NCBI GenBank assembly: GCA_943356415.1
Contig: CALREW010000002.1
Span: 6,639 to 70,638, forward strand
Source of the DNA: Candidatus Nomurabacteria bacterium
Lineage (GTDB): Bacteria > Patescibacteriota > Minisyncoccia > Phycocordibacterales > SBAW01
Reading direction: 5' to 3'
DNA length: 64,000 nucleotides
Part shown: piece after piece, positions 1-64,000 of the stretch
Layout of the letters: the number at the start of each line of letters is the position of its first letter
Numbering within the stretch: the first letter of the stretch is position 1
Position numbers and translations under genes: made by a program
The notes under the pieces: model-generated
Told to the model about the DNA's origin: nothing
Database searches by the model: none
Seen by the model: the letters and a program-made list of their open reading frames with translations, nothing else

Positions 1-1286
1 ACGATGGCGATGTTCTGACGAAGACTATCTTGCGTTACTGAAGCGATATTTTGCCCATCAATGGAAATGGCCCCACCAGTCAAATCGTAGTGGCGCAGCA
101 ATAATTTAACCAGCGTAGATTTCCCTGCACCACTTTTCCCTACCAATCCAATCTTTTCACCCCCCTTAATAACAAAAGATAGGTTAGACATCACCGCCTC
201 ACCTTCATGATAGGAGAAGAGGATATTTTCAAACGAAACTTCTCCGTCTGAAACACGTAGCTCGTTCGCACTATCAGCGTCCGGTATCTCGTGCACGGTA
301 AGGATATCTTCGAGACCTTCTTCTATCTCACCCCACGTTTCGCTCAGATTGGATATCTGCTGTCCGAGGTTAAAGAGTCTCTCTCCCATACTCGTTGCGA
401 GGGCGAGCACCAAAATGATATCGCCCGCCGTCGCAAGCCCGTGTTCACCAAGAGACAGGACGATGAGAAGCATCGTTCCCGTTGCAGCAATTTGGAGCGT
501 GCCGTTACTGAGTGTTATACGCTGTTCAAATAAACGATTGCGAAGTCCCGCAAGTCTACGAGCGAGGATAAGGTCTTGCAGTTGGGTCATCTCAAAGAGA
601 CTGCGCGCGTACTCACGTACCGCACGCACATTGGTCACAATATCGACCGTCACGCCGCGTAGTTTCGTCTCTGCCGCCTGCGCTGCACGTGAGAGAGCGG
701 GACGCTGCCTAGCAAAGTAAGCATTGATAGGCACCGCGACGGCAATCCATACGACAAACACCCATCCGATATACGCGCTTGAATAAAAGGCGATGCCAAG
801 CGACACGATAGTCTGCACAAAAAACGGCAGGTAGTTATGTACCGTCCAATCTGAAAGATGGCGCGCGCCGTCACCTGCATTTCCGATTTTGCTCGAGACA
901 CTTCCTGCAAACCGATTTTCAAAATAGTCCTGGCTGTGTTTGAGCAGATAGTTTGTCAAAACATAGCGAGCGGTTGAGCGTACACCAAGACCGAGATGAG
1001 CAGATGCATATACAACTGCTCGCCACAGCAAAATGCGTGCGGCTACCGTGGCAAGGTACACGAACACCCAAAAGCGGATATCACCATATGAACCTCCTTT
1101 TTCAAGCGCAACAATCGCGTTAACAGTGTGCTTGTAGATGAGTGGCCCAACCGCTTCAACAATCGACGCAACCACTGCCCCGACAATGCTGGCAAACACA
1201 AGTGGAAGGTACGGGCGCACCGTCAGCAACAAGAAACGCAATGGCCGGGTGTCCGGCGCTATATCTTCGACCCAAGGAGTGCGCAT
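1..1286 (-). CDS. ABC transporter permease/ATP-binding protein (type I exporter, MsbA-like); C-terminus runs off the window start
   Basis: Minus-strand frame is open from the window edge to an ATG at about 1284-1286. Translation gives a 6-TM exporter domain (MRTPWVEDIAPDTRPLRFLLLTVRPYLPLVFASIV...) followed by a Walker A motif GLVGKSGAGKSTLVKLL near coordinates 60-130. It is absent from the ORF track because it is truncated by the window edge. Confidence 0.8.
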   Translation of the reverse strand, partial: MRTPWVEDIAPDTRPLRFLLLTVRPYLPLVFASIVGAVVASIVEAVGPLIYKHTVNAIVALEKGGSYGDIRFWVFVYLATVAARILLWRAVVYASAHLGLGVRSTARYVLTNYLLKHSQDYFENRFAGSVSSKIGNAGDGARHLSDWTVHNYLPFFVQTIVSLGIAFYSSAYIGWVFVVWIAVAVPINAYFARQRPALSRAAQAAETKLRGVTVDIVTNVRAVREYARSLFEMTQLQDLILARRLAGLRNRLFEQRITLSNGTLQIAATGTMLLIVLSLGEHGLATAGDIILVLALATSMGERLFNLGQQISNLSETWGEIEEGLEDILTVHEIPDADSANELRVSDGEVSFENILFSYHEGEAVMSNLSFVIKGGEKIGLVGKSGAGKSTLVKLLLRHYDLTGGAISIDGQNIASVTQDSLRQNIAI

Positions 1287-1352
1287 AAGGGTCTTATTCT
1301 ACAAGGGAAAGCTGCCTGGCTCAATGCGCAGTGCTGGGGTATAACAACGCGT

Positions 1353-2498
1353 ATGCGCATCTTAGCCATCGAAACTTCCTGCGATGAGACCGCAGTGGCA
1401 ATACTCGAAGGTTCGGGGACATTTCCGAACCTTTCTTTCCATATTCTCGGCAACGCCCTACTCTCTCAAGCACAAAAGCATGCCGAATTTGGTGGCGTCT
1501 TCCCAAACCTCGCAAAGCGCGAGCATGCCGCCACCATTGTTCCCCTTATAGAAGATGCATTGAAACAAGCCGGGCTTCTATCGGAAGAAAATCATCCTGT
1601 TGCGCTACCTGAAGGTCTTTTCGCACACGAACCTGGCCTTACCGAGCAGATGACTGCTTTCCTTTCGCGTACGGCCATACCAGAAATTGATGCAGTTGCC
1701 GTAACTGCGGGCCCGGGTCTTGAGCCAGCACTCTGGGTCGGCATCAATGCTGCAAAAGCGCTAGGTGTCGCCTGGAATCTTCCCGTCCTCCCCCAGAACC
1801 ACATGGAGGGGCATTTTCTCTCTGCGCTCATCCAGAACGACAAAATTGAGAATATTGAGTTACCGGTGCTCGGGCTGCTCATTTCAGGTGGCCATACCGA
1901 ATTCGTTGCAATGAAAGAGTGGCTCTCGTACCAGACAATCGGTGAGACGGTGGACGATGCGGTAGGCGAAGCATTCGACAAGACGGCACGTTTGCTTGGA
2001 CTGCCTTATCCAGGCGGTCCGCAGATATCAAAACTTGCAGAAGCTGCGCGTGCGGAGAACCTGCAGTCACCATTCTCTCTTCCACGCCCAATGCAAAAAA
2101 GTGGTGATCTTAGATTTTCATTCTCAGGATTAAAAACAGCGGTCCTCTATACCGTACAGAAAATAGAAACCTTGACCGATGAACTTAAAAAACTACTCGC
2201 ACTCGAATTTGAAAATGCAGTAGGTGATGTATTGCGCGATAAAACGCGCAAAGCGCTTGAAGACACTGGCGCGCGTGCATTCCTTATCGGCGGCGGCGTT
2301 GCAGCAAACACCCATATCCGCAGAATACTTACTGAACTTATACAAACCGAATTCCCAGATACAAAACTGTATATGCCTCATCCTAAAGATACCGGTGATA
2401 ACGCCGTTATGATCGCGCAAGCCGCTCTTGTGTCGCTCATGTCAGGCCAACAGCCCAAAGGCGGTGATATTCGCGCAAACGGCAATCTCGGCTTCTAA
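1353..2498 (+). CDS. tsaD: tRNA N6-adenosine threonylcarbamoyltransferase TsaD (Kae1/YgjD family)
   Basis: MRILAIETSCDETAVAIL N-terminus, HMEGHFLSA and LISGGHTE motifs. The tracked ORF start at 1128 (GTG) is an upstream extension; the ATG at 1353 is the likely true start, 66 nt from the divergent ABC gene. Confidence 0.9.
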   Translation: MRILAIETSCDETAVAILEGSGTFPNLSFHILGNALLSQAQKHAEFGGVFPNLAKREHAATIVPLIEDALKQAGLLSEENHPVALPEGLFAHEPGLTEQMTAFLSRTAIPEIDAVAVTAGPGLEPALWVGINAAKALGVAWNLPVLPQNHMEGHFLSALIQNDKIENIELPVLGLLISGGHTEFVAMKEWLSYQTIGETVDDAVGEAFDKTARLLGLPYPGGPQISKLAEAARAENLQSPFSLPRPMQKSGDLRFSFSGLKTAVLYTVQKIETLTDELKKLLALEFENAVGDVLRDKTRKALEDTGARAFLIGGGVAANTHIRRILTELIQTEFPDTKLYMPHPKDTGDNAVMIAQAALVSLMSGQQPKGGDIRANGNLGF

Positions 2499-2527
2499 AA
2501 CAAGGGTTTTTTGATAGGATTCAGCGT

Positions 2528-4654
2528 ATGCACGAGAAGTTTCTCAAACCCTACGACGCCAAAGCCACCGAAGAGGCGACTTATAAACGCTGGGAAGAAA
2601 GTGGCTTCTTTAACCCTGACAACCTACCCCCCATCGACACCGCTCAGGGTAAGGCAGAGCGTAGCGAACCATTCACGATCATCATGCCGCCGCCGAACGC
2701 CAACGGTTCGCTTCATGCGGGCCACGCCGTATTTGTGGCTATAGAAGACCTTATGATTCGCTATCAGCGCATGCGAGGCAAAAAGGCGCTGTGGCTTCCC
2801 GGCGCCGACCACGCGGGTTTTGAAACCCAAGTCGTCTATGAAAAAAAGCTTGAGAAGGAAGGTCGCACTCGCATGGGCATGGACCCAGATGCGTTGCGCC
2901 AGGAAATCATGGACTTCACTCTTACTAATAAATCTTTTATGGAGGGGCAGCTCCGCCAGTTAGGTGCTTCTTGCGATTGGAGCCGAGAACGTTTTACGCT
3001 GGATCCGGAAATTATTGAGACCGTGTATGGAACCTTTAAGAAGCTTCACGAAGATGGGCTCGTCTATCGTGGCGCGCGTTCAATAAATTGGTGCACCAAA
3101 CACCAGACCTCACTTTCTGAACTTGAGACGGAAAGCGAGGAACGCATCGATCCTCTCTATTACATGAAATACGGGCCGTTTATCCTTGCAACCGTGCGTC
3201 CTGAAACAAAATTTGGTGACACCGCCGTTGCGGTAAACCCGAACGATCCCCGATACCAAGAATGGATAGGGAAAGAAATTGAATTCGAAGGTCTTATCGG
3301 CACTGTGAAGTTGAAAGTTATCGCTGATGAATATGTCGACCCGGCGTTTGGCACGGGCGTTGTGAAAATAACCCCAGCACACGATCCAAACGACTTTGAG
3401 ATGGCAAAGCGCCATAACCTTGAAATCGTAGAAGTAATCGATCGCTACGGTAAGCTCAACGAGAAATGCGGCAAGTACGCTGGTATGAAAGTTGAAGAGG
3501 CTCGCAAAGCAGTCGCTGCAGACCTTTTAGAGCGCGGCCTTATCGATCACGTCGACGAGGAATACAAACACGCCGTAAAAAAGTGCTACAAGTGCGAGCG
3601 TGTGCTTGAGCCGCGTGTATTGCCACAATGGTTTGTAAAAATGGCACCACTTGCCGCTCCAGTCATTGAGGCCATCGAGCGAGATGAAGTTATCTTCTAT
3701 CCCGACCACTACAAAAAGATAATGTTGCACTGGTTGCGTAATATCGAAGACTGGAATGTATCGCGCCAAATAGTCTGGGGTATACCGATTCCTGCTTGGT
3801 ACAAAGACAAGGAAGTTCATATCGGCACTGAAAGCCCGGGAGATGGTTGGATCAAGGAAACCGACACCTTTGATACCTGGTTTTCCTCGGGCCAGTGGCC
3901 CTTTGCTACGCTCGGCTATCCTGACGGCTCTGATTTTAAGCAGTTTTATCCAACACAGGTCATGGAGACCGCCGGTGAGATTATCTTTTTCTGGGTGGCG
4001 CGCATGCTTATGCTCGGAACATATCGGACCGGTCGTCTTCCCTTCTCCACTGTCTATCTACACGGCATTGTGACGGCAAAAGACGGAAAGAAAATGAGTA
4101 AGAGCAAAGGCAACGTGATAAGTCCGCTTGAGCTTTCTGAAAAGTACGGCACTGACGCGCTACGAATGGGGCTCATTATCGGCAACACGCCAGGCACCAC
4201 AACAGCTCTCTACGAGGATAAAATAAAAGCTTACAAACTTTTCTCAAATAAACTCTGGAATATCACGCGTTTCATATTCGAAAATGCGGAAACTGTGGGG
4301 CACACAGAAGATGCGCCCCTTAACGCAGCGGACGCTACGCGGTTGGCAGAATTCAAAGCGCTTGCTGCTGACGTCACAAAAGATATCGATGAATATCGCT
4401 TCTATATGGCTGGGGAAAAACTCTATGGATACCTCTGGCACACCCTTGCTGATGCTATACTCGAAGAAAGTAAGCCCATCCTCAAGGAAGGCAGCGCCGA
4501 AGCAAAAGCTTCACGCCTGACGCTCCTTATGCTCATCCTCAAGGATTCGCTGAAATTGCTGCATCCGTTCATGCCATTCATAACTGAGGAGATATGGACG
4601 CATATCCCTGCACGAAGCAATTTGCTCCTCGTTGAAGCATGGCCGCAGCCGTAA
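2528..4654 (+). CDS. valS: valine--tRNA ligase (short form lacking the C-terminal coiled-coil)
   Basis: HIGH-type motif PPNANGSLHAGHA, KMSKS motif, editing-domain signature TVRPETKFGDTAVAVNP, and an anticodon-binding region. At 708 aa it is shorter than the usual 860-950 aa. Confidence 0.9.
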   Translation: MHEKFLKPYDAKATEEATYKRWEESGFFNPDNLPPIDTAQGKAERSEPFTIIMPPPNANGSLHAGHAVFVAIEDLMIRYQRMRGKKALWLPGADHAGFETQVVYEKKLEKEGRTRMGMDPDALRQEIMDFTLTNKSFMEGQLRQLGASCDWSRERFTLDPEIIETVYGTFKKLHEDGLVYRGARSINWCTKHQTSLSELETESEERIDPLYYMKYGPFILATVRPETKFGDTAVAVNPNDPRYQEWIGKEIEFEGLIGTVKLKVIADEYVDPAFGTGVVKITPAHDPNDFEMAKRHNLEIVEVIDRYGKLNEKCGKYAGMKVEEARKAVAADLLERGLIDHVDEEYKHAVKKCYKCERVLEPRVLPQWFVKMAPLAAPVIEAIERDEVIFYPDHYKKIMLHWLRNIEDWNVSRQIVWGIPIPAWYKDKEVHIGTESPGDGWIKETDTFDTWFSSGQWPFATLGYPDGSDFKQFYPTQVMETAGEIIFFWVARMLMLGTYRTGRLPFSTVYLHGIVTAKDGKKMSKSKGNVISPLELSEKYGTDALRMGLIIGNTPGTTTALYEDKIKAYKLFSNKLWNITRFIFENAETVGHTEDAPLNAADATRLAEFKALAADVTKDIDEYRFYMAGEKLYGYLWHTLADAILEESKPILKEGSAEAKASRLTLLMLILKDSLKLLHPFMPFITEEIWTHIPARSNLLLVEAWPQP

Positions 4655-5357
4655 GGACGCCAATAACGTGACTGACCCTTTAATACTTAGCCTCGCATTT
4701 CTTGGCGGCTTTTTGCCGGCCCTGCTTTGGCTTATCTTCTGGCAGCTAGAAGATCGTTGCGACCCTGAGCCCAAGAAGCTTATCTTTTTTTGCTTTGTGG
4801 GCGGCATGATTGCAGTGCCGCTTGTTTTGCCGCTGCAGTACTGGGCACAGGCTCACTTCTCTGGCACCTTGATGCTCCTTATATGGGCAGCCGGAGAAGA
4901 AATTCTAAAATTTGCAGCCGCTTGGTTTATCGCACTACGAGGCAAAGCGGTCGATGAACCGATAGATGCGATTGTATACATGGTAACCGCTGCGCTCGGG
5001 TTTGCGGCCATTGAAAATACTCTTTTCTTAATAGGTCCGCTAACTGGTGGGGACACGCTTACCAGTCTCATTACTGGCAACGTACGCTTTATTGGTGCAA
5101 CGCTCCTCCACACACTTGCTTCTGCAACGATAGGTGTCGCCATCGCAACAAGCTTCTACAAATCTCCTTTCGTGCGAAGGTGGTATCTCTTAAGCGGAGT
5201 TATCCTCGCCATTTTATTGCATACCGTCTTTAACGTGCTTATACTGCAACAAGGCGGCAGCATGACTTTCCCCGTGTTTCTTCTGGTTTGGATTGGAGTC
5301 ATCGCCGTTCTTCTTTTCTTTGAGCGGCTGAAGCGCCCCTCGCGAGACTACTGTTAA
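4632..5357 (+). CDS. PrsW-family intramembrane protease-like membrane protein
   Basis: Multi-TM protein with EEILKF, FAAIEN and HTVFN motifs (the PrsW E-E-xxx-K / FxxxE / HxxxN pattern). Its first 23 nt overlap the valS 3' end; an in-frame GTG at about 4668 is an alternative start. Confidence 0.6.
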   Translation: MKHGRSRKDANNVTDPLILSLAFLGGFLPALLWLIFWQLEDRCDPEPKKLIFFCFVGGMIAVPLVLPLQYWAQAHFSGTLMLLIWAAGEEILKFAAAWFIALRGKAVDEPIDAIVYMVTAALGFAAIENTLFLIGPLTGGDTLTSLITGNVRFIGATLLHTLASATIGVAIATSFYKSPFVRRWYLLSGVILAILLHTVFNVLILQQGGSMTFPVFLLVWIGVIAVLLFFERLKRPSRDYC

Positions 5358-5376
5358 CGCATTCACCTTACACACC

Positions 5377-5847
5377 ATGGCAAAGAACCGACGTTCATTT
5401 TTCGAAAGACTCACCGGAAGTGTGAGCGTTGACGACGAGTACGGTTTTGACGAACCACAGCACTCTGGAATCTCCTCACAAGGGGCAGTATTGCCTTCAG
5501 TTGAAGAGGAATCTCTTGAGGGTGAGCTAGCCGTTGATGTGTATCAAACCCCTACTCATATCATCATTAAGGCTATGATCGCTGGCGTGCGCCCCGAAGA
5601 CCTTGATGTGGCCATAACCCGCGACATGGTGACCATCAAAGGCAAGCGCGAACGGCACACCGAAGGAGGCGGCAGCGACTACTTTTTCCAAGAACTCTAC
5701 TGGGGCGCATTCGCACGAACCATTGTCTTACCGCAGGAAGTTGAGATAGAAGGGGCAGAAGCTACTGAAAAGCACGGCCTTTTGAACATAAAGCTGCCCA
5801 AAGTAGATAAAGGTAGGCAAACAAAACTAAAAATAAAGTCCTCCTAA
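5377..5847 (+). CDS. Hsp20/alpha-crystallin family small heat-shock protein
   Basis: Alpha-crystallin domain: LAVDVYQT...IIIKAMIAGVRPEDLDVAITRDMVTIKGKRE...GAFARTIVLPQEV...GLLNIKLPK. Confidence 0.85.
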   Translation: MAKNRRSFFERLTGSVSVDDEYGFDEPQHSGISSQGAVLPSVEEESLEGELAVDVYQTPTHIIIKAMIAGVRPEDLDVAITRDMVTIKGKRERHTEGGGSDYFFQELYWGAFARTIVLPQEVEIEGAEATEKHGLLNIKLPKVDKGRQTKLKIKSS

Positions 5848-5880
5848 CAAAAACTGCCCCGAGGGGCAGTTTTTGTTTAA
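5848..5880. terminator. bidirectional rho-independent terminator between convergent genes
   Basis: AAAAACTGCCCCGAGGGGCAGTTTTTG: a perfect hairpin flanked by an A-run and a T-run, between the stop at 5847 (+) and the stop at 5877 (-). Confidence 0.65.
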
Positions 5881-6251
5881 TCCTTAAAATACTGGAACTC
5901 TGATCTCGTATCGATCAGATGATGTGCCTGCTTCATTTGCTCTGGCGTATAGATACGAAGGATGGTGAACTTTCCTGACGTGGCCTTCTTCACATGGTCA
6001 TGCGTTGTTTCAACCATCTGCACCAAACCCCAATACACCCATTTGCCTCCTCTATTTTCGACAAGAAAATTCCGCACTGGGGCAGTTTTATAAATTCTGA
6101 TATCTGACTTATTTTTGAACTCAAAAACTTTCCCCTCAAAATCTTCAGTTCGATAGGGCGTTTTTAAATGACGATCCAAATCCAATTCAGCTGGAAAACC
6201 CTGTTCCTTTGTGAGCTGTAGCGTGTCATTGAGTTCTACAAAAACGCCCAT
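5877..6251 (-). CDS. hypothetical protein
   Basis: 124-aa ORF with normal codon usage and no family recognised. Confidence 0.4.
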   Translation of the reverse strand: MGVFVELNDTLQLTKEQGFPAELDLDRHLKTPYRTEDFEGKVFEFKNKSDIRIYKTAPVRNFLVENRGGKWVYWGLVQMVETTHDHVKKATSGKFTILRIYTPEQMKQAHHLIDTRSEFQYFKD

Positions 6252-6296
6252 GATTTAGTGATGTTTACCTTGAGCGAACGCACGTGAGTCGAAGTG

Positions 6297-6369
6297 TGCT
6301 TGGGGCCAGGATCGAACTGGCGACCCTTCCCTCTTCAGGGGAATGCTCTACCAACTGAGCTACCCAAGC
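6297..6369 (-). tRNA. tRNA-Phe (anticodon GAA), CCA not encoded
   Basis: Cloverleaf by eye on the minus strand: acceptor GCTTGGG/CCCAAGC, D-arm GCTCAGTTGGTAGAGC, anticodon loop CTGAAGA, T-arm GCCAGTTCGATCCTGGC. Confidence 0.85.
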
Positions 6370-6456
6370 GTGTTGGCATTGAACTTCGGACTTAAACTAC
6401 CCCTACCAATCTGAGCCCTGCCTGCGCAGGCCGATACTCAAACGTGTTGGTATTTT

Positions 6457-6771
6457 CTACTTGGCCTTCATGGAGGCCTGGTATTGCTCAAACATTTTCT
6501 TCAAGTCTGCAAGTGGATTATTCGACTGAATATCAGCACGAATGCCCTGCACTTCCTTAACCCCACTCATAAACTGCTCCACATAAGGAGCCAGGTAAAA
6601 GTAGTACGCGGCAAACGGCAAGATAACCAAGATAAGTAACCACCACACCACCTTCAATACGCCGCCCCAAAAGGACATGCGGCGCATAGAGCGGATGAGG
6701 CGGTTGTTTTCCTCGGTCAGTTCGAGGTTCCGCTTAAGAAGGGACTGAAGCTCCGGTTCGAGCATGGCCAT
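6457..6771 (-). CDS. hypothetical small membrane protein (N-terminal coiled-coil plus one TM helix)
   Basis: 104-aa ORF with a hydrophobic stretch VVWWLLILVILPFAAYYFY. Confidence 0.4.
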   Translation of the reverse strand: MAMLEPELQSLLKRNLELTEENNRLIRSMRRMSFWGGVLKVVWWLLILVILPFAAYYFYLAPYVEQFMSGVKEVQGIRADIQSNNPLADLKKMFEQYQASMKAK

Positions 6772-6805
6772 ACTATACCAAACGTATTGGGTTTAAAAAG
6801 GCTCT

Positions 6806-7207
6806 CTAGATCCCTGCAAGGCCTACAATTTTGCCCATAGTCTCACGAACAACCCGCGCATGAGCGGCGTGAGCGGTATCGCACTTCTGGTAGTAATTAT
6901 CCCAGGCGGCATCACGCTCCCTTGAGTGCCCCTGGGGGAGGTCTGCGAGCTCTGCAATGAGTTCCTTTTCAAGCGCGTCTTGAATCCCCTGCTGCCGCTC
7001 TGCAAGTTCCGCAACCGCTTGGTCGACGGCATCCATCTTCTTTTTACATTGACTGACACGGCTCGCAAGCTCCGCCGCCGCCGCCTCATCAAACGCGCGC
7101 ATGGCTTCCTTCTCACCTTTCTTCTGGTACAGCGCCAAAATGCGTCCCTTGTCTTCTTCAGGAATAAACGAAACTTCCACCAAAGCATGCATCTCTTTTT
7201 CTTCCAT
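6806..7207 (-). CDS. hypothetical coiled-coil protein
   Basis: 133-aa ORF rich in Ala, Glu, Lys and Gln heptads. Confidence 0.4.
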   Translation of the reverse strand: MEEKEMHALVEVSFIPEEDKGRILALYQKKGEKEAMRAFDEAAAAELASRVSQCKKKMDAVDQAVAELAERQQGIQDALEKELIAELADLPQGHSRERDAAWDNYYQKCDTAHAAHARVVRETMGKIVGLAGI

Positions 7208-7212
7208 ATGAG

Positions 7213-8088
7213 TTATGGGCGCGCGCGACGATGCGCCGCATAGGCTCCAGCGCCGCGCGCAAAGAGCTTCGCAGTTGCAGTTGTTGTTTTGACTGCAAGC
7301 GGCACAAGATCAAAAACAATACCCATCATTGCAGGCGTACCGCTTATCAAAAAGGTCATAAGACTCTTTCCTTCACTGATTGAATCCAGTCTCTTTTTTG
7401 CAGAACTAAAAAACTGAAGGAGCGGATTAAGGAGCCCATCTACCGGGTAGCTCTTTGCCGCTTCGATGAGGCGTTTATTTGCCTCTGCAACAGCGACTTG
7501 CTTCTCAAGGTTACTTTCGTGCCTCTTGAGTTCTTGTTGTATTTCAAGGACACGTCCAACATCAGCGACCAAGCGCGGGTGATTCGCGTATATTTCTGCC
7601 ATTGAACCGGCGCTTCGAAAATCAATGTCGCCATACAGGCGATTCGTTACGGCAATCAATTCGTTATTAAGTTCGGCATAATCAGCGATGACTGAATATC
7701 GTATGTCCGCCCCTTCATGTAGCGATTCCAAATGATCCTGCGTCTTTGCTAATTCTTGAGGTGTTGCAGGTAAGAGAGAGAACGGACGAAAATGTGGATC
7801 GTGTTTGCCATGTTTCTTCAATGCAGCAAGTTCCTTTGCGTCAAACTGCTCGGACAGAGCAGCATTGAACATTTTAAATATGTCGTCAGACGAGCCAAGG
7901 GCACCCTCTTTTTTGTACGACTGTTCAAACTGCGCGAACGTGCCCTGCGTCACTTCCTTTTGAGCTTGCTCTTTAGGTACGCCGCGTCGGTTTACTTCAC
8001 GTTCAATAAAATCATTAAAATCCCTCCGTATCTGGCGCTCTTTAGTACGCTCTTCCGATCTTCCAGGTGGGCGTGGGCCTCTTCTCAT
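7213..8088 (-). CDS. hypothetical protein (basic N-terminus, coiled-coil, C-terminal TM helix)
   Basis: 291-aa ORF with a C-terminal hydrophobic segment LMTFLISGTPAMMGIVFDLVPLAV. Confidence 0.45.
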   Translation of the reverse strand: MRRGPRPPGRSEERTKERQIRRDFNDFIEREVNRRGVPKEQAQKEVTQGTFAQFEQSYKKEGALGSSDDIFKMFNAALSEQFDAKELAALKKHGKHDPHFRPFSLLPATPQELAKTQDHLESLHEGADIRYSVIADYAELNNELIAVTNRLYGDIDFRSAGSMAEIYANHPRLVADVGRVLEIQQELKRHESNLEKQVAVAEANKRLIEAAKSYPVDGLLNPLLQFFSSAKKRLDSISEGKSLMTFLISGTPAMMGIVFDLVPLAVKTTTATAKLFARGAGAYAAHRRARP

Positions 8089-8116
8089 ACCTCTAGTATA
8101 AACTAACTTTCTCTAC

Positions 8117-8191
8117 TGGTGCCGCTGGCAGGAATCGAACCTGCATCTAGGGCTTAGGAGTCCCTTGTTCTATCCATTGAACTACAGCAGC
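8117..8191 (-). tRNA. tRNA-Arg (anticodon CCT), CCA encoded
   Basis: Minus-strand cloverleaf: acceptor GCTGCTG/CAGCGGC, D-arm GTTCAATGGATAGAAC, anticodon loop CTCCTAA, T-arm GCAGGTTCGATTCCTGC, 3' ACCA. Confidence 0.85.
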
Positions 8192-8355
8192 AGTACAGGA
8201 AACCCTTAGAAAATACACTACTTATCCGTCTCAGGTAAGCGTTCTGAGATATTCGAATGCAAGGCGCGGGGCGAGGATCCCGTGAGGCGTATCTAGCATA
8301 CGACGAACGGGGCCGAGGGGCCCCGTAACGCTGCAGTCGGATATATCCAGGACGT

Positions 8356-8595
8356 TTACGCTTCGATGCCTAGCTTGGCAGCTAACTTAGCCTTATCAAA
8401 CCCAACCATAATGTCTTCCCCAATGACAATAACTGGCACTCCCATTTGACCAGTCATCTCAATCATTTCATTTTTCTTTGCTTCGTCAGTCGAAACGTCG
8501 TAATCGGTATATGCGATACCCTTTGCAGTGAGAAACTCCTTCGCTCCCTTGCAAAAGTGACACCACGGCGTGCTGTAAATGTGTATTTCCTTCAT
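8356..8595 (-). CDS. glutaredoxin-like protein (NrdH/Grx family)
   Basis: 79 aa with a CxxC active site (YSTPWCHFC) and a thioredoxin-fold pattern GVPVIVIGEDIMVGFD. Confidence 0.8.
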   Translation of the reverse strand: MKEIHIYSTPWCHFCKGAKEFLTAKGIAYTDYDVSTDEAKKNEMIEMTGQMGVPVIVIGEDIMVGFDKAKLAAKLGIEA

Positions 8596-8705
8596 ATTTT
8601 CAGATTATAACAATTTAGAAGACGCTGAACCAGCCCTTCGACAAGCTCAGGGCACTTCGCCTCGCAGCTCATGTTTACACTGAGCGAGCGAAGCGAGTCG
8701 AAGTG

Positions 8706-8776
8706 TGCGGGATACCGGAATCGGACCGGTGCCTAATGCTTGGGAAGCACTCGTTCTGCCACTGAACTAATCCCGC
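8706..8776 (-). tRNA. tRNA-Gly (anticodon CCC), CCA not encoded
   Basis: Minus-strand cloverleaf: acceptor GCGGGAT/ATCCCGC, D-arm GTTCAGTGGCAGAAC, anticodon loop TTCCCAA, T-arm ACCGGTCCGATTCCGGT. The tracked ORF 8675..8884 overlapping it is spurious. Confidence 0.8.
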
Positions 8777-8888
8777 GAGACCTGAATCCCGACGCTTCGG
8801 TCGGGACCCCGACTGCTCTCGCACGTCGGGGCTAATCCCGCTCTTAGACGCTGCAGAGCGCTTGGATTCTAGCATAGCCCCCAAGGGC

Positions 8889-9254
8889 TTAGAATACGCG
8901 CTTCAGCCATCCTATAAATCCTTTCTCAGGCGTCGCTGGCGGCGCTTGAGGGACCTCTGCAACAACTTCAATGACCCCTTCCCCATCTTTTGCGACTCCG
9001 TAACGTCTGCGCAACTCCTCTTCAAGACCTCTATCCGAGGAGAGGGTGTCTATTCGGGCTTGGAGTGTCGCTTTACGCTCTTTAAGCGACTGCGCTTCTG
9101 CTACGGTCGATCGACGCGCCTCGGAAGCCGTGCTGTACCGGTCATACATGCGCAGGGCGCCTCTCAAAAATAGAAACGTTGCTCCGGCGAGAAAAAGCAC
9201 CGCGAGCGAGCGTTGCCCGTAGATTTTAAAGCGTCTGACATCTTTGGAGCGCAT
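8889..9254 (-). CDS. septum formation initiator family protein (FtsB/DivIC-like)
   Basis: N-terminal TM helix, coiled-coil, and a C-terminal FtsB-type motif EEELRRRYGVAKDGEGVIEVV. The tracked ORF extends to 9362, but the internal ATG at about 9254 (MRSKDVRRFKIY...) fits the family better. Confidence 0.6.
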   Translation of the reverse strand: MRSKDVRRFKIYGQRSLAVLFLAGATFLFLRGALRMYDRYSTASEARRSTVAEAQSLKERKATLQARIDTLSSDRGLEEELRRRYGVAKDGEGVIEVVAEVPQAPPATPEKGFIGWLKRVF

Positions 9255-9392
9255 ACGTGCTAGTATAGCAATCAAAGAAACGGCAATGCTCTGGGGAGGA
9301 AAAACACAAAAAACGATTAAAGTAATCTTTGGGATCGTAAGCGCTTTGGTGGCGCTCAGCATGGTTGCATCACTCTTCGCCTACGCACTTTT

Positions 9393-9466
9393 GTAGCCGC
9401 TAGCCACTCGGGTGTAGCCAATAGGAACTCGGGCTCCCTAAACCCTATTGGCTAATGGCTACAGCC
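9393..9466. repeat. intergenic palindromic repeat element, copy A (TAGCCACT / CCAATAGG cores)
   Basis: GCTAGCCACTCGGGTGTAGCCAATAGG...CCCTATTGGCTAATGGCTACAGCC. The arms are inverted repeats of each other and match the elements at 32137, 37251, 52290 and 50337. Confidence 0.55.
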
Positions 9467-9471
9467 TCTTC

Positions 9472-11265
9472 TCACTCTCCGTTCTTTACCATCTTGAGGA
9501 ATACCTCGTGCGGGATGTTGACGCGCCCACGTTCAAGCATCTTTTTCTTTCCTTTTTTCTGCTTCTCACGCAACTTCATCTTTCGAGTAATGTCACCTCC
9601 GTACATATGCTGTGTGACATCTTTTTTCATAGCAGAAAGGGTTCGCGATGCAAGAATGCGCCCGAGTGCGTAACCTTGAATTTTGGTCGTAAACATTTGA
9701 CGCGGCAACACGGTGTAGAGTTTTTCAACCGCTATTTCAGCTTCTTCATACGCGCGGCGCGCTGATACGACACGAGTAAACGCTGGCACCAATTCGTCTG
9801 CAACTAAAATATCAAGGCGAGTGACATCGGCCTCGCGCAACTCTCCCACCTCATAAGAAACCGATGCATACCCGGAAGAGACCGTTTTTACCTTGTCGAA
9901 AAAGCCGCGCATCAATTCTCGGAGCGGCATAATCGCCTTAATGAGCACGCGGCCTTCAGAAAACGTCTCCGTTGCACTCACTTCGGCCTCATGATCGAAA
10001 AGCAGGGCCATGAGCGCTCCGAGATATTCAGGTGGCGTCATCAGTTCGATACTCACCAATGGTTCCCATACTTTTACGATGTCACCGTGGTCTGGAAAGA
10101 GTGCTGGTGAATAGATTATTTTCTTTTCTCCATTTTTAAGCTCAACGTGATACGTAATCGTTGGCGTTGTTACCACAAGTTCAAGATTGAATTCGCGACG
10201 CAACCGTTCGCTGATTATTTCCAAGTGGAGCATCCCTAAAAAACCACATCGGAAACCACGACCAAGCGTACCTGACGCTTCTTCTTCAAACGAAAGCGAC
10301 GAGTCGCTGAGTCTCAATCTGGTGAGTGCCTGGCGCAGGGGCACTAAGTCATCCTGACTCTCAGGATAAAACGAAGCCCATACCACTGGTCGTGGCAATG
10401 AAAATCCCTCAAGCACCGGGCTGCGTCCAAGGCGGGTTTTGACGGTGTCTCCCACGGAGGCAACTCCCGGCTGTTTGATGCCCGTTACGATGTAGCCTAT
10501 TTCCCCAGGTCCGAGTCGCTCTATCGCCACAGGTGCAGGCTCGAAAGTACCTACCTCAATGGCGGTAAACGTCTCTTTGGTAGCTCCAAAAACTAATTGG
10601 TCGCCCTTAGTGACCGAACTATCAAAAACGCGGGTGTATACGATAACGCCGCGATGGTCCGAGTATTGGAAGTCAAACACCAACCCACGAAATTCGTCCT
10701 GTACGGGAAGCAATGTTTTAGGAGGAGGAATGCGGGAAATAATTTCGGAAAGTAGTGCCTCAACTCCCTCCCCCGTGCGTCCTGATACGGAAATAATTTC
10801 TGCTTCTTCAATACCAAGAAGCATCGCGACTTCGGTACGCACTTCGGCTACACGCGCAAGCGGTGAGTCGATCTTGCTTATAGCAGGGATGATGGTTAGA
10901 CCCAGATCCTGCGCCATACGCAGCGTCGTGAACGTCTGCGCCTGCACACCCTGCGTTGAATCAACCAAAAGCACTGCCCCTTCAACAGCAGTCAACGCGC
11001 GGCTCACTTCGTATGAGAAGTCGATATGCCCCGGCGTATCGATAAGATGCAGGAGATATTCCGTCCCTGCTAAGGCATATTTCATACGCACCGGTTGCAT
11101 CTTGATGGTGATGCCGCGCTCGCGTTCCAATTCCATAGAGTCGAGAACTTGGTCGCGCATTTTGCGCTTCTCTATCGTGGCGGTCACCTCAAGCATGCGA
11201 TCGGCAAGTGTAGACTTGCCATGGTCAATATGCGCAATGATAGAGAAATTTCTAATGTTGTTCAT
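9472..11265 (-). CDS. lepA: elongation factor 4 (LepA)
   Basis: MNNIRNFSIIAHIDHGKSTLADR, DTPGHIDF, a complete GTPase domain, and the LepA C-terminal domain with a KKGKKKML tail. Confidence 0.95.
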   Translation of the reverse strand: MNNIRNFSIIAHIDHGKSTLADRMLEVTATIEKRKMRDQVLDSMELERERGITIKMQPVRMKYALAGTEYLLHLIDTPGHIDFSYEVSRALTAVEGAVLLVDSTQGVQAQTFTTLRMAQDLGLTIIPAISKIDSPLARVAEVRTEVAMLLGIEEAEIISVSGRTGEGVEALLSEIISRIPPPKTLLPVQDEFRGLVFDFQYSDHRGVIVYTRVFDSSVTKGDQLVFGATKETFTAIEVGTFEPAPVAIERLGPGEIGYIVTGIKQPGVASVGDTVKTRLGRSPVLEGFSLPRPVVWASFYPESQDDLVPLRQALTRLRLSDSSLSFEEEASGTLGRGFRCGFLGMLHLEIISERLRREFNLELVVTTPTITYHVELKNGEKKIIYSPALFPDHGDIVKVWEPLVSIELMTPPEYLGALMALLFDHEAEVSATETFSEGRVLIKAIMPLRELMRGFFDKVKTVSSGYASVSYEVGELREADVTRLDILVADELVPAFTRVVSARRAYEEAEIAVEKLYTVLPRQMFTTKIQGYALGRILASRTLSAMKKDVTQHMYGGDITRKMKLREKQKKGKKKMLERGRVNIPHEVFLKMVKNGE

Positions 11266-11321
11266 GGGTAGTTTAAAACGGTGTGGAAACCGACAACCGA
11301 AAGAGTGAACCGGGAAGCACG

Positions 11322-13004
11322 CTACGGAAGTGTGGTCTGGGACGAGAGTTCGGAGGGTTCAACGGCGACTTGTGGCTTATCACGGAAGCGGCGCGCGAGC
11401 GCATCAAGTGTCTCACGCAATTCAGGGCTCGCAAGGGCGTAGAGAACGCCCACGGTGACCAGGAGTCCTGCCAAACCGCCAAGAAGTCCTTGCGCAAATA
11501 TACCGGCGAAGGTGTCGATGTCAACGACCGCACCCATTGCGGCAAGGACCAAATAGGCCGCAAAGCCACCAATAATGGACGAAGCTGCTCCTCGCCAAAA
11601 GGTAAGCCAAAGCGGACTAAGGGCGATCGAAAAATCTCTTTTGAAAAACCAGAGGGTTGCAAACGCGTTACTAAGTGCCCCAACAACATATCCGAGAACA
11701 AGCATAAGTATCGGGGTACTCTCGACGGAAGACACACGCAACAGGGACTCGACAAAGTATCGAAACGGCGCAACGTGCAAGAAGAGCTGAAGGAAACCGA
11801 CCGCAGAGAGTATGGATACGGCAACGGACAGGAGTGCAATGAGCAGCGGTCGGGCCGTTTCGCCCGCCGCATAATAGCCGCGCGCTAATAAGTACGTGAC
11901 GCTCTGCGCACACAGCGACAGGACAAACACGGCGAGAGCTGCGGCAGTAAGGCGCGTTGCATCCCAATCAAACTGACCGGCGCCAAGGACCACACGCACC
12001 AATTGTGCACGCAACACAATGATAAGGACCGTGGCAGGTACCGACCAAAAAAGAATATGCCTCAGCGCGACCGTTATCTGCAACAAAAAGTTTTCGCGCT
12101 TCCCTTCTCCGATGAGGCGTGCCAGTGTCGGAAAAGCAGCGACCGAATAGCTCATGCCGATAATAGCCAGCGGAACCGAGCCAAGATTCATTGAAAACGA
12201 GAGCGCTGAAATGGAGCCCGGAGCGAGAGTCGAAGCGAGTGCCACGAGCGCAAGCAATGTGAGTTGCCCCGCACCAAGCGCAGCCGTCCGAGGTAGCGAG
12301 AGCGTCAATATTTCTCTGAGTGGTGGTCTAACCGAGGGGCTACTCTCTTGTCGTGAACGTTCGGAGAGGAAATGCGGCACTTGTATAAGTGCGTGGAGGG
12401 ATGCGCCGACAACAACACCCCAGGCAATACCTGCCAGCCCAAAAAGTGGGTACAACAGGACAATGCCGCCAATAATGCCGAAGTTGTAGAGAAGCGGACT
12501 CACCGCATAGAGCGCGAAACGTGAACGAAACTGCGTGAGAGAAGCAAGCACATTCGACGCACCAAGCAGTATCGGCTGCAAAAGAAGTATGCGTGTCAAT
12601 GCAATAAGCTCTACTCGCGCAGCGCCCGTGAATCCAGGGGCAAGCTGCAACGTAAGTGCGGGTGTCGCGACGTACGCTACGGCTGCTGCGGCAGATGTAA
12701 ACGCAAAAAACCACAGAAGTACCCCTTCCACCGCTCGTGCTTCCTTACCAGCTGCACGCGCAAGTGCAGGCAATATTGCGTACAAAGAAAACAGTGACGC
12801 TATCGTCGTAAACAGAAAATCTGGTATGCGAAACGCAGCGTAATACACATCGAGGGTTCCACTTATACCGAAGGTAGATGCAAGGAGTCGATCGCGGACA
12901 AGTCCAAGAATCTGAGAAAGCAGTGCGAACGAAGCCAAAAGATACGCGGCCTCATGCATGCCGCGTATCTCTTTTGTGAAGACTGCAAGAATGCCCCGTA
13001 CCAT
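11322..13004 (-). CDS. murJ: lipid II flippase MurJ (MviN)
   Basis: About 14 TM helices and the MurJ N-terminal motif LLSQILGLVRDRLLASTFG...YYAAFRIPD. The start may be the internal Met at about 12959. Confidence 0.85.
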   Translation of the reverse strand: MVRGILAVFTKEIRGMHEAAYLLASFALLSQILGLVRDRLLASTFGISGTLDVYYAAFRIPDFLFTTIASLFSLYAILPALARAAGKEARAVEGVLLWFFAFTSAAAAVAYVATPALTLQLAPGFTGAARVELIALTRILLLQPILLGASNVLASLTQFRSRFALYAVSPLLYNFGIIGGIVLLYPLFGLAGIAWGVVVGASLHALIQVPHFLSERSRQESSPSVRPPLREILTLSLPRTAALGAGQLTLLALVALASTLAPGSISALSFSMNLGSVPLAIIGMSYSVAAFPTLARLIGEGKRENFLLQITVALRHILFWSVPATVLIIVLRAQLVRVVLGAGQFDWDATRLTAAALAVFVLSLCAQSVTYLLARGYYAAGETARPLLIALLSVAVSILSAVGFLQLFLHVAPFRYFVESLLRVSSVESTPILMLVLGYVVGALSNAFATLWFFKRDFSIALSPLWLTFWRGAASSIIGGFAAYLVLAAMGAVVDIDTFAGIFAQGLLGGLAGLLVTVGVLYALASPELRETLDALARRFRDKPQVAVEPSELSSQTTLP

Positions 13005-13006
13005 CC

Positions 13007-15358
13007 TTACTTCTCTTTGATCGGAGGAGTCGCCGGTTGTGCTGGATTCTTTACCGGAGGTTTTGCGCCAGCAAATGGAGCTGCTCCTTTGCGCATGTTC
13101 GCAAGAATGAGTGCTACTTCGGCATTCTCCGGGTTAGTTGTGGCAAGATCATTCATCAATGATATAGCTTCAGGCGCTTTCCCAAGCTGATAGTACGTAA
13201 GAGAGAGGAAGTACTTTGCGTTCGCATAATCAGGCATCAGTTTGAGTGCGCGCTCAAATGCGAGCGCTGCGTCGCTTGGCTTATTTGCATTGAGTGCAAG
13301 GAGTCCCAACTGAAGCCAGAGACCTGCGTTATCAGGAGCAGTCTGCACGGCAACCATGGACGCTTGCAGTGCGCCTGGGAGATTGTTCTTGGCAATCTCA
13401 AGTTGAACAATGAGAAGTACCGCGTCGGTATAGTTTGGCTTTAGGGTGAGTGCCTGATTGACCGCATCGCGCAGCGTCTGTTCCGAACCTGCAGCACCTT
13501 CCATGCGTGCGGCCGCGAGGTAGATTCCCGGATTGCGAGGATTGCGACGTATCGCTTCAACATACGTTTGCTGAGCACTCTGGTAGGCACCTTGCACCTT
13601 TGCAGGGATGAGTGCCTCGTAAATGCGAGCGAGAGAAAGCCAATTTCCATATTCGCGAGGACTTGCCGCAACCGCAGCGCGTGCGTACGCGATAGCATCT
13701 GAAACGGCAGTTTGGAACGCTTTTCCTCGCTCCTGCTCAGTCCCTGTCGTTGAAGAAACTACTGCCTGGGCACGAGCAACTTTTATATTTGCGAGCAAAC
13801 GGTTGGCATCGTCACTGTTGCGTATCGCAAGCGAACGTTTTGCATACCTCTCTGCGCCATCAAGATTGTTTGACCCGGCGGCAACAAGCGCGTGGCCGAG
13901 GTACATGCTTGCGCTAAAGCGCTGCAACGATATGCCCGCAAGCCCCACGGGCACAACGACAACAAGAAGAAACGCTCCAAATGTTGCGTACCGCGAAAGA
14001 GAGTGCGGTGTGGCAGGCGTCGCAAAACTTACTGATGCATGGCTAGCCCCATGAAGTGCTACATATGCCCCGAGGAGTGCGAACGCGAAAATAAACGGCC
14101 ACTGCCCAACCGCATAGACGAAGCAGAGACCGAAGAGTGCGAGGGTGCTTAAACCTATGACGGTAAGTCCCGTTCGAGTGTTGCTATTAAACGCGGTAGA
14201 GCGAACCAACTTTACAAGACTCACAATGAGGAGGAGTGGTATGAGGAGTAGAAGCAATCCACCGACGACGCCCAGGTTTACAAACATACTCGGTATGGAA
14301 CCAAAGCCCGCCGGGAAATCAGCATTCCAGAACGCTGAGAGATTGACCTCAGATGGTTTATTGAGGAGCCATTGTTCACCGAAGGTATTTGGCCCGCTAC
14401 CAAAGAGTGTCGTGAGTGTTGACTGAGAATACGTTGCGCGCATGACTGCAACAGTTGCAGAAGCCGATGGTCGAACATCAAGTTCCTGGATTGAAAGTGC
14501 GGTTGCCAATTTTGGCGCGATAACGCTTCCCCACATCAAGAAGACACCAGCGAGAACCGCCACAATGACCGAAGCGACTGGAATACGTTGCATCAATGAC
14601 TTGCCGGAGCGAAGCGCTGTGAAGTACGAAACCACACCTGCTACAACTGCGGTTACGAGCGCCACCCACCACGCACCATCAAAGTTAATGATGGCCATAA
14701 AGACAGCTCCTAGTACGAACGCACCAGCAGGCAGAAGGAGTCCATTCCCACGTACACGACGTATGTCAATCACCAACATCGACGCGAGAGCGATGAACGT
14801 CATGAAAATCGCCAAATCATTCCACTTGCCGACGAGATTACTCGAAACGGTAGTAAACACGGACGATCCCAAGAGACCTGGGCCAAACAAGAGCTGTGCT
14901 ACTTGGAAAAGACCGACGACAACGCCCGCCACAAGTACGGCGCGCCATAGATTCGTAATTGCCGTCTCACCGCGGATCAAGAAACTTGATACAAAAAACA
15001 CGGCCACAAGGCTGCAAGTGAAAAAAAGTGTGTCCACTTCAACACCTTCAGCAAGCACCGAAGCCGCGGGATTCTGAGAAAGAAGCGTCGAAACAACCAC
15101 CGCAGCGAGATATGCCACGATAGCAGCGCTTATGAGTGAGCGCGGCATCGCAAGCGAACGATCACGCCACGCGACAACGCTAAAGAGTACTGCTGCTATT
15201 GCTAGAAGTATGGCGAAAAGTGCAAATTTTGTCAGTTGGAATGGGAACCAGGCTACTGGAACTATAAAAACCGGCATAAGCACAAGGCCCAATATAAGAG
15301 CCCACGAGGCATACGTGCGCAAAGTACTTCCAGAACTAAGTGCGAGATTTTCAGGCAT
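13007..15358 (-). CDS. O-antigen ligase (Wzy_C)-like polytopic membrane protein with C-terminal TPR repeats
   Basis: 783 aa with about 12 TM helices, then a C-terminal region of tetratricopeptide-like repeats (AYQSAQQTYVEAIRRNPRNP..., KPSDAALAFERALKLMPDYANAKYFL). Confidence 0.75.
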   Translation of the reverse strand: MPENLALSSGSTLRTYASWALILGLVLMPVFIVPVAWFPFQLTKFALFAILLAIAAVLFSVVAWRDRSLAMPRSLISAAIVAYLAAVVVSTLLSQNPAASVLAEGVEVDTLFFTCSLVAVFFVSSFLIRGETAITNLWRAVLVAGVVVGLFQVAQLLFGPGLLGSSVFTTVSSNLVGKWNDLAIFMTFIALASMLVIDIRRVRGNGLLLPAGAFVLGAVFMAIINFDGAWWVALVTAVVAGVVSYFTALRSGKSLMQRIPVASVIVAVLAGVFLMWGSVIAPKLATALSIQELDVRPSASATVAVMRATYSQSTLTTLFGSGPNTFGEQWLLNKPSEVNLSAFWNADFPAGFGSIPSMFVNLGVVGGLLLLLIPLLLIVSLVKLVRSTAFNSNTRTGLTVIGLSTLALFGLCFVYAVGQWPFIFAFALLGAYVALHGASHASVSFATPATPHSLSRYATFGAFLLVVVVPVGLAGISLQRFSASMYLGHALVAAGSNNLDGAERYAKRSLAIRNSDDANRLLANIKVARAQAVVSSTTGTEQERGKAFQTAVSDAIAYARAAVAASPREYGNWLSLARIYEALIPAKVQGAYQSAQQTYVEAIRRNPRNPGIYLAAARMEGAAGSEQTLRDAVNQALTLKPNYTDAVLLIVQLEIAKNNLPGALQASMVAVQTAPDNAGLWLQLGLLALNANKPSDAALAFERALKLMPDYANAKYFLSLTYYQLGKAPEAISLMNDLATTNPENAEVALILANMRKGAAPFAGAKPPVKNPAQPATPPIKEK

Positions 15359-15458
15359 ACCCGTAAGTTATGATTATGCAAACCAGTATACCCCACATAC
15401 CGCGGTGTTTTGCGAGACTTCATACTGTGAAAAACGTTGCCACGTCTGGCTTAAACAG

Positions 15459-15497
15459 AGAACATCTCGCGATAAGCGAGATGTTCTCATGTTTTTT
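15459..15497. terminator. hairpin with flanking A/T runs immediately 3' of rnpB
   Basis: GAGAACATCTCGCGATAAGCGAGATGTTCTC followed by TGTTTTTTGG on the plus strand. In minus orientation it directly follows the RNase P RNA 3' end. Confidence 0.5.
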
Positions 15498-15850
15498 GGC
15501 GCACCTATAAGCCGAATTCTGTACTCTTGCGAGTGACAACTATCTATCTAGGACCGACATCGCTATCGGTCTCAAGCGGCTCTTCTCCTGTCAATTTCTC
15601 GACAAAAGACACGGCCTTGCACTTAAGGATAAGGATTTTGCCGTTTCATTCTCGTCTTGCGACGAGACACATCCCCGAAGGGAGCCTCCGGCTTTCGCCT
15701 CGGGCGTTTCTGCTCGCACCTCTCGGGTTACCCCGGACAGGCGTTACCTGCTATCCTCTCAATTTCATCCACCGAAGGTGGCAAAATTGGAACGTGTTCG
15801 GACTTTCCTCACAAGAACCTAAGCCCTTGCGCAGTTGTCCAGTGCGCCGC
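15498..15850 (-). ncRNA. rnpB: RNase P RNA, bacterial type A
   Basis: Minus-strand sequence contains the universally conserved P4 strands GAGGAAAGTCCG... and ...ACAGAATTCGGCTTAT, the J11/12 motif GGTAACGCCTG, GTGCGAGCAGAAACGCCC, GCTTGAGACC and CCTAGATAGATAG. A P1 helix can form between GGCGCACT and AGGTGCGCC. No protein-coding signal; the overlapping tracked ORFs are spurious. Confidence 0.8.
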
Positions 15851-16007
15851 GGCAAACTATACCACACTTCCCGTCTTGACCCAACTTCCTTTACACTTCC
15901 ATCACACTAAAGTCGATGAAGTGCGCGGCGCGAGTGAAGCCCGAAGCGAGCCGTATCTCGCATACGGTGAGTGAGGACTGGAGCGAGTAACAAAGCAATT
16001 CGCGACT

Positions 16008-16511
16008 TTAATGCGATGGAGGGAACTTTTGGGGGATGTCAGTCATCTCTCCCACCCCCAAATTCCTAGCATCCGCATACCCTGCATTCACTTCAAGAAC
16101 GTACCGTGCCGTTTGCGCTGGTTTAAACGTCTGTGGATACGTATCGGGGGTAACGCCCGGCGCAATACTTACGATGGCGCCTTCTGAGTTTATCCATATG
16201 ATATCGATCGCAAAACGCATATCTTTCATCCATATCGCCGGATAGCCGTCTTCAGGAAAGATGAAGAGCATCCCGGTATTTTCTGGCAACGGATCGCTTC
16301 CAGAGAGGCCTCGTATGAGTTCGGCGTCAGTATCGGCAACTTCAACAGAGACCGCCAAGTCACGGCGCAAATGAATAGTGGTATTTGCGTCAGTTTTCAC
16401 ATTAGTAATATCGGCCGGGACGCTGCGGTCACGGAACACGAGGCCGACAAAAATGCCGAGCGAAATAAGTGCGATGGCTGCAACGATGACGGCATTACGC
16501 ATATGCAACAA
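16008..16511 (-). CDS. DUF192 domain-containing protein
   Basis: N-terminal TM anchor and the conserved DUF192 core GMLFIFPEDGYPAIWMKDMRFAIDIIWIN.EGAIVSI. Confidence 0.6.
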   Translation of the reverse strand: MLHMRNAVIVAAIALISLGIFVGLVFRDRSVPADITNVKTDANTTIHLRRDLAVSVEVADTDAELIRGLSGSDPLPENTGMLFIFPEDGYPAIWMKDMRFAIDIIWINSEGAIVSIAPGVTPDTYPQTFKPAQTARYVLEVNAGYADARNLGVGEMTDIPQKFPPSH

Positions 16512-16538
16512 ACAGTATAGCGCTTCTCTGCCATTGAA

Positions 16539-16913
16539 TCATCCCGTATACCCGTGAAATACCGCTTCAATATTGTTGCCATCAAGATCAAGAACGAAGG
16601 CCCCGTAGTAGTGCGGGTGGTAATGTTGGCGAGGTCCTGGTGCACCGTTATCGCGTCCACCCGCCCCAATCGCTGCTGCATAAAAGGTGTTGACCGCCTC
16701 AGCCGAAGGGGCAGTAATTGCCACATGCGCCTCAGCCGTTACCGGTTGACCATCTGCCACGGCAATCCAAAAAAACGGTTTATCGTCACCAAAACCGTGA
16801 TACACACCTTCTTCACCCATAAGTGGCATGAGTCCAAGCGGCGCGAGAGCATCTTCGTAAAAAGCTTTTGACTTGGCGTAGTCGCTCACTCGTATCGTTA
16901 CATGATCAATCAT
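16539..16913 (-). CDS. VOC family (glyoxalase/bleomycin-resistance fold) protein
   Basis: MIDHVTIRVSDYAKSKAFYEDALAPLG... and AFVLDLDGNNIEAV. Confidence 0.7.
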   Translation of the reverse strand: MIDHVTIRVSDYAKSKAFYEDALAPLGLMPLMGEEGVYHGFGDDKPFFWIAVADGQPVTAEAHVAITAPSAEAVNTFYAAAIGAGGRDNGAPGPRQHYHPHYYGAFVLDLDGNNIEAVFHGYTG

Positions 16914-16917
16914 AGTT

Positions 16918-17391
16918 TTATTCTGATTTTCGTTTAGTTACTTCATCAATCGCTGCGAGCGCATAAAAACGCACCGACGGCCACAGCGTGGTATTTGCTT
17001 CAATCTCTTCTTTACTCCACCATCGCCAACCATCTTCAGCGTGTTCAGGCACAACGATATCACTCTCACTTGTCGCAATGTACACAAAATCAGAGTGGCG
17101 ATGACCGGGAGCTGCTTCGTGGATATTAAAGTAAAACGGCTCTATTAACTCCTTGAGTCCTTTTTCACCAAAACTCTGAGGTCTCTCGCGTGGCGGTATA
17201 AGTGTCACCGAAAGCCCGCATTCCTCTTTTACTTCGCGAATTGCAGCTTCGTTTGGGTCTTCCGTAAGTTCGATATGGCCACCGGGAGGCAACAACATGC
17301 CGTACTTTTTGTGGGTGTGCAAAAGCACCCGGCCGTTCACGACAATAAAAACACTGACCGTAAAATCAATATCTTTGTGCAGATGTGCCAC
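16918..17391 (-). CDS. NUDIX hydrolase
   Basis: Nudix box GGHIELTEDPNEAAIREVKEECGL. Confidence 0.8.
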   Translation of the reverse strand: MAHLHKDIDFTVSVFIVVNGRVLLHTHKKYGMLLPPGGHIELTEDPNEAAIREVKEECGLSVTLIPPRERPQSFGEKGLKELIEPFYFNIHEAAPGHRHSDFVYIATSESDIVVPEHAEDGWRWWSKEEIEANTTLWPSVRFYALAAIDEVTKRKSE

Positions 17392-17407
17392 GCTATGAGC
17401 CTAGCAC

Positions 17408-18262
17408 TCACTTCGCAAATACGTCCACAAGCTCATCGGAGCGCCAAAACGAGCCGCCGAGATCGCCGTATGAGTATCCCTTGCCTCCAATAGAGATAGC
17501 TGCACCTCCTGCCGAAGGAAAAGCATTCGGTTTTGATGCACCAAAACCCAGATTAAAGAGCGTCGCAATGACATCTGGGTTGTTTGATATGTCGTATCCC
17601 GCCTTCTTCCATTGCTCTTCTATCTCTCGAACATAAACCGCCGTATAGAGATAGGAGTAATAGTGGTCTTTAGGATCAGTTAGCCGGTTGTAAAGCGCTT
17701 CATCTCTGCCTTCGAGATTTTCGTAGGTGAGCAATTTCCCATATTTCTCCCCAGGATAGAACGGTGAATTCACATCGACAGCATGTCGCTCAATCGCTTG
17801 CGCCGTTTCTTGCTTTATGCCGGATACGCCAAGGGAGAATTGCGAAAGCGATGCCAATATTTTTAACGGCTCGAAATAGCGCTTATAAACTTCACGCTCC
17901 GAAGTAAAAAACCGCAACTGCTCCGGCACCACTATTGCCGCGAGCAGACGAGCGCTCACTCCCGTTTCCGCTGAGACGCGCGCAATGACCTCTTTATCTT
18001 TTCGTAAGCCCCCAGCAACTACCCCCCATTCAGGAGTCTCGTTCCATGAACATACTGAGCGTTCATCAGTACACGCCGCATGCGGAATATCCTTTGACTC
18101 ACTCGCCGTTCCACCTAAGAAAAAACGATTTCGCTCATCGATAGATCCACGCACATTAAAAAGACCGAATCGCATGCCAACAAAGACCGCACTAAACACA
18201 ACGCCGACAAGAGCGAAGATGATGATAAGCGCTATAGCCGTCTGCTTTAGAAAGGTTTTCAT
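17408..18262 (-). CDS. hypothetical membrane-anchored secreted protein
   Basis: The tracked ORF runs to 18499, but the likely start is the internal MKTFLKQTAIALIIIFALV signal anchor. No family recognised. It is divergent from the 18383 gene. Confidence 0.4.
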   Translation of the reverse strand: MKTFLKQTAIALIIIFALVGVVFSAVFVGMRFGLFNVRGSIDERNRFFLGGTASESKDIPHAACTDERSVCSWNETPEWGVVAGGLRKDKEVIARVSAETGVSARLLAAIVVPEQLRFFTSEREVYKRYFEPLKILASLSQFSLGVSGIKQETAQAIERHAVDVNSPFYPGEKYGKLLTYENLEGRDEALYNRLTDPKDHYYSYLYTAVYVREIEEQWKKAGYDISNNPDVIATLFNLGFGASKPNAFPSAGGAAISIGGKGYSYGDLGGSFWRSDELVDVFAK

Positions 18263-18382
18263 AGTTGGTGGCACGAGGAAACTCCGAACAAAACAGAGGC
18301 CCTCAGTGGCACTACTATAGCCGCACTGAGGGCTATATTCCAGAGCATCCCCTCGCAATGGGAGATATGCTTCAATGACGGT

Positions 18383-19426
18383 ATGAAACGGGCGGTAAGC
18401 ATACTTTTTCTCCTTCTGTCGTGCGGTATTTTTTCTGCGGTCTACTTCTTTAACCTGCGCCCACAACCACCTGAAACAACGCAAAACAACCTGCCTCAAA
18501 TCGAACTGAGTCCGCGCCTTTCAAATGAGGAATTCCAGGCAGAGCACCTCAAATTGCGCACCGTTGCCGATGCAAAGGGTCTGCAGGCTGCATTTGAAAC
18601 GCTAAAAAGCGATATGGCGCAGGACGAAAAAGTACTCAATTCATGCCACGAACTGTTACATGTATTTGGTCGTTCAATGTTCGAAAAATATGGCAACTTC
18701 ACTGAAGCCGTGCGTTACCAAGACGAAGTATGTGTTTCGGGCTACATACACGGCGTTCTAGAGGGATACCTCGCCGTGGAACCGCGTATCGACGTGGCTC
18801 TCAAGGAAGTCTGCACTGATACTGAGCCAGGCACCTACCGACGCACCTCGTGTTATCACGGCGTTGGTCACGCACTCATGTTTTATTCGCAAAATAATCT
18901 GCCGCTATCGCTTGAAAAATGTGACTTGTATCGTGACCCTACAGACAATAGCGACTGCTACAGCGGCGCCTACATGGAAAACTTTAATATGGATCAAAAA
19001 GAGCACCTTTCAACGTATCTTGACCCTTCTCGACCGCTCTATCCATGCACCGTAAATACCAAAAACCTTGACGCCTGTTACGCGTACGCGCCACTGTATT
19101 TCCTCGGATTACACAAAGACGATTACAGCGGTGCGCTTGCTGTGTGCGATTCGGCAGACAAAGCGTATCGAGCGAGCTGTTACTTTGGCGTTGGATTCCA
19201 ATATGTGCGCCGGCATCTCAAAGACATATCGTCAGTCCAAGCGGTATGCGACGCGTCAACAGCTGCCCGCGCTTCCTGCATTAGCGGTGCAGCATACTAC
19301 TACCTCTCCTACCACCTCTCTAAGGATAAGACGCGAACTATGTGTTCAACACTTAACCTGGAAGATGCAGCTACGTGCACTGAGGCAGTAGATACGTTTT
19401 CGAATCTCTTGAAGGATTTTAAATGA
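18383..19426 (+). CDS. secreted cysteine-containing tandem-repeat protein (about 7 repeats of C-[YVI]-x-G-x-x-[HYF])
   Basis: Signal-anchor N-terminus, then repeats CHELLHVFG / CVSGYIHGV / CYHGVGHAL / CYSGAYMEN / CYAYAPLYF / CYFGVGFQY / CISGAAYYY, each followed about 20-25 aa later by a second Cys. Confidence 0.5.
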   Translation: MKRAVSILFLLLSCGIFSAVYFFNLRPQPPETTQNNLPQIELSPRLSNEEFQAEHLKLRTVADAKGLQAAFETLKSDMAQDEKVLNSCHELLHVFGRSMFEKYGNFTEAVRYQDEVCVSGYIHGVLEGYLAVEPRIDVALKEVCTDTEPGTYRRTSCYHGVGHALMFYSQNNLPLSLEKCDLYRDPTDNSDCYSGAYMENFNMDQKEHLSTYLDPSRPLYPCTVNTKNLDACYAYAPLYFLGLHKDDYSGALAVCDSADKAYRASCYFGVGFQYVRRHLKDISSVQAVCDASTAARASCISGAAYYYLSYHLSKDKTRTMCSTLNLEDAATCTEAVDTFSNLLKDFK

Positions 19427-19472
19427 CGCGGAGGTTATTTCGGATCTTTCTCAAATCGTATGCACGCCACTT

Positions 19473-19979
19473 CTATTGTAAGAATCTAAAGCTCTTTACT
19501 ATTTTTTCTACATCAGTATTGCCTTCCAATGAAGTTTCATACAAGAGGCTATAAATATGTCCGCGGTGTTCGACGTAAATATCTTTGCCTATATAGGCTA
19601 TGCCTTTATTTTCAAAATCGCCCACGTAGGCCATCTCTCCGCCAAGTTGCTCTTCTTGAATGTTCGTTAGTTCATACGACAAGGCCTGTTTGAGAGAAGT
19701 TCGCTTATCAAGCGGCGCTTGCATCGAATACTCTGCGAGTGAATTCGCATACGCAAAAGAAATTTGTTTCCCATCAGCATTTTCCAAAGTCAGCACCTCC
19801 CCTCCCAAGCCAGTGCCTGAAACTTCTTTCCACGTTTTTGGATATGCCACGCTAAACCCATAGGTTTCATTCGTGTACTTGTTTTCACGTATCGTACCTG
19901 CAAGAAAAACGAGGAGTACCGCAAAAAACAAAGCGGCTAATGCGACAGGAAAAGCTCCGTATTTCTTAAGGGCAGCCAT
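19473..19979 (-). CDS. hypothetical membrane-anchored protein
   Basis: 168 aa with an N-terminal TM helix and no family recognised. Confidence 0.4.
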   Translation of the reverse strand: MAALKKYGAFPVALAALFFAVLLVFLAGTIRENKYTNETYGFSVAYPKTWKEVSGTGLGGEVLTLENADGKQISFAYANSLAEYSMQAPLDKRTSLKQALSYELTNIQEEQLGGEMAYVGDFENKGIAYIGKDIYVEHRGHIYSLLYETSLEGNTDVEKIVKSFRFLQ

Positions 19980-20105
19980 AGTACAACAAGCATAGCATCA
20001 CCATTTCAATCCCTACTAGAACTTTTGGGCGGAGGCGGCCGCACGCTGAGGCGTTGCGGCACTTCCTCGCCGTCGCTCGGTCGGAGAGACTCGTAGACAG
20101 TCCGC

Positions 20106-20131
20106 AAAAGTAAAAGCCGGCGTTCGCCGGC
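20106..20131 (-). terminator. rho-independent terminator downstream of tRNA-Ser
   Basis: Minus-strand GCCGGCGAACGCCGGC hairpin followed by TTTTACTTTT. Confidence 0.55.
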
Positions 20132-20140
20132 CAAACTTTG

Positions 20141-20225
20141 CGGAGGCGGAGAGATTCGAACTCTCGGACCCTTGCGGGTCGCACGCTTTCCAAGCGTGTG
20201 CACTAGACCACTATGCGACGCCTCC
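20141..20225 (-). tRNA. tRNA-Ser (anticodon GGA), class II with a long variable arm
   Basis: Minus-strand: acceptor GGAGGCG/CGCCTCC, anticodon loop TTGGAAA, variable arm GCGACCCGCAAGGGTCC, T-arm GAGAGTTCGAATCTCTC. The tracked ORFs 19966..20193 and 20006..20239 overlapping it are spurious. Confidence 0.8.
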
Positions 20226-20279
20226 AAGCGTACAGACATCCGAAGATATCCTGTACGGCATTTTATACACCACTATCCC

Positions 20280-21170
20280 CTACTTGTCTCCCAATAAGGC
20301 CTTCACACGGGCTTCAACTGGTGGGTGCGTTGAAAAAAGATTCGATATAAATCCTCGCGTCTTGCCAGTAGCGTCGAACGGATTAGCAATAAAAAGATGT
20401 GCTGTTGCGTTGTTGGCACGACGCATTGGTGTCCCATGTGCTGATATTTTCTGTAACGCTGAAGCAAGACCTTCTGGGTAGCGCGTAAGGAGCGCGCCGG
20501 ATGCGTCGGCAAGGTATTCACGGCGGCGCGATATTGCAAGCTGCATAAGGGTTGCAATAAGTGGTGAGAGAAGTGCGAGCACAAACCCAACAATAATAAA
20601 AACGCCTCCCGCTTTATTGTCACGATCTCCTCCAAAACGCGAGGCGCGCAAAAAGAAATCGGAGAGCAGCGTAACGAAACCAACGAGCACCACAGCTATC
20701 GTTGAAACCAACATATCTTTATTACCAATATGAGAGAGCTCGTGGGCGATCACACCTTCAAGCTCGGTCTTATTGAGAATCGCGAGCAAGCCGGTCGTTA
20801 CTGCAACAACTGCGTGTTTCGCGTTGCGTCCCGTTGCAAATGCATTCGGTGACGAATCATTGATGATATAGATTTTTGGTTTAGGAAGCCCTGCGGTTAT
20901 GGCAAGATTTTCAACAACGTTATGGAGGTCTGGGTACTGCGCGTCTGGTGCTTCAACGGCACCCGACATAGAAAGAACCAGTTTGTCCGAAAACCAGTAG
21001 CTGCCGACATTCATCACAATCGACAACACAATCGCCACTGGCAGGATGATTGGCTCATCGAGCACATAGGAAAACACCCAGCCAAGACCGATGATCGCAA
21101 TAAGAAACGTAGACATCAAAAGCCACGTCTTAGCGATGTTGCTATCTTGATGTGTGTAGATTGTTGCCAT
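20280..21170 (-). CDS. htpX: zinc metalloprotease HtpX (M48 family)
   Basis: HELSH zinc-binding motif (VIAHELSHIGN), 4 TM helices, and C-terminal FSTHPP. Confidence 0.85.
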   Translation of the reverse strand: MATIYTHQDSNIAKTWLLMSTFLIAIIGLGWVFSYVLDEPIILPVAIVLSIVMNVGSYWFSDKLVLSMSGAVEAPDAQYPDLHNVVENLAITAGLPKPKIYIINDSSPNAFATGRNAKHAVVAVTTGLLAILNKTELEGVIAHELSHIGNKDMLVSTIAVVLVGFVTLLSDFFLRASRFGGDRDNKAGGVFIIVGFVLALLSPLIATLMQLAISRRREYLADASGALLTRYPEGLASALQKISAHGTPMRRANNATAHLFIANPFDATGKTRGFISNLFSTHPPVEARVKALLGDK

Positions 21171-21201
21171 AGGAAATAGCCTCTATACCTCACCCTAAGA
21201 A

Positions 21202-21759
21202 CTAGAACTTAACGGCAACTGGTTGGCGAGCAGCCTCCTCCCCTTCGGAGAGTTCGAAAAGATCCATCTTCTTAAACATAAACATCCCGGCAATGACGTT
21301 GCCCGGGAACGATTCAACGCCGGTGTTTAGGTCGCGAACATTGGCGTTGTAGAAACGACGTGCGGCCTGGATTTTATTTTCGGTGTCAGAAAGCTCGCGC
21401 TGCAATTCAAGGAAGTTCTGGTTTGCCTTGAGGTCTGGGTACGCTTCGGCAACTGCAAAGAGTGACTTCAACGCGCCGCTCAACATATTTTCCGCTTGCG
21501 CTTTTGCCGGTCCTTGGACACCCATCGCTGCCGCACGTGCTTTTGTTACATTCTCAAACGCAGACGCCTCGTGTGCGGCGTAGCCTTTCACAGTCTCAAC
21601 AAGGTTAGGAATGAGATCGTAGCGACGTTTCAGTTGTACGTCGATATCTGCCCATGCTTCTTTGGTGCGATTTACCAAACGGACAAACGAGTTATACGAA
21701 AAAATAGCCCACAGTGCGAGGACAACGACTACTGCAAGAATGATGTAGAGAAAAGTCAT
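21202..21759 (-). CDS. lemA: LemA family protein
   Basis: N-terminal TM helix plus the LemA core (SYNSFVRLVNRTKEAWADIDVQLKRRYDLIPNLVE...). It is adjacent to htpX, as is common. Confidence 0.85.
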   Translation of the reverse strand: MTFLYIILAVVVVLALWAIFSYNSFVRLVNRTKEAWADIDVQLKRRYDLIPNLVETVKGYAAHEASAFENVTKARAAAMGVQGPAKAQAENMLSGALKSLFAVAEAYPDLKANQNFLELQRELSDTENKIQAARRFYNANVRDLNTGVESFPGNVIAGMFMFKKMDLFELSEGEEAARQPVAVKF

Positions 21760-21842
21760 TGAGAGTTAGAGAATTACGCAGTTCTTAATACAAAAATTGT
21801 AGCGCTTTTTTACGAAAAATCAATGGTCTCGAACCTCCGATA

Positions 21843-21873
21843 GCAAAAGGAGCCCTAGAAGAGCTCCTTTGCT
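21843..21873. terminator. candidate terminator hairpin downstream of groEL
   Basis: GCAAAAGGAGCCCTAGAAGAGCTCCTTTTGC, an 11-bp stem between the groEL stop (21903) and the lemA start (21759). Confidence 0.4.
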
Positions 21874-21902
21874 GTCTAATTTCTTCTTTCTGACTTTTTA
21901 CT

Positions 21903-23941
<2,039 letters not shown>

Positions 23942-24006
23942 GGGGTCGCGTGAAAGTTATCTATATAAAGTGCCCGGTATTCCCCGTCGCCGGGGGTAGA
24001 GGCACC

Positions 24007-24034
24007 AGTATAGAGGATTGGTATATGCAGTCAA
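24007..24034 (-). promoter_or_regulatory. sigma70-like promoter of the groES-groEL operon
   Basis: Minus-strand TTGACT, a 16-nt spacer, then TATACT, about 65 nt upstream of the groES ATG. An inverted repeat at 23970..24006 lies in the 5' UTR. Confidence 0.45.
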
Positions 24035-24036
24035 CG

Positions 24037-24072
24037 ATTAAAAAGGAATCGCCCAGGCCTCCCGGCCTGGGC
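24037..24072 (-). terminator. rho-independent terminator of purL
   Basis: Minus-strand CCCAGGCCGGGAGGCCTGGG hairpin followed by CGATTCCTTTTTA, 27 nt after the purL stop. Confidence 0.6.
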
Positions 24073-24098
24073 GTATCCGTCTGTTCGACCAGCGGTGC

Positions 24099-27000
24099 TC
24101 ACTGGTGTGCAAGGCACCAGCAACACGCGTTTTCGAACATCCTGAGCCAGGGGGAGGCGGCATCCTCCTTCCAATTGTCAGGCGTATAGACCCATTGCCA
24201 CGGAAGAACCGCGCGCTCAGGGTGCGGCATCATACCGAGGTGACGTCCGTCCGCAGAGCAGAGCCCTGCGATGCCGAGCGGCGAACCGTTCGGATTGTAC
24301 GGGTAGCTTTCAGTCGAGATGCCTTGCGGCCCCACGAACCGAAGTGGTAAGAGCTTCTTACGCATGATATCCGCGAGCACGTCTTGGTTCGGGAAGTTGT
24401 ATCTCCCCTCACCGTGCGCACTATGGATGCCCAGCACTGACCCTTCCATCCCTTGCAAGAAGATGGACGGGCTCTCGTAGATGCGCAGCATGCTCCACCG
24501 AGACTCAAACCGTCCCGACGCGTTGTGCCCCAAGTACGGGCGCGACGCCTCGTCACGGTCGCTTCCAGGCAGAACTTTCAGATGCTGCATGAACTGGTTG
24601 CCGTTGCAGACTCCCAGCGACAACGTATCGGGGCGCTTGTAGAACGCCTCGAACATCCTGCGCACCTTGCGATTGAAGCGAACCACAGCCGCTTGACCAC
24701 GCCCCGCACCGAAGACGTCCTTGAACGAAAACCCTCCGGGGTACGCGAGCAGTTGGAACTGGTCCAGCGTGCTCACGCGTCCTTCGAGGATGTCGCTCAT
24801 GTGAACGTCCCACGGCGAGAAGCCTGCCAAATGCAGCGCGCCCCACATCTCCTCGTGGCCGTTACTCCCCTCTTCGCGCAGCACTGCAGCTTTCGGCCGC
24901 GTTGCCGTTTGAGAGAAGACCGCCGGAGCCGTCGGCGTGAAAGAGCGCTTGTACCGCACGGGCTTCGCTGCCTGATGCGATTTCGCTTCCTCACACGCCG
25001 TTGCAGTAGCGCTCTGCCCTGCGTTCAACGCATCGCTCGTCGATTTCCACCATTCACGCAGCGTCGTGATCTGCTCGCCCATAACAAGCGAGCCACGCGC
25101 ATCGCGAACACTGAGACGCCGCACCGATGTATTCCCGCGACCCAGGCGCACCATTCCGACGCCAAGGTTCTTGAAGGTCGAGGTTATGGACGCCTCGTCC
25201 TCCATCGCATACGCAAACACGTACCCGGCTTCCTCGGCGAAGAGGTACGGCAGCGGATCTACTCCTTGCGGGAGGTTGATCTGCATGCCGAAGCCAGACG
25301 CCACGCACATCTCGACGAGCGTTGCGATAAGCCCGCCGTGACTACGCGCGTGGTACGCGAGTACTTGCCTGCGCATGTGCAGCATTTGGAGTGCTTCAAG
25401 GGACTGCCGAAGCAGCTCAGGATCGATGTCGGGGCATTCGTTGCCGAGCTGTCCCAACGTCTGAGCGAGGCTCGAGCCGCCGAGGCGATTCAAACCTTTC
25501 CCTAGATCAACAAAGCCGATTGCGACACCAGCCTTCAAAGAAGGCAGCGCCGCAGTCACTCCACGCCGAATGTTGAGCACCGGCGCGTAGCCCGTGAGGA
25601 CAAGCGTGCCTGGCGAGGCAACTGTTACCCCACCGATTTTCACCGACATGGACAAGCTGTCCTTACCGCCGGTAATGCGAGTCCTCGTACGGTTGTGGAT
25701 GTCTGCGAGGGCGTCGGCCGCCGCATACAGACGAGCCATTTCTCCTTTCATGCTCGCTGGCCACATCCAATTAGCCTGAGTGCAGATTTCCTGCGTTCCG
25801 GAAATTGCCGCCGCACCCATATTGAGGTACATGTCTGCATACGCCATTCGCGCACCGGCCCGAGGGTCGATGAGCGACATGATAGGCCGCTGCCCCACCG
25901 TCATTGCGGCACCGGTTGTCGTGAAGTAAGAGTCGGAAGTTACGCCGACCCGACCGACAGGCACTGCCATCGGTCCGCACGTATGTGAGCGTGCCACTTT
26001 GCCTCCAACACTTGAATCACCGAGCGTGGTGACCCATCGGTTGGAACCAACCCTGGGAAGCCGCAGCACATTGCGCAACGCCTCGGTGACGCTTAATCCC
26101 TGAGGGATTCTAAGCGGCGGGAGTTCACGCGCGACCGTCACGTCTTCGATCGTGAGCTGACCGACCGCACGACGCAATTCCGCGTAGGTGAGATCGACAA
26201 GCGTCGCATCGTCGGTCGAATCGATGAAGCGGATGGTGCCGCTGTCATCGACTTTGCCCAACACTTCAAGTGGCACACGCTCTCGCGTGCAAATCGCTTG
26301 AAACACCGGCAGATCTTCCGGTGCAATGACAACGCCGAAGCCCTCTTGGCTTTCGCCGAGTAGCTTTTCAACTCGCCGAATCGACGGATCACCCAAATTG
26401 AGCGCTCCGAGGTCGAGCGTGGCGCCGAGCTGATCAACGAGCTCGGTACCGAGACTTCCGACGCCGGCTGCGCCCTGGTCGTGGATGGCCTTGAACGGAT
26501 TGCGCCCAAGCATCGCGACTGCAGCGTTGATGGCGCGGAACGTACGGCATCCCATCTCTGGGTCGCCGCGTTGCACCGCCTCATCATTCTGTTTTGCCGA
26601 GTTCGCACTCTGATCGGCACTTGAAGCAGTAGCGCCACCGAACCCTAAGTTGAACGTCGGTCCGCCGTAGCGGATGGCGAGCATCCCTGGTTTCAATTCC
26701 GCTTTCTTCTGGTGCTGACTGAGTACGCGACCCATGCCGCCGACAACGAGAATCGGCTTTCGATTTCCCACCCGATCACCCCACGGCATTCCTTGCTCGA
26801 AGGAATCGATGTTCCAGAGGATGGTCGGGTGACCAGACGCGTTGGCGTAATCACACGCACCGTGCGCCCCTTCAAGCAGAATGCGCAGTGGCGTAGCTAG
26901 TGTTGGGTCATGCAGTTCTGGGATTTCGCCCGGGATCGCATGCCCCTTGATGTTGAGGTTGCCGACGGAGATGCCGGCCCATAGCGCAACGCCTGGGTAT

Positions 27001-27932
27001 GCGCCGATGCCGATGGCATAGAGGTCGCGCAGAAGTCCTCCGACGCCGGTTGCCGCACCAGGAAACGGTGCGATCGATGTCGGGAAATTATGCGTTTCGA
27101 CTTTGCCTGTCGGGTTGAGTGTGTGTCGCACGATTGCACCGGTCGTTTTGTCGACGACGAAACAAACCGGCGACGGACCACCCGGTTCAAGTGGCAGAAA
27201 CAGCGGCACCGGCGCAAGTCCGTGCATGGCGCTCGCGTTGTCGCTGAAGGCGACCGTCGCGATGCCATGCTCAGCTCGGTGAGGTGCCCTGACAAGATCA
27301 AACAGCGTGTACGGCATGACGTTGCCATCGATGACGATACGCGCGTTGAACTTCAGGTGTCGGCTGTGGTCTGAGTTGTACGCCGGGAGGAAGAACAGCT
27401 CTTCGACAGTCGGGTCGCGACCTTTCTGAACGAAAAAGGCTGTGTAGGCCTCCTGCTGTGCGACGCTTAGCCCGATGCTGAACTCAGTGTTCGCACGTCT
27501 GAGCGCCTCCACTCCTTCCGTCATCACCGGAACTCGGACAAAGCGTTCCGCCGTCCGAGCACCAGTAAGTGTCGTGGGCAGCGTGGCGTAAACCGACTGG
27601 GTCATACGGTCGAAGCCTTGCGCGAGCAGCTGCTCCTCGGTTTGCGTGCCGAGGACGCGATGCTCGAACCGTTCGATTCGCGTCACGGGAACGTCGATTG
27701 ACCCGAGAATGGCCGAACCATTGGCCGACTCAGGCGTCGAGAACATTAGACGCGGTCCGACGGTTAGCATGCCGGCGAGATCCGGCTGAACATTTCTGAC
27801 CGAATGACCTGAACCGCCAAGAAGATATTCCAACTTGACGATATCAGCCGGCTTGAGCGCTCGCGCGGACTCGACAATAAAGCAATCGACCGGCGCGCCG
27901 CCTTTGTGGCGGTAGAGTACGGACGTATGCAT
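24099..27932 (-). CDS. purL: phosphoribosylformylglycinamidine synthase, large single-chain type (PurL with fused glutaminase domain)
   Basis: AIRS-type motif HNFPTSIAPFPGAATGVGGLLRD and a C-terminal class-I GATase motif LSLGVCNGNQFM, about 1277 aa. The tracked ORF is extended to 28223; the ATG at 27930-27932 (MHTSVLYRHKGG...) is the likely start. The gene is about 60% GC, above the 50% background. Confidence 0.9.
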   Translation of the reverse strand: MHTSVLYRHKGGAPVDCFIVESARALKPADIVKLEYLLGGSGHSVRNVQPDLAGMLTVGPRLMFSTPESANGSAILGSIDVPVTRIERFEHRVLGTQTEEQLLAQGFDRMTQSVYATLPTTLTGARTAERFVRVPVMTEGVEALRRANTEFSIGLSVAQQEAYTAFFVQKGRDPTVEELFFLPAYNSDHSRHLKFNARIVIDGNVMPYTLFDLVRAPHRAEHGIATVAFSDNASAMHGLAPVPLFLPLEPGGPSPVCFVVDKTTGAIVRHTLNPTGKVETHNFPTSIAPFPGAATGVGGLLRDLYAIGIGAYPGVALWAGISVGNLNIKGHAIPGEIPELHDPTLATPLRILLEGAHGACDYANASGHPTILWNIDSFEQGMPWGDRVGNRKPILVVGGMGRVLSQHQKKAELKPGMLAIRYGGPTFNLGFGGATASSADQSANSAKQNDEAVQRGDPEMGCRTFRAINAAVAMLGRNPFKAIHDQGAAGVGSLGTELVDQLGATLDLGALNLGDPSIRRVEKLLGESQEGFGVVIAPEDLPVFQAICTRERVPLEVLGKVDDSGTIRFIDSTDDATLVDLTYAELRRAVGQLTIEDVTVARELPPLRIPQGLSVTEALRNVLRLPRVGSNRWVTTLGDSSVGGKVARSHTCGPMAVPVGRVGVTSDSYFTTTGAAMTVGQRPIMSLIDPRAGARMAYADMYLNMGAAAISGTQEICTQANWMWPASMKGEMARLYAAADALADIHNRTRTRITGGKDSLSMSVKIGGVTVASPGTLVLTGYAPVLNIRRGVTAALPSLKAGVAIGFVDLGKGLNRLGGSSLAQTLGQLGNECPDIDPELLRQSLEALQMLHMRRQVLAYHARSHGGLIATLVEMCVASGFGMQINLPQGVDPLPYLFAEEAGYVFAYAMEDEASITSTFKNLGVGMVRLGRGNTSVRRLSVRDARGSLVMGEQITTLREWWKSTSDALNAGQSATATACEEAKSHQAAKPVRYKRSFTPTAPAVFSQTATRPKAAVLREEGSNGHEEMWGALHLAGFSPWDVHMSDILEGRVSTLDQFQLLAYPGGFSFKDVFGAGRGQAAVVRFNRKVRRMFEAFYKRPDTLSLGVCNGNQFMQHLKVLPGSDRDEASRPYLGHNASGRFESRWSMLRIYESPSIFLQGMEGSVLGIHSAHGEGRYNFPNQDVLADIMRKKLLPLRFVGPQGISTESYPYNPNGSPLGIAGLCSADGRHLGMMPHPERAVLPWQWVYTPDNWKEDAASPWLRMFENACCWCLAHQ

Positions 27933-27959
27933 GGCGTGCCCCTTCCTGTGGCAGATTTC

Positions 27960-27994
27960 AAAAAAACACGCACCCTCTACAAAGAGAAGGTGCA
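27960..27994 (-). terminator. intrinsic terminator / attenuator hairpin inside the purL 5' leader
   Basis: Minus-strand GCACCTTCTCTTTGTAGAGGGTGC (9-bp stem) followed by GTGTTTTTTTG, ending about 28 nt upstream of the purL ATG. Confidence 0.5.
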
Positions 27995-28088
27995 TCCAAA
28001 TGAACAGTACCACTCGCCCTCTATATGAAAAGGTGGGCCAGGCCCCTATGCGTTGCACGCAAAAGAGGCCTCTGATAGAGTGGGCGTA

Positions 28089-28319
28089 ATGGATGCTCAA
28101 ACGGTGCTTCCCTATGTCGAAATAGGGCTCTCCGTCCTCATCATCGCGGCCGTCCTGCTTCAACAGAGCGGCGCATCGATGGGCGGTACCCTCGGAGGCG
28201 ACAACTTCTCTGCGGCGTTCCACACACGCCGTGGCGCTGAGCGCGTTCTCTTTTACGCGACCGTTGTCCTCGGGGTACTCTTCGCGCTTACGGCTGTCTT
28301 CGCGCTCATCATCGCGTAG
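28089..28319 (+). CDS. secG: preprotein translocase subunit SecG
   Basis: Two TM helices and LLQQSGASMGGTLGG. The tracked ORF starts at 28053; MDAQTVLPYVEIGLSVLIIAAV fits SecG N-termini better. Confidence 0.7.
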   Translation: MDAQTVLPYVEIGLSVLIIAAVLLQQSGASMGGTLGGDNFSAAFHTRRGAERVLFYATVVLGVLFALTAVFALIIA

Positions 28320-28369
28320 GCCACAAAAGCGGCATCCACTGCCACTCCCTTACTTAGATTTCTCGCGCT

Positions 28370-30124
28370 ATGGATCTGATTCGGCGGACACTCTCCGCCC
28401 GCATACACATTCCTGGCCTCACTGCGGCCAATGATATTGTCTCGGGACTAACCGGTCTCGGTCGTTTGTTATTCTTTTTCTTCGCCGGCCTTCTCGTCGC
28501 AAGCTCAATCGCGCTTGTGTGTATGGCGAGCAAGAACTTTCTCGTTGAAGTACCCGCTGCAGGCGGTTCTATCACTGAAGGAGACGTTGGTGCGCCGCGT
28601 TTTATCAACCCACTTCTTGCACTCTCAGAAGCAGATCGTGACGTGGTAGCGCTTGTATATTCGGGTCTTCTGCGCGCAACACCAGAAGGAACGTTTATTG
28701 CTGACCTCGCCGAGAGTTACTCCATAAGTGAGGACGGCAGAACCTATTCCTTTACGTTGCGTCCTGACGCCACCTTCCACGACGGCACACCCGTTACCGT
28801 AGACGACATTGTGTACACCGTTGAGCGCGCGCAAGATCCGGCCATCAAAAGTCCGAAGCGCGCCAACTGGGACGGCGTAACCGTTGAAAAAATTAACGAC
28901 CGCGAAGTTACCTTTACCCTGCGCGCGCCGTACGCTCCGTTTATCAGCAATGCCACGATGGGCATATTGCCCAAGCATCTTTGGGAAGAAGTCTCCGCTG
29001 AAGAATTTCCATTCAGCAACCTCAATACCGAAGCGATAGGTACCGGACCGTATTTCATATCGTCAGTCTCGCGCAATGCCTCGGGTATTCCAGACACGTA
29101 TCAACTGAGCCCCTTTAGTGACTACGCGCTTGGGAAGCCGTACCTCAGTCGCATTACGCTGCGTTTTTATGAAAGTGAGGATGAACTTATCAGTGCACTC
29201 AGCCGAGGAGAAGTCGAAGCAGCAAGCGGACTGACCCCCGCAAAACTCTCGTCGCTCCCTGAAGGAACGTCGATACGTCGCGCGCCGCTCAATCGTGTGT
29301 TTGGTGTCTTCTTCAATCAAAACCAATCCGAGGTACTCCGCGAACCTGAAGTGCGCACCGCGCTAAGCCAAGCAATCGACCGCGAGGCACTTGTTTCTGA
29401 AGTCCTCGAGAGTTACGCAACTCCTATTAACGAGCCTCTGCCGCCAGGCATCGCTCCGGCGTCACCTACACCAGTCGCAGTCGCAACCACGTCTCCATCC
29501 GCCGCAGCACGCGCATATCTTGAAGCGCGCGGTTGGAAATATGACGACAATCTTGGAGCGCTCGCACGAAAAAAAGGAAAGACGACCGAGGTACTGCGCT
29601 TCACACTCGCGACTGCGGATGTGCCTGAACTTCGCGCTGCCGCTGAGTTCGTTCGCGCTGCATGGAAACAAGCGGGTGCCGATGTTGAAGTAAAAATCTT
29701 CGAATCGGGGGACCTCAACCAAAACGTGATACGGCCACGCAAATACGACGCACTCCTCTTCGGCGAGATTGTGGGACGCGAACTTGATCTCTTTGCATTC
29801 TGGCACTCAAGCCAGCGCAACGACCCAGGGCTTAATATTGCCCTCTATGCAAATGCGACGTCCGACAACTTGCTTGAGGAATTACGTGTGGCACAAAGCG
29901 CATCGGAACGCCGCAGCTTGTATGAAAAGTTCCGTACCGAGCTCGCCAAAGATACGCCAGCGGTATTTCTCTACGCACCAGACTTTACCTACGCATTTCC
30001 AAACCACATCGAGGGTATGCAGCTGACTGCCATTTCGCAGCCCTCGGAACGCTTCCTTGACGTCTATCGTTGGCACCGCGAGGTTGACCTGGTTTGGACG
30101 TTCCTAACCCGTTTTACGCAATAA
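28370..30124 (+). CDS. ABC transporter substrate-binding protein, family 5 (peptide/nickel type), membrane-anchored
   Basis: N-terminal TM anchor plus SBP_bac_5-like regions (FTLRPDATFHDGTPVTVDDIVYTVERAQDPAIKSP...). Confidence 0.8.
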   Translation: MDLIRRTLSARIHIPGLTAANDIVSGLTGLGRLLFFFFAGLLVASSIALVCMASKNFLVEVPAAGGSITEGDVGAPRFINPLLALSEADRDVVALVYSGLLRATPEGTFIADLAESYSISEDGRTYSFTLRPDATFHDGTPVTVDDIVYTVERAQDPAIKSPKRANWDGVTVEKINDREVTFTLRAPYAPFISNATMGILPKHLWEEVSAEEFPFSNLNTEAIGTGPYFISSVSRNASGIPDTYQLSPFSDYALGKPYLSRITLRFYESEDELISALSRGEVEAASGLTPAKLSSLPEGTSIRRAPLNRVFGVFFNQNQSEVLREPEVRTALSQAIDREALVSEVLESYATPINEPLPPGIAPASPTPVAVATTSPSAAARAYLEARGWKYDDNLGALARKKGKTTEVLRFTLATADVPELRAAAEFVRAAWKQAGADVEVKIFESGDLNQNVIRPRKYDALLFGEIVGRELDLFAFWHSSQRNDPGLNIALYANATSDNLLEELRVAQSASERRSLYEKFRTELAKDTPAVFLYAPDFTYAFPNHIEGMQLTAISQPSERFLDVYRWHREVDLVWTFLTRFTQ

Positions 30125-30177
30125 GTTCGAGTGCAACTTTTACTAACAACTATCAATTAACATCTTCCGATTCGTTT

Positions 30178-32139
30178 ATGACTCCATCATCAGATAACAC
30201 AGCCAAGCCGCAGCGTTCGTCTCCGCAAGGAGGTTCCGCTGGTGCACGACGCGGCTCGCAAGGTCCTCGCCGATTTGGTGCCGCCGCAGGAGGAAATGGC
30301 CCACGTGGCGCACGACGTGGCGGACGTTCTATGCATCCTGCGCGCAGACAAACTCCCGGCTCGGCACCGCGCCCAGAGTTCGACCCAGACTTTGTTCGTC
30401 CTGCAGACGGTTTTGAAGGAGAAAGCGCTCCTGAGCGTGAGGCGGAGGACAACATTCCACCACTCGCTCCCGGAAACATCCGCATCATTCCGCTCGGCGG
30501 CGTCGAAGAAATCGGCCGCAACATGACACTGTTTGAGTACGGCGACGATATCATCATTGTCGACTGCGGGTTCCAATTCCGCGAAGACGATACGCCCGGC
30601 ATCGACTACATTCTGCCAAACACCAAATACCTCGAGGATCGGAAGAGTAAAATCCGCGGCATCTTCATTACGCACGGACACCTCGACCACATCGGCGCTA
30701 TCCCCTACGTTATCGACCGCATCGGGTATCCGCCGATTTACAGCCGTCGACTCACGACGGTGATGATCCGAAAGCGCCAGGAAGAATTTCCTCATCTGAA
30801 GACCATTGATATCCGCGAGGTTGAGAAAGAGGAGACGATACGCGCTGGCGCACTCAAGATTCGCTTCTTTGCGGTTACTCATACCATCCCCGACTCGATG
30901 GGTATCATCATTGAAACCCCGCACGGCGACATCGTTCACACGGGTGACCTCAAACTCGATCACGAAGGTGGCGTTCCGTCGAAGCGCGAAGAAGAAGCGT
31001 TCGGCATCTTCAAAAAAATGAATGTGTTGATGCTGCTTGCCGATTCAACGAACGTGGAGAAGCCGGGATTCTCAATTCCAGAAACGACGGTCTATAAAAA
31101 CATCGAGGAAGTCATACGCACGGTAAAGGGGCGTCTCGTTATCGGTACCTTCTCTTCACAGCTTGAGCGCATCATGAAGATTGTTGAGTTTGCTGAAGCA
31201 GCTGGCAAAAAAATCTGCATCGAAGGCCGCAGCATGAAGGTCAACGTAGAGATTGTGCTCCAGCTTGGCATGCTCAAAGCAAAGAAAGATACCTTCATCA
31301 CCGCCGAACAAATGGCGTCGCTTCCTGACAACAAGGTCATCGTACTTGCAACGGGCGCTCAAGGAGATGAGTTTGCTGCACTTATGCGCATGGCCATGAA
31401 GACGCACAAGTACGTCAAGATAAGCAAGAACGATACGGTATTGCTTTCATCGTCCGTCATCCCTGGCAACGAACGCTCCGTGCAGAAGCTCAAAGATAAC
31501 CTCAGCCGCCAAGGCGCGCGTATCATCCACCAAGCGACGATGGATGTTCACTCTTCAGGACACGCCAATCGTGACGAAGCTGTCTGGATACATCAAAAAG
31601 TTAATCCGCGCTTCTTCATTCCGCTGCACGGCTACCACTACATGCTCCGTGTACATGCCGATATCACCAAGGCGCTCGGCCGCGGCGAAGACGACGTAGT
31701 CATCGCTGACAACGGCACCATCATCGAAATACGCGATGAGGGCACAAAGCTGGTACGCCTCAAGGAAAGCGCCCCTACTTCGATTCGTATGGTTGACGGC
31801 TTCGCAATCGGCAACATCCAAGAAGTCGTTATCCGCGATCGCAAAGCGCTTGCCTCCGACGGTATGTTCGTCGTGATTGCGACCGTAAACCCAAAGACCG
31901 GCAAATTGCGCAAGTCACCTGACATCATCTCTCGCGGGTTCGTATACTTGCGCGAGTCGCAAGAACTCTTGCAGCAAGCGCGCATTATCGTCAAGAAAAC
32001 CATCGAGGACTCGAGTCACGGCCAACAGCCCATTAACTTTGATTTCGTGAAAGGCAATGTCACTGACGGTTTGTCGCGCTTCCTCTTCGGGAAGACCAAC
32101 AAACGCCCGTTAGTAATACCCGTGATACTTGGGGTATAG
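30178..32139 (+). CDS. rnj: ribonuclease J with an Arg/Gly-rich N-terminal extension
   Basis: Metallo-beta-lactamase / beta-CASP core (IIPLGGVEEIGRNM..., HGHLDHIGAIPYV) preceded by GSAGARRGSQGPRRFGAAAGGNGPRGARRGGRS. The tracked ORF starts at 30094, overlapping the upstream gene; the ATG at 30178 is more plausible. Confidence 0.85.
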   Translation: MTPSSDNTAKPQRSSPQGGSAGARRGSQGPRRFGAAAGGNGPRGARRGGRSMHPARRQTPGSAPRPEFDPDFVRPADGFEGESAPEREAEDNIPPLAPGNIRIIPLGGVEEIGRNMTLFEYGDDIIIVDCGFQFREDDTPGIDYILPNTKYLEDRKSKIRGIFITHGHLDHIGAIPYVIDRIGYPPIYSRRLTTVMIRKRQEEFPHLKTIDIREVEKEETIRAGALKIRFFAVTHTIPDSMGIIIETPHGDIVHTGDLKLDHEGGVPSKREEEAFGIFKKMNVLMLLADSTNVEKPGFSIPETTVYKNIEEVIRTVKGRLVIGTFSSQLERIMKIVEFAEAAGKKICIEGRSMKVNVEIVLQLGMLKAKKDTFITAEQMASLPDNKVIVLATGAQGDEFAALMRMAMKTHKYVKISKNDTVLLSSSVIPGNERSVQKLKDNLSRQGARIIHQATMDVHSSGHANRDEAVWIHQKVNPRFFIPLHGYHYMLRVHADITKALGRGEDDVVIADNGTIIEIRDEGTKLVRLKESAPTSIRMVDGFAIGNIQEVVIRDRKALASDGMFVVIATVNPKTGKLRKSPDIISRGFVYLRESQELLQQARIIVKKTIEDSSHGQQPINFDFVKGNVTDGLSRFLFGKTNKRPLVIPVILGV

Positions 32140-32206
32140 CCACTAGCCAATAGGGTTTAGGGAAATTTAATTCAATTCTAGTGGCTACACCCTAGTGGCT
32201 AATGCC
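32137..32206. repeat. intergenic palindromic repeat element, copy B
   Basis: TAGCCACTAGCCAATAGGGTTTAGGG...CTAGTGGCTACACCCTAGTGGCTAATGCC, between rnj and the MFS gene. Confidence 0.55.
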
Positions 32207-32235
32207 TGCGTCCATCGTGCTAGGATAACTCTGCA

Positions 32236-33375
32236 ATGCGGATGCTCTTCTGTGTGCTTACAGCGTTTCTCGCAGCCTTCCACGCCTACCTGACCGTCTA
32301 CATCAATTCGACGGTAGCCCTCAATAACGGTGGTCCCTGGGCAATCTCAAGCATATTTGTTGTGAGTGCCGTTGTGGCCCTATTCGCGTTTTATAACGCG
32401 CCACGGATGCTTGCACGCCTGGGCAACCGTCGATTTATCACGCTTTTCTCTCTGCTTGGCATTGCTGCACTTGTCGTACTTGCGATCTCGCATAATCCAA
32501 TTGCGATACTGATAGCGCTCGGCATACATGTCGCAGAAGCCCCTCTTATTGGGTATTCACTCGATATCTTCTTTGAATACGCGGTGCGTCGCGAAGGTGC
32601 AACCGGCGTTGCGCGTGGTTTATTTCTTACGGCAGGAAATACCGCGCTTGTTCTCTCCCCTCTTATTGCAGGAATCGTTCTTGATCACGCGGAGAGTTCT
32701 GCAGTGTATGGTCTTGCTGCAGCATTCCTTTTTGTGTTTTGGTCACTTTGCATGTTTTGTAGTCGCAACTTTAAGGACCCCGAGTATCGAAAAACAAACC
32801 TGCACGGCCTTCTAAAAACCGCGCGCGGCCACCTCGGTCCCGTGATTGCTGCACAATTCTGGCTGAGACTCTTCTATGGGTGGGCTCCTGTGTACTTGCC
32901 GCTGTATCTCACGACGATTCTTGGCTTTACATGGTCTCAAACTGGTTTTATTCTCGCGATTGCTCTTTTACCCTTTGTACTCTTTGAACTTCCCCTAGGG
33001 CGTCTCGAGGACGGGCTGTTGGGTGAGCGAGAAATACTCGCATTAGGATTTATTATTCTTTCATTTTCTATTATCGGTTTGTGGCTTGTGCCGTGGCACT
33101 CACTTATAGCCACTACGGTCATACTGTTCCTCAGCCGCACCGGCGCAGCCATGATAGAAATCGCTACCGAAACAAACTTCTTTAGGAGTGTTTCTGCCGA
33201 AAACGCAGACGCTATTGTTCTCTTTCGCATGATGCAACCGCTCGGCTGGATTGCTGGGGTAACGGTCGCCGCAGTAACCATCCTCCTAATTCCCTTTCCC
33301 TACGCGTTCGGTGTCCTTGGCGCGATAGTACTTCTCGGTCTCATCCCAACCATGCGTATCGAGGATTCCAAGTAG
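32236..33375 (+). CDS. MFS transporter
   Basis: 379 aa with about 12 TM helices and an MFS-like loop GNRRFITLFSLLG. Confidence 0.75.
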   Translation: MRMLFCVLTAFLAAFHAYLTVYINSTVALNNGGPWAISSIFVVSAVVALFAFYNAPRMLARLGNRRFITLFSLLGIAALVVLAISHNPIAILIALGIHVAEAPLIGYSLDIFFEYAVRREGATGVARGLFLTAGNTALVLSPLIAGIVLDHAESSAVYGLAAAFLFVFWSLCMFCSRNFKDPEYRKTNLHGLLKTARGHLGPVIAAQFWLRLFYGWAPVYLPLYLTTILGFTWSQTGFILAIALLPFVLFELPLGRLEDGLLGEREILALGFIILSFSIIGLWLVPWHSLIATTVILFLSRTGAAMIEIATETNFFRSVSAENADAIVLFRMMQPLGWIAGVTVAAVTILLIPFPYAFGVLGAIVLLGLIPTMRIEDSK

Positions 33376-33399
33376 AAATGAGAGAGGCTCGGGCCTCTC

Positions 33400-34230
33400 T
33401 CATTTGGCGAGATAAAACTTGGTACCCCTCCTCTGCACTAATCCGTTTTTTATAAGTCCCGCAAGTGCCTGAGTAACTTCAGGCATGCCTTTGCCGATAC
33501 GTCTTTGTAGTGGCGCCTTAGCAACTCCTCCCTTCCCCAATTCCCGCATAATGGCTCCACGCACTTGCCTGAGCGATCCTTCAAATTTAGTTTGCTTCGT
33601 ATAGCCCCGCGACTGTGCGTTAAGTCGCACGCCTTGCTTCTTTAAATGAGCGCCGTAATCCATGAGGGCTGCATACCAGTCCCGTGCCATTTTTCCTTTG
33701 GTTGGTTTCAGATGTGAAAGTATTGCAAGAATCTCCTCGTCACGCACTGCTTTTTTCTTCGGGAAAAAATGATGGAGTACTGCGGTGCGAATATTGGTTT
33801 CGATAAATGGCTCGGGATGGCCGTATGCAAACGCACGTATCGCTCCTGCAGTGTAAGGGCCTATGCCAGGAAGGGCGTGCAGGTACTCAAGGTCATCTTT
33901 GATGACTCCTCCGCTTTTAGCAATGGCATGTGCGGCGTCGCGCAAATATTTCGCACGGCGGTTATACCCAAGACCGCTCCACTGTTTGTACACTGCCGAC
34001 AAACTTGCACGCGCCAGCGACTCAACATCAGGAAATGCGTTAACAAATGCATTGAATTTTGGCACCACCCGATCAACTTGGGTTTGCTGCAACATAAGTT
34101 CAGAGACCAACACTCGATATGGGGTTTGCGTGACCCGCCACGGCAGCGAATGTCGCCCACGCGCTTTAAAATGGCTCAACGTGGCCGCTTTAAACTTCTT
34201 CTCTTTCTCTCTTTTGATCGCAGGCATCAT
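33400..34230 (-). CDS. HhH-GPD superfamily DNA glycosylase (MutY/EndoIII-like N-terminal domain, no Fe-S cysteine cluster)
   Basis: LPWRVTQTPYRVLVSELMLQQTQV and a helix-hairpin-helix LHALPGIGPYTAGAIRAFAYG. There is no C-x6-C-x2-C-x5-C motif, and the catalytic position reads IETN instead of VDGN/VDTN. Confidence 0.7.
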   Translation of the reverse strand: MMPAIKREKEKKFKAATLSHFKARGRHSLPWRVTQTPYRVLVSELMLQQTQVDRVVPKFNAFVNAFPDVESLARASLSAVYKQWSGLGYNRRAKYLRDAAHAIAKSGGVIKDDLEYLHALPGIGPYTAGAIRAFAYGHPEPFIETNIRTAVLHHFFPKKKAVRDEEILAILSHLKPTKGKMARDWYAALMDYGAHLKKQGVRLNAQSRGYTKQTKFEGSLRQVRGAIMRELGKGGVAKAPLQRRIGKGMPEVTQALAGLIKNGLVQRRGTKFYLAK

Positions 34231-34333
34231 GGGGATGTCCGTATGGTAGCAAAACGTGAGCTTGGTAAAATAAAGGTAGGTCGAGACAGTCTCTTTGTTT
34301 ATCTAAATCTAATGAAATAACGCGATTAGTACT

Positions 34334-34705
34334 ATGGCAAAGACAGTATTGTATGTGCTCGGCGTCGTGCTTACGCTTGTAGGCATTTTGGGTTTTGTCT
34401 TACCGTCGCCACTTCTCGGCCTCTTCACGGTTAATACGCTGCATAGCGTTATTCACCTTGCTTCAGGCGTTATCTTCCTTGCAGTTGCATGGATGGCACC
34501 AATGCAGGCCAGCATGACCGCCAAGATTTTTGGTGTCATCTATGGCGTCGTTGCAGCACTCGGACTTATTATGGGCGGCGATATGCTACTGGGGCTTATT
34601 GCGGTCGATATGATGGATCACTACCTTCATATTGCACTCGCCTTGGTTCTTCTCTGTGCTGGCTTTATGTCAAAACCAGCTATGGGTGCTGCGCCGATGG
34701 CATAG
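34334..34705 (+). CDS. DUF4383-like small membrane protein
   Basis: 123 aa with 4 TM helices. Confidence 0.5.
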   Translation: MAKTVLYVLGVVLTLVGILGFVLPSPLLGLFTVNTLHSVIHLASGVIFLAVAWMAPMQASMTAKIFGVIYGVVAALGLIMGGDMLLGLIAVDMMDHYLHIALALVLLCAGFMSKPAMGAAPMA

Positions 34706-34729
34706 CATTTTCTATTCATTCGATACAAA

Positions 34730-34757
34730 CAAAAAACTCCCTTGCGGGAGTTTTTTG
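34730..34757. terminator. bidirectional rho-independent terminator
   Basis: AAAAAACTCCCTTGCGGGAGTTTTTTG, between convergent genes. Confidence 0.65.
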
Positions 34758-34778
34758 TTGTTTCCGGACTCTTTCGAG

Positions 34779-35030
34779 TTAGGCTTTCGGGCGAGCTTCG
34801 CTCACGGTGAGCGAACGACCGCCAAAATCCTTACCATTCCACATTTCGATTGCAGCCTGTGCCTCAGCATCAGATGCCATCTCGACGAAGCCGAAACCCT
34901 TCGAGCGGCCAGTCTCACGGTCCATAACGATGGAAGCCGATGCAACTGATCCAGCCTGAGCGAAGGACTCTTCGAGCTCCTCTTTGGTGGTGCGGTACGG
35001 GAGACCGCCTACGAATAGCTTTGTAGCCAT
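34779..35030 (-). CDS. RRM-type RNA-binding protein (glycine-poor, single RRM)
   Basis: RNP2 KLFVGGL and RNP1 KGFGFVEM. An untranslated leader of about 100 nt lies upstream. Confidence 0.8.
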   Translation of the reverse strand: MATKLFVGGLPYRTTKEELEESFAQAGSVASASIVMDRETGRSKGFGFVEMASDAEAQAAIEMWNGKDFGGRSLTVSEARPKA

Positions 35031-35131
35031 TGCGTTGTTGTGAACTAGGTTGTTAACGTTCCGCGTAAGGCGACCTTCCGCACAGAACCACTTGGGAGAA
35101 CCAAGGGGGCGAGTACTTACGGCGAACAGCG

Positions 35132-35974
35132 CTACGGTAGCACAGTTCGCAAGTCTTGGGAAGAGGCATTCAACTCCCCCGCAAAAGTGGCGTCTGCCTT
35201 AGCAATCGCTGCTTTGCGCTCATCGGCAAGCACCGCAAGCGAAGCCATCAGACGAGTACGGTCAGTAAGTTTCGCCGTATAGGAACGCTCAACTGCCGCG
35301 AGGACTTTTTGAAGCTCAGTCCGGACTGCCGCCACATCAGAACCACTACGGCAGCGTGTGTCGCTTGCCGCAATTGCTTCAGAGAGTTCCGTGCGCATCT
35401 GCTCACCGAGTGTTTTTACTTCCGCGGCACGCTCGCGCAACCGTGCTGAAACTCCTTCGGCGTAAATACGTGCCGCAGCGTCGACTGCATCACGACGCAC
35501 ATCAGACGCTTTAACAACGCGTACTTTAAATGTGCTTACTGCCGCCTTCTTGGCTGCATCGGTTCCAGCTATTGTTTCAAGTCGCTTGAAATATGCTTCA
35601 AGTTTCACATCAGCCGCTGCGCGCGTGCTCGCATTGGTACTCTTCGCAGAAAGAGCTGCTGCGGTGCGCGCCTCCTTCTCTTCCGCTTTCTTTTGATACT
35701 CCGCAGCCGCCGAGGCAAGACGTGCAGACACCGATCCATTGAGCGAACCGAGTCGTGCGCACACGCCACTTAACGAGACTGCAGCAGCACTCGATGGGCG
35801 GCTATTAAGAGCATTCCCCGAATTGTTCAAAAAATCCGGAAACGAGAACGCCACAGCAGAAAGCGGCGCACATGCCATGGCTATCGTCACGCCACCACAA
35901 AGGCCGATACGCGCTATGTTAGATACTGTTTGCATCATAGGGGTTTTCATACGTGGAAAGTGCGTCGGAGTCAT
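35132..35974 (-). CDS. hypothetical Ala-rich coiled-coil secreted protein
   Basis: 280 aa with a signal-like N-terminus, directly downstream of the anti-sigma gene. Confidence 0.4.
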   Translation of the reverse strand: MTPTHFPRMKTPMMQTVSNIARIGLCGGVTIAMACAPLSAVAFSFPDFLNNSGNALNSRPSSAAAVSLSGVCARLGSLNGSVSARLASAAAEYQKKAEEKEARTAAALSAKSTNASTRAAADVKLEAYFKRLETIAGTDAAKKAAVSTFKVRVVKASDVRRDAVDAAARIYAEGVSARLRERAAEVKTLGEQMRTELSEAIAASDTRCRSGSDVAAVRTELQKVLAAVERSYTAKLTDRTRLMASLAVLADERKAAIAKADATFAGELNASSQDLRTVLP

Positions 35975-36578
35975 CCGCAGCCGAAGTTGCGCTCGACTGC
36001 GCGGTATCCGCTTGCTGCGAATCGCTTTTCATTTCATCAGAAAATACAGAGGCAAGTTCTTGATCTTGCGGGGTCGCGTTTTGTGTTGAAAACGTGGTCG
36101 GTGCCATTTTCATCGCCATTGGACTATTTTGTGATCCGTCACTTAGTGATGCAGGCGCTGTGGCATCCACATTAGTACGAGACGCATCATTTGAGCTGAC
36201 AGGCTCTGTTGTACCGTCTTCGTTCTTCGGTTGATTGTTCCCAACAGGAAGCACTACTGCGCCCGTCGCAACAAGCATTATCAAAAGCACCGGCAATACG
36301 AGCGCCGTGCGATAGGCCACAAAAAACGACGACACCCGCACGTACATTGAAGGGAGCGCCTCGGCGCGTGCATCCATAACACGCATCGAAGAGAGTGCGC
36401 GGCGCAAACCGTCGGGGTCGGGCTTCATAGAAGAAAAGCTCGCAGCGTTTTCTCTTATATTTGCATATTGTGCAAGTTCGGAAGCTAATGCGGGGTATGC
36501 ACGCGTAAGCACGTCGAGGCTTTCCCCGTTGATGAGTCGCTCAAGCGCAATATCCAGTTGGTTGTTTTCGGTACTCAT
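35919..36578 (-). CDS. putative anti-sigma factor (single TM helix, Ser/Thr/Asp-rich extracytoplasmic tail)
   Basis: Directly follows the ECF sigma gene, with the start MSTENNQLDIALERLING about 8 nt after the sigma stop. One TM helix ALVLPVLLIMLVATGAVVL. Confidence 0.5.
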   Translation of the reverse strand: MSTENNQLDIALERLINGESLDVLTRAYPALASELAQYANIRENAASFSSMKPDPDGLRRALSSMRVMDARAEALPSMYVRVSSFFVAYRTALVLPVLLIMLVATGAVVLPVGNNQPKNEDGTTEPVSSNDASRTNVDATAPASLSDGSQNSPMAMKMAPTTFSTQNATPQDQELASVFSDEMKSDSQQADTAQSSATSAADDSDALSTYENPYDANSI

Positions 36579-36585
36579 GGCTTTT

Positions 36586-37152
36586 TTAGGAAAGATACCC
36601 GTGATCTGCAAAGTAAGTTTTGAGTGCCCGCAGTGCTCTCACCTGCAGCTGGCGGACCGCCTCCTCACTTTTACCAAGAACGGCTGCCGCTTCTTTCACC
36701 GGTTTCTCTTCTATCAACCGTAATGATATGACATGCTGCTGCTCCTCGGTAAGGGTCTCCATCGCCTCGCGCAAATGCCCTGTATCCCACAAAAGACTTG
36801 CAGACTCTTGAGGCGTTGGCATGGTGGTATCCGGAATGTCCGGCATATCCATTTCATCCAATCGCTCAGTCTTCCTCTTTTTACGATAATCGATGATGGT
36901 ATTGCGAGCCGTCGTGTAGAGGAACCCTAACGGATGTGCGTCGCGCATTTCAAAACGATCGAGATATCCATAGACCTTGAGAAAGACATCTTGTGCCAAA
37001 TCTTCGGCTACTTCTTTCTCTTTCACTCGAAGAATGATGAAGCGATATACCGGGGTATACCATTCTTCATAGAGCTTCGCGAAAGCGTCTTGGTCGCCAT
37101 CCTTGGCGAGCCCTATAAGTTCTCTAAATCGGTCTGCTGCGCTCCTATCCAT
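36586..37152 (-). CDS. ECF-type RNA polymerase sigma-70 factor
   Basis: Region 2 (FAKLYEEWYTPVYRFIILRVKEKEVAEDLAQDVFLKVY) and region 4 HTH (EKPVKEAAAVLGKSEEAVRQLQVRALRALK). Confidence 0.85.
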   Translation of the reverse strand: MDRSAADRFRELIGLAKDGDQDAFAKLYEEWYTPVYRFIILRVKEKEVAEDLAQDVFLKVYGYLDRFEMRDAHPLGFLYTTARNTIIDYRKKRKTERLDEMDMPDIPDTTMPTPQESASLLWDTGHLREAMETLTEEQQHVISLRLIEEKPVKEAAAVLGKSEEAVRQLQVRALRALKTYFADHGYLS

Positions 37153-37250
37153 AGATAACGGTCAAAGCTCCATCGTGTGACCCTCTCTTGATGGAGAAGG
37201 TCGGACAGAGACTGGTATATACACGATTCTAACACCTAAAATAAGGCTGG

Positions 37251-37312
37251 TTAGCCACTAGCGTATAGCCACTAGAGGGTCGTTCCCTAGACCCAAGTGG
37301 CCAGTGGCTAAT
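37251..37312. repeat. intergenic palindromic repeat element, copy C
   Basis: TTAGCCACTAGCGTATAGCCACTAGAGGGTCGTTCCCTAGACCCAAGTGGCCAGTGGCTAAT. Confidence 0.55.
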
Positions 37313-37316
37313 TCCC

Positions 37317-38009
37317 TTATTGAAGTTCGAGCGTAACGACCAGGCGCTTGTCATAGCTGCGAGCGCCTTTGTCCCATGCACCATCGCACGTAATAAGCAC
37401 GAGACGCGAAAGTCCTCCTGTACTAAAAATATCTTTCACCGGAGCATCGTGTGCCCCGTACACAGTTATCTCACGAACAACATAACGAGCTTCTGCGTTC
37501 TCTCCTACCACCTGCACCGTGTCACCAAGTTGCAATTGATTGAGATTCTCAAAAACGCCAGCAAGACCGAGGCTATTGTTGAGGTGTCCTGCAATAACGG
37601 TCGTTCCCGCTTCACCCGGTGCAGCACCGTTCTTGTACCATGCAACTGTTTTATAGCCTGACGGTACCGCCATATTCCCGGCGGCATTGAGACCCACTTG
37701 CTCAACTGCCGCATCAACGCCAATAGAAGGTGCGACGAGGCGCAGCGGTATAAACGACGCGCGTACTGACTCTGACGGACGCGGAAGTGCTGCGGCGCTT
37801 GCGTGTGGTGCGTCCGGAGACCAGAGTGGTAGACGCGAGAGTATATCTATCGCACCAACGAGCACGAAAATAAGTCCGACAAACAGTGCCACAAGTCTCC
37901 CTGGCGTTAGCCAGGGTTCCTCGTAGAGCGCAGCTATCTTAGCCGACGAGAGTGCGTACAGCGGAGCGGACATGGGGGTAAGCAAGGATGAGCGCGAGAG
38001 GCATCGCAA
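37317..38009 (-). CDS. sortase (transpeptidase)
   Basis: Catalytic TLxTC motif (RLVLITCDG), conserved His (VIAGHLNN) and Arg, and an N-terminal TM anchor. Confidence 0.8.
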   Translation of the reverse strand: MRCLSRSSLLTPMSAPLYALSSAKIAALYEEPWLTPGRLVALFVGLIFVLVGAIDILSRLPLWSPDAPHASAAALPRPSESVRASFIPLRLVAPSIGVDAAVEQVGLNAAGNMAVPSGYKTVAWYKNGAAPGEAGTTVIAGHLNNSLGLAGVFENLNQLQLGDTVQVVGENAEARYVVREITVYGAHDAPVKDIFSTGGLSRLVLITCDGAWDKGARSYDKRLVVTLELQ

Positions 38010-39054
38010 CTACAGCACCGAGAAGCGCGAGAAGAAGGCCGAGCGAGCTCGGAGCAAAACCAGTGTTAGGAAGTCCCGGAATCTGTGTTGATGCGCCAAG
38101 AACGTTACCACCTGAGACAAGTCCTGGAACCGGCGTGCCGTACGCGTCGAGGATGCAAGCAGCAGTCTCATACCCCGATGTCACGTATATCGTCTGAGTA
38201 CCAGCGGTCCCGAGGATAACGTTGAGGCGAGAGCCAACGCCCGGGAAGGTGCGTCCGCCTGCAACCCAACTATAGACACCGTTTCCGCCTTGCGCGTTGA
38301 AAGTTACAGTCGAACCAAGAAGCGCTGACTGACGGCTCGGCGTACAAGAGAGGCGTCCCTGGTAGCTTGAATTGATCGCAGTGTTACCTGTGTCGTTGAG
38401 AGTGATGTAGCACGAGCGCGTTTCGCCATCTCCAATAGTGCCGGAGCATTCAGCAGAACGGCTCACATAGTACGAACCCGTTGATGCGGCGTCGATTGAG
38501 TAAGAGCCTGCACCGAGAAGTACCTGCACCGAACCGCTCGTTCCAGGGAAAGATGTGACGCTGGTGTTGATGCCAGAGACCGTAACAACAAAATCATTTG
38601 CAGTGCGCGTACCACCGTTGTCGTTGATAACGCCAACCGTTACGTTAACGCGGGAATTACCGCCCGTGCCCGTTCCTGAAGAAGTGATCGTACAGGTGCG
38701 TACTTCACCTGCCGAAATAAAACCACTGCAGTTAGACGAGTACGACAACGCGTTGCCCGAGAGACTTGCCGAGACGGTGTAGCTTCCTGGGATAACCGTT
38801 ACGACGCGGGTATCAGATGCGAAACTTGATGAGTACGTAAGAGTCGCCACTGACGTCGGTGTCGAGGTAAGTGACGGACCCGTACCAGTCACCATGACGG
38901 TGCCGGCGTATGTAGGCGTCAAACCGGTCGTGGTTTTAGTTACCACGACAATCTGCGCAGTGGAGGTTTGTGCAGAAGCCACAAATGGGGCCACTACCAA
39001 GATGGTGAGGCCGACGATGAGCGTCGCGAGGATGGTGCGAATAGTGGTAACCAT
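37939..39054 (-). CDS. LPXTG-motif cell-wall-anchored surface protein (Thr/Ser/Gly-rich)
   Basis: Signal peptide at the N-terminus. C-terminal GLPNTG sorting signal, then a hydrophobic helix and a basic tail (YPHVRSAVR). Confidence 0.75.
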   Translation of the reverse strand: MVTTIRTILATLIVGLTILVVAPFVASAQTSTAQIVVVTKTTTGLTPTYAGTVMVTGTGPSLTSTPTSVATLTYSSSFASDTRVVTVIPGSYTVSASLSGNALSYSSNCSGFISAGEVRTCTITSSGTGTGGNSRVNVTVGVINDNGGTRTANDFVVTVSGINTSVTSFPGTSGSVQVLLGAGSYSIDAASTGSYYVSRSAECSGTIGDGETRSCYITLNDTGNTAINSSYQGRLSCTPSRQSALLGSTVTFNAQGGNGVYSWVAGGRTFPGVGSRLNVILGTAGTQTIYVTSGYETAACILDAYGTPVPGLVSGGNVLGASTQIPGLPNTGFAPSSLGLLLALLGAVVAMPLALILAYPHVRSAVRTLVG

Positions 39055-39147
39055 AATAGGCGTCTAAGGGGTAATGGGGTCGAAACCGGTGCTAATTGCA
39101 CCGTACCACAGCCCCAGGGCTTTTCAAGCCCCTTCGCGTTGCCTAAT

Positions 39148-39687
39148 TTAATTCTGCTGTAGCGGCAGCCCACCCATAAAATCAGCTTTACCGATGGAAA
39201 GTCCGGCCGCACGGAGAAGACCGTAGGCTACCGTCAGATGAAAGAAGAAGTTTGGCAGCACATATTCTTGCGCATAGCCAAAACCGGTCATATGCATCCC
39301 TGGGAAAAAGGAGAGTTCGACTCGGCGTGAGTCAGAATCAGCGAACTTCTCTGCGGGGACGCTTTGCACAAACTGTAACGCCTTATCAATACGGGCGGAT
39401 AGTTCATCGAAGCTCACTTCAGTGTCTTCGTGCTTTGGTGCTTCCGCACCGCTGAGGCGCGCCACCGCACCTTTTGCTGTATCGCAGGCTATTTGTACTT
39501 GCTTAACGAACGGAAACATATCAGGTGCAAGGCGTGCATTAAGCAATTCCGTTTCAGAGATACCCGTTGAGGTAGCGTGCGCCTTCCCTTTTTCGAGCAA
39601 AACCTTAAGTGCGCTGAGGTGCTTCACAAAAAGTGGAACAAGAAATTCGTATGTAGTATGCATGGAGGAAATAGTACGCGCACTCAC
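39148..39687 (-). CDS. DUF1993 domain-containing protein
   Basis: LPNFFFHLTVAYGLLRAAGLSIGKADFMGGLP and the FVKQ motif typical of DUF1993. Likely start at MHTTYEFLV. Confidence 0.6.
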   Translation of the reverse strand: MSARTISSMHTTYEFLVPLFVKHLSALKVLLEKGKAHATSTGISETELLNARLAPDMFPFVKQVQIACDTAKGAVARLSGAEAPKHEDTEVSFDELSARIDKALQFVQSVPAEKFADSDSRRVELSFFPGMHMTGFGYAQEYVLPNFFFHLTVAYGLLRAAGLSIGKADFMGGLPLQQN

Positions 39688-39701
39688 CCACTACTGCAAA
39701 A

Positions 39702-40136
39702 TTATTCAACACGCACGAGAGAGCCGTCGAGACTAGTCCGGTACGTATATCGTCCAAATCCGCTTGAAAGTACGACGCGATACCCCTCCACCATCGACTG
39801 CCCGCACATCTCATTTGCCTGAGGCAACCCAAGACAGAGGTCTGGCCAGGTACGACGTTCAAGATTGTTCACGGTGACCTCGTCAACGGAAGCACCAAGC
39901 GACGCGGCAAGCTCTCGGCGCAACTGTTCAGCAACTACTGGAAGTTCCGGCTGCGGTGTTTTTGCTTCAAGTGGTTTATTCGAGGCTGGAGGATTTGGAA
40001 CAACCGCTTTTGTTGCCTCTATCACCGCGGCAGTGCTTACCTTCACTCGTCCCCCATCGGTAACAAGCGCGTAGGTAGCTCCCGCAGCAAGCGCGACGGC
40101 CAAACACGCAATAGTGAGATAAACCTGTGAGTGCAT
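39702..40136 (-). CDS. hypothetical secreted protein
   Basis: 144 aa with a signal anchor and a Pro-rich linker. Confidence 0.35.
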   Translation of the reverse strand: MHSQVYLTIACLAVALAAGATYALVTDGGRVKVSTAAVIEATKAVVPNPPASNKPLEAKTPQPELPVVAEQLRRELAASLGASVDEVTVNNLERRTWPDLCLGLPQANEMCGQSMVEGYRVVLSSGFGRYTYRTSLDGSLVRVE

Positions 40137-40170
40137 ATAGAGGTAAACGAGCCGTCTGTATGAGCGCTAC

Positions 40171-41958
40171 TTAAGAATTTCTACGAGCGCGGGAACGGTC
40201 TATGTCAGTCAACTGCTGCTTACGCAAGCGAACCGAAAGGGGTGTTACTTCGAGATATTCATCTTCACTCATAACTTCAAGTCCACGTTCGATACTGAGC
40301 GTAAAAGGCGGCACCAGGTCAATCGCTTCGTCGGAACCTTTCGAGCGCATGTTGGTGAGCTGTTTTCCTTTCGTTGGGTTAACGCTCATCTCTTCACCCT
40401 TGCTCGTATTTCCTATAACCATACCTTCATACACTTCGGTTGCAGGAGATATATACAGTACGCCTCGCTCCTGAAGATTCCACAAAGAGAAGCCGAGCGC
40501 CTTGCCTGACTCCATCGATATCATCGAGCCGACCTGGCGTTTGCGTATCTCGCCCGCATACGGCTTAAAGCCAACAAAACGCGACGAGAGTATTCCCTCG
40601 CCTCTGGTGTCCATCACAAACTGGTTGCGGTAACCGAGGAGTCCGCGCGTTGGTCCTTCAAAGGAGAGGCGCACCGTTGCATCATGAGTGCGCATATCAG
40701 ACATAACGAAGCCGCGAAGTCCTAAGCGCTCGATAATGGTGCCTTGAAATTCGCTCGGCGTATCGACAATTACCTCTTCAAATGGCTCCATTTTTACCCC
40801 ATCCTCTTCCTTGATGATGACCTGCGGCTGAGAGACCTGCATTTCGTATCCTTCACGACGCATATTTTCAAGAAGGATCGCAATGTGCAGTTCACCGCGC
40901 CCATAGACACGGAATGAGTCGGCAGCAGAAAAATCGACACGTAACCCTACGTTTATCTCGAGTTCGCGCTCAAGTCGTTCGCGTATCTGGCGCGAGGTAA
41001 CAAACTTTCCTTCGCGTCCCGCAAACGGCGAATTGTTAACCAAGAAATTGAGACCGATGGTTGGCTCATCAACCGCGATACCTGGAAGTGGTGTTGCGTT
41101 TTGGTCAGTCGTAATAGTTTCGCCAATATCGATGTCAGGAATACCCGCAACAAGTACGATATCCCCCGGCGTTGCCTCAGGTGTTTCTTCGCGCATAAGC
41201 CCTTTAAACGAAAAGACTTTTGTTATTTTGCCGTTGCGTGTTTCGCCAGTTGGCTTCTTCACAAATACCTGCTGGCCAGGAATAACCTTTCCTTCATACA
41301 CGCGGCCCACGGCCATACGACCGAGGAAGTTGTCGTATGCGAGATTGAATGGCTGAAATCGTAGAGGCGCTGAAGCGTCAGCGGTTGAAGCCACCGGAAC
41401 ATATGCCAAGATCGCATCCAAAAGTGGCGTGAGATCTTTCGACTCATCCTCAAGTTTCATCTTGGCGATACCCTGTCGTCCAATGGCGTACACCACTTTA
41501 AAGTCTGACTGCTCATCGCTTGCACCAAGCTCAAGAAATAGTTCAAGTACCGCTTCCTCTGCACGCGCAGGATCAGCAGCAGGTTTGTCTATCTTATTGA
41601 GCACCACAATAGGCTTCAACCCCAATTCAAGTGACTTCTTAAGTACGAAACGCGTCTGCGGCATAGGACCTTCCTGCGCATCTACCACCAACAAAACGCA
41701 GTCAATGGAGCGCAGCACGCGTTCTACCTCAGAGCCAAAGTCTGCGTGTCCTGGAGTATCGACGATATTTATTTTGGTGCCCTTGTAGATGACCGAGGCA
41801 TTCTTGGAGTAGATGGTGATGCCACGTTCGAGTTCGAGGGTATTTGAGTCCATGGAAACCCCCTCCTCCGCAGCCCCAGTCTGGCGCAACAAAGCATCCG
41901 TGAGAGTTGTCTTCCCGTGGTCGACGTGGGCGATGATAGCTATATTACGGATTTCCAT
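40171..41958 (-). CDS. typA: translational GTPase TypA/BipA
   Basis: MEIRNIAIIAHVDHGKTTLTDALL, DTPGHADF, and the TypA C-terminal domain. The tracked ORF is extended to 42042; the ATG at about 41958 is the likely start. Confidence 0.9.
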   Translation of the reverse strand: MEIRNIAIIAHVDHGKTTLTDALLRQTGAAEEGVSMDSNTLELERGITIYSKNASVIYKGTKINIVDTPGHADFGSEVERVLRSIDCVLLVVDAQEGPMPQTRFVLKKSLELGLKPIVVLNKIDKPAADPARAEEAVLELFLELGASDEQSDFKVVYAIGRQGIAKMKLEDESKDLTPLLDAILAYVPVASTADASAPLRFQPFNLAYDNFLGRMAVGRVYEGKVIPGQQVFVKKPTGETRNGKITKVFSFKGLMREETPEATPGDIVLVAGIPDIDIGETITTDQNATPLPGIAVDEPTIGLNFLVNNSPFAGREGKFVTSRQIRERLERELEINVGLRVDFSAADSFRVYGRGELHIAILLENMRREGYEMQVSQPQVIIKEEDGVKMEPFEEVIVDTPSEFQGTIIERLGLRGFVMSDMRTHDATVRLSFEGPTRGLLGYRNQFVMDTRGEGILSSRFVGFKPYAGEIRKRQVGSMISMESGKALGFSLWNLQERGVLYISPATEVYEGMVIGNTSKGEEMSVNPTKGKQLTNMRSKGSDEAIDLVPPFTLSIERGLEVMSEDEYLEVTPLSVRLRKQQLTDIDRSRARRNS

Positions 41959-42099
41959 TGCGGCTGTTGGCGGTGAAAAACAAAAAGGCCGTGAGGCCAA
42001 CGAGCCAACAATAGCAGGATATATTGATATTCTCAATAGCACTCACCTCACTCAAAAGAGAGGCAAAGACACCTTGTGAGGCGTGAAGTCGAGATATTT

Positions 42100-42519
42100 T
42101 TACTTACCTACTTTCTTCGCGGCTTTCTTTACTTTCTTTGCTACCTTTTTTGCAACGCGCGTGGCTTTCTTTGCGACTTTGGAAGTATCTCCACGAAACT
42201 TCTTCCAATCCTCGTTGACGGCGCTAACAAACGCTGCAACATCTTTTGGATCAACATTTTTAAGCGCCTTGTATCGTGAGCTGACCCCTTTCACAATCGT
42301 CTTATAGTTCTTTTCGTTAAGCGCAACATCCTTGAACTTCTTTGCTTCACGCTCAACTTCTTTGCGTGCCTTAGACATCCAGACAGCTGCCTTCCTTCGA
42401 TGCTCTTTAGCGTTCGAGCTTCCGTACAGATAATACGCCCCAGCTGCTCCGGCCGCCGCAACTGCGGCCACCGCTACCGTTGCAGCCACTCCTTTCCCTA
42501 CGCTTTTCTTTTTTGCCAT
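42100..42519 (-). CDS. hypothetical Lys-rich protein (N-terminal hydrophobic Ala/Val stretch, KKVAKKVKKAAKK tail)
   Basis: 139 aa with low-complexity basic repeats. Confidence 0.4.
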   Translation of the reverse strand: MAKKKSVGKGVAATVAVAAVAAAGAAGAYYLYGSSNAKEHRRKAAVWMSKARKEVEREAKKFKDVALNEKNYKTIVKGVSSRYKALKNVDPKDVAAFVSAVNEDWKKFRGDTSKVAKKATRVAKKVAKKVKKAAKKVGK

Positions 42520-42547
42520 ATGTATTCGTTATCCGTATAAATCCCCC

Positions 42548-42889
42548 TTACACACTCTCTTCTTCATTCTTGCTACGAGATCGTGCCCGAGGTGCCTTAT
42601 GCTTCGGCATAAAACCGGCACGACGTGCAAAGTAGACTGCCACCGCACGTAGGTGTGCACCTCCTTGTCGCACTTCAGACCTCAACGACTCGAGATCTTC
42701 GCTTACCTTCTCCGTGCCTTGCCGAATACGACTGGTGACATCGCGCACATCGCGCAAAATTCCCGCAAGATAGTAAAGAACGATACACACAAGAACAGTC
42801 ACGACGATCACAGCGGCAGACGTTATGTAGAAGAATATGTTTGTCTGAAGCACCAGATCCATCATGTGAGTATAGCCTGTTGTCTCCAT
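42548..42889 (-). CDS. DUF948-like membrane protein (one TM helix plus coiled-coil)
   Basis: 113 aa with the TM segment FFYITSAAVIVVTVLVCIVLYYL. Confidence 0.45.
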   Translation of the reverse strand: METTGYTHMMDLVLQTNIFFYITSAAVIVVTVLVCIVLYYLAGILRDVRDVTSRIRQGTEKVSEDLESLRSEVRQGGAHLRAVAVYFARRAGFMPKHKAPRARSRSKNEEESV

Positions 42890-42995
42890 TAAGAACGATG
42901 TTCACATCTCAAAGTGATCAGGGTCAAGCGTCACATCGACACGTTTCATTCATTAATAATTCAGGGACGTCTTATAAGGTTAACGACATACTTCT

Positions 42996-43148
42996 ATGTT
43001 GATTACCATTGCGACAATTCTTATCATCCTGTGGCTCCTTGGCTTGATCACGAGCTATACCATCGGTGGATTTATTCATCTCCTTTTGGTCATCGCGGTC
43101 ATCATGGTTTTGGTTCGTCTCATACGTGGCGAAAACCCAATACGGTAA
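42996..43148 (+). CDS. lmo0937-family small membrane protein (50 aa); absent from the ORF track
   Basis: ATG at 42996 to TAA at 43146-43148. MLITIATILIILWLLGLITSYTIGGFIHLLLVIAVIMVLVRLIRGENPIR matches the W-LLG...GG.IHLLLV.A signature of this family. The overlapping tracked ORF 42914..43156 in another frame looks spurious. Confidence 0.55.
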   Translation: MLITIATILIILWLLGLITSYTIGGFIHLLLVIAVIMVLVRLIRGENPIR

Positions 43149-43156
43149 TACTCTGA

Positions 43157-43190
43157 AATACCCCCGGCAGATTTGCCGGGGGTATTTCAT
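43157..43190. terminator. bidirectional terminator hairpin
   Basis: AAATACCCCCGGCAGATTTGCCGGGGGTATTTC, between convergent genes. Confidence 0.55.
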
Positions 43191-43702
43191 TAGAACGTCA
43201 ATGTGAGAGCCTCTCCAGTTTTTAAACCGTCGTAGCGTTTGAGGAGATACGCAAACGCTTTGGTTGCACGCTCAACAAAATCGCGAGTTAGATATGCAGG
43301 CGTATCAAATCCTTGAACTTTTAAATACCCGGGCAGCTGAGTTAGCAACTCATCGACACTAAAGCCTTCTTTCTGTGCACCCTGAAGTGACGCGACGATA
43401 AGTTCAGTCAGTCCCCCCTCTCCAACCAAACGGTTAGGGCTCTCTCTGTTCTGAGCGTGTGCATCCATACGCATATCAGCAAATGTCTTACCGGCGACAA
43501 CGGAGCCATAGAAGGAATGTTTAAGACCCGCCTCTTTCTCAACCACGTAGTGCATGAAATCGTGACGCAAATAACTGCGTGTCTCAAGATCAGAAGCGAC
43601 TTCACGAGTGCCATCGTCGCGGACCAACGCAAGCTCGTGCCGTTCGTGATTGGTTTTGGTGAATACAACCTCCATACCCACACTAACGAGCGCTGCGAAC
43701 AT
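43190..43702 (-). CDS. hypothetical protein
   Basis: 170-aa ORF with no family recognised. Confidence 0.4.
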   Translation of the reverse strand: MFAALVSVGMEVVFTKTNHERHELALVRDDGTREVASDLETRSYLRHDFMHYVVEKEAGLKHSFYGSVVAGKTFADMRMDAHAQNRESPNRLVGEGGLTELIVASLQGAQKEGFSVDELLTQLPGYLKVQGFDTPAYLTRDFVERATKAFAYLLKRYDGLKTGEALTLTF

Positions 43703-44378
43703 ACGTTATCCAAAAGGAAATTGCTGCCCACGTCAGAAGTCCGAGGAGTAAGAGTGACGGCTGGGTTATGGTCTCTTCAACGGCGTGCGCAAAATGATAC
43801 GCACCAAGTCCCCAAAGAATGTTCCATCCGAGCGTGTAAACAGTCGAGCGTGCTAAAAATTTCCTCCATGGAAATCGCCCATTGCCTGCAGCGATCGAAA
43901 CAAACCCTCCAACGTTTGGGTGAATGAACGCGAGCGGCAACGTGCGTTCACCTTTCTTCTCCCAATAGGTTTGTGCACGATCGATCAGCGCACCTCCTCC
44001 AAGCTTTCGTAAAAAGTTGTGGAGTCCAAAATAGCCGAGCGCATAATTCACCTGCGCAGTCACAATAAACGCAACAGTAGTGATTCCGACGACGAGCGCC
44101 GCTGCGGACGGGTCGCCATAGGAAAAAACAACTCCGAGCACGATAACCGCAGAGCCTGGAATATAGATATTGATAACAGCAATACCTTCAAGAAGCGCCG
44201 CCAAAAATACAAACGGGAGGCCATAGAGGTTAAACCAATGTTCGATAAGGGTATATGTTTCTTTCGGGTCAGGCATGCCGACAAGCTGCCATATCACAAG
44301 TACGACGAGGAGCACTGCTGTGCAGATAAGCGGCACTGCCGCAGAAAGTAGCGCGAGTCGTATGCGTTGCATTTCCAC
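43683..44378 (-). CDS. DedA/SNARE-associated (VTT domain) membrane protein
   Basis: LEGIAVINIYIPGSAVIVLGVVF motif. Confidence 0.75.
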   Translation of the reverse strand: MEMQRIRLALLSAAVPLICTAVLLVVLVIWQLVGMPDPKETYTLIEHWFNLYGLPFVFLAALLEGIAVINIYIPGSAVIVLGVVFSYGDPSAAALVVGITTVAFIVTAQVNYALGYFGLHNFLRKLGGGALIDRAQTYWEKKGERTLPLAFIHPNVGGFVSIAAGNGRFPWRKFLARSTVYTLGWNILWGLGAYHFAHAVEETITQPSLLLLGLLTWAAISFWITYVRSAR

Positions 44379-44466
44379 ACTGTAACCTGAGTTGCATCAA
44401 ACTGCTGCTTCGCTACAGTGACTCCGGAAGCAAGCTAAACGCTTTCGATCAACTAGAGGAGGGGCC

Positions 44467-46020
44467 ATGGCTCGCCCGAAGATTCTTGTCGTGGAGCTCG
44501 GCTCCCAATACACCCAGATCATCGGCAGGGCCCTGCGCGAGCTCGGGTACCGTACTGCCATCCTCGACCCTAAGAAGGCCGAGAGGTGGGCTGCGAATCA
44601 CGAGGTCAAGTGCGTCATTCTCTCCGGCGGTCCCCATTCGGTAACCGACGTGGATGCGCCGAAGCCTACGGAGCAGATGATGCGTCTCCTCTCCGAGCGC
44701 AACGTCCCCATCTTCGGGATCTGCTTCGGCATGCAGTGGCACGCACACCTCCTCGGCGGCACCGTCGAGAACATCGAAGCCAACCGCGAGTTTGGTCACG
44801 CGCTCGCCGCGCTTGATCCAGCGTCGCCGCTTTTCGCTGGCCTCAATGAAGAAGAGCGAGTCTGGGCGAGCCATGGCGACACGGTCACCACGCTCCCCGA
44901 CGGCTTTAAGGCCATCGGCTGGCAGACCACGAGCGGTGCTATCACCGCCATGGCCTCGACCAACGAACGGGTCTTCGGCGTGCAGTTCCACCCCGAAGTG
45001 ACCCACACACCCTCGGGCAAGGCGATCCTCGAGAACTTCGTTTCCAGCATCGCTGGCTGCGAACGCGACTGGGACCCGACGCTCTTGGTCGGAGAAATCC
45101 GCCAACATCTGTCGGAGCTCGCCAAGGACGGTGCGAAAGCCATCATCGGCTTCTCTGGCGGCGTCGATTCAACGACGCTCGGCGCCATCGCCTCTTCGGT
45201 CTTCGGCGAGCAGCTGCTCGCAGTTGCCGTGGACGCTGGCCACATGCGCGAAGACGAGATGGAGGAAGTGAAGCGGCACGCACAAGCGGCCGGTCTCACC
45301 CTACGGATCGTCGACGCACGCGAGAAGTGCCTCAAGGCACTCTCGTTCGAGACAGACTCCGAGAAGAAGCGAAAGGCCTTCACCAAGATCTACGAGGAAG
45401 CCTTCGCCGAAGTGGCGGCCGAGTTCGACGCCACCATCTTCCTGCAGGGTACGCTGGCGCCCGACGTCATCGAATCCGGCGAAGATGGACGCGACCTCAT
45501 CAAGTCGCACCACAACGTCAAGGCGAAGGTCGAAGGTTGCGAGTCGTTGCACCCGCTCGCGAGCCTCTTCAAGTACGAGGTCCGCGAAATCGCCAAGAGC
45601 CTCGACCTTCCCGAAAGCGTCTGGAAGCGCCAGCCGTTCCCGGGACCCGGCCTCACACTGCGCGTTGTCGGTGCCATGGTGACCGACGACGCGATGGCGC
45701 TAGTCCGCAAGGCGGACGCCATCGTGACCCGCGTACTCAAGCAGCACGGCGAGTACGACAAGGTAGACCAGCTGGTCGTGGCGATGCTGTGCATCAAGAC
45801 GACCGGGGTCAAGGGCGATGCGCGTTCCTACGGCTTCTCGATCGCCGTACGCGGCGTCATCACTTCCGACTTCATGACTGCGGAAGGGTACGATTTCCCA
45901 ACCGCCGTGAAGAAGGAGATCTCGCGCCAGGTCACCAAGCTCAAGATCGGTTACTACGACATCGTGCGTGTCCTGTGGGACACCACCGACAAACCGTCGG
46001 GTACGACGGAATACGAATAG
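44467..46020 (+). CDS. guaA: GMP synthase (glutamine-hydrolysing)
   Basis: GATase GICFGMQ with a catalytic Cys, PP-loop FSGGVDS, and the GMP synthase C-terminal domain. RBS GAGGAGGGG upstream. The gene is about 62% GC with strong GC3 bias, above the background. Confidence 0.95.
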   Translation: MARPKILVVELGSQYTQIIGRALRELGYRTAILDPKKAERWAANHEVKCVILSGGPHSVTDVDAPKPTEQMMRLLSERNVPIFGICFGMQWHAHLLGGTVENIEANREFGHALAALDPASPLFAGLNEEERVWASHGDTVTTLPDGFKAIGWQTTSGAITAMASTNERVFGVQFHPEVTHTPSGKAILENFVSSIAGCERDWDPTLLVGEIRQHLSELAKDGAKAIIGFSGGVDSTTLGAIASSVFGEQLLAVAVDAGHMREDEMEEVKRHAQAAGLTLRIVDAREKCLKALSFETDSEKKRKAFTKIYEEAFAEVAAEFDATIFLQGTLAPDVIESGEDGRDLIKSHHNVKAKVEGCESLHPLASLFKYEVREIAKSLDLPESVWKRQPFPGPGLTLRVVGAMVTDDAMALVRKADAIVTRVLKQHGEYDKVDQLVVAMLCIKTTGVKGDARSYGFSIAVRGVITSDFMTAEGYDFPTAVKKEISRQVTKLKIGYYDIVRVLWDTTDKPSGTTEYE

Positions 46021-46045
46021 CCGACTGATCATCGGCCCGAACACA

Positions 46046-46084
46046 GAAGGGCGCCGGCGGAAGCCGACGCCCTTCGTCTTTTTA
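46046..46084 (+). terminator. rho-independent terminator of guaA
   Basis: GAAGGGCGCCGGCGGAAGCCGACGCCCTTC followed by GTCTTTTT. Confidence 0.6.
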
Positions 46085-46098
46085 AAATTGGTTAGGGA

Positions 46099-46470
46099 TT
46101 ACTTTCCGAACCACAGGCGCAACCAACCATGCATCATTTCTATTTCACTGCTCTGAACCGTAATAATGTCATCCGCCATTTTGAGGAGTTCCGGTCGTGT
46201 GGTTCCCTCCTTTAGAACTTTCGCCATCGCAATCGCTCCCTCATGGTGTTCAATCATTCCGACGAGAAATGCTTCTTCAAGCGCGGCGCCAGTCTTTCCA
46301 TCAAGCGAAGCAGTCATCGAACTCATGGTGTCACCCATCGTCATCGAAGAATGATCGACGACTGTGGTTGCGCTCGGCGCAGTTTTTGGCGCAACCATAT
46401 AACCAAGTCCGAAACCAAGCACAAGACCGACGATACCCACAACAATGACGCTGTTTTGTTTCATATACAT
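46099..46470 (-). CDS. DUF305 family protein
   Basis: FLVGMIEHHEGAIAMA...SEIEMMHGWL. Confidence 0.6.
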   Translation of the reverse strand: MYMKQNSVIVVGIVGLVLGFGLGYMVAPKTAPSATTVVDHSSMTMGDTMSSMTASLDGKTGAALEEAFLVGMIEHHEGAIAMAKVLKEGTTRPELLKMADDIITVQSSEIEMMHGWLRLWFGK

Positions 46471-46869
46471 TTACTCTTTAGGTTTAAGGTCGAGACAAAC
46501 CGAATTCATACAGTAACGCTTCCCTGTACTTTCAGGCCCATCGTCAAATACATGTCCGAGATGCCCACGACACCGCGAGCAAACCACTTCAGTTCGATGC
46601 ATGCCGTGACTACTGTCTTCAATAAATTCCACCGCACCAGGAAGCGCCTGATCAAACGACGGCCAACCAGTGCCGGATTCAAACTTAGCGTCTGAAGCAA
46701 ACAACTCATTCCCGCACGCGGCGCACGTGTACGTTCCTTCTCGCTTTTCATGAAGAAGGGCTCCGGTGCCAGGCGCCTCAGTCCCCTTCTCACGCAATAT
46801 GTGATATTGCTCGGGCGTTAGCTTTTCCTTCCACTGATCTTCATTCTGAGGAATATTGTTCTCTCGCAT
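46471..46869 (-). CDS. msrB: peptide-methionine (R)-S-oxide reductase MsrB
   Basis: Two CxxC zinc motifs and the catalytic C-terminal RCRGHLGHVFDDGP motif. Confidence 0.9.
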   Translation of the reverse strand: MRENNIPQNEDQWKEKLTPEQYHILREKGTEAPGTGALLHEKREGTYTCAACGNELFASDAKFESGTGWPSFDQALPGAVEFIEDSSHGMHRTEVVCSRCRGHLGHVFDDGPESTGKRYCMNSVCLDLKPKE

Positions 46870-46874
46870 ATTAA

Positions 46875-47414
46875 TTATCCGTTTGCTTTTAATAGCGCCG
46901 CGAATTCTTTTTGAACTTTTTCAAGCTTGGGGTTAATCACAACCTGACAATATCCCTGCGTTTTATTGCGTTCGTAATAATCCTTGTGACTTTGTTCCGC
47001 TTCATAAAAAGTTGTTTTAGGAACTACCTCCGTTGTGATTTGGCTTCCATTTGGATTCGAGTTGTTTAAATCAGTGACAAATTGTTTTGCTTCTTTTTCC
47101 TGCTCCTCTGTTTCAGCAACAATAATCGAGCGATACTGCGTACCAATGTCGTTGCCTTGACGGTTAAGCGTCGTCGGATCGTGCGACGCAAAAAAGACCG
47201 TGAGCAAGGTATGGAATGAAACGAGCGTAGGGTCGTACTCAATTTTTATTACTTCCGCATGCCCAGTCTCTCCGGAACAAACCTGCAAATACGTGGGGTT
47301 CTCCGTGCGTCCCGCAGCATAGCCAGGTTCTACAGCAATAACCCCCTTGATCATCTTAAAAACCGCTTCGGTACACCAGAAACACCCGCCTCCAAAGATT
47401 GCTGTTTGAGTCAT
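46875..47414 (-). CDS. msrA: peptide-methionine (S)-S-oxide reductase MsrA
   Basis: GGGCFWCTEAVF catalytic motif. Confidence 0.9.
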   Translation of the reverse strand: MTQTAIFGGGCFWCTEAVFKMIKGVIAVEPGYAAGRTENPTYLQVCSGETGHAEVIKIEYDPTLVSFHTLLTVFFASHDPTTLNRQGNDIGTQYRSIIVAETEEQEKEAKQFVTDLNNSNPNGSQITTEVVPKTTFYEAEQSHKDYYERNKTQGYCQVVINPKLEKVQKEFAALLKANG

Positions 47415-47503
47415 GTCTGCGAATAAGGTGCTAAATGCTAGTTAAACCTTCAGGAACTTCGTAGTCAATTGTACCCTCCGTTTTTAGGTCTACGAGATAC
47501 TAA

Positions 47504-48568
47504 TTATCCGAAAGTAAAAGCATAGAAACGAACTCTTCCCTCTTTTACTCGCAGTTCGAGTTGGTGGGACTCTGCAGAATCTGCGTGCATCACATGGTAG
47601 AGTTTGCTTTCTCTTACCGTTATTACTCCGTCAACGACGTCAGTTTGAGTGAGCGTCCCTACCACCACATCGTCAATGAGAACTTCTACAGCAGAGGGGC
47701 TGTCCGCAGCCGCAACAATATAAACATCCTTTGCATCATATCGGTACACAACGGACGCTCCTGTTGCCCTCGTCTCTGCGTACTCAGGCCCAATAGCCCA
47801 CGAACCACTGAGATAGAGCGTATTTGAAGCAAGTGTCCCTGGCACAACAAAGGTATCCGTCACAGGAGCGCCCGGTATGCCGTTGCCAAGCCGTTCATTT
47901 CTAAGCGATCCAAAGTACGTCTCAGGACTTTGCGTCTCAACAATATCTTTACGCACCTTTGATGCAGCAAGATTCCCGACTAAAGCATCGTTATTAGTTT
48001 CTCCAAGTACGTGAGCTCGCTCGTCGAGCAATGCACGTATTTTCGTCTCCGTTTCTTCGTACCCACCTTCTCCGATGTGGTCATATACAACATTGCCATG
48101 AATATCGATAAGATATTTATGCGGCCAGTAGCTATTGTGATACGCGTTCCAGGTACCATACGCATTATCCAGAACAATGGGAAATGTCAGTCCGAATTGT
48201 GAAGCTGCAGCTTTCACGTTGGCGATATCCTTCTCGAAAGCGAACTCGGGGGTGTGTATGGCAACAATCTCAAACCCCTTGTCATGATAGGCCTCGTACC
48301 ACGCACGAAGGTACGGGAAGGTGCGCTGACAATTGATGCAACTGTAGGTTAAGAAGTCGACCAATATCACCTTTTTGCCGACAATATCTTTCAACGCTAT
48401 CGGGCCGGTATTAACGAAACCTGAAGGGTTAACTATCTCTGTGTATGGTGTTCCTGCGTACATTTCTGCAGCGTTTTTTTGTATGGCGGGTGCTTTGCTA
48501 AAGATAAGGGCAAGGCTGAGTGCCGCAACTATCAAAACAACTCCCGCAATGGCGTAGATTACTTTCAT
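47504..48568 (-). CDS. thioredoxin-fold thiol-disulfide oxidoreductase (TlpA/ResA-like) with an extra C-terminal domain
   Basis: Signal anchor plus a redoxin domain with CxxC (LTYSCINCQRTFPYL). Its stop overlaps the upstream ccdA. Confidence 0.75.
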   Translation of the reverse strand: MKVIYAIAGVVLIVAALSLALIFSKAPAIQKNAAEMYAGTPYTEIVNPSGFVNTGPIALKDIVGKKVILVDFLTYSCINCQRTFPYLRAWYEAYHDKGFEIVAIHTPEFAFEKDIANVKAAASQFGLTFPIVLDNAYGTWNAYHNSYWPHKYLIDIHGNVVYDHIGEGGYEETETKIRALLDERAHVLGETNNDALVGNLAASKVRKDIVETQSPETYFGSLRNERLGNGIPGAPVTDTFVVPGTLASNTLYLSGSWAIGPEYAETRATGASVVYRYDAKDVYIVAAADSPSAVEVLIDDVVVGTLTQTDVVDGVITVRESKLYHVMHADSAESHQLELRVKEGRVRFYAFTFG

Positions 48569-49299
48569 GATTGTGGCTGCACGCGCTGAAGCAGCAGCTG
48601 TTCTACTTTTGTAACGTCGATATATCCACTGTTGAGGATAGTTGTCTCAATTTTTTTCTCGAAACCAAACGCGATCGAAAGACCCAGAATAATAAACAAA
48701 ACTCCAATACCTCTTTTAAAGTAGCCGCGCGAGTCTGAAATCGCCGCGAGGCGATTTGCAAAACGCTGACCAAACAGTGCGACGAGTATTAACATGAGAG
48801 AGAGCCCCACTACGTATGCAAACAAATACAATGTCCCGAGCGCAAAGGAAGCCGGTAGTACCGAGGCAAGGATAACGAAGTATGTCGGCGAGCACGTGGA
48901 GAAAACTGGACCGAGGGCAGCGCCAACAACAACGTCACCCCATAGACTCTTCCCGCGAGCGCCTGCGCCAAGTGCATTATTAGACATCACAGAAAGACGC
49001 TGTACCCCAGGCAGATACTCCCACAGTGCAGGCATCGCAAGCGTTAAACCGAAGAGCGTTAGTATTCCGCCTGAAAGATAGGCCCACGCAGCAGCCGGCA
49101 CCATCACAAAAGCCGTAGACACCTTAAGAACGTAGGTGAAGAAGATGATAGACGCTGCAAGAGAAGCAACGACAACATACGGCGTCGCACGGCTCTTGCC
49201 AGTCGCCGCAGTCCCAAGCACGACAGGCAAAAGCGGCAAAATGCACGGAGCAAGAACCGTTAAGACACCGGCTAAAAATGAGACAGCGAGAAAGGTCAT
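48565..49299 (-). CDS. ccdA: cytochrome c-type biogenesis protein CcdA (DsbD family thiol-disulfide transporter)
   Basis: Six TM helices and the conserved Cys in LAPCILPLLPVVL. Confidence 0.8.
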   Translation of the reverse strand: MTFLAVSFLAGVLTVLAPCILPLLPVVLGTAATGKSRATPYVVVASLAASIIFFTYVLKVSTAFVMVPAAAWAYLSGGILTLFGLTLAMPALWEYLPGVQRLSVMSNNALGAGARGKSLWGDVVVGAALGPVFSTCSPTYFVILASVLPASFALGTLYLFAYVVGLSLMLILVALFGQRFANRLAAISDSRGYFKRGIGVLFIILGLSIAFGFEKKIETTILNSGYIDVTKVEQLLLQRVQPQS

Positions 49300-49301
49300 A
49301 C

Positions 49302-49574
49302 CTATTGAGACATGGCGCCGTCCTTCTTCATCATTGAATCACCTTCGTTCTTCATAGCACCACTGCTCATGGTCGAATCATCCTTTTTCATCATGTCGGC
49401 ATCACTCATTGAGGACGTCGCCATTGATTCGTCCTTTACTGGAGCATCTTTTTGCATCATCGTTGCGTCTTCTTTTGCGACCATTGCATCATTACGAGAA
49501 GTATTAAAGTGCCATAGCACCCCCGCTCCCCCAACAACAATGACGAGTCCAATAATCCACAGTGCTGCTTTCAT
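49302..49574 (-). CDS. Met-rich small secreted protein
   Basis: 90 aa with a signal anchor, then a tail of about 65 aa carrying 15 Met in repeats (MMQKD, DADMMKKDDSTM, DSMMKKDGAMS). It sits 3 nt upstream of ccdA. Confidence 0.5.
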   Translation of the reverse strand: MKAALWIIGLVIVVGGAGVLWHFNTSRNDAMVAKEDATMMQKDAPVKDESMATSSMSDADMMKKDDSTMSSGAMKNEGDSMMKKDGAMSQ

Positions 49575-49630
49575 AGATAGAAATGTTTTTTATCGCTTGT
49601 ATATAAAAAGTGTAAGCGAAAGAAATATGA

Positions 49631-49650
49631 ATGTAAAGTTGACTTTACAT
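49631..49650. promoter_or_regulatory. candidate operator palindrome ATGTAAAG-N4-CTTTACAT, copy 1
   Basis: Perfect 8-4-8 palindrome 57 nt upstream of the Met-rich gene start. It is identical in its arms to copy 2 at 50285. Confidence 0.5.
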
Positions 49651-49682
49651 TACCTCTGTGGAGAACTGCATGTTCCACGGCA

Positions 49683-50048
49683 CTAGCGACGACTGTCGAT
49701 GTAGAGACGACTACCAAGCTTGCCTAGAAGCATCGCCACCAACCCGCCTACAAGCCACGGATCAACAGCGTGTGAAAACGATTGCACAGCAACTCCAACG
49801 ACCATAACTCCTGCACCAACAAGATATGCTGCACGTCCTGCAAAGGTGCGGTTTGCTTCGTCACGCTCATCCTGAGCATCTTCACGTAGGACAAAGGCCG
49901 CAAAAAGCCCAAACACGACAAGCGCTGCAGCTGCGATGCCCATAACTACCATGCTCGGCATAAATAAATCGAATGGATTAAGCAAAACAAGTGCCAGCGC
50001 AGCGAGTGCAGCGGCGGCGATGCCCTCTTTAAGATAGCTGGTGTTCAT
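49683..50048 (-). CDS. membrane protein partner of the XRE regulator (3-4 TM helices)
   Basis: Overlaps the XRE gene stop by 4 nt, indicating an operon, and is hydrophobic throughout. Confidence 0.5.
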   Translation of the reverse strand: MNTSYLKEGIAAAALAALALVLLNPFDLFMPSMVVMGIAAAALVVFGLFAAFVLREDAQDERDEANRTFAGRAAYLVGAGVMVVGVAVQSFSHAVDPWLVGGLVAMLLGKLGSRLYIDSRR

Positions 50049-50251
50049 GATGATATTGAAAATAATTTCTCGACGGGCACTGAGAATAATTTTGCAAGCT
50101 TAAGTGCGAGCAAAACAGAGGGTGTGTAATTACCCTTCTCGATAGCGATGATGGTCTGGCGGCTCACACCGACGTGCTCGGCTACATCCTCCTGCGTCAT
50201 CATTGCTTTTGTGCGTAACACATTCACCGTATTGCTAACACGCGCTGTCAT
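50045..50251 (-). CDS. XRE-family helix-turn-helix transcriptional regulator
   Basis: Cro/C1-type HTH: LRTKAMMTQEDVAEHVGVSRQTIIAIEKG. Confidence 0.85.
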   Translation of the reverse strand: MTARVSNTVNVLRTKAMMTQEDVAEHVGVSRQTIIAIEKGNYTPSVLLALKLAKLFSVPVEKLFSISS

Positions 50252-50284
50252 TTCTGTAGGGTAAGTATACTTTTCTGCTCACAA

Positions 50285-50304
50285 ATGTAAAGCGGTCTTT
50301 ACAT
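50285..50304. promoter_or_regulatory. candidate operator palindrome ATGTAAAG-N4-CTTTACAT, copy 2
   Basis: Perfect palindrome 33 nt upstream of the XRE start codon. Confidence 0.5.
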
Positions 50305-50418
50305 TCAACATACCAGGCACCTGCTACGATTTGACGTAGCCACTGCGCTTCACTAGGCTTGCTTCGGGAACACCGTTGAAAGCCCGCCCGAAAAATTGAT
50401 GACCGAGGGGAGCCGACT

Positions 50419-50892
50419 ATGCGTACCTTCTTAAGCCTTGCGTGCGCCCTTTTTGCCACCGCAGCCGCTATGTCCTGGAGCACGACTGCGTCGGCGCAAC
50501 CGACACAGAGCGAACTGCCGAAGGCTGACCGCGACCGGTGCAACAAAGTGGGGCCCGACGGTCAGCCACTTCTGCTTCGCCCGGGAGACGAAGGCTATCG
50601 GCACGCATGTCTGCACCAGTACTACAAGCAGCTGTACGATGCCGGCAAATGTCATTGCCATACCGGTTATTGTCGGCCGACAAGGATCCGGTACGTCGCT
50701 GGCATAAGCGAGGTTCTCATCAGCGGGGTCTGGTATGAGTTTCCTCGCGAAGCGTTGAAGCGCAAAGCCGAGGTGCCGCCGGAGCTCTGGGAACACGAAG
50801 CTCACGTCTGTGCCCACCCACTCGGTGGCACCGACGAGAAGGGCCGTCCAAAAGTGAACATCGAATGCGTCATGGAAAATGCCGCAGGATGA
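50419..50892 (+). CDS. hypothetical secreted Cys-rich protein (high-GC gene)
   Basis: Signal peptide MRTFLSLACALFATAAAMS, 9 Cys including CHCHTGYC. The gene is about 61% GC, with its own RBS GAGGGGAG and a downstream hairpin. Confidence 0.5.
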   Translation: MRTFLSLACALFATAAAMSWSTTASAQPTQSELPKADRDRCNKVGPDGQPLLLRPGDEGYRHACLHQYYKQLYDAGKCHCHTGYCRPTRIRYVAGISEVLISGVWYEFPREALKRKAEVPPELWEHEAHVCAHPLGGTDEKGRPKVNIECVMENAAG

Positions 50893-50897
50893 CACCG

Positions 50898-50931
50898 CGC
50901 CCCGCCGACCTTCGAGGTCCGGCGGGGCGCA
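50898..50931. terminator. GC-rich terminator hairpin after the 50419 gene
   Basis: CGCCCCGCCGACCTTCGAGGTCCGGCGGGGCG. Confidence 0.45.
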
Positions 50932-50944
50932 GCCAATTTAGAGA

Positions 50945-51364
50945 CTACGAAAGAAACAAAAAGCCAATCGTCGCGGCACCAATCCATCCAAGCGACGACA
51001 CTGCACCACTTATAAACATTTTTCTCTTTTCCCCTGCAGTAAGTTCTGCAAACGGTCGCTCTGAGGAAATGCCAAGCATCGTTCCGATAAAGAGTGCATT
51101 CACCACAAGTACCAATACAAATACCATTTTGATAACAAACGCTGGTTTCTGTATGTAAAAAGAAAGTCCCGGGTACACCATATAGAGTCCGGTGCCGATC
51201 ATCCCGAGGAGTCCGAGCCACACCAATCCGTGCAATAGTTCCATTCGCCGCTTTGGCAAAAGAGGCATTGTTCCGCGCACATAGGCAATGCCGTAGTGGT
51301 CGCTTGCAAGTATCGCGACTGCGGTGAGGATAAGGATGGTGAGATGTATATCTACAATATCCAT
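50945..51364 (-). CDS. hypothetical membrane protein (4 TM helices)
   Basis: 139-aa hydrophobic ORF. Confidence 0.4.
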   Translation of the reverse strand: MDIVDIHLTILILTAVAILASDHYGIAYVRGTMPLLPKRRMELLHGLVWLGLLGMIGTGLYMVYPGLSFYIQKPAFVIKMVFVLVLVVNALFIGTMLGISSERPFAELTAGEKRKMFISGAVSSLGWIGAATIGFLFLS

Positions 51365-51367
51365 ACG

Positions 51368-51589
51368 CTAGTATCCTCCTTGATCTTGTAACCCACTAAG
51401 TGTCTCGGTATACGAACCAAGAAATGACGGTACCGCGAAGAAAAGACCGATAAGCGGCAGAATAAAAAGCACGAGCGTAATGATAAGTGTCCATAAAAAG
51501 TATTTACGTGTGCGCTCAACGGACACATAGATAGCGTCTATCTCCGCTTTCATTGCATCAAGTTTTGCGGCGAGTTCCGGTTCAATCAT
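51368..51589 (-). CDS. hypothetical small membrane protein
   Basis: 73 aa, 3 nt from the downstream gene. Confidence 0.35.
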   Translation of the reverse strand: MIEPELAAKLDAMKAEIDAIYVSVERTRKYFLWTLIITLVLFILPLIGLFFAVPSFLGSYTETLSGLQDQGGY

Positions 51590-51706
51590 TACGCCATTGT
51601 ACCGTACGAGGCATGTCTTTTCCTGAACACAGGTATTTGACGCCGCGCATCCTATTTAGTTCAGTTCTCTTTGGAGAACCACCACAACGACAAGGGGCTT
51701 ATAGCT

Positions 51707-52222
51707 ATGGACATCGTCGACGCCGGAGGAAGCTTCGGCAAGGACTACGGCGAGGGAAAGGGCGTGGACAACTTCACATTCGGTACCACGTCGCCCGTCT
51801 ACGACATGCTCGCGCGCATGAAGTGCGAGATGCCGCACACCATTCGCGTCCCTTTCCAGAAGGACAGCCTACGGATGACGGACACAGACCGCGAGGTTAT
51901 CGCGCGGCTCTGCGTGCGCGAACCGAGCATGAGCGACCGCGTGGTCATCATCCACGGCACCGACACCATGCTCGAGACCGCCAAGGCGATTTCCGGCATG
52001 TGGTTGGCACACGGCCTCACCATCACCCGCACCATCGTGCTCACTGGCGCCGGCAGGCCGGCGTCCATGCGCATCACCGATGCCGACCTACAGTTCGGCT
52101 ACGCCTTCGGCGTCGCGAAGCTGTTGCCGCCCGGCATCTACATCGCCATGAACGGCGAACACCACCTCTGGAGTGAATGCCAGAAGTGCGACGACGGCGT
52201 CTTCCGCAAGATCGCTGCCTAG
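51707..52222 (+). CDS. asparaginase-family N-terminal-domain-like protein (half-size, high GC)
   Basis: HGTDTM motif (VVIIHGTDTMLETA) typical of L-asparaginase/GatD, but only about 170 aa. RBS AAGGGGC lies 8 nt before the ATG at 51707. The tracked ORF starts at a TTG at 51671. The gene is about 62% GC. Confidence 0.5.
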   Translation: MDIVDAGGSFGKDYGEGKGVDNFTFGTTSPVYDMLARMKCEMPHTIRVPFQKDSLRMTDTDREVIARLCVREPSMSDRVVIIHGTDTMLETAKAISGMWLAHGLTITRTIVLTGAGRPASMRITDADLQFGYAFGVAKLLPPGIYIAMNGEHHLWSECQKCDDGVFRKIAA

Positions 52223-52254
52223 CCGCCTTCGGGCGACCCGACCCACGAACACAG

Positions 52255-52281
52255 AACCCCGCCCGGGAGATGGGCGGGGTT
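52255..52281 (+). terminator. terminator hairpin after the 51707 gene
   Basis: AACCCCGCCCGGGAGATGGGCGGGGTT. Confidence 0.5.
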
Positions 52282-52289
52282 CGTGCTGT

Positions 52290-52328
52290 ATTAGGGCACC
52301 CTAGTGGCTATCTACTCTAATTTAGTGG
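52290..52328. repeat. intergenic palindromic repeat element, copy D (partial)
   Basis: ATTAGGGCACCCTAGTGGCTATCTACTCTAATTTAGTGG. It overlaps the stop of the 52322 gene. Confidence 0.45.
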
Positions 52329-52801
52329 ACCCTCGCGTAGGTCGTAACGTCACCACGACCGGTAAGGTCTGTGGTTGTAAGTATTTCACTGGTGAGGTCA
52401 GTTACCACGAAGTACGTGGTTTCTACTCCCCCTTCCCATTCAACTTTTACAACAGTCTTACCAGGGAAACTCGCGAGAGGAACAGAGGGGTTAGTTTCCT
52501 TTGCGAGATCAACAATCTTCCACTGCCCGTTCACGCCCGCAGTTGCATCTCCTTGATAGCGATCAATAATCACGCCATCTGCGCGAATCTCACGCGTAAA
52601 CTTTCCATCTGCATTACTTCTCCAGGTGCCGGAGAGCTGAGTCTCCATGCTTACCGTTCCATTCGTAGCTGCCTGTTGCGTTGTCTGCTGTGTGCCGTCC
52701 GTAGTTGCAAGCGGAGCGGTGGCATCCTTTGGCCAGAAGTAGAACGCTGCTGCAGCGACTGCAACAACTGCGACCAAGCCCGTAACAAATCGTGCGTTCA
52801 T
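52322..52801 (-). CDS. hypothetical secreted protein
   Basis: 159 aa with a signal anchor and a beta-rich composition. Confidence 0.4.
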   Translation of the reverse strand: MNARFVTGLVAVVAVAAAAFYFWPKDATAPLATTDGTQQTTQQAATNGTVSMETQLSGTWRSNADGKFTREIRADGVIIDRYQGDATAGVNGQWKIVDLAKETNPSVPLASFPGKTVVKVEWEGGVETTYFVVTDLTSEILTTTDLTGRGDVTTYARVH

Positions 52802-52828
52802 AGGTATACGATTAATGTGACTAATCTA

Positions 52829-53404
52829 TTATTGCGCCAATACTCCTACCTTAAAGGTAGCAAGAGTACTCTCAGGGCGCGACTGTCCTCCATGCTGCTT
52901 GGTGAACGCTTCTGTTCCATCCTTGCCACAGAGGCCCAAAATGGCCTGACGACCACCCGGATGTCTATCAATCCAACTCGTTACGTCATAGACCATGCCG
53001 TTTACGATTGTGTAGCAACTTGCTTCAGAATTGTGCTTCGCTACTTCATCAGCAGTAAATGGCGTTGTTGGCGTTTCTTTTGGGGTGACGTCTGCAACTG
53101 GCTGCTTCTTTGTGTACTGATACGCGTAGTACCCGCCGCCAATAATCGAACCCTTGTACCAGGTCACCTCCCCCATCATGGGCGACGTAAACGCGATATA
53201 GATGATGCCCGAAAGGACGGACGCTGCGACAAGATTTCCCAAAAGATTCCAGAGCATCTGCGGGATCATGCTCGAGAATTTTTCATTTCCCGTCGGATGA
53301 ATATTTGCCAATCGCATCCAAAGCTTGCCGGTCACCGGCCCATGTGCGAGAAACCCAATAATAAATACCGCCACAGCGGCAAGAACGATAGTGAGTGGAT
53401 TCAT
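52829..53404 (-). CDS. membrane protein with a C-terminal cytochrome b5-like heme-binding domain (DUF1761-like N-terminus)
   Basis: N-terminal 3-4 TM region, then FTADEVAKHNSEASCYTIVNGMVYDVTSWIDRHPGG (the cyt-b5 HPGG motif). Confidence 0.6.
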   Translation of the reverse strand: MNPLTIVLAAVAVFIIGFLAHGPVTGKLWMRLANIHPTGNEKFSSMIPQMLWNLLGNLVAASVLSGIIYIAFTSPMMGEVTWYKGSIIGGGYYAYQYTKKQPVADVTPKETPTTPFTADEVAKHNSEASCYTIVNGMVYDVTSWIDRHPGGRQAILGLCGKDGTEAFTKQHGGQSRPESTLATFKVGVLAQ

Positions 53405-53563
53405 AGATACTTAGTATAGCTAAAACATTAGCGACTGCGACCTCTCTTTTCTTTACGCTTATTGGAAAAATTTCTCCCCACCGCCTCAAATCGGGCAGCT
53501 TGAACGGGGACATTTTGCCGAGCGCTATTTCGTCTATCTTGTCTATTCATACGCTTTGGTTGG

Positions 53564-54985
53564 TTAGGGCTTACTAAGAGAGTTTAACTTAGCGCGAGTT
53601 GCAGGACCCACCGTTCCCGTCTGCTCAATACCGTAGCGCTTTTGAAAACGCTTCAGTGCTGCTTCAGTTGCCGCACCAAACGTACCGGTTACCAAACCTT
53701 CTGGATAAATCGTTTTGTCCTTAGCGAGAAAGGTTTGGAGGGCAGAGACATCCGGATGCTTTGTTCCGCGGCGAAGAGCGGCAGTAAATTTGTATGCGTT
53801 GCTCGTTGCCGCAGATGAACTTGTTTGCGGCGGAGCTTGGACAACTGCGATGCTTGAAGTGGAAACCGCAGTGACTGTCGGCATCATGGTTTGCCCTATT
53901 GGTAATACGGTTATCTCTGCCATCTGTGCGTTGCTGCCGTAGAAGTAGGAGCCATTCGCTTTTTGTGCAAGAAACATCACGCGCACCGTTTGTGGCGAGT
54001 ACGTGCGGTTGGTAAAGGTAATGGGAAACGCGTTTGAACTTGCCCCAATTGGAGTGGCGAACGCCGGAGTGTTGCATGCAAGAGTCGTTCCACCGCTTGT
54101 AATAACAACGTCCGCGCACGAGAACTGGAAGTTGGTGCTGGTGGCGTTAGTGACCGCAAACCCAAACTGCACTGCTCCACCTGAAGTAACCGTCGTTGCG
54201 CTTGCTTTGAAAGAAGTAATGATCGGATCTGGCATTGCAGGTTTTGGGGTCACTGTAATACCCACCTGTTTTCCGGCCGAGCCGTTGTAGAGTCCTGCCG
54301 TTATAGCTGGGAGCATATTTATAGAGACAGCTGCCGAGTTGGACGGATCATCGTTGATGATGCTCACTGTCTTTGAACCTGAGATGGGAAGGTCGCTCGG
54401 AAACGCTGGAGTGCCACACGGAAGCTGCACGCCATTTTCATCAAGAACACGAATATGGGCAGCGCAGTCAAAGCGCATGTTGGTTCCACCAACGTAGAGA
54501 CTCTCCCAACTGAGCGCGACGCTACTTCCCGAAGAAATAGTCTGCATGCTTGAAGTGAACGCGCTGATGGTTACAAAAGCTGATTCAACCGTGATAGACG
54601 CTTCTGCATAAGCAGAGTCATAACTCACACCGTAACTATCTTTTGGATAGAGGCGCGCCGTGACCGTCCTCGGTACACCGGCAACGTTGATAAACGTGAA
54701 GCCTGCCGAACCGACAGCACTCGAAGAGAGTGTCTGGCGACTATTGCACAGAAAATCAGAACCTTCGCGAGTGATGCGTACGCCAGTCGGGCACGTAAAG
54801 GTAATTTCCTCCGCTCCCCCGTTTGAAACATTCCACGCAACCGATGCGCTGTATGCGTTGTAAATCGACGAGGGATTGATGGTAAAAGAGTTTACGGACG
54901 GAGTTGCAGTAGCAAACGAAACAAGCGGTAGAGCAAAAAGCGCTGACGCAGATACATAGAGTGCTACGCGAGTGAACTTTTTCAT
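53564..54985 (-). CDS. secreted repeat protein with a C-terminal peptidoglycan-binding domain
   Basis: Signal peptide MKKFTRVALYVSASALFALPLVSFA, Ig-like Ser/Thr-rich repeats, and a C-terminal PG_binding_1-like region (HPDVSALQTFLAKDKTIYPEGLVTGTFGAATEAALKRFQKRYG). The tracked ORF is extended to 55105. Confidence 0.6.
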   Translation of the reverse strand: MKKFTRVALYVSASALFALPLVSFATATPSVNSFTINPSSIYNAYSASVAWNVSNGGAEEITFTCPTGVRITREGSDFLCNSRQTLSSSAVGSAGFTFINVAGVPRTVTARLYPKDSYGVSYDSAYAEASITVESAFVTISAFTSSMQTISSGSSVALSWESLYVGGTNMRFDCAAHIRVLDENGVQLPCGTPAFPSDLPISGSKTVSIINDDPSNSAAVSINMLPAITAGLYNGSAGKQVGITVTPKPAMPDPIITSFKASATTVTSGGAVQFGFAVTNATSTNFQFSCADVVITSGGTTLACNTPAFATPIGASSNAFPITFTNRTYSPQTVRVMFLAQKANGSYFYGSNAQMAEITVLPIGQTMMPTVTAVSTSSIAVVQAPPQTSSSAATSNAYKFTAALRRGTKHPDVSALQTFLAKDKTIYPEGLVTGTFGAATEAALKRFQKRYGIEQTGTVGPATRAKLNSLSKP

Positions 54986-55123
54986 ATCAAAAAGTATACC
55001 CCGCCTCACACATTGAGACGGTACTATTGCCTTTTCTAAAAAAGTTTGTATAGTTTTTCGCGGAACGCAACCACCGGTCCGTTTCCTTTCCTCATCCTCA
55101 ACCAACAGTCAGCGAGGGCAGCG

Positions 55124-56137
55124 ATGCCGACACGTGAATTCGACCTCCTCATCGTGGGAGGTGGGGCCGCAGGCCTCAGCGCTGCCATCAGCAGCGCGTC
55201 CGAGGGGCTCAACGTGGGTCTTCTCGACTCCGCGGCACAGCTCGGCGGCCAGGCCGGCAAGAGTTCTGCCATCGAGAACTACCCCGGGTTTGCCACACCG
55301 ATCAGCGGTGACGAACTGATGGCTCGGTGCATCGCCCAGGCGCGCCGCTTCAACACCAACATCCTGTGCCCCCAGAACGTCGTGGGCATCGTCCAGGATG
55401 GCAAGCGGCAGCTGGTGGTGACCGACGACGAGCAGTCCTACCTCGCCAAAGCTGTCGTGCTGAGCCTCGGTCTCGACTACCGTCGCCTGATGGCGAAGGG
55501 CATCGGTGACTTCATGGGCCGCGGCATCCTCTACGGCGCCCCGACCACTGACCCGAGCGCGCTCGGCGAATGCATCGTTTCTATCGTGGGCGGCGCCAAC
55601 TCGGCCGGCCAGGCGGCGATGCATCTGTCCAAGAACCCGAAAGCCAAGGTACGGCTGCTGGTTCGCAAGGCGCTCGACGACCAGATGTCGGACTACCTCA
55701 TCAAGTACATCCGGGCGGCGCCCAACATCGAAGTACTCGAAGGTGTCGAGGTCGTGGAGGCCTTTGGTGATTCGAAGCTGCAGGAAGTGGCGCTGAAGAA
55801 GTCTTCGAGCGAGGCGCTCGAGCGGCTGCAGACGCACCACCTCTTCATCTTCATCGGCGCACAGCCGCGGACCTTTTGGCTCAACGGCCACGTCGCCGTC
55901 GACGCCAAGAAGTTCATCGTCACCGGCGCGGATCTGCTGAAGGAAGGGAGAGACGTGAAGTGGCAGGGCGTCTGGAAGCATCCGAAGCGGTCACCGCTGC
56001 GGTACGAGACGAGCCTGCCTGGTGTCTTCGCCTGCGGCGATGTTCGGCTCGGCTCCACCAAGCGTGTGGCCGCAGCCTTCGGTGAAGGCTCCGGCGTCAT
56101 CCAGATCTGCCACGAGTTCCTCGCCCTCGATGAGTGA
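55124..56137 (+). CDS. FAD-dependent pyridine nucleotide-disulfide oxidoreductase, thioredoxin-reductase-like fold without the CxxC redox centre (ferredoxin-NADP reductase type)
   Basis: FAD site DLLIVGGGAAGLSAA, NAD(P) site VSIVGGANSAGQAA, and C-terminal GVFACGDV. There is no internal CxxC. RBS GCGAGGG lies before the ATG at 55124. The gene is about 63% GC. Confidence 0.7.
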   Translation: MPTREFDLLIVGGGAAGLSAAISSASEGLNVGLLDSAAQLGGQAGKSSAIENYPGFATPISGDELMARCIAQARRFNTNILCPQNVVGIVQDGKRQLVVTDDEQSYLAKAVVLSLGLDYRRLMAKGIGDFMGRGILYGAPTTDPSALGECIVSIVGGANSAGQAAMHLSKNPKAKVRLLVRKALDDQMSDYLIKYIRAAPNIEVLEGVEVVEAFGDSKLQEVALKKSSSEALERLQTHHLFIFIGAQPRTFWLNGHVAVDAKKFIVTGADLLKEGRDVKWQGVWKHPKRSPLRYETSLPGVFACGDVRLGSTKRVAAAFGEGSGVIQICHEFLALDE

Positions 56138-56162
56138 CGAACGAATACGGCGCCTGCGCCGA

Positions 56163-56194
56163 AAACGCCCTGGGGGGAACCCCGGGGCGTTTTG
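56163..56194. terminator. bidirectional rho-independent terminator
   Basis: AAAACGCCCTGGGGGGAACCCCGGGGCGTTTT. Confidence 0.6.
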
Positions 56195-56208
56195 AATTCT
56201 AAAAGTGA

Positions 56209-56760
56209 CTACGCTCGCGCGCGGATTTCTGCGGCAAGTTTAGACATCATTTCAACGAGATGCTTTTTTGTTTCTTCGTCAGTAAGCACGCCATCGTCAG
56301 AGAATTTCGACTTTGCCTGCCCCATATAAAACTCAGGCTGCCCTACAACACGCGCCGCGAGGTATACCATCATTTGTCGCAGGTGCGCCTGCGCAACGGC
56401 AGTGCCGATATTTCCTGTTGACGCTCCAAGAAGAATCACCGGCTTGTTGTCCCAAGCACTGTCTCCATACGGGCGCGAGGTCCAATCGATCATGTTCTTG
56501 AGATACCCAGGCACTGAACGGTTGTACTCAGGAGTAACAATTGCCACCCCATCGGCAGCTCGGATTTCATCCTTAAGACGCTTGGCTTCAGCGGGAAACG
56601 CTGCTTCAAGGTCTCCGTTATAAAATGGCAGCTGCGAGAAATCGCCGATGGTTACTTCAACACCTTCTGGAGCATTTTCTTTCATCGCACGAGCAAGCAT
56701 CTTGTTAAAAGACTTCTCACGCAAAGAACCTACGTAGACAACGAGTTTTACTGGATTCAT
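56209..56760 (-). CDS. NADPH-dependent FMN reductase (flavodoxin-like fold)
   Basis: MNPVKLVVYVGSLREKSFNKMLA N-terminus and ...LLGASTGNIG, matching the SsuE/YieF-like family. Confidence 0.75.
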   Translation of the reverse strand: MNPVKLVVYVGSLREKSFNKMLARAMKENAPEGVEVTIGDFSQLPFYNGDLEAAFPAEAKRLKDEIRAADGVAIVTPEYNRSVPGYLKNMIDWTSRPYGDSAWDNKPVILLGASTGNIGTAVAQAHLRQMMVYLAARVVGQPEFYMGQAKSKFSDDGVLTDEETKKHLVEMMSKLAAEIRARA

Positions 56761-56798
56761 ATCGACATACTACTCGAAAACACCTTACAACCCATCGA

Positions 56799-56834
56799 GC
56801 ACACTCCCTGTGCCTATAGGCACAGGGAGTGTGC
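56799..56834. repeat. perfect 16-bp inverted repeat with a 4-nt loop (GCACACTCCCTGTGCC-TATA-GGCACAGGGAGTGTGC)
   Basis: Intergenic, between the GH18 stop and the FMN reductase start. No flanking U-tract. Confidence 0.5.
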
Positions 56835-56857
56835 AGCTGAAAAAGTAGATTCAATAG

Positions 56858-57976
56858 CTACCTCGCTGTCGAGAGCGCGTTCCACATTGCGGGGTCTTCA
56901 CCGCCGTCTATCTTAAAGATAGCGACGCCGCGCACGCCAAGACGCTTTGCAAGATCAACTTTAGCTTTGATCGCCTGCGCATCGCTCCAGGTCAAAACAC
57001 GCGTTGCATTTGGAAGCGGTATGGCATCAGTCGAAGAAGCGGCCGGGAAACTTATGTACGCTTCTCCCCCAGCAGAACGTTGTATGGCCAGCCCCATTTT
57101 TTGAGCAAGGTCTACGGCGTAACCTGGGTTAAACGACCACAGCGGACTGTATTCGTATCCTGAGGGCGTTGTACTCGACATGAACATATCGTGCTCGTAT
57201 CCGTAGGTAGCCACACCAATCAATATCTTCTTCTTTGCGATATCTTTTGACGCAAGGGTAATCGCCTTCTCTACCCACCGCACATCAGCGATCGGCATAT
57301 ACGGCGGCTTTGAGACAGCGTTTAATTTGAGGTCAATCGTGCCCTGGTCATACGTCATGAACTTCACGCGGTCGCAATACTTATTTATCTCTTTGAAATC
57401 ATTAGCGTATTCAAGTGTTTTTGGCACCGTTGAAAAACGACTCTCGGGCGGTGTACGCGCTTCGATCGTACACGTCACCCACTTCTTCCCCATCGCCTTG
57501 TAGAGCTCTTTAAGAAAAGCGGAGAAATACGGTTTGGTCTCAGCAAGCTTGCCTTCGTAGTCGATATCAACGCCATCAAAACCATTGGTATTTACCATGT
57601 CGACAATGGCCTGTATGTGCGCCGTGCGAGACGCTTTTTTTGAGAGAATCGCATGAATGGTTCCACCACTTCCCCACGTGATGGTCGGAATAATGCGAAT
57701 ATTTTTCTGGCGTGCCGTTGTGTACAGAAGCGGCCACAGTTTGCTGTTTTTCGTCAGTTCATCGTTAAGCGTACCGTCCGACTTAACCGTGTAGCCGAAC
57801 GGATTGATTTCGGTGAATGTATCGATATGGAGCGTCGTGTCGGCTATGCCTGCATCTGCGCGCCAATACGGTATCCATCCAGATACTTCAAACGGTTTAC
57901 TTTGCGCTGCCAACGCCGAAGCGGGTGTGGCGAGTACAAAGACAAGCACGAGCAAGGCGGAAAAAGCTTTCTTCAT
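56858..57976 (-). CDS. glycoside hydrolase family 18-like secreted protein
   Basis: Signal peptide and the GH18 catalytic motif FDGVDIDYEG. Confidence 0.7.
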   Translation of the reverse strand: MKKAFSALLVLVFVLATPASALAAQSKPFEVSGWIPYWRADAGIADTTLHIDTFTEINPFGYTVKSDGTLNDELTKNSKLWPLLYTTARQKNIRIIPTITWGSGGTIHAILSKKASRTAHIQAIVDMVNTNGFDGVDIDYEGKLAETKPYFSAFLKELYKAMGKKWVTCTIEARTPPESRFSTVPKTLEYANDFKEINKYCDRVKFMTYDQGTIDLKLNAVSKPPYMPIADVRWVEKAITLASKDIAKKKILIGVATYGYEHDMFMSSTTPSGYEYSPLWSFNPGYAVDLAQKMGLAIQRSAGGEAYISFPAASSTDAIPLPNATRVLTWSDAQAIKAKVDLAKRLGVRGVAIFKIDGGEDPAMWNALSTAR

Positions 57977-57997
57977 ACCCTTTCAACGTACCACGAG

Positions 57998-58489
57998 TCA
58001 CTCCGTGACCACGATCGCGCGGCGAGCGTGTATGTCACGCTCGTAGTCATAACTAATAAGAACGATCATGGCGATGTCGAAAAATGTGAAGAGGAGGAGC
58101 CACGGAGAGAATATATGGAGCAGGCGGTATGACTGATACAACGCAAATACGGTGAGCGCCACCAGCGAGACTGGATACGCCCATCGCTTGTGTTTCAAAA
58201 GCCCCACCACAAACACCCCATTGATAAGTCCGTGCCCAAGCAAGTACACGATAACAAACGTCGTTATCGTACCGTGCTCAATCAAACTCAACGCGCCACG
58301 TATCAAAAAATCATGTCGAGCGTCTGAAATCTCAGCATGCGCAAAGCGTACCAACGCGTGCGTCCCTTGTGTTCGACCAACCGCCATAAGCACGAACGCA
58401 GTCACCAGATCGACAACGGCAAAAAATCCTTTGATCGTAATGCCTGCCCACAACAGATTGTGCATGTCGCGACGGCTAATCATGCTCAC
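57998..58489 (-). CDS. DUF2127-like membrane protein
   Basis: 163 aa with 4 TM helices. Confidence 0.5.
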   Translation of the reverse strand: MSMISRRDMHNLLWAGITIKGFFAVVDLVTAFVLMAVGRTQGTHALVRFAHAEISDARHDFLIRGALSLIEHGTITTFVIVYLLGHGLINGVFVVGLLKHKRWAYPVSLVALTVFALYQSYRLLHIFSPWLLLFTFFDIAMIVLISYDYERDIHARRAIVVTE

Positions 58490-58527
58490 AACGTACCACG
58501 CAAAGAGCCACTTGTTATACTGAACGG

Positions 58528-58878
58528 ATGAAGACTTACACCGGTGGATGTCATTGCGGCAACGTGCGTTTTGAAGCTGAGATGGAGCTCGACAAGGTCA
58601 TCTCCTGCAACTGCAGTAATTGCGGCAAACGGGGTTTACTTTTGAAGTTTATTCCCGAAGAACAATTCAAACTTCTCAAAGGTGAGGAGAGTCTGAAAGA
58701 CTACCGTTTTAACAAAATGCACATTGCACATATGGTCTGCACCAACTGCGGTCTCGAACCTTTTGGTAAAGGTTCAAAACCAGACGGTTCAAAAATGGCA
58801 GCAATTAATATCCGCTGCTTGGACGACATCGATCCCACTTCAGTACCTGCGGAGAAAGTAGACGGAAAGTCCTACTAA
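58528..58878 (+). CDS. GFA family protein (glutathione-dependent formaldehyde-activating-like zinc protein)
   Basis: GGCHCGNVRF plus CNCSNC and CTNCG cysteine clusters. Confidence 0.8.
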   Translation: MKTYTGGCHCGNVRFEAEMELDKVISCNCSNCGKRGLLLKFIPEEQFKLLKGEESLKDYRFNKMHIAHMVCTNCGLEPFGKGSKPDGSKMAAINIRCLDDIDPTSVPAEKVDGKSY

Positions 58879-58882
58879 CTCC

Positions 58883-60550
58883 TTATTTTTTAGTTCCAGG
58901 AAAATCAAATTGCGACAGTCTCACTGAGGTTGCGGTGGCAACTTTTTTACCTGGGTTAAAGATATCGAGCGGATCAAAAATCTCTTTCACCTGACGGAAG
59001 AGATCCTGCATAGGAGCGCCGAACATTTTCCCAACATACTGCGTGCGGACAATCCCGTCATTGTGTTCCCCACTTATTGAGCCTTTGTATGAAAGGACGA
59101 GGTCATAGACCGAGTGCGAGAGCATATCGATAAGCGATGCTGCATCAGGACGCGCGGGGTCAATAAGCGGGATGATGTGGAAGTTTCCATCGCCCACATG
59201 ACCCGCAACGGTATAGATAAGGTCATGGCCTTCAAGGAGCTTTTCAAGCTTTGGAAGAAAATCTGAAAGTGCTGACGGCGGCACCACAAAGTCGTCGATA
59301 AAAGGCGCCGTGCGCTTGCCTCTTACTTTTTTGCGAAGAAGATTGAAACTCTCACGACGAATCGTCCAGTACTTCTTTGCTTTTTCTTCGGACTCTGCCA
59401 CACGGATACGCACGTTGGGACGTTTCTTTTTGAGGTCAACGAGCAACATTCGTGCACGACTAAGCGCTTCGTCTTGCGTATCGGCACGAAACTCAACCAT
59501 CAGAATAAGCTTTGGAATGCCGCCCGTGACGAGCATAAAGAGCTCTGGCAAAAACGAAATGCCGACCTTAAACATGCTTGATTTCATCTGCGCCGCAAAC
59601 TCAGGGAAATAGCGCGCGGCGAGTCCAAAGGTGTGGTCATCATAGGACTCAAAACTGTCAGGGTCGTGCGCGAGAACTTCCGGTACGATAACGCCGAGGT
59701 CCGAGAGTTTGTCGAGAAAGAGCACCGTCATAGCTGCATACGGTTTTGGACGCACCAGCTTAAAACGGATGTTCGTGACAATACCGAGCGTTCCTTGCGC
59801 ACCCACCATCAGGCGGCAGAGATTAAGCGAACTGAGACCGTCACCTACTTCCCACAGCGGGTAGCCTGAAGAATTTTTGGTAACAATTGGCGTGCTTGCT
59901 TTGACTGTTGTCGCATTCGCCGGATCCGCAAGCAGTTTCGACATGCGTCGATAGAGTTCTCCTTCGTAGGTGTTCTCGATAAGTTTTGCACGCAGCTCCT
60001 CACCCATGAGGTTCTTCAAGGTATGCACTTCCCCATCTCCCAACACGACATCAAGCGACTCGACATAGCGAGCCGTTTTTCCATACTTTAAATTTTTCTC
60101 ACCACCTGAGTCATTGCCGACCATTCCTCCGAGCGTATTTATTTCGCGCGAGGCAGTATAGCTCGGCAATTCGAGTCCTCGCTTTTTTGTCTCACGATCA
60201 AAATCACGGAAAAACATGCCCGGCTCAACGATCGCATAGTCTGCGCCCACTTCGCGCAGCTTGTTTAGATGCTCAGTGGTAGATACGACAATCGAGTCGG
60301 TAAGCGGTCCACCAGACATGTCGGTACCGGCAGCACGAGGTGTAAGAGAAATATGCGAAGCAGAATCGTGCTCCTTTTTTTGTTTTACCAAACGTACGAG
60401 CGCCGAGATATCCTGCGCATTTTTTGGATAGACCACCAATTCCGGCGTGACCTTATAGAGACTGGCGTCGCGGCTCATAGCTTCACGGACACCTCGGGAG
60501 TCATCTACCTCGCCCGCGATCACTTTTTTGATGTCATCGATGAGCGCCAT
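58883..60550 (-). CDS. FAD-linked oxidase (PCMH-type FAD-binding domain plus C-terminal oxidase domain)
   Basis: FAD-binding-4 pattern (PRAAGTDMSGG, VGAQGTLGIVTNIRFKL), 555 aa. Confidence 0.8.
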   Translation of the reverse strand: MALIDDIKKVIAGEVDDSRGVREAMSRDASLYKVTPELVVYPKNAQDISALVRLVKQKKEHDSASHISLTPRAAGTDMSGGPLTDSIVVSTTEHLNKLREVGADYAIVEPGMFFRDFDRETKKRGLELPSYTASREINTLGGMVGNDSGGEKNLKYGKTARYVESLDVVLGDGEVHTLKNLMGEELRAKLIENTYEGELYRRMSKLLADPANATTVKASTPIVTKNSSGYPLWEVGDGLSSLNLCRLMVGAQGTLGIVTNIRFKLVRPKPYAAMTVLFLDKLSDLGVIVPEVLAHDPDSFESYDDHTFGLAARYFPEFAAQMKSSMFKVGISFLPELFMLVTGGIPKLILMVEFRADTQDEALSRARMLLVDLKKKRPNVRIRVAESEEKAKKYWTIRRESFNLLRKKVRGKRTAPFIDDFVVPPSALSDFLPKLEKLLEGHDLIYTVAGHVGDGNFHIIPLIDPARPDAASLIDMLSHSVYDLVLSYKGSISGEHNDGIVRTQYVGKMFGAPMQDLFRQVKEIFDPLDIFNPGKKVATATSVRLSQFDFPGTKK

Positions 60551-60573
60551 TTGCTTCTATTGTAGCGCCTTTC

Positions 60574-62034
60574 TTACTTCTCCAAATCGAGTACTTCGTC
60601 TATGCGGATTTGCTTCACAAACTCTGGTACGTGGGAGACCAATATCATCGCTCCTTGGTATTCATCGAGCGCTTTGGCTATAACCGGGATATGACGGAAG
60701 TTAATATGATTGGTCGGCTCATCGAGAATAAGGAGTCCCGGCCTCATGAGGACAAGGCGCGCAAAGGCAACAAGTCCCTTCTGCCCTTCTGAGAGAACAC
60801 CGATAGGCGTGTCGATAAGATCTCCAATAAGAAGGCCGCCGCAGACGGTACGGAGATTTTCTTCAATACGCTTCTCCATCACCACCTCAAGCTCGTCGCG
60901 CACTGTTTTATTGAAATCGAGGTTGGAGAAATCCTGGCGGTAGTATCCAATACGCACACCTGGTGCGACAGTAGTTCCTTCAGCGGTGCCCTCGGCTATC
61001 GCCTCAAGTAGAGTTGATTTGCCGATACCGTTTGGCCCTTTTAACTGGAGGTGCTGGTTACGACGCAGTACGATATTTGCCTTACGCGTCGTTGCTTTGT
61101 GCTCATGGATCACTTTAAAGGAAGAAATCGTGATGATGTCGCCTATAAGTTCCGGCTGTGAGCCGATGACGAACGAACGGATGGTCTTATCTTCGCGACG
61201 CACATCTACTTTGTCTTCCTCAAGCTCTTCCGCCTTTTCGCGCATGCGCTTTGCAACCATACGCATCTGACCTCCTTTGTTTGCAAAGAAATTTGCTTTG
61301 TCTTTCTTCTCTTGTATCTCTTTTGCCAAAAGGGCGTTCTTTCGGTTTTCCTTCTCGATACGCACCGCAATCTCTGCCACTACGTCAGAGTAGTTACCAA
61401 CGTACTGTTCTACCTTTTTAGTACGCGCATCAAGATAGAGCACACCTTGGGTAAATGAGTTGAGGAAGTCCGCGTCGTGCGAGATAACAATGCAGGTTTT
61501 CTTATAGGCCTTAAGAAATTCAATGAGGTGTGCAATGCCTTGTTTGTCGAGGTTATTCGTTGGCTCATCAAGAAGGAGCAAGTCTGGGTCTTGGATAAGC
61601 GCCGAGGCAAGGAGTAAGCGCGCTTGCTGTCCGCCAGAAAATGAACGCACGATACGTTCATGCAATTTACTTTTCCCCTGAGGCAAATGGACAATCTCCA
61701 AAACTTCATCAATACGCGGGTCGATATCGTAGACCTTTTCTGGAAAAAGCTTCTGGAAAAAATCGCGTACCGTGAGGTCGAGGTCTTCGCGCGGTATAAC
61801 CTGGCGCGCGGTCGCAATGGAGAGTTTTGGTACCACGTTAATAAGCCCTTCAATGGGCGCGTGAGCACCAGTGAGGAGTCCGAAGATGGTACTTTTGCCT
61901 GCACCGTTTTGACCCATAAGCGTCAACTTTGCGCCGCGACGCACGGAAAAGTTCACCTGCTCGAGAAGGTGTTTTTTGGGGCCATGGTCGAAGGAAACTC
62001 CTTCAAACCTAACTATCGTTTCGTCCTTTGCCAT
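60574..62034 (-). CDS. ABC-F family ATPase (two tandem nucleotide-binding domains, no TM domain)
   Basis: Two Walker A motifs (GQNGAGKST, GPNGIGKST), two ABC signature/Walker B regions, and an inter-domain linker. Confidence 0.85.
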   Translation of the reverse strand: MAKDETIVRFEGVSFDHGPKKHLLEQVNFSVRRGAKLTLMGQNGAGKSTIFGLLTGAHAPIEGLINVVPKLSIATARQVIPREDLDLTVRDFFQKLFPEKVYDIDPRIDEVLEIVHLPQGKSKLHERIVRSFSGGQQARLLLASALIQDPDLLLLDEPTNNLDKQGIAHLIEFLKAYKKTCIVISHDADFLNSFTQGVLYLDARTKKVEQYVGNYSDVVAEIAVRIEKENRKNALLAKEIQEKKDKANFFANKGGQMRMVAKRMREKAEELEEDKVDVRREDKTIRSFVIGSQPELIGDIITISSFKVIHEHKATTRKANIVLRRNQHLQLKGPNGIGKSTLLEAIAEGTAEGTTVAPGVRIGYYRQDFSNLDFNKTVRDELEVVMEKRIEENLRTVCGGLLIGDLIDTPIGVLSEGQKGLVAFARLVLMRPGLLILDEPTNHINFRHIPVIAKALDEYQGAMILVSHVPEFVKQIRIDEVLDLEK

Positions 62035-62114
62035 ATCTCAAATCAATAACGCGGGTCTCCCCGCGCAAGTAACTACACACTACCTCAAACGGCTAAAAAT
62101 CGGAAGGTGCGAGC

Positions 62115-62471
62115 TTAGAAATCTACGGGGTGAAGCACCAGAAGATGTACGTGGAAATGATCGGGTATGGATTTAAGTTTTTGCGTACCTTCCATCACAA
62201 TTTCATACTTCTCAGCCACGTAGCCGTGTTTTATTTTGTTGTACTCCAACCACTCCTCTTGAGTTATCTCTCCTTCAGTGACGTGCCGTTTTGACACAAG
62301 CATGTCGTGTGTCGAGGCAACTTCGTCATACGGAAAATCATTCTGAAGTATTTTCCAATGCGTAAACTCCTCAAGTGGAGTGGCTTCGCACAACGCACAA
62401 AAAGAAGGATCCCGCCCGGTGCGCACTTCCTGATATTTCTTTTCAGTTTCTTTTGAGCGCAGCGAAAGCAT
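62115..62471 (-). CDS. HIT-like protein (histidine triad HFHVHL) with an N-terminal CxxC
   Basis: FCALCE and HFHVHLL motifs. Confidence 0.6.
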   Translation of the reverse strand: MLSLRSKETEKKYQEVRTGRDPSFCALCEATPLEEFTHWKILQNDFPYDEVASTHDMLVSKRHVTEGEITQEEWLEYNKIKHGYVAEKYEIVMEGTQKLKSIPDHFHVHLLVLHPVDF

Positions 62472-62526
62472 GTTGGATGTGCGCCATTGTAGCGCACGCT
62501 CAATACTTTTTGCTATTCCAGAAAAT

Positions 62527-62562
62527 ACAAACGCCCCGGCTTTTGGCCGGGGCGTTTGTATT
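62527..62562. terminator. bidirectional rho-independent terminator after the csp gene
   Basis: ACAAACGCCCCGGCTTTTGGCCGGGGCGTTTGT. Confidence 0.65.
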
Positions 62563-62575
62563 GTGACAATACGGT

Positions 62576-62773
62576 TTACTGTCTCGTGACCTGCACTGCG
62601 TTAGGACCCTTGTCGCTTTCTCCTATTTCGAAAGAGACAGAATCACCAACGCGGAGTTCATCGAACGTGACGCCAACAAGGTCCTTGGAGTGGAAGAAGA
62701 GGTCTTTTGCCTCCCCTTCACGGGCAATAAAGCCAAATCCGCGGTCCGTGAGCGTCTTAATTGTTCCAATCAT
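62576..62773 (-). CDS. cold-shock protein (CspA family)
   Basis: RNP motifs GFGFI and a full 65-aa CSD (MIGTIKTLTDRGFGFIAREGEAKDLFFH...). A 5' leader of about 130 nt lies upstream. Confidence 0.9.
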   Translation of the reverse strand: MIGTIKTLTDRGFGFIAREGEAKDLFFHSKDLVGVTFDELRVGDSVSFEIGESDKGPNAVQVTRQ

Positions 62774-62907
62774 CTGCGTATGTATTTTCTTCGTATGAGA
62801 AACTCTCGACCCCGTTTCTGCCGCTAAGCGTTAGCGGCCACCTTCATAATGTAATCCGACGCTGCGCACGTCAAGCGCCGTCGGCAATGTCAGTTGCGTA
62901 ATCCTTC

Positions 62908-63429
62908 TTATTTCTTTGAAGCTTTCTTGGCCTTTTTCTTCTTTGCGACACTCGACACGACTGCCCCAAGGGTCTTTTCCTTAGAGGCTTTGTCCGAAGA
63001 ACCTGCCTTATTTTGCGCTGCAAGGGTCTCAATGAGACGATCGAGTTTGCCGCTGATAGCCTCCATTTGGGTCTTTAGTTCACGAACACCCTGGTCGCTA
63101 CCTCGATTCTCTTCGCGGGGTGCGCGGAAATCATCACGAGGAGCTCCAAACGGCTTGCGTGCACCGAAGGACGGACGTGCGGGACGCGGAGAGAACTCGC
63201 GGCCTCCAGCAGGGCTTTTTGTTGAAAAACAGTCGCGGCAGTAGACCGGCTTCTCGCCATTAGGGCGGAATGGGACTTCACAACTCTTTTTACACTCGGC
63301 ACAGGTAGCCTGATAGAGCTGTGGGCGGTCCCCACGATCTCCACCACCAAAACGAGGCTTGAAACCTCCAGGGCCTCGCCTATCGCCTCCGCCACCTCCA
63401 AACCGTCCCCCTTTGTTGAAGTCCTTCAT
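62908..63429 (-). CDS. CxxC-x17-CxxC zinc-ribbon protein with a Gly/Arg-rich N-terminus and a Lys-rich C-terminus
   Basis: CAECKKSCEVPFRPNGEKPVYCRDCF; flanking RGG/FGG repeats and a KKKKAKKASKK tail. Confidence 0.6.
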   Translation of the reverse strand: MKDFNKGGRFGGGGGDRRGPGGFKPRFGGGDRGDRPQLYQATCAECKKSCEVPFRPNGEKPVYCRDCFSTKSPAGGREFSPRPARPSFGARKPFGAPRDDFRAPREENRGSDQGVRELKTQMEAISGKLDRLIETLAAQNKAGSSDKASKEKTLGAVVSSVAKKKKAKKASKK

Positions 63430-63535
63430 ATAATGTCGACCAACAGTACCATAGACTTTTAAAATTGCAAGATTCCGTCTTGATGCAGCAGAAAACGGGT
63501 GGCGTCGAGAGTCTCCATTCGATTACAGTAACGCT

Positions 63536-64000
63536 ATGGCACCGCGGAAGCGCACGAACGCTCAACTTTACGAAACGATGCGAGATGCAATCGCGTACAT
63601 GCGCGCACACGAAAAAGACCGGCCGTCACCTGCAGATGTCGCTCGCGCAGTGGGTATGAGCCCGTCACGCTTTGCACACGCGTTTTCAAAGTGGATTGGC
63701 ATATCACCAAAACGGTTTCTCTCGCACCTCACCCATGAGCGAGCAAAGGTTTTGATAGCGACGTCTTCAAACGTACTCTCTGCGTCTCACAAAACCGGTC
63801 TCTCTGGACCAGGGCGTCTCCACACACTTCTTGTTGAACATACAGGCGCTTCTCCTGGTGAATATATGCGCGGCGACATCGCCATACGCTACGGAATACA
63901 CTCATCGCCGTTTGGATATTGCGCCATTGGTATAACTGATCGCGGAATCTGTAAAATTTCTTTTCTAGAAAACGAAAGCGACGCTCGTGCACGCCAAGAA
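63536..64000 (+). CDS. AraC-type HTH fused to a methylated-DNA-protein-cysteine methyltransferase N-terminal domain (Ada/Ogt-like); 3' end beyond the window
   Basis: ATG at 63536; the frame stays open to the window end. AraC HTH (VGMSPSRFAHAFSKWIGISPKRFL) followed by IRYGIHSSPFGYCAIGITDRGICKISF. It is absent from the track because it has no stop. Confidence 0.65.
   Translation, partial: MAPRKRTNAQLYETMRDAIAYMRAHEKDRPSPADVARAVGMSPSRFAHAFSKWIGISPKRFLSHLTHERAKVLIATSSNVLSASHKTGLSGPGRLHTLLVEHTGASPGEYMRGDIAIRYGIHSSPFGYCAIGITDRGICKISFLENESDARARQE

Follow-up and report, generated by a model that had tools for sequence, protein, structure and literature searches.

Gene Context and Copy Number of the Repeats

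The window, by which we mean the whole 64-kb stretch of DNA analysed here, carries a family of short palindromic repeats in the gaps between protein-coding genes, the gene calls being taken from public contigs of the same organism. A DivIC/FtsB-like gene (8889-9254) lies on the minus strand, as does lepA, so that copy 1 of the repeat is situated 8 nt past the lepA stop codon and approximately 140 nt before the divIC start; the first-pass annotation had placed this copy between the two genes, and its gene context is corrected here. Copy 2 begins with the stop codon of rnj and ends 34 nt upstream of an MFS start codon, and copy 3 starts approximately 6 nt past a sortase stop codon and ends approximately 100 nt before the start of an ECF-sigma gene. 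All copies are outside coding sequence, as had been described, with one qualification to the term “strictly intergenic”: the first TAG of copy 2 (32137-32139) is itself the rnj stop codon. The gene content of the 64-kb window includes no transposase, RAYT or integrase, and PF05635 genes, which become important below, are found neither in the window nor in 80 lepA loci of relatives.

That a repeat family exists is borne out by motif counts far over chance: TAGCCACT is present in 10 places in the window (1.0 expected; 0 of 100 shuffles reached 10), and TAGCCACTAG, with up to one mismatch, in 14 (2.0 expected). Both the reading of individual sites and a scan for phased triplets identify the unit as a heptad starting with TAG, dominated by two forms, A (TAGCCA[C/A/T]) and B (TAGGGTn). 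Series of four TAGs spaced at 7 nt form four runs in the window, as against zero to two runs for the other periods between 4 and 12, and among all 64 trinucleotides scanned in the window, phasing at period 7 is unique to TAG and its complement CTA. The unit is thus 7 nt long, and not the 10-12 nt first proposed.

Search profiles made from non-window arms only (cut-off E < 0.01) matched both arms of the elements at 9394-9461, 32137-32201 and 37252-37310 as well as a remnant half arm, and nothing else in the window. Neither the site at 50337-50357, a single heptad, nor an octamer at 33107 within the MFS ORF was matched at this cut-off; we therefore count three complete copies and one remnant in place of the five or more initially reported, the copy at 50337-50357 being unsupported. 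A link with horizontally acquired genes had also been proposed, and it loses its footing here, as it depends on the two weakest copies, the unsupported one and the remnant.

Several other features of the window are recorded here. Genes for a PurL-like FGAR amidotransferase (24099-28223, 1374 aa) and a GMP synthase (44467-46020) have a GC content of approximately 60% against approximately 50% for the window, and such a foreign composition of purine-synthesis genes in a CPR genome suggests horizontal acquisition. A second strain (97.9% identical; L121, 316-1045) carries an insertion of approximately 730 nt with a LAGLIDADG_3-like ORF between the M48 peptidase stop codon and the tRNA at 20141-20225, which is absent from the window strain (window 20228-20278). 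A contig of the same organism (ena:ERZ27280315:k141_135100, L208) ends at window position 52273, 25 nt before the remnant, and a canonical G+C-rich hairpin (52254-52285) just precedes this assembly break.

Anatomy and Folding of the Elements

Each element consists of two arms of 28-35 nt, each of four or five heptads, whose TAG-phased strands converge on a loop of 3-9 nt (Table 1). One arm is alternating (A-B-A-x) and the other blocked (A-A-B-B). In the alternating arm of copy 1 the B heptad is without its TAG (TCGGGTG, marked B* in the table). The blocked arm of the same copy, which starts approximately 8 nt past the lepA stop codon, places TAG in all three frames of the lepA strand, and the decayed blocked arm of copy 3 still blocks one reading frame alone.

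Table 1. Parts of the repeat elements in the window, with the E values of their nhmmer profile matches.
Feature	Coordinates	Strand	Heptads or description	nhmmer E
Copy 1, alternating arm	9394..9428	+	TAGCCGC TAGCCAC TCGGGTG TAGCCAA TAGGAAC (A A B* A x)	1e-8
Copy 1, loop	9429..9433	.	5-bp apical stem together with inner heptads	
Copy 1, blocked arm	9434..9461	-	TAGCCAT TAGCCAA TAGGGTT TAGGGAG (A A B B)	2e-8
Copy 2, blocked arm	32137..32164	+	TAGCCAC TAGCCAA TAGGGTT TAGGGAA	5e-10
Copy 2, loop	32165..32173	.	ATTTAATTC; unlike loops of other copies	
Copy 2, alternating arm	32174..32201	-	TAGCCAC TAGGGTG TAGCCAC TAGAATT (A B A x)	8e-11
Copy 3, alternating arm	37252..37279	+	TAGCCAC TAGCGTA TAGCCAC TAGAGGG (A B A x)	7e-9
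Copy 3, loop	37280..37282	.	3 nt between heptad arrays; inner heptads pair GGGTC/GACCC	
Copy 3, blocked arm, decayed	37283..37310	-	TAGCCAC TGGCCAC TTGGGTC TAGGGAA	2e-4
Remnant half arm	52298..52316	-	TAGCCAC TAGGGTG; without partner arm	0.002

Whichever strand is folded, copies 1-3 give long hairpins (-31 to -36 kcal/mol, z -3.1 to -4.8), and the remnant folds no better than shuffled sequence. The outer A heptad pairs with the outer A' heptad, the inner A and the heptad next to it pair with the B'A' junction, and the 7 nt of the B heptad bulge out unpaired, so that the paired arms form a stem of approximately 22-28 bp, interrupted by this bulge and capped by a short loop that is not conserved in sequence. 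The loops of the three copies are mutually unrelated. Copy 1 of the second strain (97.9% identical) shows four changes, one in an arm and three in the apical stem, where a T-A pair is replaced by C-G and a G-C pair by G.U, the latter pairing solely on the lepA-sense strand; the compensatory change is a single observation and should be interpreted with caution, given that palindromes can self-correct at the DNA level too. No target-site duplication flanks the three window copies, and no clean excision footprint was seen.

Among known classes, Rfam at the gathering threshold returned only four tRNAs in the window and no family matching the elements, and a literature text search for the motif returned only unrelated primers and tRNA fragments. 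A consensus scan for intrinsic terminators, requiring a G+C-rich stem and a T-tract, called none of the three elements, the stems of which are not followed by a T-tract. This result bears on a reading of the elements as transcription terminators, or as paired DNA-uptake sequences doubling as terminators in the manner of Neisseria and Haemophilus. Strong hairpins just past stop codons are what a terminator would look like, inverted pairs of uptake sequences likewise combine conserved arms with free loops, and CPR bacteria carry competence genes. However, in other genomes a separate canonical terminator is present within the loop, many copies lie directly upstream of start codons, and the density of approximately one element per 20 kb, with none in coding DNA, compares poorly with the approximately one per kb of uptake sequences; we consider this explanation highly improbable.

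Other candidates were set aside. The reverse-complement arm gave no match to a sigma-70 promoter in a consensus scan. The CIRCE/HrcA operator has the form TTAGCACTC-N9-GAGTGCTAA, and TTAGCCACT resembles it, yet the number of copies, their spacing and the neighbouring genes do not match such an operator. Core sites of integron attC (RYYYAAC / GTTRRRY) are lacking at the hairpin base, where the arm ends read (N)TAGCCAC with a variable preceding base, and the flanking genes are housekeeping genes. TIGR-Tas arrays were rejected as well, the elements being dispersed single hairpins with no Tas-type gene among the annotated genes of the window.

Distribution in Other Genomes

A scan for TAGCCACTNNNGTNTAGCCA in one genome per species (596 Gb) matched at least 120 stretches. 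Since approximately 280 matches would be expected by chance for 16 fixed bases in 596 Gb, the number itself carries little weight, and the isolated matches outside the CPR appear fortuitous; in matches with a CPR label, the free positions are nearly always AGG and the heptad pattern runs on into the flanks. The hosts among the matches listed are labelled as Kaiserbacteria, Nomurabacteria, Harrisonbacteria, Paceibacterota, Minisyncoccia and “Saccharibacteria”. The GC content of the positive loci spans 33-57%, and their RpoA proteins are 51-81% identical to one another. The RpoA of L013, labelled “uncultured Candidatus Saccharibacteria”, is closest to proteins of Paceibacterota/Minisyncoccia. 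Given this affinity and the range of RpoA identities, conservation across CPR classes including Saccharibacteria is withdrawn, and as that label is unreliable, we claim a range within the class Paceibacteria/Minisyncoccia alone. Many further TPA MAGs titled “uncultured Candidatus Saccharibacteria” (L009-L119) behave as Paceibacteria, and the proteins of L023 are 75-89% identical to those of Kaiserbacteria loci.

The search of relatives proposed by the first-pass annotation thus finds the same arms in many MAGs of the Paceibacteria/Kaiserbacteria type, and finds them patchily. In 80 metagenomic lepA loci of relatives (LepA 58-71% identical, 453 kb) there is at most one doubtful arm, as against six arms in the 64-kb window. 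Some lepA loci without A/B arms have TAG-phased heptad hairpins built of other units, or “dialects”, adjoining lepA, such as TAGTTGC/TAGTGGC directly upstream of lepA in L145 (1462-1545); others lie at L199 4318-4340 and L136 2151-2180. Among 2.9 million viral contigs there were no matches, and a phage feature was accordingly rejected.

Rules of arrangement were derived from 83 motif-positive loci among the matches listed, together with the window; the criterion for choosing these loci was an exact A-B-A match, so that the counts of arm types are biased, though not the type of the partner arm. Arms up to 120 nt apart are convergent in 55 cases, divergent in one and on the same strand in one. 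Opposite an A-B-A arm there is a blocked arm in 36 cases, one of ambiguous type in 12 and a second A-B-A arm in one. The expected intergenic bias is present, with 3 of 92 arms in the positive loci falling within a long ORF. Structured apical loops were rejected as a general rule, as only 8 of 41 loops have z < -2.

PF05635 Genes between the Arms

Longer copies of the element contain a gene. In the positive loci, all seven PF05635 genes are enclosed by a sense arm, which ends 0-8 nt before the ATG, and a reverse-complement arm, which overlaps the stop codon. The product is a “23S rRNA intervening-sequence protein”, a four-helix bundle (Pfam E 1e-37) with a weak bAvd match; its nearest solved structure is that of the X. 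campestris XCC0516 protein (2gsc), described as a homopentameric toroid of four-helix bundles (PMC4990558). Homologues number 6928 at E <= 1e-10, and the best 120 of these are nearly all 119 aa long. The overlap with the arm is visible in the protein, in that the ending L[V/L/A/M/I]AKP, found in 24 of 40 retrieved homologues, is the translated arm CTA-GTG-GCT-AAA-CCC-TAG, and the variants of this ending agree with known variants of the A heptad. Contigs chosen by the protein instead of the motif have arms around the PF05635 gene in three of three cases, one of which has a SET-domain gene within the arms as well. No transposase was found inside the long copies, where PF05635, with the SET-domain gene of the one contig, is the sole gene type. 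The arm types do not keep to one polarity with respect to the PF05635 gene, as L209 is reversed with respect to L029 at the same junction.

In several Paceibacteria, short elements retain loops reading ...AATACAAATGCAA...TTGCATTTGTATT..., which match the surroundings of the PF05635 start and stop in the long copies; to judge by these loops, such elements look as deletion derivatives would. Sharing of loops within one genome was also seen, with two identical loops in L013, three similar ones in L035 and two with compensatory differences in L012, which points to copying of the element as a unit.

These observations bear on the earlier description of the repeats as REP/MITE-like. It holds in so far as the elements are dispersed, intergenic, hairpin-forming and found in other genomes; it does not extend to the encoded machinery or the interiors. 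A classical MITE or REP/REPIN could be moved in trans by a DDE or RAYT transposase encoded elsewhere, and the small size, the terminal inverted arms, the intergenic placement and the interiors shared by some genomes' copies would be in keeping with this, as would the two differently built arms, considering that the ends of Tn7 and Mu have sub-repeats spaced differently at the two ends. Against it, neither a RAYT flanked by the repeats nor any transposase is found in the 64-kb window or among the named recurrent neighbour families of the positive loci, the interiors of the three window copies differ from one another, no target-site duplication is visible, and the only parent-like long form with the same ends encodes PF05635. 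We therefore regard movement by such a transposase as improbable.

Insertions in rRNA Genes and Heptamer Repeats Beyond the CPR

A third setting of the arms is the rRNA. The 16S gene of L028 (Harrisonbacteria) has a 111-nt insertion at a helix tip (model positions 188-192), which is a heptad-armed hairpin in a related dialect, with TAGCGAC/TAGCGAT in one arm and TAGCCAC in the complementary strand of the other. A second element, the reverse-complement arm of which has the A and B heptads proper (TAGCCAC, TAGGGTT), lies 5 nt before the 5' end of the same 16S gene. Insertions of this kind have precedents. The 23S IVS of Coxiella is a selfish element of 428 nt with a bulged 28-bp terminal stem that is cut by RNase III, and its loop holds the S23p ORF, preceded by two or three tandem heptamers GACAGAT, the number depending on the strain (PMC4990558). 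In CPR bacteria, PF05635 ORFs have been reported from rRNA genes, along with numerous short insertions that are not introns and occupy known IVS sites (PMC11270868).

With the PF05635 protein as query, tblastn against plasmids retrieved 36 records, mostly from Nostocales. All 15 plasmid PF05635 genes inspected have short-period tandem arrays on both sides, which in 11 loci are inverted and of period 7. The units include TAGGGAG, TAGCTGT/TAGCTTT, TCAGGAG (three loci), TAGGGTG, AAAGGGA, GGTGACA, AGGTTTA (Riemerella) and GAGGACG/GATGACA (Azospirillum), of which TAGGGTG is identical to the B heptad of the CPR arms. The Azospirillum copy lies within a 23S rRNA gene between inverted heptad arms, and GATGACA is a cyclic permutation of the Coxiella unit. 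Two loci have inverted arrays of period 8 (Gemmatirosa, Picosynechococcus), and another two have direct instead of inverted arrays (Nostoc sp. HK-01, Pseudanabaena); in Nostoc PCC 7120 the array on the upstream side was too weak for classification. Repeat-flanked PF05635 genes span cyanobacteria, Bacteroidota, Alphaproteobacteria and Gemmatimonadota. A control stretch, 50 kb of pNPUN02 (59 genes), contains only approximately four period-7 arrays of at least three units, one of which adjoins the PF05635 gene and two of which form an ORF-less inverted pair. A stop triplet is present in 10 of 12 unit dialects (rough binomial p ~0.02).

The CRISPR-cas operons of three cyanobacterial plasmids (L221, L229, L230) harbour PF05635 genes together with their arrays, the positions being cas6/cas4, cas10/cmr3 and immediately ahead of cas4; in L215 the gene lies between nrdB and nrdA.

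Intergenic heptamer repeats have been noted since 1990, and the rRNA IVS with its S23p gene since the 1990s. The TAACTGA repeats of Beggiatoaceae, Cyanobacteria and Bacteroidetes were described without reference to PF05635 (PMC4679880), as were the GGGGAYT/GGGAATC repeats of Nostoc and Xanthomonas (PMC4692102); the cyanobacterial STRR are among the sequences cited in the latter paper. Beyond one remark on Coxiella, the published accounts that we found leave heptamer repeats and IVS/S23p unconnected.

Occupied Junctions, Stop Codons and Reading Frames

Orthologous gene junctions can be compared in filled and empty states. At the Y-rnc junction an element is present in L037 and L069, where the upstream gene terminates on an arm TAG, and none in L040, where the genes overlap, or in L115, which has a 22-nt gap. 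The LemA-M48 junction is a 31-nt gap in the window and holds a gene-bearing element in five other loci (L023, L024, L029, L049, L209). In these comparisons the flanking proteins are 49-61% identical, the arms nearly identical and the loops unrelated, a pattern compatible with old constrained elements and with repeated insertion alike. The M48 and LemA stop codons of the window (20270-20285, 21190-21205) are each followed 7 nt on by a second TAG (TAGGGGA TAGTGGT and TAGTTCT TAGGGTG), and these double TAGs may be eroded arms at the junction that holds the PF05635 element in other genomes.

Genes frequently end on the arms. Among plus-strand ORFs adjoining an A-B-A arm, 29 of 49 stop exactly on a heptad TAG, at distances of -10, -3, +4 and +11. 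The reverse-complement arm has one open frame only, and some downstream genes start in the loop and read through it in that frame, for example with ...FPKPYWLVA... and a prepilin-like leader in L035 and with ...TSGYWLVA... in L048 and L075. The first two of these loci (L035, 3984-6304; L048, 3630-4386) share a conserved operon of unknown membrane/pilin-like proteins in which each intergenic gap is one element, and one 24-aa leader there ends ...SGSPG before MTFIEVLV, a prepilin-type motif. Gene calling in CPR MAGs is affected by the arms, since they contribute stop codons and in some cases also residues at the N or C terminus, the LVAKP ending being one example.

Heptads that have lost their TAG have become TGG (7), TCG (5), TAA (6) or TGA (2). 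This lack of enrichment for TAA and TGA implies that TAG is kept as a sequence and not as any stop codon, and, with two window arms having lost the blocking of all three frames, that all-frame stopping is not strictly maintained. A generic “three-frame stop cassette” as the selected function is weakened by the same counts and arms. A fixed orientation of the element with respect to transcription was likewise rejected, being seen in three of three window copies and mixed overall (approximately 21 to 14).

The junctions and the conservation of the arms bring in the main rival explanation, a host cis-element kept by selection, in which each heptad would be one unit for a cooperatively binding DNA- or RNA-binding protein, like the heptad operators of ribbon-helix-helix repressors, and the whole would serve as an insulator or as operon punctuation. 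The arrays of binding sites for one DNA-binding protein suggested by the first-pass annotation are a related idea, which we treat as conjectural. The arms are nearly identical over genomes of 33-57% GC in which flanks are 49-61% identical and loops drift, the same junctions are occupied in several genomes, elements lie inside core operons such as rpoA-rplQ-rplM, and the mixed orientation suits recognition of double-stranded DNA. Near-identical arms at one junction fit purifying selection on a host function, or insertion hot spots, as well as they fit selfish spread. Against a host cis-element, most relatives are without the element, window copies are decayed, copies occur in a 16S rRNA helix and around a selfish-type gene, and PF05635 is the sole candidate for the binding protein. 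On this balance a host cis-element appears unlikely, if less so than the explanations discussed above.

Interpretation and Significance

We suggest, with a probability of roughly 0.6, that the repeats of the window are the ORF-less short form of an IVS-type selfish hairpin element, located between protein genes. Firm in this respect are the anatomy of the elements, arms in common with PF05635-carrying copies, an rRNA-borne copy with closely related heptads, and a patchy distribution. Also shown are the filled and empty states of orthologous junctions and the genes ending on arm TAGs. Measured against the known IVS, the window copies have the long imperfect stem (approximately 28 bp) formed from terminal inverted repeats; a PF05635 ORF in the loop is absent from them and present in related loci with the same arms; and they lie between protein genes instead of at the tip of a 16S or 23S rRNA helix. 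With loops of 3-9 nt and no PF05635 gene in the window, they are ORF-less derivatives at best, and their link to PF05635 runs through the common arms only.

Signs of selfish behavior are the rarity of arms in lepA loci of relatives, the filled and empty junctions, the loops shared within genomes and the decay of window copies. Against the IVS-type reading are the lack of a PF05635 gene in the window and of a target-site duplication or clean excision footprint, the near-identical arms at junctions with divergent flanks, the incomplete maintenance of all-frame stopping, and the small number of structured loops (8 of 41). Under the IVS-type reading, the element would spread, or would have spread, as a unit, possibly helped by the PF05635 protein as the sole candidate factor. 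Once transcribed, its long stem would presumably be cut by RNase III, by analogy with characterised rRNA IVSs, and such a cut would separate the flanking cistrons; an rnc gene occurs in related genomes. Insertion at the gene ends of a very compact genome may have been tolerated because the arms place stop codons in all three frames, each arm from its own side.

A wider reading is tentative, and we hold it as a whole to be possible without favoring it: the intergenic heptamer arrays of many bacteria, including STRR, GGGGAYT, TAACTGA, the heptanucleotide hairpin of the Nostoc trnL intron and the CPR arms, may form a single class of selfish hairpin element that crosses phyla. In its autonomous form it would carry the gene for a pentameric PF05635 four-helix-bundle protein that recognises heptads and drives spread or array expansion, and the classical rRNA IVSs would be copies that landed in rRNA helices.

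Neither the heptamer repeats nor IVS/S23p has an accepted function or mechanism of spread. The present genomes offer a clean case in a tiny, compact CPR setting, where the arms stand alone between housekeeping genes and also around a PF05635 gene, with a third setting in the 16S rRNA helix of a related genome in a closely related heptad dialect. Several questions become testable in them: binding of heptad arrays by PF05635 proteins, punctuation of operons by RNase III at the elements, and a correspondence between genome-wide heptamer excess and PF05635 copy number. The arms also coincide with at least one assembly break.

Comparison with Known Systems

REP/BIME, REPIN and Correia-type MITEs are palindromes scattered between genes that form hairpins as RNA, and Correia elements are RNase III substrates able to supply stops or promoters. 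The window elements are likewise dispersed intergenic palindromes with RNA hairpin folds. In contrast to those families, they are common to genomes at 50-60% protein identity and not confined to one species or genus, their interior is not conserved between copies in this genome, neither a RAYT nor a transposase was found in the window or among the named neighbour families, and no TA duplication was seen.

The STRR, GGGGAYT and TAACTGA repeats share with the window family the period of 7, a strictly or mostly intergenic location flush with gene ends and starts, and a patchy occurrence over distant lineages for which horizontal transfer is suspected; TAACTGA repeats also place stops in all three frames. 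Those repeats were described mainly as direct tandem arrays of one unit, without a link to PF05635, whereas the window family, although likewise made of tandem 7-nt intergenic units, combines two unit types in inverted, asymmetric arm pairs and has an explicit PF05635 link.

The rRNA IVS, as described in Coxiella (PMC4990558), differs from the window copies in that these are ORF-less and located between protein genes, with processing by RNase III proposed here by analogy, and in that their arms are wholly heptad arrays with in-phase TAG and a fixed asymmetry of A-B-A against A-A-B-B. The resemblance extends to the terminal inverted repeats forming a stem of approximately 28 bp with a bulge, to tandem heptamers near the ORF start, to a PF05635 gene in the loop of long copies, and to a patchy spread that suggests horizontal movement, together with a related copy at the tip of an rRNA helix in Harrisonbacteria.

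Follow-up and report, generated by a model that had tools for sequence, protein, structure and literature searches.

Five genes scattered over the window (the whole stretch of 64,000 nucleotides analysed here) are GC-rich in a background of about 50% GC, and four of them, weakly also the fifth, are compositionally foreign to this genome. On balance we favour the view that they are genes of CPR lineages, and that their GC-rich codons reflect a GC-rich gene pool of the Paceibacteria type and not a non-CPR host. The genes and the features next to them are:

24050..24073, minus strand: terminator hairpin of purL, CGCCCAGGCCGGGAGGCCTGGGCG followed by a T-tract (terminator scan and fold)
24099..27932, minus strand: purL, large single-chain FGAM synthase (NF003672, GC values)
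44467..46020, plus strand: guaA, glutamine-hydrolysing GMP synthase (NF000848, GC values)
46046..46083 (approximate, read from the sequence), plus strand: terminator hairpin and T-tract of guaA (downstream sequences, folds)
50419..50892, plus strand: cys157, secreted Cys/His-rich protein of 157 aa with the motif GKCHCHTGxCRPTR
50897..50930 (approximate), plus strand: terminator hairpin of cys157 (folds)
51707..52222, plus strand: asnN, stand-alone short-chain asparaginase-like protein of 171 aa (PF00710, asparaginase N-domain)
52250..52285 (approximate), plus strand: terminator hairpin of asnN, with the 11-mer CGAACACAGAA just 5' of it
55124..56137, plus strand: trxR-like gene, TrxR-like FAD/NAD(P) flavoprotein (Pyr_redox_2)
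56162..56193 (approximate), no strand assigned: GC-rich hairpin between the convergent trxR-like and FMN-reductase genes (folds)
56209-56760, minus strand: FMN-reductase gene, convergent neighbour of trxR-like

Identity and composition of the five genes

The coordinates and identities given to the five genes in the initial annotation hold on the basis of profile matches, except that no Pfam or NCBIfam match was obtained for cys157, which belongs to a rare family with 94 representatives. PurL reaches 1052 bits with NF003672 (cut-off 783) and 1053.5 bits with TIGR01735, just under the cut-off of 1123. With fused N-terminal, PurM-like and glutaminase domains and a score above a curated cut-off it belongs to the large form; the FGAR-AT linker domain was not detected in the purL copies of the window and of its sister lineage R1. 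GuaA scores 466.5 bits with NF000848 (cut-off 400), covered over residues 6-517, and possesses the GATase, NAD_synthase-like and GMP_synt_C domains of Pfam which qualify it as a GMP synthase.

AsnN resembles the short-chain L-asparaginases represented by 8UOO, which comprise about 170-185 residues, stand alone, correspond to the N-domain of a type I asparaginase and carry the HGTDTM motif. Its best PDB matches are asparaginases of 185 aa from the 8UOO series (E = 2e-17), which we take to be the Rhodospirillum rubrum RrA type; residues 3-151 align to residues 23-162 of these 185, and HGTDTM is kept. However, the N-terminal motif, which in this class is GGT with the catalytic threonine, reads GGS in the window copy, while R1 has GGT, and the protein is best called a putative enzyme.

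The TrxR-like protein shares with TrxB and the TrxR-type FNRs a two-domain FAD/NAD(P) fold and a length of about 330 aa. Thioredoxin reductases are its best PDB matches (4ZN0, E = 7e-29), and TrxR-type FNRs (3LZW, 6GAS) match more weakly. It differs from TrxB in that the redox-active CxxC is replaced: the alignment with 4ZN0 shows YGAPTTD in place of the YCAICD of TrxR, so that CxxC becomes G-A-P-T, and the score of 173 bits with TIGR01292 is far under the cut-off of 343. An assignment as thioredoxin-disulfide reductase (TrxB) was therefore rejected.

The 63 other genes of the window have a mean GC3 of 0.502 ± 0.048, and the GC3 distribution of the window is bimodal. GC and GC3 are 0.600 and 0.680 for purL, 0.624 and 0.817 for guaA, 0.597 and 0.658 for cys157, 0.641 and 0.831 for trxR-like, and 0.632 and 0.884 for asnN, which has the highest GC3 of the five. 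The excess claimed in the initial annotation is thus real (GC3 0.66-0.88 versus 0.50 ± 0.05), with GC3 z-scores of 8.0 for asnN, 6.9 for trxR-like, 6.6 for guaA, 3.7 for purL and about 3.2 for cys157. When codon usage is compared with a multinomial null the z-scores are 26 for guaA, 23 for trxR-like, 21 for purL and 13 for asnN; with a value below 2 cys157 is only weakly atypical, and the claim of GC3-rich codon usage stands for the other four and weakly for cys157. The housekeeping genes lepA, groEL, typA and rnj lie near the background as was stated (GC 0.50-0.53), and GC3 of groEL, typA and lepA is 0.50-0.52.

The GC of guaA, cys157, asnN and trxR-like rises abruptly right at the start codon, and the islands lie on both strands. 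The edges of purL are gradual because its flanks already have a GC of 0.53-0.62. The shift affects only third codon positions within the ORFs, and GC1 and GC2 are like those of native genes. Outliers with such sharp steps at gene boundaries on both strands represent a discrete class of genes, which we count in favour of a gene-pool origin. Such genes are rare elsewhere: in 73 comparable Paceibacteria loci with 1122 ORFs only about 1% of the ORFs lie at least 0.18, and about three ORFs at least 0.3, above the median GC3 of their locus, so the window is enriched for GC3-rich genes. A sixth outlier in codon usage (52304-53419, plus strand, z = 10) is spurious, as it runs antisense to two real minus-strand genes. 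An internal recombination mosaic in purL or guaA can be ruled out by the uniform GC3 along both genes; in purL it is evenly raised over blocks of 80 codons.

All five genes have a GGAGG/AGGGG-like RBS upstream and a GC-rich hairpin downstream with folding energies between -27 and -36 kcal/mol (for purL 10 pairs, nine of them G-C, and a fold of -32 kcal/mol), in agreement with the statement that each island carries its own signals. Comparable hairpins are found 3' of some native genes (-38 kcal/mol for GH18, -27 kcal/mol for lepA), and are thus no distinguishing feature of the islands. The hairpin between trxR-like and the FMN-reductase gene acts as a bidirectional terminator shared by both.

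A metagenome-derived contig with sharp GC steps could in principle be a chimera in which GC-rich and mid-GC organisms were joined during assembly or binning, but the chance of this is practically negligible. Two independent Logan assemblies from other runs (L001, L002) are 100% identical to the window across guaA, purL and both flanks, which rules out a chimera at the guaA and purL junctions. Furthermore the steps are located at start codons and terminators and not at arbitrary points, and mosaic and gene order recur in the diverged relative R1, from another sample.

The restriction of the shift to third positions and ORFs would also fit preferred GC-ending codons in genes under high expression or special regulation. 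We regard translational selection of this kind as very improbable, since groEL, groES, typA, lepA and RNase J are not GC3-rich, and one would hardly expect the set of top-expressed genes to be made up of purL, a short asparaginase and a small secreted protein. Moreover, the GC of the trxR-like gene is unchanged across hosts with GC3 of 0.23, 0.55 and 0.50, which does not fit an adaptation to host tRNAs.

Relatives of the host and age of the mosaic

The host is a CPR organism of the Parcubacteria/Paceibacteria type. The suggestion of a CPR bacterium is thereby borne out, but not that of a Saccharibacteria-like one, because the nearest named relatives in typA are Paceibacterota, Adlerbacteria, Kaiserbacteria and Wolfebacteria. 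Two further lineages were used for comparison: the sister lineage R1 (loci L003 and L085; SRR23592405), which stems from a different sample than the window, and a third lineage, R2 (L004; SRR33230233), which is uniformly GC-rich. A literature search for the sample accessions ERR5863123/4 yielded no paper. GC in the clade is about 50% in the window, about 55% in R1, 62% in R2 and 55-63% in many named relatives.

R1 keeps guaA, purL, cys157 and asnN in matching order and position and with the same GC mosaic. In L003 the orthologues of guaA and cys157 share 85% and 46% of their amino acids with the window proteins and have a GC3 of 0.81 and 0.68; the positional counterpart of asnN, the fastest-evolving gene between window and R1, shares 34% and has a GC3 of 0.83. 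The purL orthologue at the matching position in L085 is 63% identical, with a GC3 of 0.75 versus about 0.55 for native genes. GuaA is also found in R2 (60% aa identity, GC3 0.83), where it is part of a block of 14 collinear genes common to window and R2, and the guaA terminators of window, R1 and R2 are homologous. Judged by this synteny, the four genes would predate the split of window and R1. Independent and implicitly recent insertions, as initially proposed, do not agree with four genes that are syntenic and GC-rich in R1 and a guaA block shared with R2; nor are the orthologous loci of relatives empty, as R1 has all four genes and R2 has guaA.

No integrase or transposase domains of Pfam were found among the neighbouring genes, the tRNAs are far from the islands, and direct repeats flanking the islands are short and at chance level only. 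Among 80 named relatives at a greater distance not one has guaA within 10 kb of typA, the locus being rearranged there. A test for empty sites in named relatives was therefore uninformative. Lacking mobility signatures and a clean empty site in named relatives are observations that run counter to a gene-pool origin.

The native genes of window and R1 are nearly saturated at synonymous sites (residual signal 0.03-0.16), and GC3 in window and R1 is still 0.82 and 0.81 in guaA and 0.68 and 0.75 in purL. The synonymous divergence of guaA is about half that of native genes (residual 0.35 versus 0.13-0.16, z = 9), and its identities (0.85/0.61/0.62) are unlike those of native genes, which are star-like. 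Polarised synonymous changes in guaA lean from S to W (18:6 and 23:9), based on parsimony, a method compromised here by saturation and composition bias; they suggest that some GC decay is under way.

These data can also be read as a relic. A GC-rich, R2-like common ancestor of window, R1 and R2 would have left a few vertically inherited genes held at high GC3, while the genomes of window and R1 drifted to a GC3 of about 0.5; candidates for a gene-specific force are synonymous-site selection, a low level of transcription-associated mutation, and GC-biased gene conversion where accessory genes recombine often. This reading is unlikely in our opinion, though it has to be taken seriously. GuaA is syntenic with a homologous terminator in three lineages and has a GC3 of 0.82, 0.81 and 0.83 despite genome values of 0.50, 0.55 and 0.80, and a GC-rich ancestor is plausible because 16 of the 22 closest typA relatives (at least 76% identity) have a typA GC3 of at least 0.60. 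The high GC3 of guaA and purL in both lineages in spite of near-saturated native sites speaks for it as well, and the reduced synonymous divergence of guaA is expected under synonymous constraint. However, no force is known that would set a few genes apart by 0.3 in GC3, and the highly expressed and conserved groEL, typA and lepA have no raised GC3. The combination of fastest evolution and highest GC3 in asnN is difficult to square with constraint, and the S to W changes in guaA indicate some decay. A relic cannot explain the GC-rich trxR-like gene in unrelated CPR genomes and contexts.

Under the favoured gene-pool origin, gene-sized units consisting of an ORF and its own terminator would have been taken from, or shared with, GC-rich relatives, and guaA, purL, cys157 and asnN would have been in place before the lineages of window and R1 parted. 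The mosaic would then be the product of lateral transfer and not of retention, and amelioration may be slow or offset by repeated allele replacement. Several observations run counter to this origin: collinearity and shared terminator of guaA fit vertical descent equally well as an ancient transfer; there is no sampled donor, with mutual identities of 56-70% for the TrxR-like proteins and 44% for the nearest outgroup of purL; and with native sites nearly saturated but GC3 of guaA and purL still high, a simple model of neutral amelioration would, by a rough estimate, have to start from a GC3 of about 1.0 or higher in the ancestor.

It is conceivable that a few genes of mid-GC Paceibacteria have a stable equilibrium of their own, with a GC3 of about 0.8 upheld for longer than the synonymous saturation time of the neighbours, but we consider this doubtful. 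If true, it would be due to a force acting on individual genes, such as synonymous selection or GC-biased gene conversion in accessory genes that recombine repeatedly via natural competence, and the mosaic would be heritable and no fading scar of a transfer.

The source of the GC-rich genes

All named matches among the top 120 belong to Patescibacteria, six out of six for guaA and three out of three for the TrxR-like protein. The closest named purL matches come from Patescibacteria, Saccharibacteria, Doudnabacteria and Moranbacteria, and no actinobacterial match occurs in any list for these three proteins. A neighbour-joining tree of purL places window and R1 outside the proteobacterial clade; the next relative (L174, 44% identical) does not differ in composition from the genes around it, and that genome has a GC of about 62%. 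Actinobacteria are known to use the split PurL/PurQ/PurS form and are not known for this fused large PurL. The codon usage of the GC-rich genes correlates better with GC-rich CPR (mean r about 0.875) than with soil contigs of equal GC3 (0.82), for purL with r of 0.85 versus 0.75, and Leu CTC is preferred to CTG as in CPR.

CPR bacteria are episymbionts with access to the DNA of their hosts, and a donor with 60-65% GC could have supplied genes with a GC3 of 0.82-0.88. Together with distant TrxR-like homologues (40-46% identity) on GC-rich soil contigs this would suit separate recent insertions of DNA from an actinobacterial, proteobacterial or other GC-rich host outside the CPR. We assign this scenario hardly any probability, as an actinobacterial or proteobacterial donor is rejected on the grounds of the best matches, the purL tree, the codon dialect and the identity gap (the window TrxR-like protein is 56-60% identical to a CPR subfamily and at most 50% to all 80 metagenome matches), and the mosaic is older than the split of window and R1. 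The initial annotation had itself named phylogenies joining these genes with the lineage of the flanking genes as evidence against its reading, and at the level of the phylum this placement was found. What remains of the proposed horizontal acquisition is a plausible GC-rich lateral source, clearest for the trxR-like gene, and the non-CPR donor is not supported.

The TrxR-like proteins of the CPR subfamily are mutually 56-70% identical. The gene is a compositional outlier in no fewer than three further CPR genomes, one of them with a GC of 36%. In L086 it has a GC of 0.60 and a GC3 of about 0.70 within a flank of 0.36 GC and neighbours with a GC3 of about 0.23; the values in L087 are the same within a flank of 0.51 GC, and the gene context differs between both loci. 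In the syntenic GC-rich L170 and L171 it is native in composition (GC3 0.79-0.80 versus 0.7-0.8 for the neighbours). These lineages are CPR as indicated by RpoD, DnaB and HisRS matches to named MAGs. The loci sampled from L070, L081 and L083, related MAGs of lower GC, contained no TrxR-like gene. Thus the GC-rich trxR-like gene has a patchy and context-independent distribution in CPR. An intrinsic GC requirement of the family is ruled out, since the GC of 80 more distant members follows that of their flanks over the range 0.38-0.75 and deviates from it by 0-0.06. As part of the favoured explanation, and held with the same modest preference, the gene would circulate as an accessory subfamily moving between CPR genomes.

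Comparison with known transfers

In a published analysis 83% of the detected transfers into Patescibacteria came from Patescibacteria and one event from Actinomycetota, and exchange pairs differed by about 24% on average (PMC12455944). Lateral transfer and loss have made the accessory metabolism of CPR patchy (PMC7304191). The five genes resemble such intra-phylum exchange (PMC12455944, PMC7304191), in which single accessory or metabolic genes move mostly between CPR lineages and which is often old, patchy and without evident scars of mobile elements. In contrast, their strong GC3 difference outlasts a lineage split with near-saturated synonymous sites, and no donor-recipient pair was identified, unlike in the published cases (PMC12455944); ancient transfers normally lose their compositional signals (PMC12455944). 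A Microbiome 2025 paper on the oxic adaptation of CPR has no content on these genes.

With atypical GC3 and codons in gene-sized units on both strands among native genes, the five genes look like 'alien' genes. Lawrence and Ochman reportedly described these together with their amelioration towards the composition of the host. However, the expected decay is not seen in guaA, asnN and trxR-like, and the five genes differ from classic 'alien' islands, as they lack flanking tRNAs, integrases and direct repeats and four of them are syntenic in relatives. On the favoured reading this would be ordinary exchange within the phylum, of a kind already documented.

High GC in genes of a CPR episymbiont does not by itself mean that they come from its host, and 'alien gene' calls based on GC imply no link to a host in CPR unless homologues and synteny are checked. 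If the persistence of about 0.3 in GC3 is real, such genes would be a natural test bed for amelioration versus GC-biased conversion or selection in ultra-small bacteria.

As a minor observation, the terminator stem of cys157 is nearly identical in window and R1, and the 11-mer in front of the asnN hairpin also precedes the terminator of guaA.

Five GC-rich genes and their boundaries

The window has a GC content of 51.8%. In its sliding profile GC levels off at about 0.60 across 24-28 kb and reaches 0.62-0.63 in two further plateaus, 44.5-46 kb and 55-56 kb; lesser rises lie near 50.5 and 52 kb. These are the positions of five genes, listed here with their GC at third codon positions (GC3):

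24099-27932, minus strand, purL, GC3 0.68
44467-46020, plus strand, guaA, GC3 0.82
50419-50892, plus strand, cys157, a 157-aa Cys/His-rich secreted protein, GC3 0.66
51707-52222, plus strand, asnN, a 171-aa asparaginase-N-domain protein, GC3 0.88
55124-56137, plus strand, trxR, a TrxR-like flavoprotein, GC3 0.83

The 63 other genes, in the following called native, have a GC3 of 0.502 +/- 0.048. Codon-usage z-scores are 21-26 for purL, guaA and trxR and 13 for asnN, and cys157 is weakly atypical. The GC-rich genes which the initial annotation had described in a background of about 50% GC are thereby confirmed, with four strong cases (purL, guaA, asnN, trxR) and one weak one (cys157). The signal sits at the third codon positions, since GC1 and GC2 are similar to native values; throughout purL and guaA, GC3 is evenly high. 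For guaA, cys157, asnN and trxR the GC step starts at the start codon and stops just past a GC-rich terminator hairpin, and the upstream intergenic DNA is host-like in composition. The edges of purL are gradual because its flanks already have a GC of 0.53-0.62. An assembly chimera at guaA and purL was ruled out by independent assemblies from two other runs, which are 100% identical over both genes including both flanks.

Among the background genes, a 104-aa ORF without Pfam match (6457-6771, minus strand) has the highest GC3 (0.68); it is a putative gene and a candidate sixth weak outlier. The long plus-strand ORF at 52304-53419, rich in Arg, Leu, Ser and Cys, is spurious; opposite to it lie two real genes:

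52322-52801, minus strand, a secreted 159-aa protein
52829-53404, minus strand, a 191-aa protein with a cytochrome-b5-like HPGG motif

Age of the mosaic

Three metagenomic relatives were compared. Contig L003 carries guaA (85% identical), cys157 and asnN in the order of the window, with GC3 values of 0.81, 0.68 and 0.83 versus about 0.53 in the flanks. L085, a second contig of that sample, is collinear with the window at 24-38 kb, and its purL is 63% identical with a GC3 of 0.75 versus about 0.55 in native genes. From shared sample, GC and synteny we assumed both contigs to be one sister lineage, R1. The third contig, L004 (lineage R2), has 14 genes collinear with 33.4-46.7 kb of the window, guaA among them (60% identical; native genes 45-96%), and is evenly 62% GC, with a GC3 of 0.75-0.83 in most genes.

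Native proteins diverged about equally among window, R1 and R2 (sigma70 0.82/0.81/0.81; HhH-GPD 0.58/0.59/0.61), and their synonymous sites are near saturation (residual signal 0.03-0.16). All three lineages share a homologous terminator hairpin after guaA, and the cys157 terminator stem is almost the same in window and R1. Near-saturated native sites and homologous terminators therefore place the gene-plus-terminator units before the split of the lineages, and the independent, by implication recent, insertions proposed earlier had to be abandoned.

The exact 11-mer CGAACACAGAA has just two copies in the 64 kb window (46038-46048 and 52246-52256; about 0.03 expected by chance in our own estimate). 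One lies directly 5' of the guaA terminator hairpin and the other directly 5' of that of asnN, both of them GC-rich genes. The 11-mer was not seen at the R1 counterparts of these sites; a shared 3'-UTR element and a mark of common origin are both possible readings. A small RRM-domain protein (34779-35030, minus strand) is 96-99% identical across window, R1 and R2, with a synonymous residual of 0.33-0.48 versus 0.03-0.16 in other native genes, which hints at RNA-level or codon-level constraint.

Host lineage and possible donors

The closest named relatives of typA (identity 81% or less) are MAGs of Candidatus Paceibacterota (phylum Minisyncoccota in the NCBI taxonomy), Adlerbacteria, Kaiserbacteria and Wolfebacteria. 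They point to a Parcubacteria-type CPR organism, not to Saccharibacteria proper.

Of the top 120 guaA matches six are named proteins, all of them from Parcubacteria or Patescibacteria (47-53% identity), and the three named TrxR-like matches all come from Pacebacteria, Parcubacteria or Paceibacterota (47-59%). The closest named purL matches come from Patescibacteria, Saccharibacteria, Doudnabacteria and Moranbacteria (36-40%), followed by animals and Proteobacteria (36-38%); matches without organism name reach 43-44%. In a neighbour-joining tree purL of window and R1 falls outside the proteobacterial clade, on a long branch. In the same tree, animal PurL groups with CPR sequences, not with Proteobacteria. 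Actinobacterial proteins are absent from the match lists of guaA, purL and the TrxR-like protein, so the suggested actinobacterial, non-CPR donor finds no support. Actinobacteria are not known to use the fused large form of PurL. Codon usage of the GC-rich genes is closer to GC-rich CPR genomes than to soil contigs of equal GC3, and leucine CTC is favoured over CTG as in those genomes. In L174, the next relative of purL, the gene is native in composition, the genome having a GC of about 62%. Of the transfers into Patescibacteria, 83% have a source in Patescibacteria and one comes from Actinomycetota (PMC12455944); accessory metabolism in CPR is patchy through lateral transfer and loss (PMC7304191).

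The TrxR-like gene was followed across further loci. Among homologues with 56-60% identity, the one in L086 has a GC of 0.60 and a GC3 of 0.69 in a flank of 0.36 GC, with neighbours at a GC3 of about 0.23 (12 of 12 between 0.21 and 0.31). This locus (4251-5252, between PGA_cap and Dus genes) is the most extreme TrxR-like mosaic found. In L087, a Pacebacteria MAG with a flank GC of 0.51, the gene has a GC3 of 0.71 and lies between the L27 and L9 genes. L170, L171 and L173 represent a syntenic GC-rich CPR lineage, where its GC3 (0.79-0.80) equals that of the neighbours in the first two (about 0.7-0.8) and exceeds it in L173 (about 0.6). According to native genes matched to named MAGs, all these hosts are CPR. 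The gene was not found at the loci sampled from L070, L081 and L083, related MAGs of lower GC, and it behaves like an accessory gene that is mobile among CPR. Gene GC follows flank GC from 0.38 to 0.75 in 80 metagenomic members of the family that are more distant; the family therefore has no intrinsic need for GC-richness.

A reverse mosaic adjoins the TrxR-like gene in GC-rich CPR genomes, where low-GC blocks (L170 9784-13571; L171 9683-11989; L175 1975-7086; GC3 0.37-0.49) hold defence-type genes (DNA methylase, BglII, GmrSD, SLFN-like helicase, SNF2/NOV_C). A lower-GC methyltransferase block (L174 1-6917, GC3 0.38-0.69) lies upstream of purL. Isolated ORFs with a GC3 0.18-0.31 over the locus median (L030 5280-6101 and 19263-20228; L045 12180-12596; L047 9503-9874) occur in other named Paceibacteria MAGs, so that similar mosaics are present in other members of the phylum.

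Persistence of high GC3 and gene functions

The best-supported source would be a GC-rich CPR gene pool, with intra-phylum exchange of gene-sized units, an already known pattern, as the probable route. Of the earlier reading as horizontal acquisition, two points stand: the composition looks foreign, and a lateral origin is plausible. Donor class, implied recency and independence do not stand. The main rival is that the genes are relics of a GC-rich ancestor, with high GC3 held by a gene-specific force. Such an ancestor is plausible because typA is GC-rich in 16 of its 22 closest relatives.

The point of interest is the persistence of GC3 (window/R1: guaA 0.82/0.81, purL 0.68/0.75). As native synonymous sites are near-saturated, neutral amelioration predicts a large decay of any GC3 excess from before the split, and under our rough two-state calculation the ancestral GC3 would have to be about 1.0 or more. 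Synonymous divergence of guaA is about half that of native genes (same-codon fraction 0.684 versus 0.518 expected at saturation, z = 9), and its polarised changes are mostly S to W (18:6 and 23:9); slow decay, synonymous constraint and more recent coalescence all fit these data alike. Simple constraint is argued against by asnN, which is both the fastest-diverging gene (34% aa identity, window versus R1) and the most GC-rich.

No other purine-biosynthesis gene lies within the 64-kb window, and purL is isolated between groES/groEL and secG. The gene is fast-evolving (aa identity of window and R1 64%, RNase J 93%), its FGAR-AT linker domain was not detected, and its score is slightly under the TIGR01735 cut-off.

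Redox genes are frequent between guaA and trxR (MsrA/B, thioredoxin-like AhpC/TSA protein, DsbD-like, FMN reductase). About 3 kb between msrA and cys157 (47504-50251), with the AhpC/TSA and DsbD-like proteins and three small ORFs, are missing from R1 (L003 3287-3667), an indel within an otherwise collinear region. The TrxR-like protein has no CxxC and scores far under the TrxB cut-off, and is therefore not a thioredoxin reductase. The cys157 family is rare and uncharacterised (94 cluster representatives among 1.84 billion); the conserved GKCHCHTGxCRPTR motif, together with several Cys and His residues that are invariant, points to a secreted protein that binds metal or is rich in disulfides. 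Between window (50419-50930, plus strand) and R1 its terminator stem is better conserved than the protein (46% aa). The matches of asnN are stand-alone asparaginases of 185 aa, so the gene is probably a short-chain form rather than a truncated one. At this shared locus (window 51707-52222, plus strand; L003 4694-5233) the proteins are 34% identical versus about 70% for native neighbours, and the canonical threonine motif, GGT in R1, reads GGS in the window copy.

Follow-up and report, generated by a model that had tools for sequence, protein, structure and literature searches.

An aptamer-less, terminator-like hairpin in the leader of a purL gene inserted between groES and secG

The 5' leader of a large-type purL gene carries a compact hairpin with a uridine tract directly on its 3' side. 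Our preferred reading, held with moderate confidence, is that this element is a promoter-proximal terminator or attenuator that has been kept by selection, that works without an aptamer, and that resides in the short leader of a horizontally inserted purL cassette. The first-pass annotation of the 64,000-nt stretch of DNA analyzed here (the whole of which is called the window) had placed a strong terminator inside the purL leader and proposed it as part of an attenuator or as the expression platform of a riboswitch. A canonical terminator-like element is indeed found there, as a standard terminator consensus scan and RNA folding agree. The features of the gene and its leader are as follows.

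24099..27932, minus strand: purL, encoding a large-type FGAM synthase of 1277 aa (Pfam FGAR-AT_N, linker, AIRS_C, PurM_N-like and GATase_5)
27995..27968, minus strand: leader hairpin (5' arm 27995..27985, loop 27984..27979, 3' arm 27978..27968)
27967..27960, minus strand: G plus U7 (U7 at 27966..27960), directly 3' of the hairpin
27953..27948, minus strand: conserved TGCCAC between the U-tract and the Shine-Dalgarno sequence, complementary to a conserved GTGGTA at 28013..28008
27947..27939, minus strand: Shine-Dalgarno sequence AGGAAGGGG, 6 nt ahead of the ATG
24078..24040, minus strand: purL 3' terminator, GGATACGCCCAGGCC GGGA GGCCTGGGCGATTCC plus T5, with a dG of -27 kcal/mol
28089..28319, plus strand: secG, encoding 76 aa (PF03840, E = 2.6e-11), divergent from purL

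The full set of FGAR-AT domains confirms the earlier assignment of purL to the large type. Among relatives of the protein, the closest (P0002) is 63% identical and the next is at most 44% identical; P0002 is encoded in a syntenic locus, L001. The protein begins with MHTS from an ATG at 27932..27930. The reading frame stays open upstream to 28223 in the window, but L001 has an in-frame stop ahead of the same MHTS, and 27932 is therefore taken as the true start. An extension of purL in this frame (the ORF to 28223) was rejected because of the stop in L001 and because the upstream peptides are unrelated. There is likewise no conserved leader ORF, and an AUG present at 27994 in the window is absent in L001.

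The spacer between purL and secG comprises 27933..28088. Beyond secG are genes for a family-5 solute-binding protein and then RNase J (30094..32139), whereas groES and groEL follow purL on the minus strand. The upstream neighbor of purL is a gene on the opposite strand, and no gene in the purL direction precedes it, in agreement with the earlier observation that no gene on that strand could use the terminator. The accompanying statement that no other pur genes occur in the 64 kb is correct for the de novo pathway within the scanned ORFs, but a guaA gene is present at 44467..46020.

Along the minus strand, the leader reads GGTACTGTTCATTTGG, the hairpin, G, TTTTTTT, GAAATCTGCCACAGGAAGGGGCACGCC and the ATG. 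The hairpin is composed of ATGCACCTTCT as its 5' arm, a CTTTGT loop of 6 nt and AGAGGGTGCGT as its 3' arm. It folds with a free energy of -16.3 kcal/mol (RNAfold). A hairpin with a stem of 9 bp had been described at this site; the hairpin is present, but its stem extends to 11 pairs, two of which are U.G. The distance from the end of the U-tract to the purL ATG is 27 nt, close to the earlier estimate of about 28 nt.

Elements of this kind are scarce in the window. Sites that combine a compact hairpin (32 nt or less) with a strong fold (dG of -12 or lower) and a T-rich tail (at least 6 T in 8) occur only four times in the 64 kb when both strands are considered, and the purL leader is one of the four. 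The remaining compact canonical terminators in the 64-kb scan (5852, 12940, 20132, 21869, 24078, 34735, 56164 and 62562) are located at the 3' ends of genes or tRNAs. The site at 62562 was considered as a second leader-like case and discarded because it is the 3' terminator of a cold-shock gene. The terminator-like site in the purL leader is not a chance feature. An intrinsic terminator is expected to have G-C pairs in a stem of 5-6 bp or more and a loop of 3-8 nt. The window and L001 both form such a structure, and a U-tract abuts the 3' side of the stem in the window (U7) and in L001 and its relative L029 (U6). By structure, the element is an intrinsic terminator, and transcription is predicted to end at its U-tract.

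The history of the locus is revealed by relatives that lack purL. In 16 loci of the clade (tblastn), groES and secG are direct divergent neighbors with no purL between them. L007-L010, whose SecG proteins are 92% identical to that of the window, and L026 have this arrangement, and in these loci the gap between groES and secG is about 137-146 nt. These comparisons indicate that purL is a single-gene insertion and that the adjacency of groES and secG is ancestral. Five further features describe the inserted segment and the promoters in and around it.

28048..24037, about 4.0 kb: inserted purL cassette, comprising a 53-nt 5' flank, the hairpin and U7, the RBS, purL and its own 3' terminator
28053..28081, plus strand: predicted secG promoter, -35 TTGCAC (28053..28058), N17, TGa plus -10 TAGAGT (28076..28081)
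28033..28008, minus strand: cassette-specific conserved block CCTTTTCATATAGAGGGCGAGTGGTA, shared by both purL-carrying lineages and overlapping the candidate purL promoter
28031..28004, minus strand: candidate purL promoter, -35 TTTTCA (28031..28026), N16, TGg plus -10 TACTGT (28012..28004)
24034..24007, minus strand: predicted ancestral groES promoter, TTGACT-N16-TATACT (PWM score 13.4), which aligns with L007, L009 and L026 and is kept downstream of the cassette

On the secG side, the match to uninterrupted groES-secG spacers stops at GCAACGCA (28049), and on the groES side it restarts at CGTTGACT (24036). The insertion point lies between the back-to-back -35 boxes of the groES and secG promoters. 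No direct or inverted repeats were found at the cassette junctions, and an origin from a transposon, IS element or integron is therefore unsupported. GC content is weak evidence for transfer, because purL is richer in GC than its flanks in distant relatives as well.

The purL insertion is seen in two deep lineages only. Lineage A comprises the window, L027 and L028 (99-100% identical), and lineage B comprises L001 and L029 (99.5% identical). L027, L028 and L029 were obtained as cluster members, and each matches one of the two lineages already in hand at 99-100% identity. The purL genes of A and B share 67% nucleotide identity. For the host genes on either side, identity is 72% between A and B, against 69% to L007, which lacks purL, and these values fit one old insertion in the common ancestor of the two lineages. 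Searches of GTDB representative genomes with the purL protein or the invariant secG DNA yielded no further relatives, and a search with the N-terminal part of the purL protein returned nothing. No relatives were found in a scan of viral contigs or by blastn against plasmids, and a scan of JGI metagenomes with SecG recovered loci without purL only.

Comparison of the two lineages provides evidence that the leader element is functional. Spacer identity between A and B is 45-60%, and the hairpin in L001 and L029 has a different sequence from that in the window. Nonetheless, a hairpin of 10 bp with one bulge and a loop of 4 nt (-12.2 kcal/mol in L001) is present at the homologous position. It is followed by G and U6, and it lies at the same distance from a conserved TTTGGA and from the Shine-Dalgarno sequence as in the window. 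The Shine-Dalgarno sequence has counterparts in lineage B, namely GAAGGGGGG in L001 and GAAAGGGGG in L029. When the two stems are anchored at the base, the pairs in A and B are AU/GU, UG/AU, GC/CG, CG/UG, CG/UA, CG/CG, UG/UA, UA/CG, CG/CG and UA/GC. Five of these comparisons are pair-preserving changes on both sides, three are pair-preserving changes on one side, and two pairs are the same; this tally is taken from a structure-anchored alignment of two hairpins from effectively two independent lineages, in which the homology of individual pairs is uncertain. Within lineages, the only change in the hairpin is an A to G substitution in L027 that converts a U-A pair to U.G and preserves pairing. 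All of the changes in L029 lie outside the hairpin, as does a 12-nt tandem duplication of AATCTGCCACAG in L027, which falls in the interval between the U-tract and the Shine-Dalgarno sequence and duplicates TGCCAC.

Because the hairpin and U-tract persist at 67% nucleotide identity while the stem has become largely different, the element appears to be under selection. This evidence is suggestive and, coming from two lineages, is not statistical. That the stem sequence differs while the structure stays points to selection at the RNA level. The first-pass annotation had named loss of the hairpin from homologous leaders as an observation that would speak against its proposal; in the only homologous lineage, the hairpin is kept through pair-preserving changes. 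The distant purL loci L002, L003 and L005 (43-44% amino acid identity) have no homologous leader.

The sequence ahead of the hairpin is of mixed origin. The roughly 100 nt upstream had been viewed as one unit and as a possible sensor. However, the distal 40 nt of the spacer (28088..28049) contain two conserved blocks, CCCACTnTAnCAGAG and GCAAC, that are as conserved in relatives without purL as in the purL loci. These blocks correspond to the predicted secG promoter, which has a PWM score of 10.6 and whose elements are conserved in L007-L010 and L026. The secG ATG lies 7 nt past the extended -10 element and the predicted transcription start site (TSS) is 28088/28089, such that the secG mRNA is apparently leaderless. 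The first 30-57 nt or so of secG are strikingly invariant at the DNA level. This invariance also occurs where purL is absent and is therefore unrelated to purL. Much of the supposed sensor is thus ancestral secG-promoter sequence, and cassette-specific sequence ahead of the hairpin amounts to only 53 nt (28048..27996). Within it, the conserved block noted above (also cited as CCTTTYCWTATRGRGGGCRRGTGGTA) occurs just once in the window and in none of the loci that lack purL.

A ligand-sensing leader would require that transcription start within the secG promoter or coding sequence, or farther out, with 28088..27996 acting as a novel aptamer that gates the terminator. In its favor, a region of 176 nt in the window folds better than shuffled sequences (z = -3.2), a weak promoter-like TTGAGC-N17-TATCAG (PWM score 6.1) would yield a leader of 133 nt, and the complementarity of GTGGTA and TGCCAC is conserved. 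However, the homologous region of L001 folds no better than shuffles (z = -0.07), and the -10-like box of the upstream site has no T at -7. Pairing of GTGGTA (28013..28008) with TGCCAC (27953..27948) would place the terminator inside a larger closed structure in a transcript with a more distal start, and it would make sense only with a start upstream of 28013. GTGGTA doubles as the extended -10 element of the candidate purL promoter. Both 6-mers are invariant, so covariation offers no test of this pairing.

Searches for the parts of a riboswitch point the same way. The first-pass annotation had reported no match by eye to the purine, ZTP or PRPP aptamers and had advised a scan with covariance models. 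Its judgment was sound: the scan of 27700..28500 gave no meaningful Rfam match even at E<=10, and at the gathering threshold only tRNAs are found in the whole window and nothing in L001, L007 or L008. Mutually exclusive terminator and antiterminator structures, which it had also advised looking for, were sought in the manner of PASIFIC (PMC5314783), as a simple stem-loop that begins ahead of the terminator and takes in part of its 5' arm. The only candidates are long hairpins whose overlap with the arm is 4-5 nt; 7/60 and 6/60 shuffles are as good. No antiterminator is better than those of shuffled upstream sequence, and none of the candidates of the two lineages are homologous. In folds of the nascent transcript, the 5' arm of the terminator is unpaired in both lineages. 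Nor does the leader motif recur ahead of another gene in the window or the other loci, including the guaA leader, or in GTDB representatives, viral contigs or plasmids. The purL leader does not have the features that define a riboswitch, namely an aptamer, an antiterminator and recurrence. With the distal blocks assigned to the secG promoter and some 53 nt left to the cassette, the proposal of a riboswitch expression platform or novel sensor is unsupported and very improbable.

Known protein-binding signals were also compared with the leader by eye. A PyrR-like UCAGAGG lies in the secG promoter and is conserved without purL, which removes it as a sign of PyrR-type control. There are no repeated triplets of the kind used in TRAP-type control, and GGA motifs that might suggest CsrA-type control are not conserved at the Shine-Dalgarno sequence. 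A CIRCE/HrcA site or another palindromic DNA operator was rejected as well: no CIRCE match occurs in the window, and the stem sequence is not conserved. A protein-mediated or other aptamer-less attenuator for purL is possible, although none of these comparisons gives it positive evidence.

The position of the U-tract constrains where purL transcription can begin. Only 27 nt, including the Shine-Dalgarno sequence, separate the U-tract from the ATG. No promoter fits in this interval, so the promoter must lie upstream and every purL mRNA must be a read-through product. The candidate promoter TTTTCA-N16-TGgTACTGT is the best match on the purL strand in the window (PWM score 6.9), and the best match in L001, TTTCCT-N16-TGgTAGGCT (5.6), is at the homologous position within the cassette-specific flank. 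Taken alone, these scores are weak, since 128 kb contains 253 matches that score 7 or more and both 6.9 and 5.6 are within the range that is frequent by chance. The -10 element TACTGT resembles those of guaA (TACAGT), secG (TAGAGT/TACAGT) and groES (TATACT). The predicted TSS falls on G27997 for the window and on G3937 for L001, in each case in the conserved TTTGGA and 1-2 nt ahead of the hairpin, such that the RNA of either lineage would begin with GGA. Promoter and TSS are predictions from the PWM match and its position.

A model for expression of purL can be drawn from this arrangement. A self-contained cassette landed between the back-to-back -35 boxes of groES and secG in a Patescibacteria-type lineage. 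Most likely, purL is transcribed from the modest promoter that the cassette carries. Transcription would start with G27997 at the foot of the hairpin, and the RNA would begin with GGA followed by the hairpin and U7. RNA polymerase would thus meet the terminator about 35-40 nt after initiation, and a fraction of complexes would terminate. Only read-through transcripts would reach the Shine-Dalgarno sequence and purL, which would throttle expression of the gene, and each of them would carry a 5'-terminal stem-loop. The extent of read-through could be fixed, or it could vary with NTP pools or through Nus factors, cold-shock-type RNA chaperones or another protein. An argument against the model is that a strong constitutive terminator right behind a weak promoter would be a strange arrangement if nothing modulated read-through. 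One modulated design, which we regard as quite improbable, is a minimal purine-responsive switch that needs no aptamer. In this scheme, initiation at TTT-GGA would be sensitive to ATP and GTP pools through reiterative addition of G or choice of start site, and a G-rich 5' end would transiently mask the pyrimidine-rich 5' arm or the U-tract. Such a switch would be the purine equivalent of pyrG control, borne by a mobile single-gene unit of a CPR bacterium; alternatively, a trans-acting RNA-binding factor would open the hairpin.

Three other explanations account for the hairpin without a sensor domain. The element might be a stabilizing stem-loop at the 5' terminus, combined with a U-rich translational enhancer, that guards purL mRNA from decay initiated at the 5' end, for instance by RNase J, with negligible termination. 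The concept of 5'-terminal stem-loops is established (Emory et al. 1992, as cited in PMC3997798). It agrees with the TSS predicted at the base of the hairpin in each lineage, as G27997 would leave just two unpaired 5' nucleotides, and also with the RNase J gene 2 kb away (30094..32139) and with the groES leaders of the clade, which likewise have a promoter-proximal hairpin of variable sequence. However, those groES hairpins lack U-tracts. A stabilizer has no use for a U-tract, yet an abutting U7 or U6 is conserved within a spacer of 45-60% identity, and a hairpin with U7 is expected to stop some transcripts whatever else it does. We therefore consider this explanation unlikely. Even less likely is that the element is an insulator or relic, that is, the terminator of a gene upstream of purL in the donor, which now blocks stray transcription or transcription antisense to secG or has no function. 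Its location inside the inserted segment would fit. This version places the purL promoter over the terminator (TTGTAG-N16-TGAAAT, TSS about 27948), and weak promoter-like sites downstream of or overlapping the hairpin are homologous in both lineages (PWM score 3.6 each). Sites with this score are very poor, though, as about 2600 matches of at least 3 occur in 128 kb, and the -10 element in the window lacks the A at position 2. No plausible minus-strand promoter lies upstream to insulate against, and a functionless relic should have decayed, whereas the fold and its U-tract have outlasted the change in stem sequence.

The remaining alternative borrows the reiterative transcription of Bacillus subtilis pyrG, a documented mechanism (bioRxiv 10.1101/732214). 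Low ATP at +3 would cause stuttering on G, and the resulting poly-G would pair with the 5' arm CCUUCUCUUU to block the terminator, so that purine shortage would induce purL. In S. agalactiae, nucleotide-metabolism genes are enriched for reiterative starts (PMC4448216). Both purL lineages keep TTTGGA where transcription is predicted to begin, the 5' arm in the window has a run of 10 pyrimidines, and nascent poly-G (G8-G14) pairs with it at -9 to -12 kcal/mol. However, the corresponding arm of L001, CUAUCUCC, is less rich in pyrimidines and pairs with poly-G at only -5 to -7 kcal/mol, and the terminator always wins in equilibrium folds. At pyrG the mechanism operates on three consecutive G residues; four or five also work but give poorer regulation, and slippage is suppressed at five or more (10.1101/732214). 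The predicted purL start has two G residues, short of a homopolymer run of at least three, and this start is itself a prediction. The probability of pyrG-type control is accordingly very small, as it is for a ligand-sensing leader. We continue to favor a selected, aptamer-less terminator or attenuator.

The most informative results are that purL is an insertion that splits the groES/secG promoter pair and that the presumed sensor is largely the secG promoter. A false riboswitch lead is thereby removed, since half of the apparent sensor belongs to the promoter of the divergent neighbor. This trap is easy to fall into with divergent spacers and was exposed only by comparison with relatives that lack purL. 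The locus is also a clean case in which a small-genome, Patescibacteria-type bacterium gained one large purine-biosynthesis gene as a self-contained unit. The unit is bracketed by its own 5' and 3' terminators and is set between two housekeeping promoters, neither of which was damaged. Long-term upkeep of the 5' terminator through turnover of its stem suggests that selection acts to limit or gate transcription of purL. Nucleotide-responsive read-through would make the leader a very compact regulatory design; constitutive read-through would make it an ordinary element for damping expression.

Several known systems share parts of this architecture. The leader of B. subtilis pyrG (10.1101/732214) likewise has an aptamer-less terminator near the TSS of a nucleotide-biosynthesis gene, a start with G and a pyrimidine-rich 5' strand. 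Unlike pyrG, purL is predicted to start with GG rather than GGG, the sensed nucleotide would be ATP, and the pyrimidine richness is partly conserved in lineage B. Stabilizers of the ompA/papA type (Emory et al. 1992, cited in PMC3997798) resemble the purL leader in having a hairpin a few nucleotides from the 5' end, here a predicted one, and RNase J is encoded in the window; no U-tract follows such stabilizers, whereas the purL leader has a conserved U6-U7, which gives it the form of a canonical terminator. Purine, ZTP and PRPP riboswitches found ahead of pur genes likewise include a terminator hairpin in the leader. In contrast to them, the purL leader has no aptamer or covariance-model match, and its upstream conservation traces to the secG promoter. 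Regulated leader attenuators (the Term-seq/PASIFIC catalogue; PMC5314783) are defined by a four-strand arrangement of anti-antiterminator, antiterminator and terminator that is not detectable in the purL leader, where the predicted RNA ahead of the hairpin is only about 2 nt. The purL element is outside every Rfam family and is attenuator-like while lacking the alternative-structure module. With leader attenuators it shares a GC-containing hairpin and U-tract between the promoter and RBS of a biosynthetic gene, and in both cases all productive transcripts must read through the terminator.

The 5' part of secG (window 28089..28260, plus strand) shows 85-100% DNA identity between the window, L001 (a purL-carrying relative of the second lineage) and the relatives that do not carry purL (L007-L010 and L026), whereas the remaining genes of the same genomes are only about 69-72% identical. 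Between the window and L001 this segment includes a 57-nt run without a mismatch, and 30 nt are invariant in all of these loci. The first ~20 codons of secG are under constraint at the nucleotide level. A gap of 7 nt separates the predicted secG promoter from the ATG, implying that the secG mRNA is leaderless.

On the other side of purL, the groES leader contains a hairpin immediately 3' of the -10 box in the window and in four relatives:

24006..23942, minus strand, groES leader hairpin (also L007 2430..2362, L008, L009 and L026)

In the groES leaders of the clade, conserved outer GCC...GGC pairs enclose a C-run/G-run hairpin whose sequence varies. The window contains no CIRCE element. The hairpin may be a chaperonin leader element specific to this clade.

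One further purine gene and three possible regulators are encoded in the window:

44467..46020, plus strand, guaA (GMP synthase), in a GC-rich bin (0.596)
34779..35030, minus strand, bacterial RRM_1 RNA-binding protein
62575..62772, minus strand, cold-shock protein
36586..37152, minus strand, ECF-type sigma factor

A promoter can be recognised for guaA (TTGCAT-N16-TACAGT); the gene lacks a leader terminator but has a 3' terminator of its own at about 46048..46085. Because the ORFs of the window that were scanned with Pfam include no other de novo pur gene, purL may represent an isolated pathway step within this region. The three proteins are generic candidates for modulating RNA structure or transcription in trans; nothing ties them to the purL leader.

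Another hairpin lies in a divergent spacer with no co-directional gene upstream:

15454..15493, plus strand, very strong hairpin (-25.5 kcal/mol) followed by TTTTTT

It has no Rfam match and is located 34 nt upstream of a doubtful 127-aa ORF (15527..15910) that has no Pfam match. This hairpin could mark where a small RNA ends, or be a further leader terminator.

The purL leader itself varies in L027, a strain that shares 99.1% identity with the window. Between its U-tract and SD, 12 nt are duplicated in tandem (AATCTGCCACAG twice, about 1465..1488), which creates a second copy of the conserved TGCCAC motif. A terminator-like hairpin also precedes a distant Patescibacteria purL (44% identity):

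L002 2861..2885, plus strand, CCGCTCGAAAGGGCGG followed by TTTT

It resides in a divergent spacer about 120 nt upstream of the purL start, with a promoter-like TTGCGG...TAGGAT on its 3' side. This hairpin and the purL leader element of the window are not homologous.
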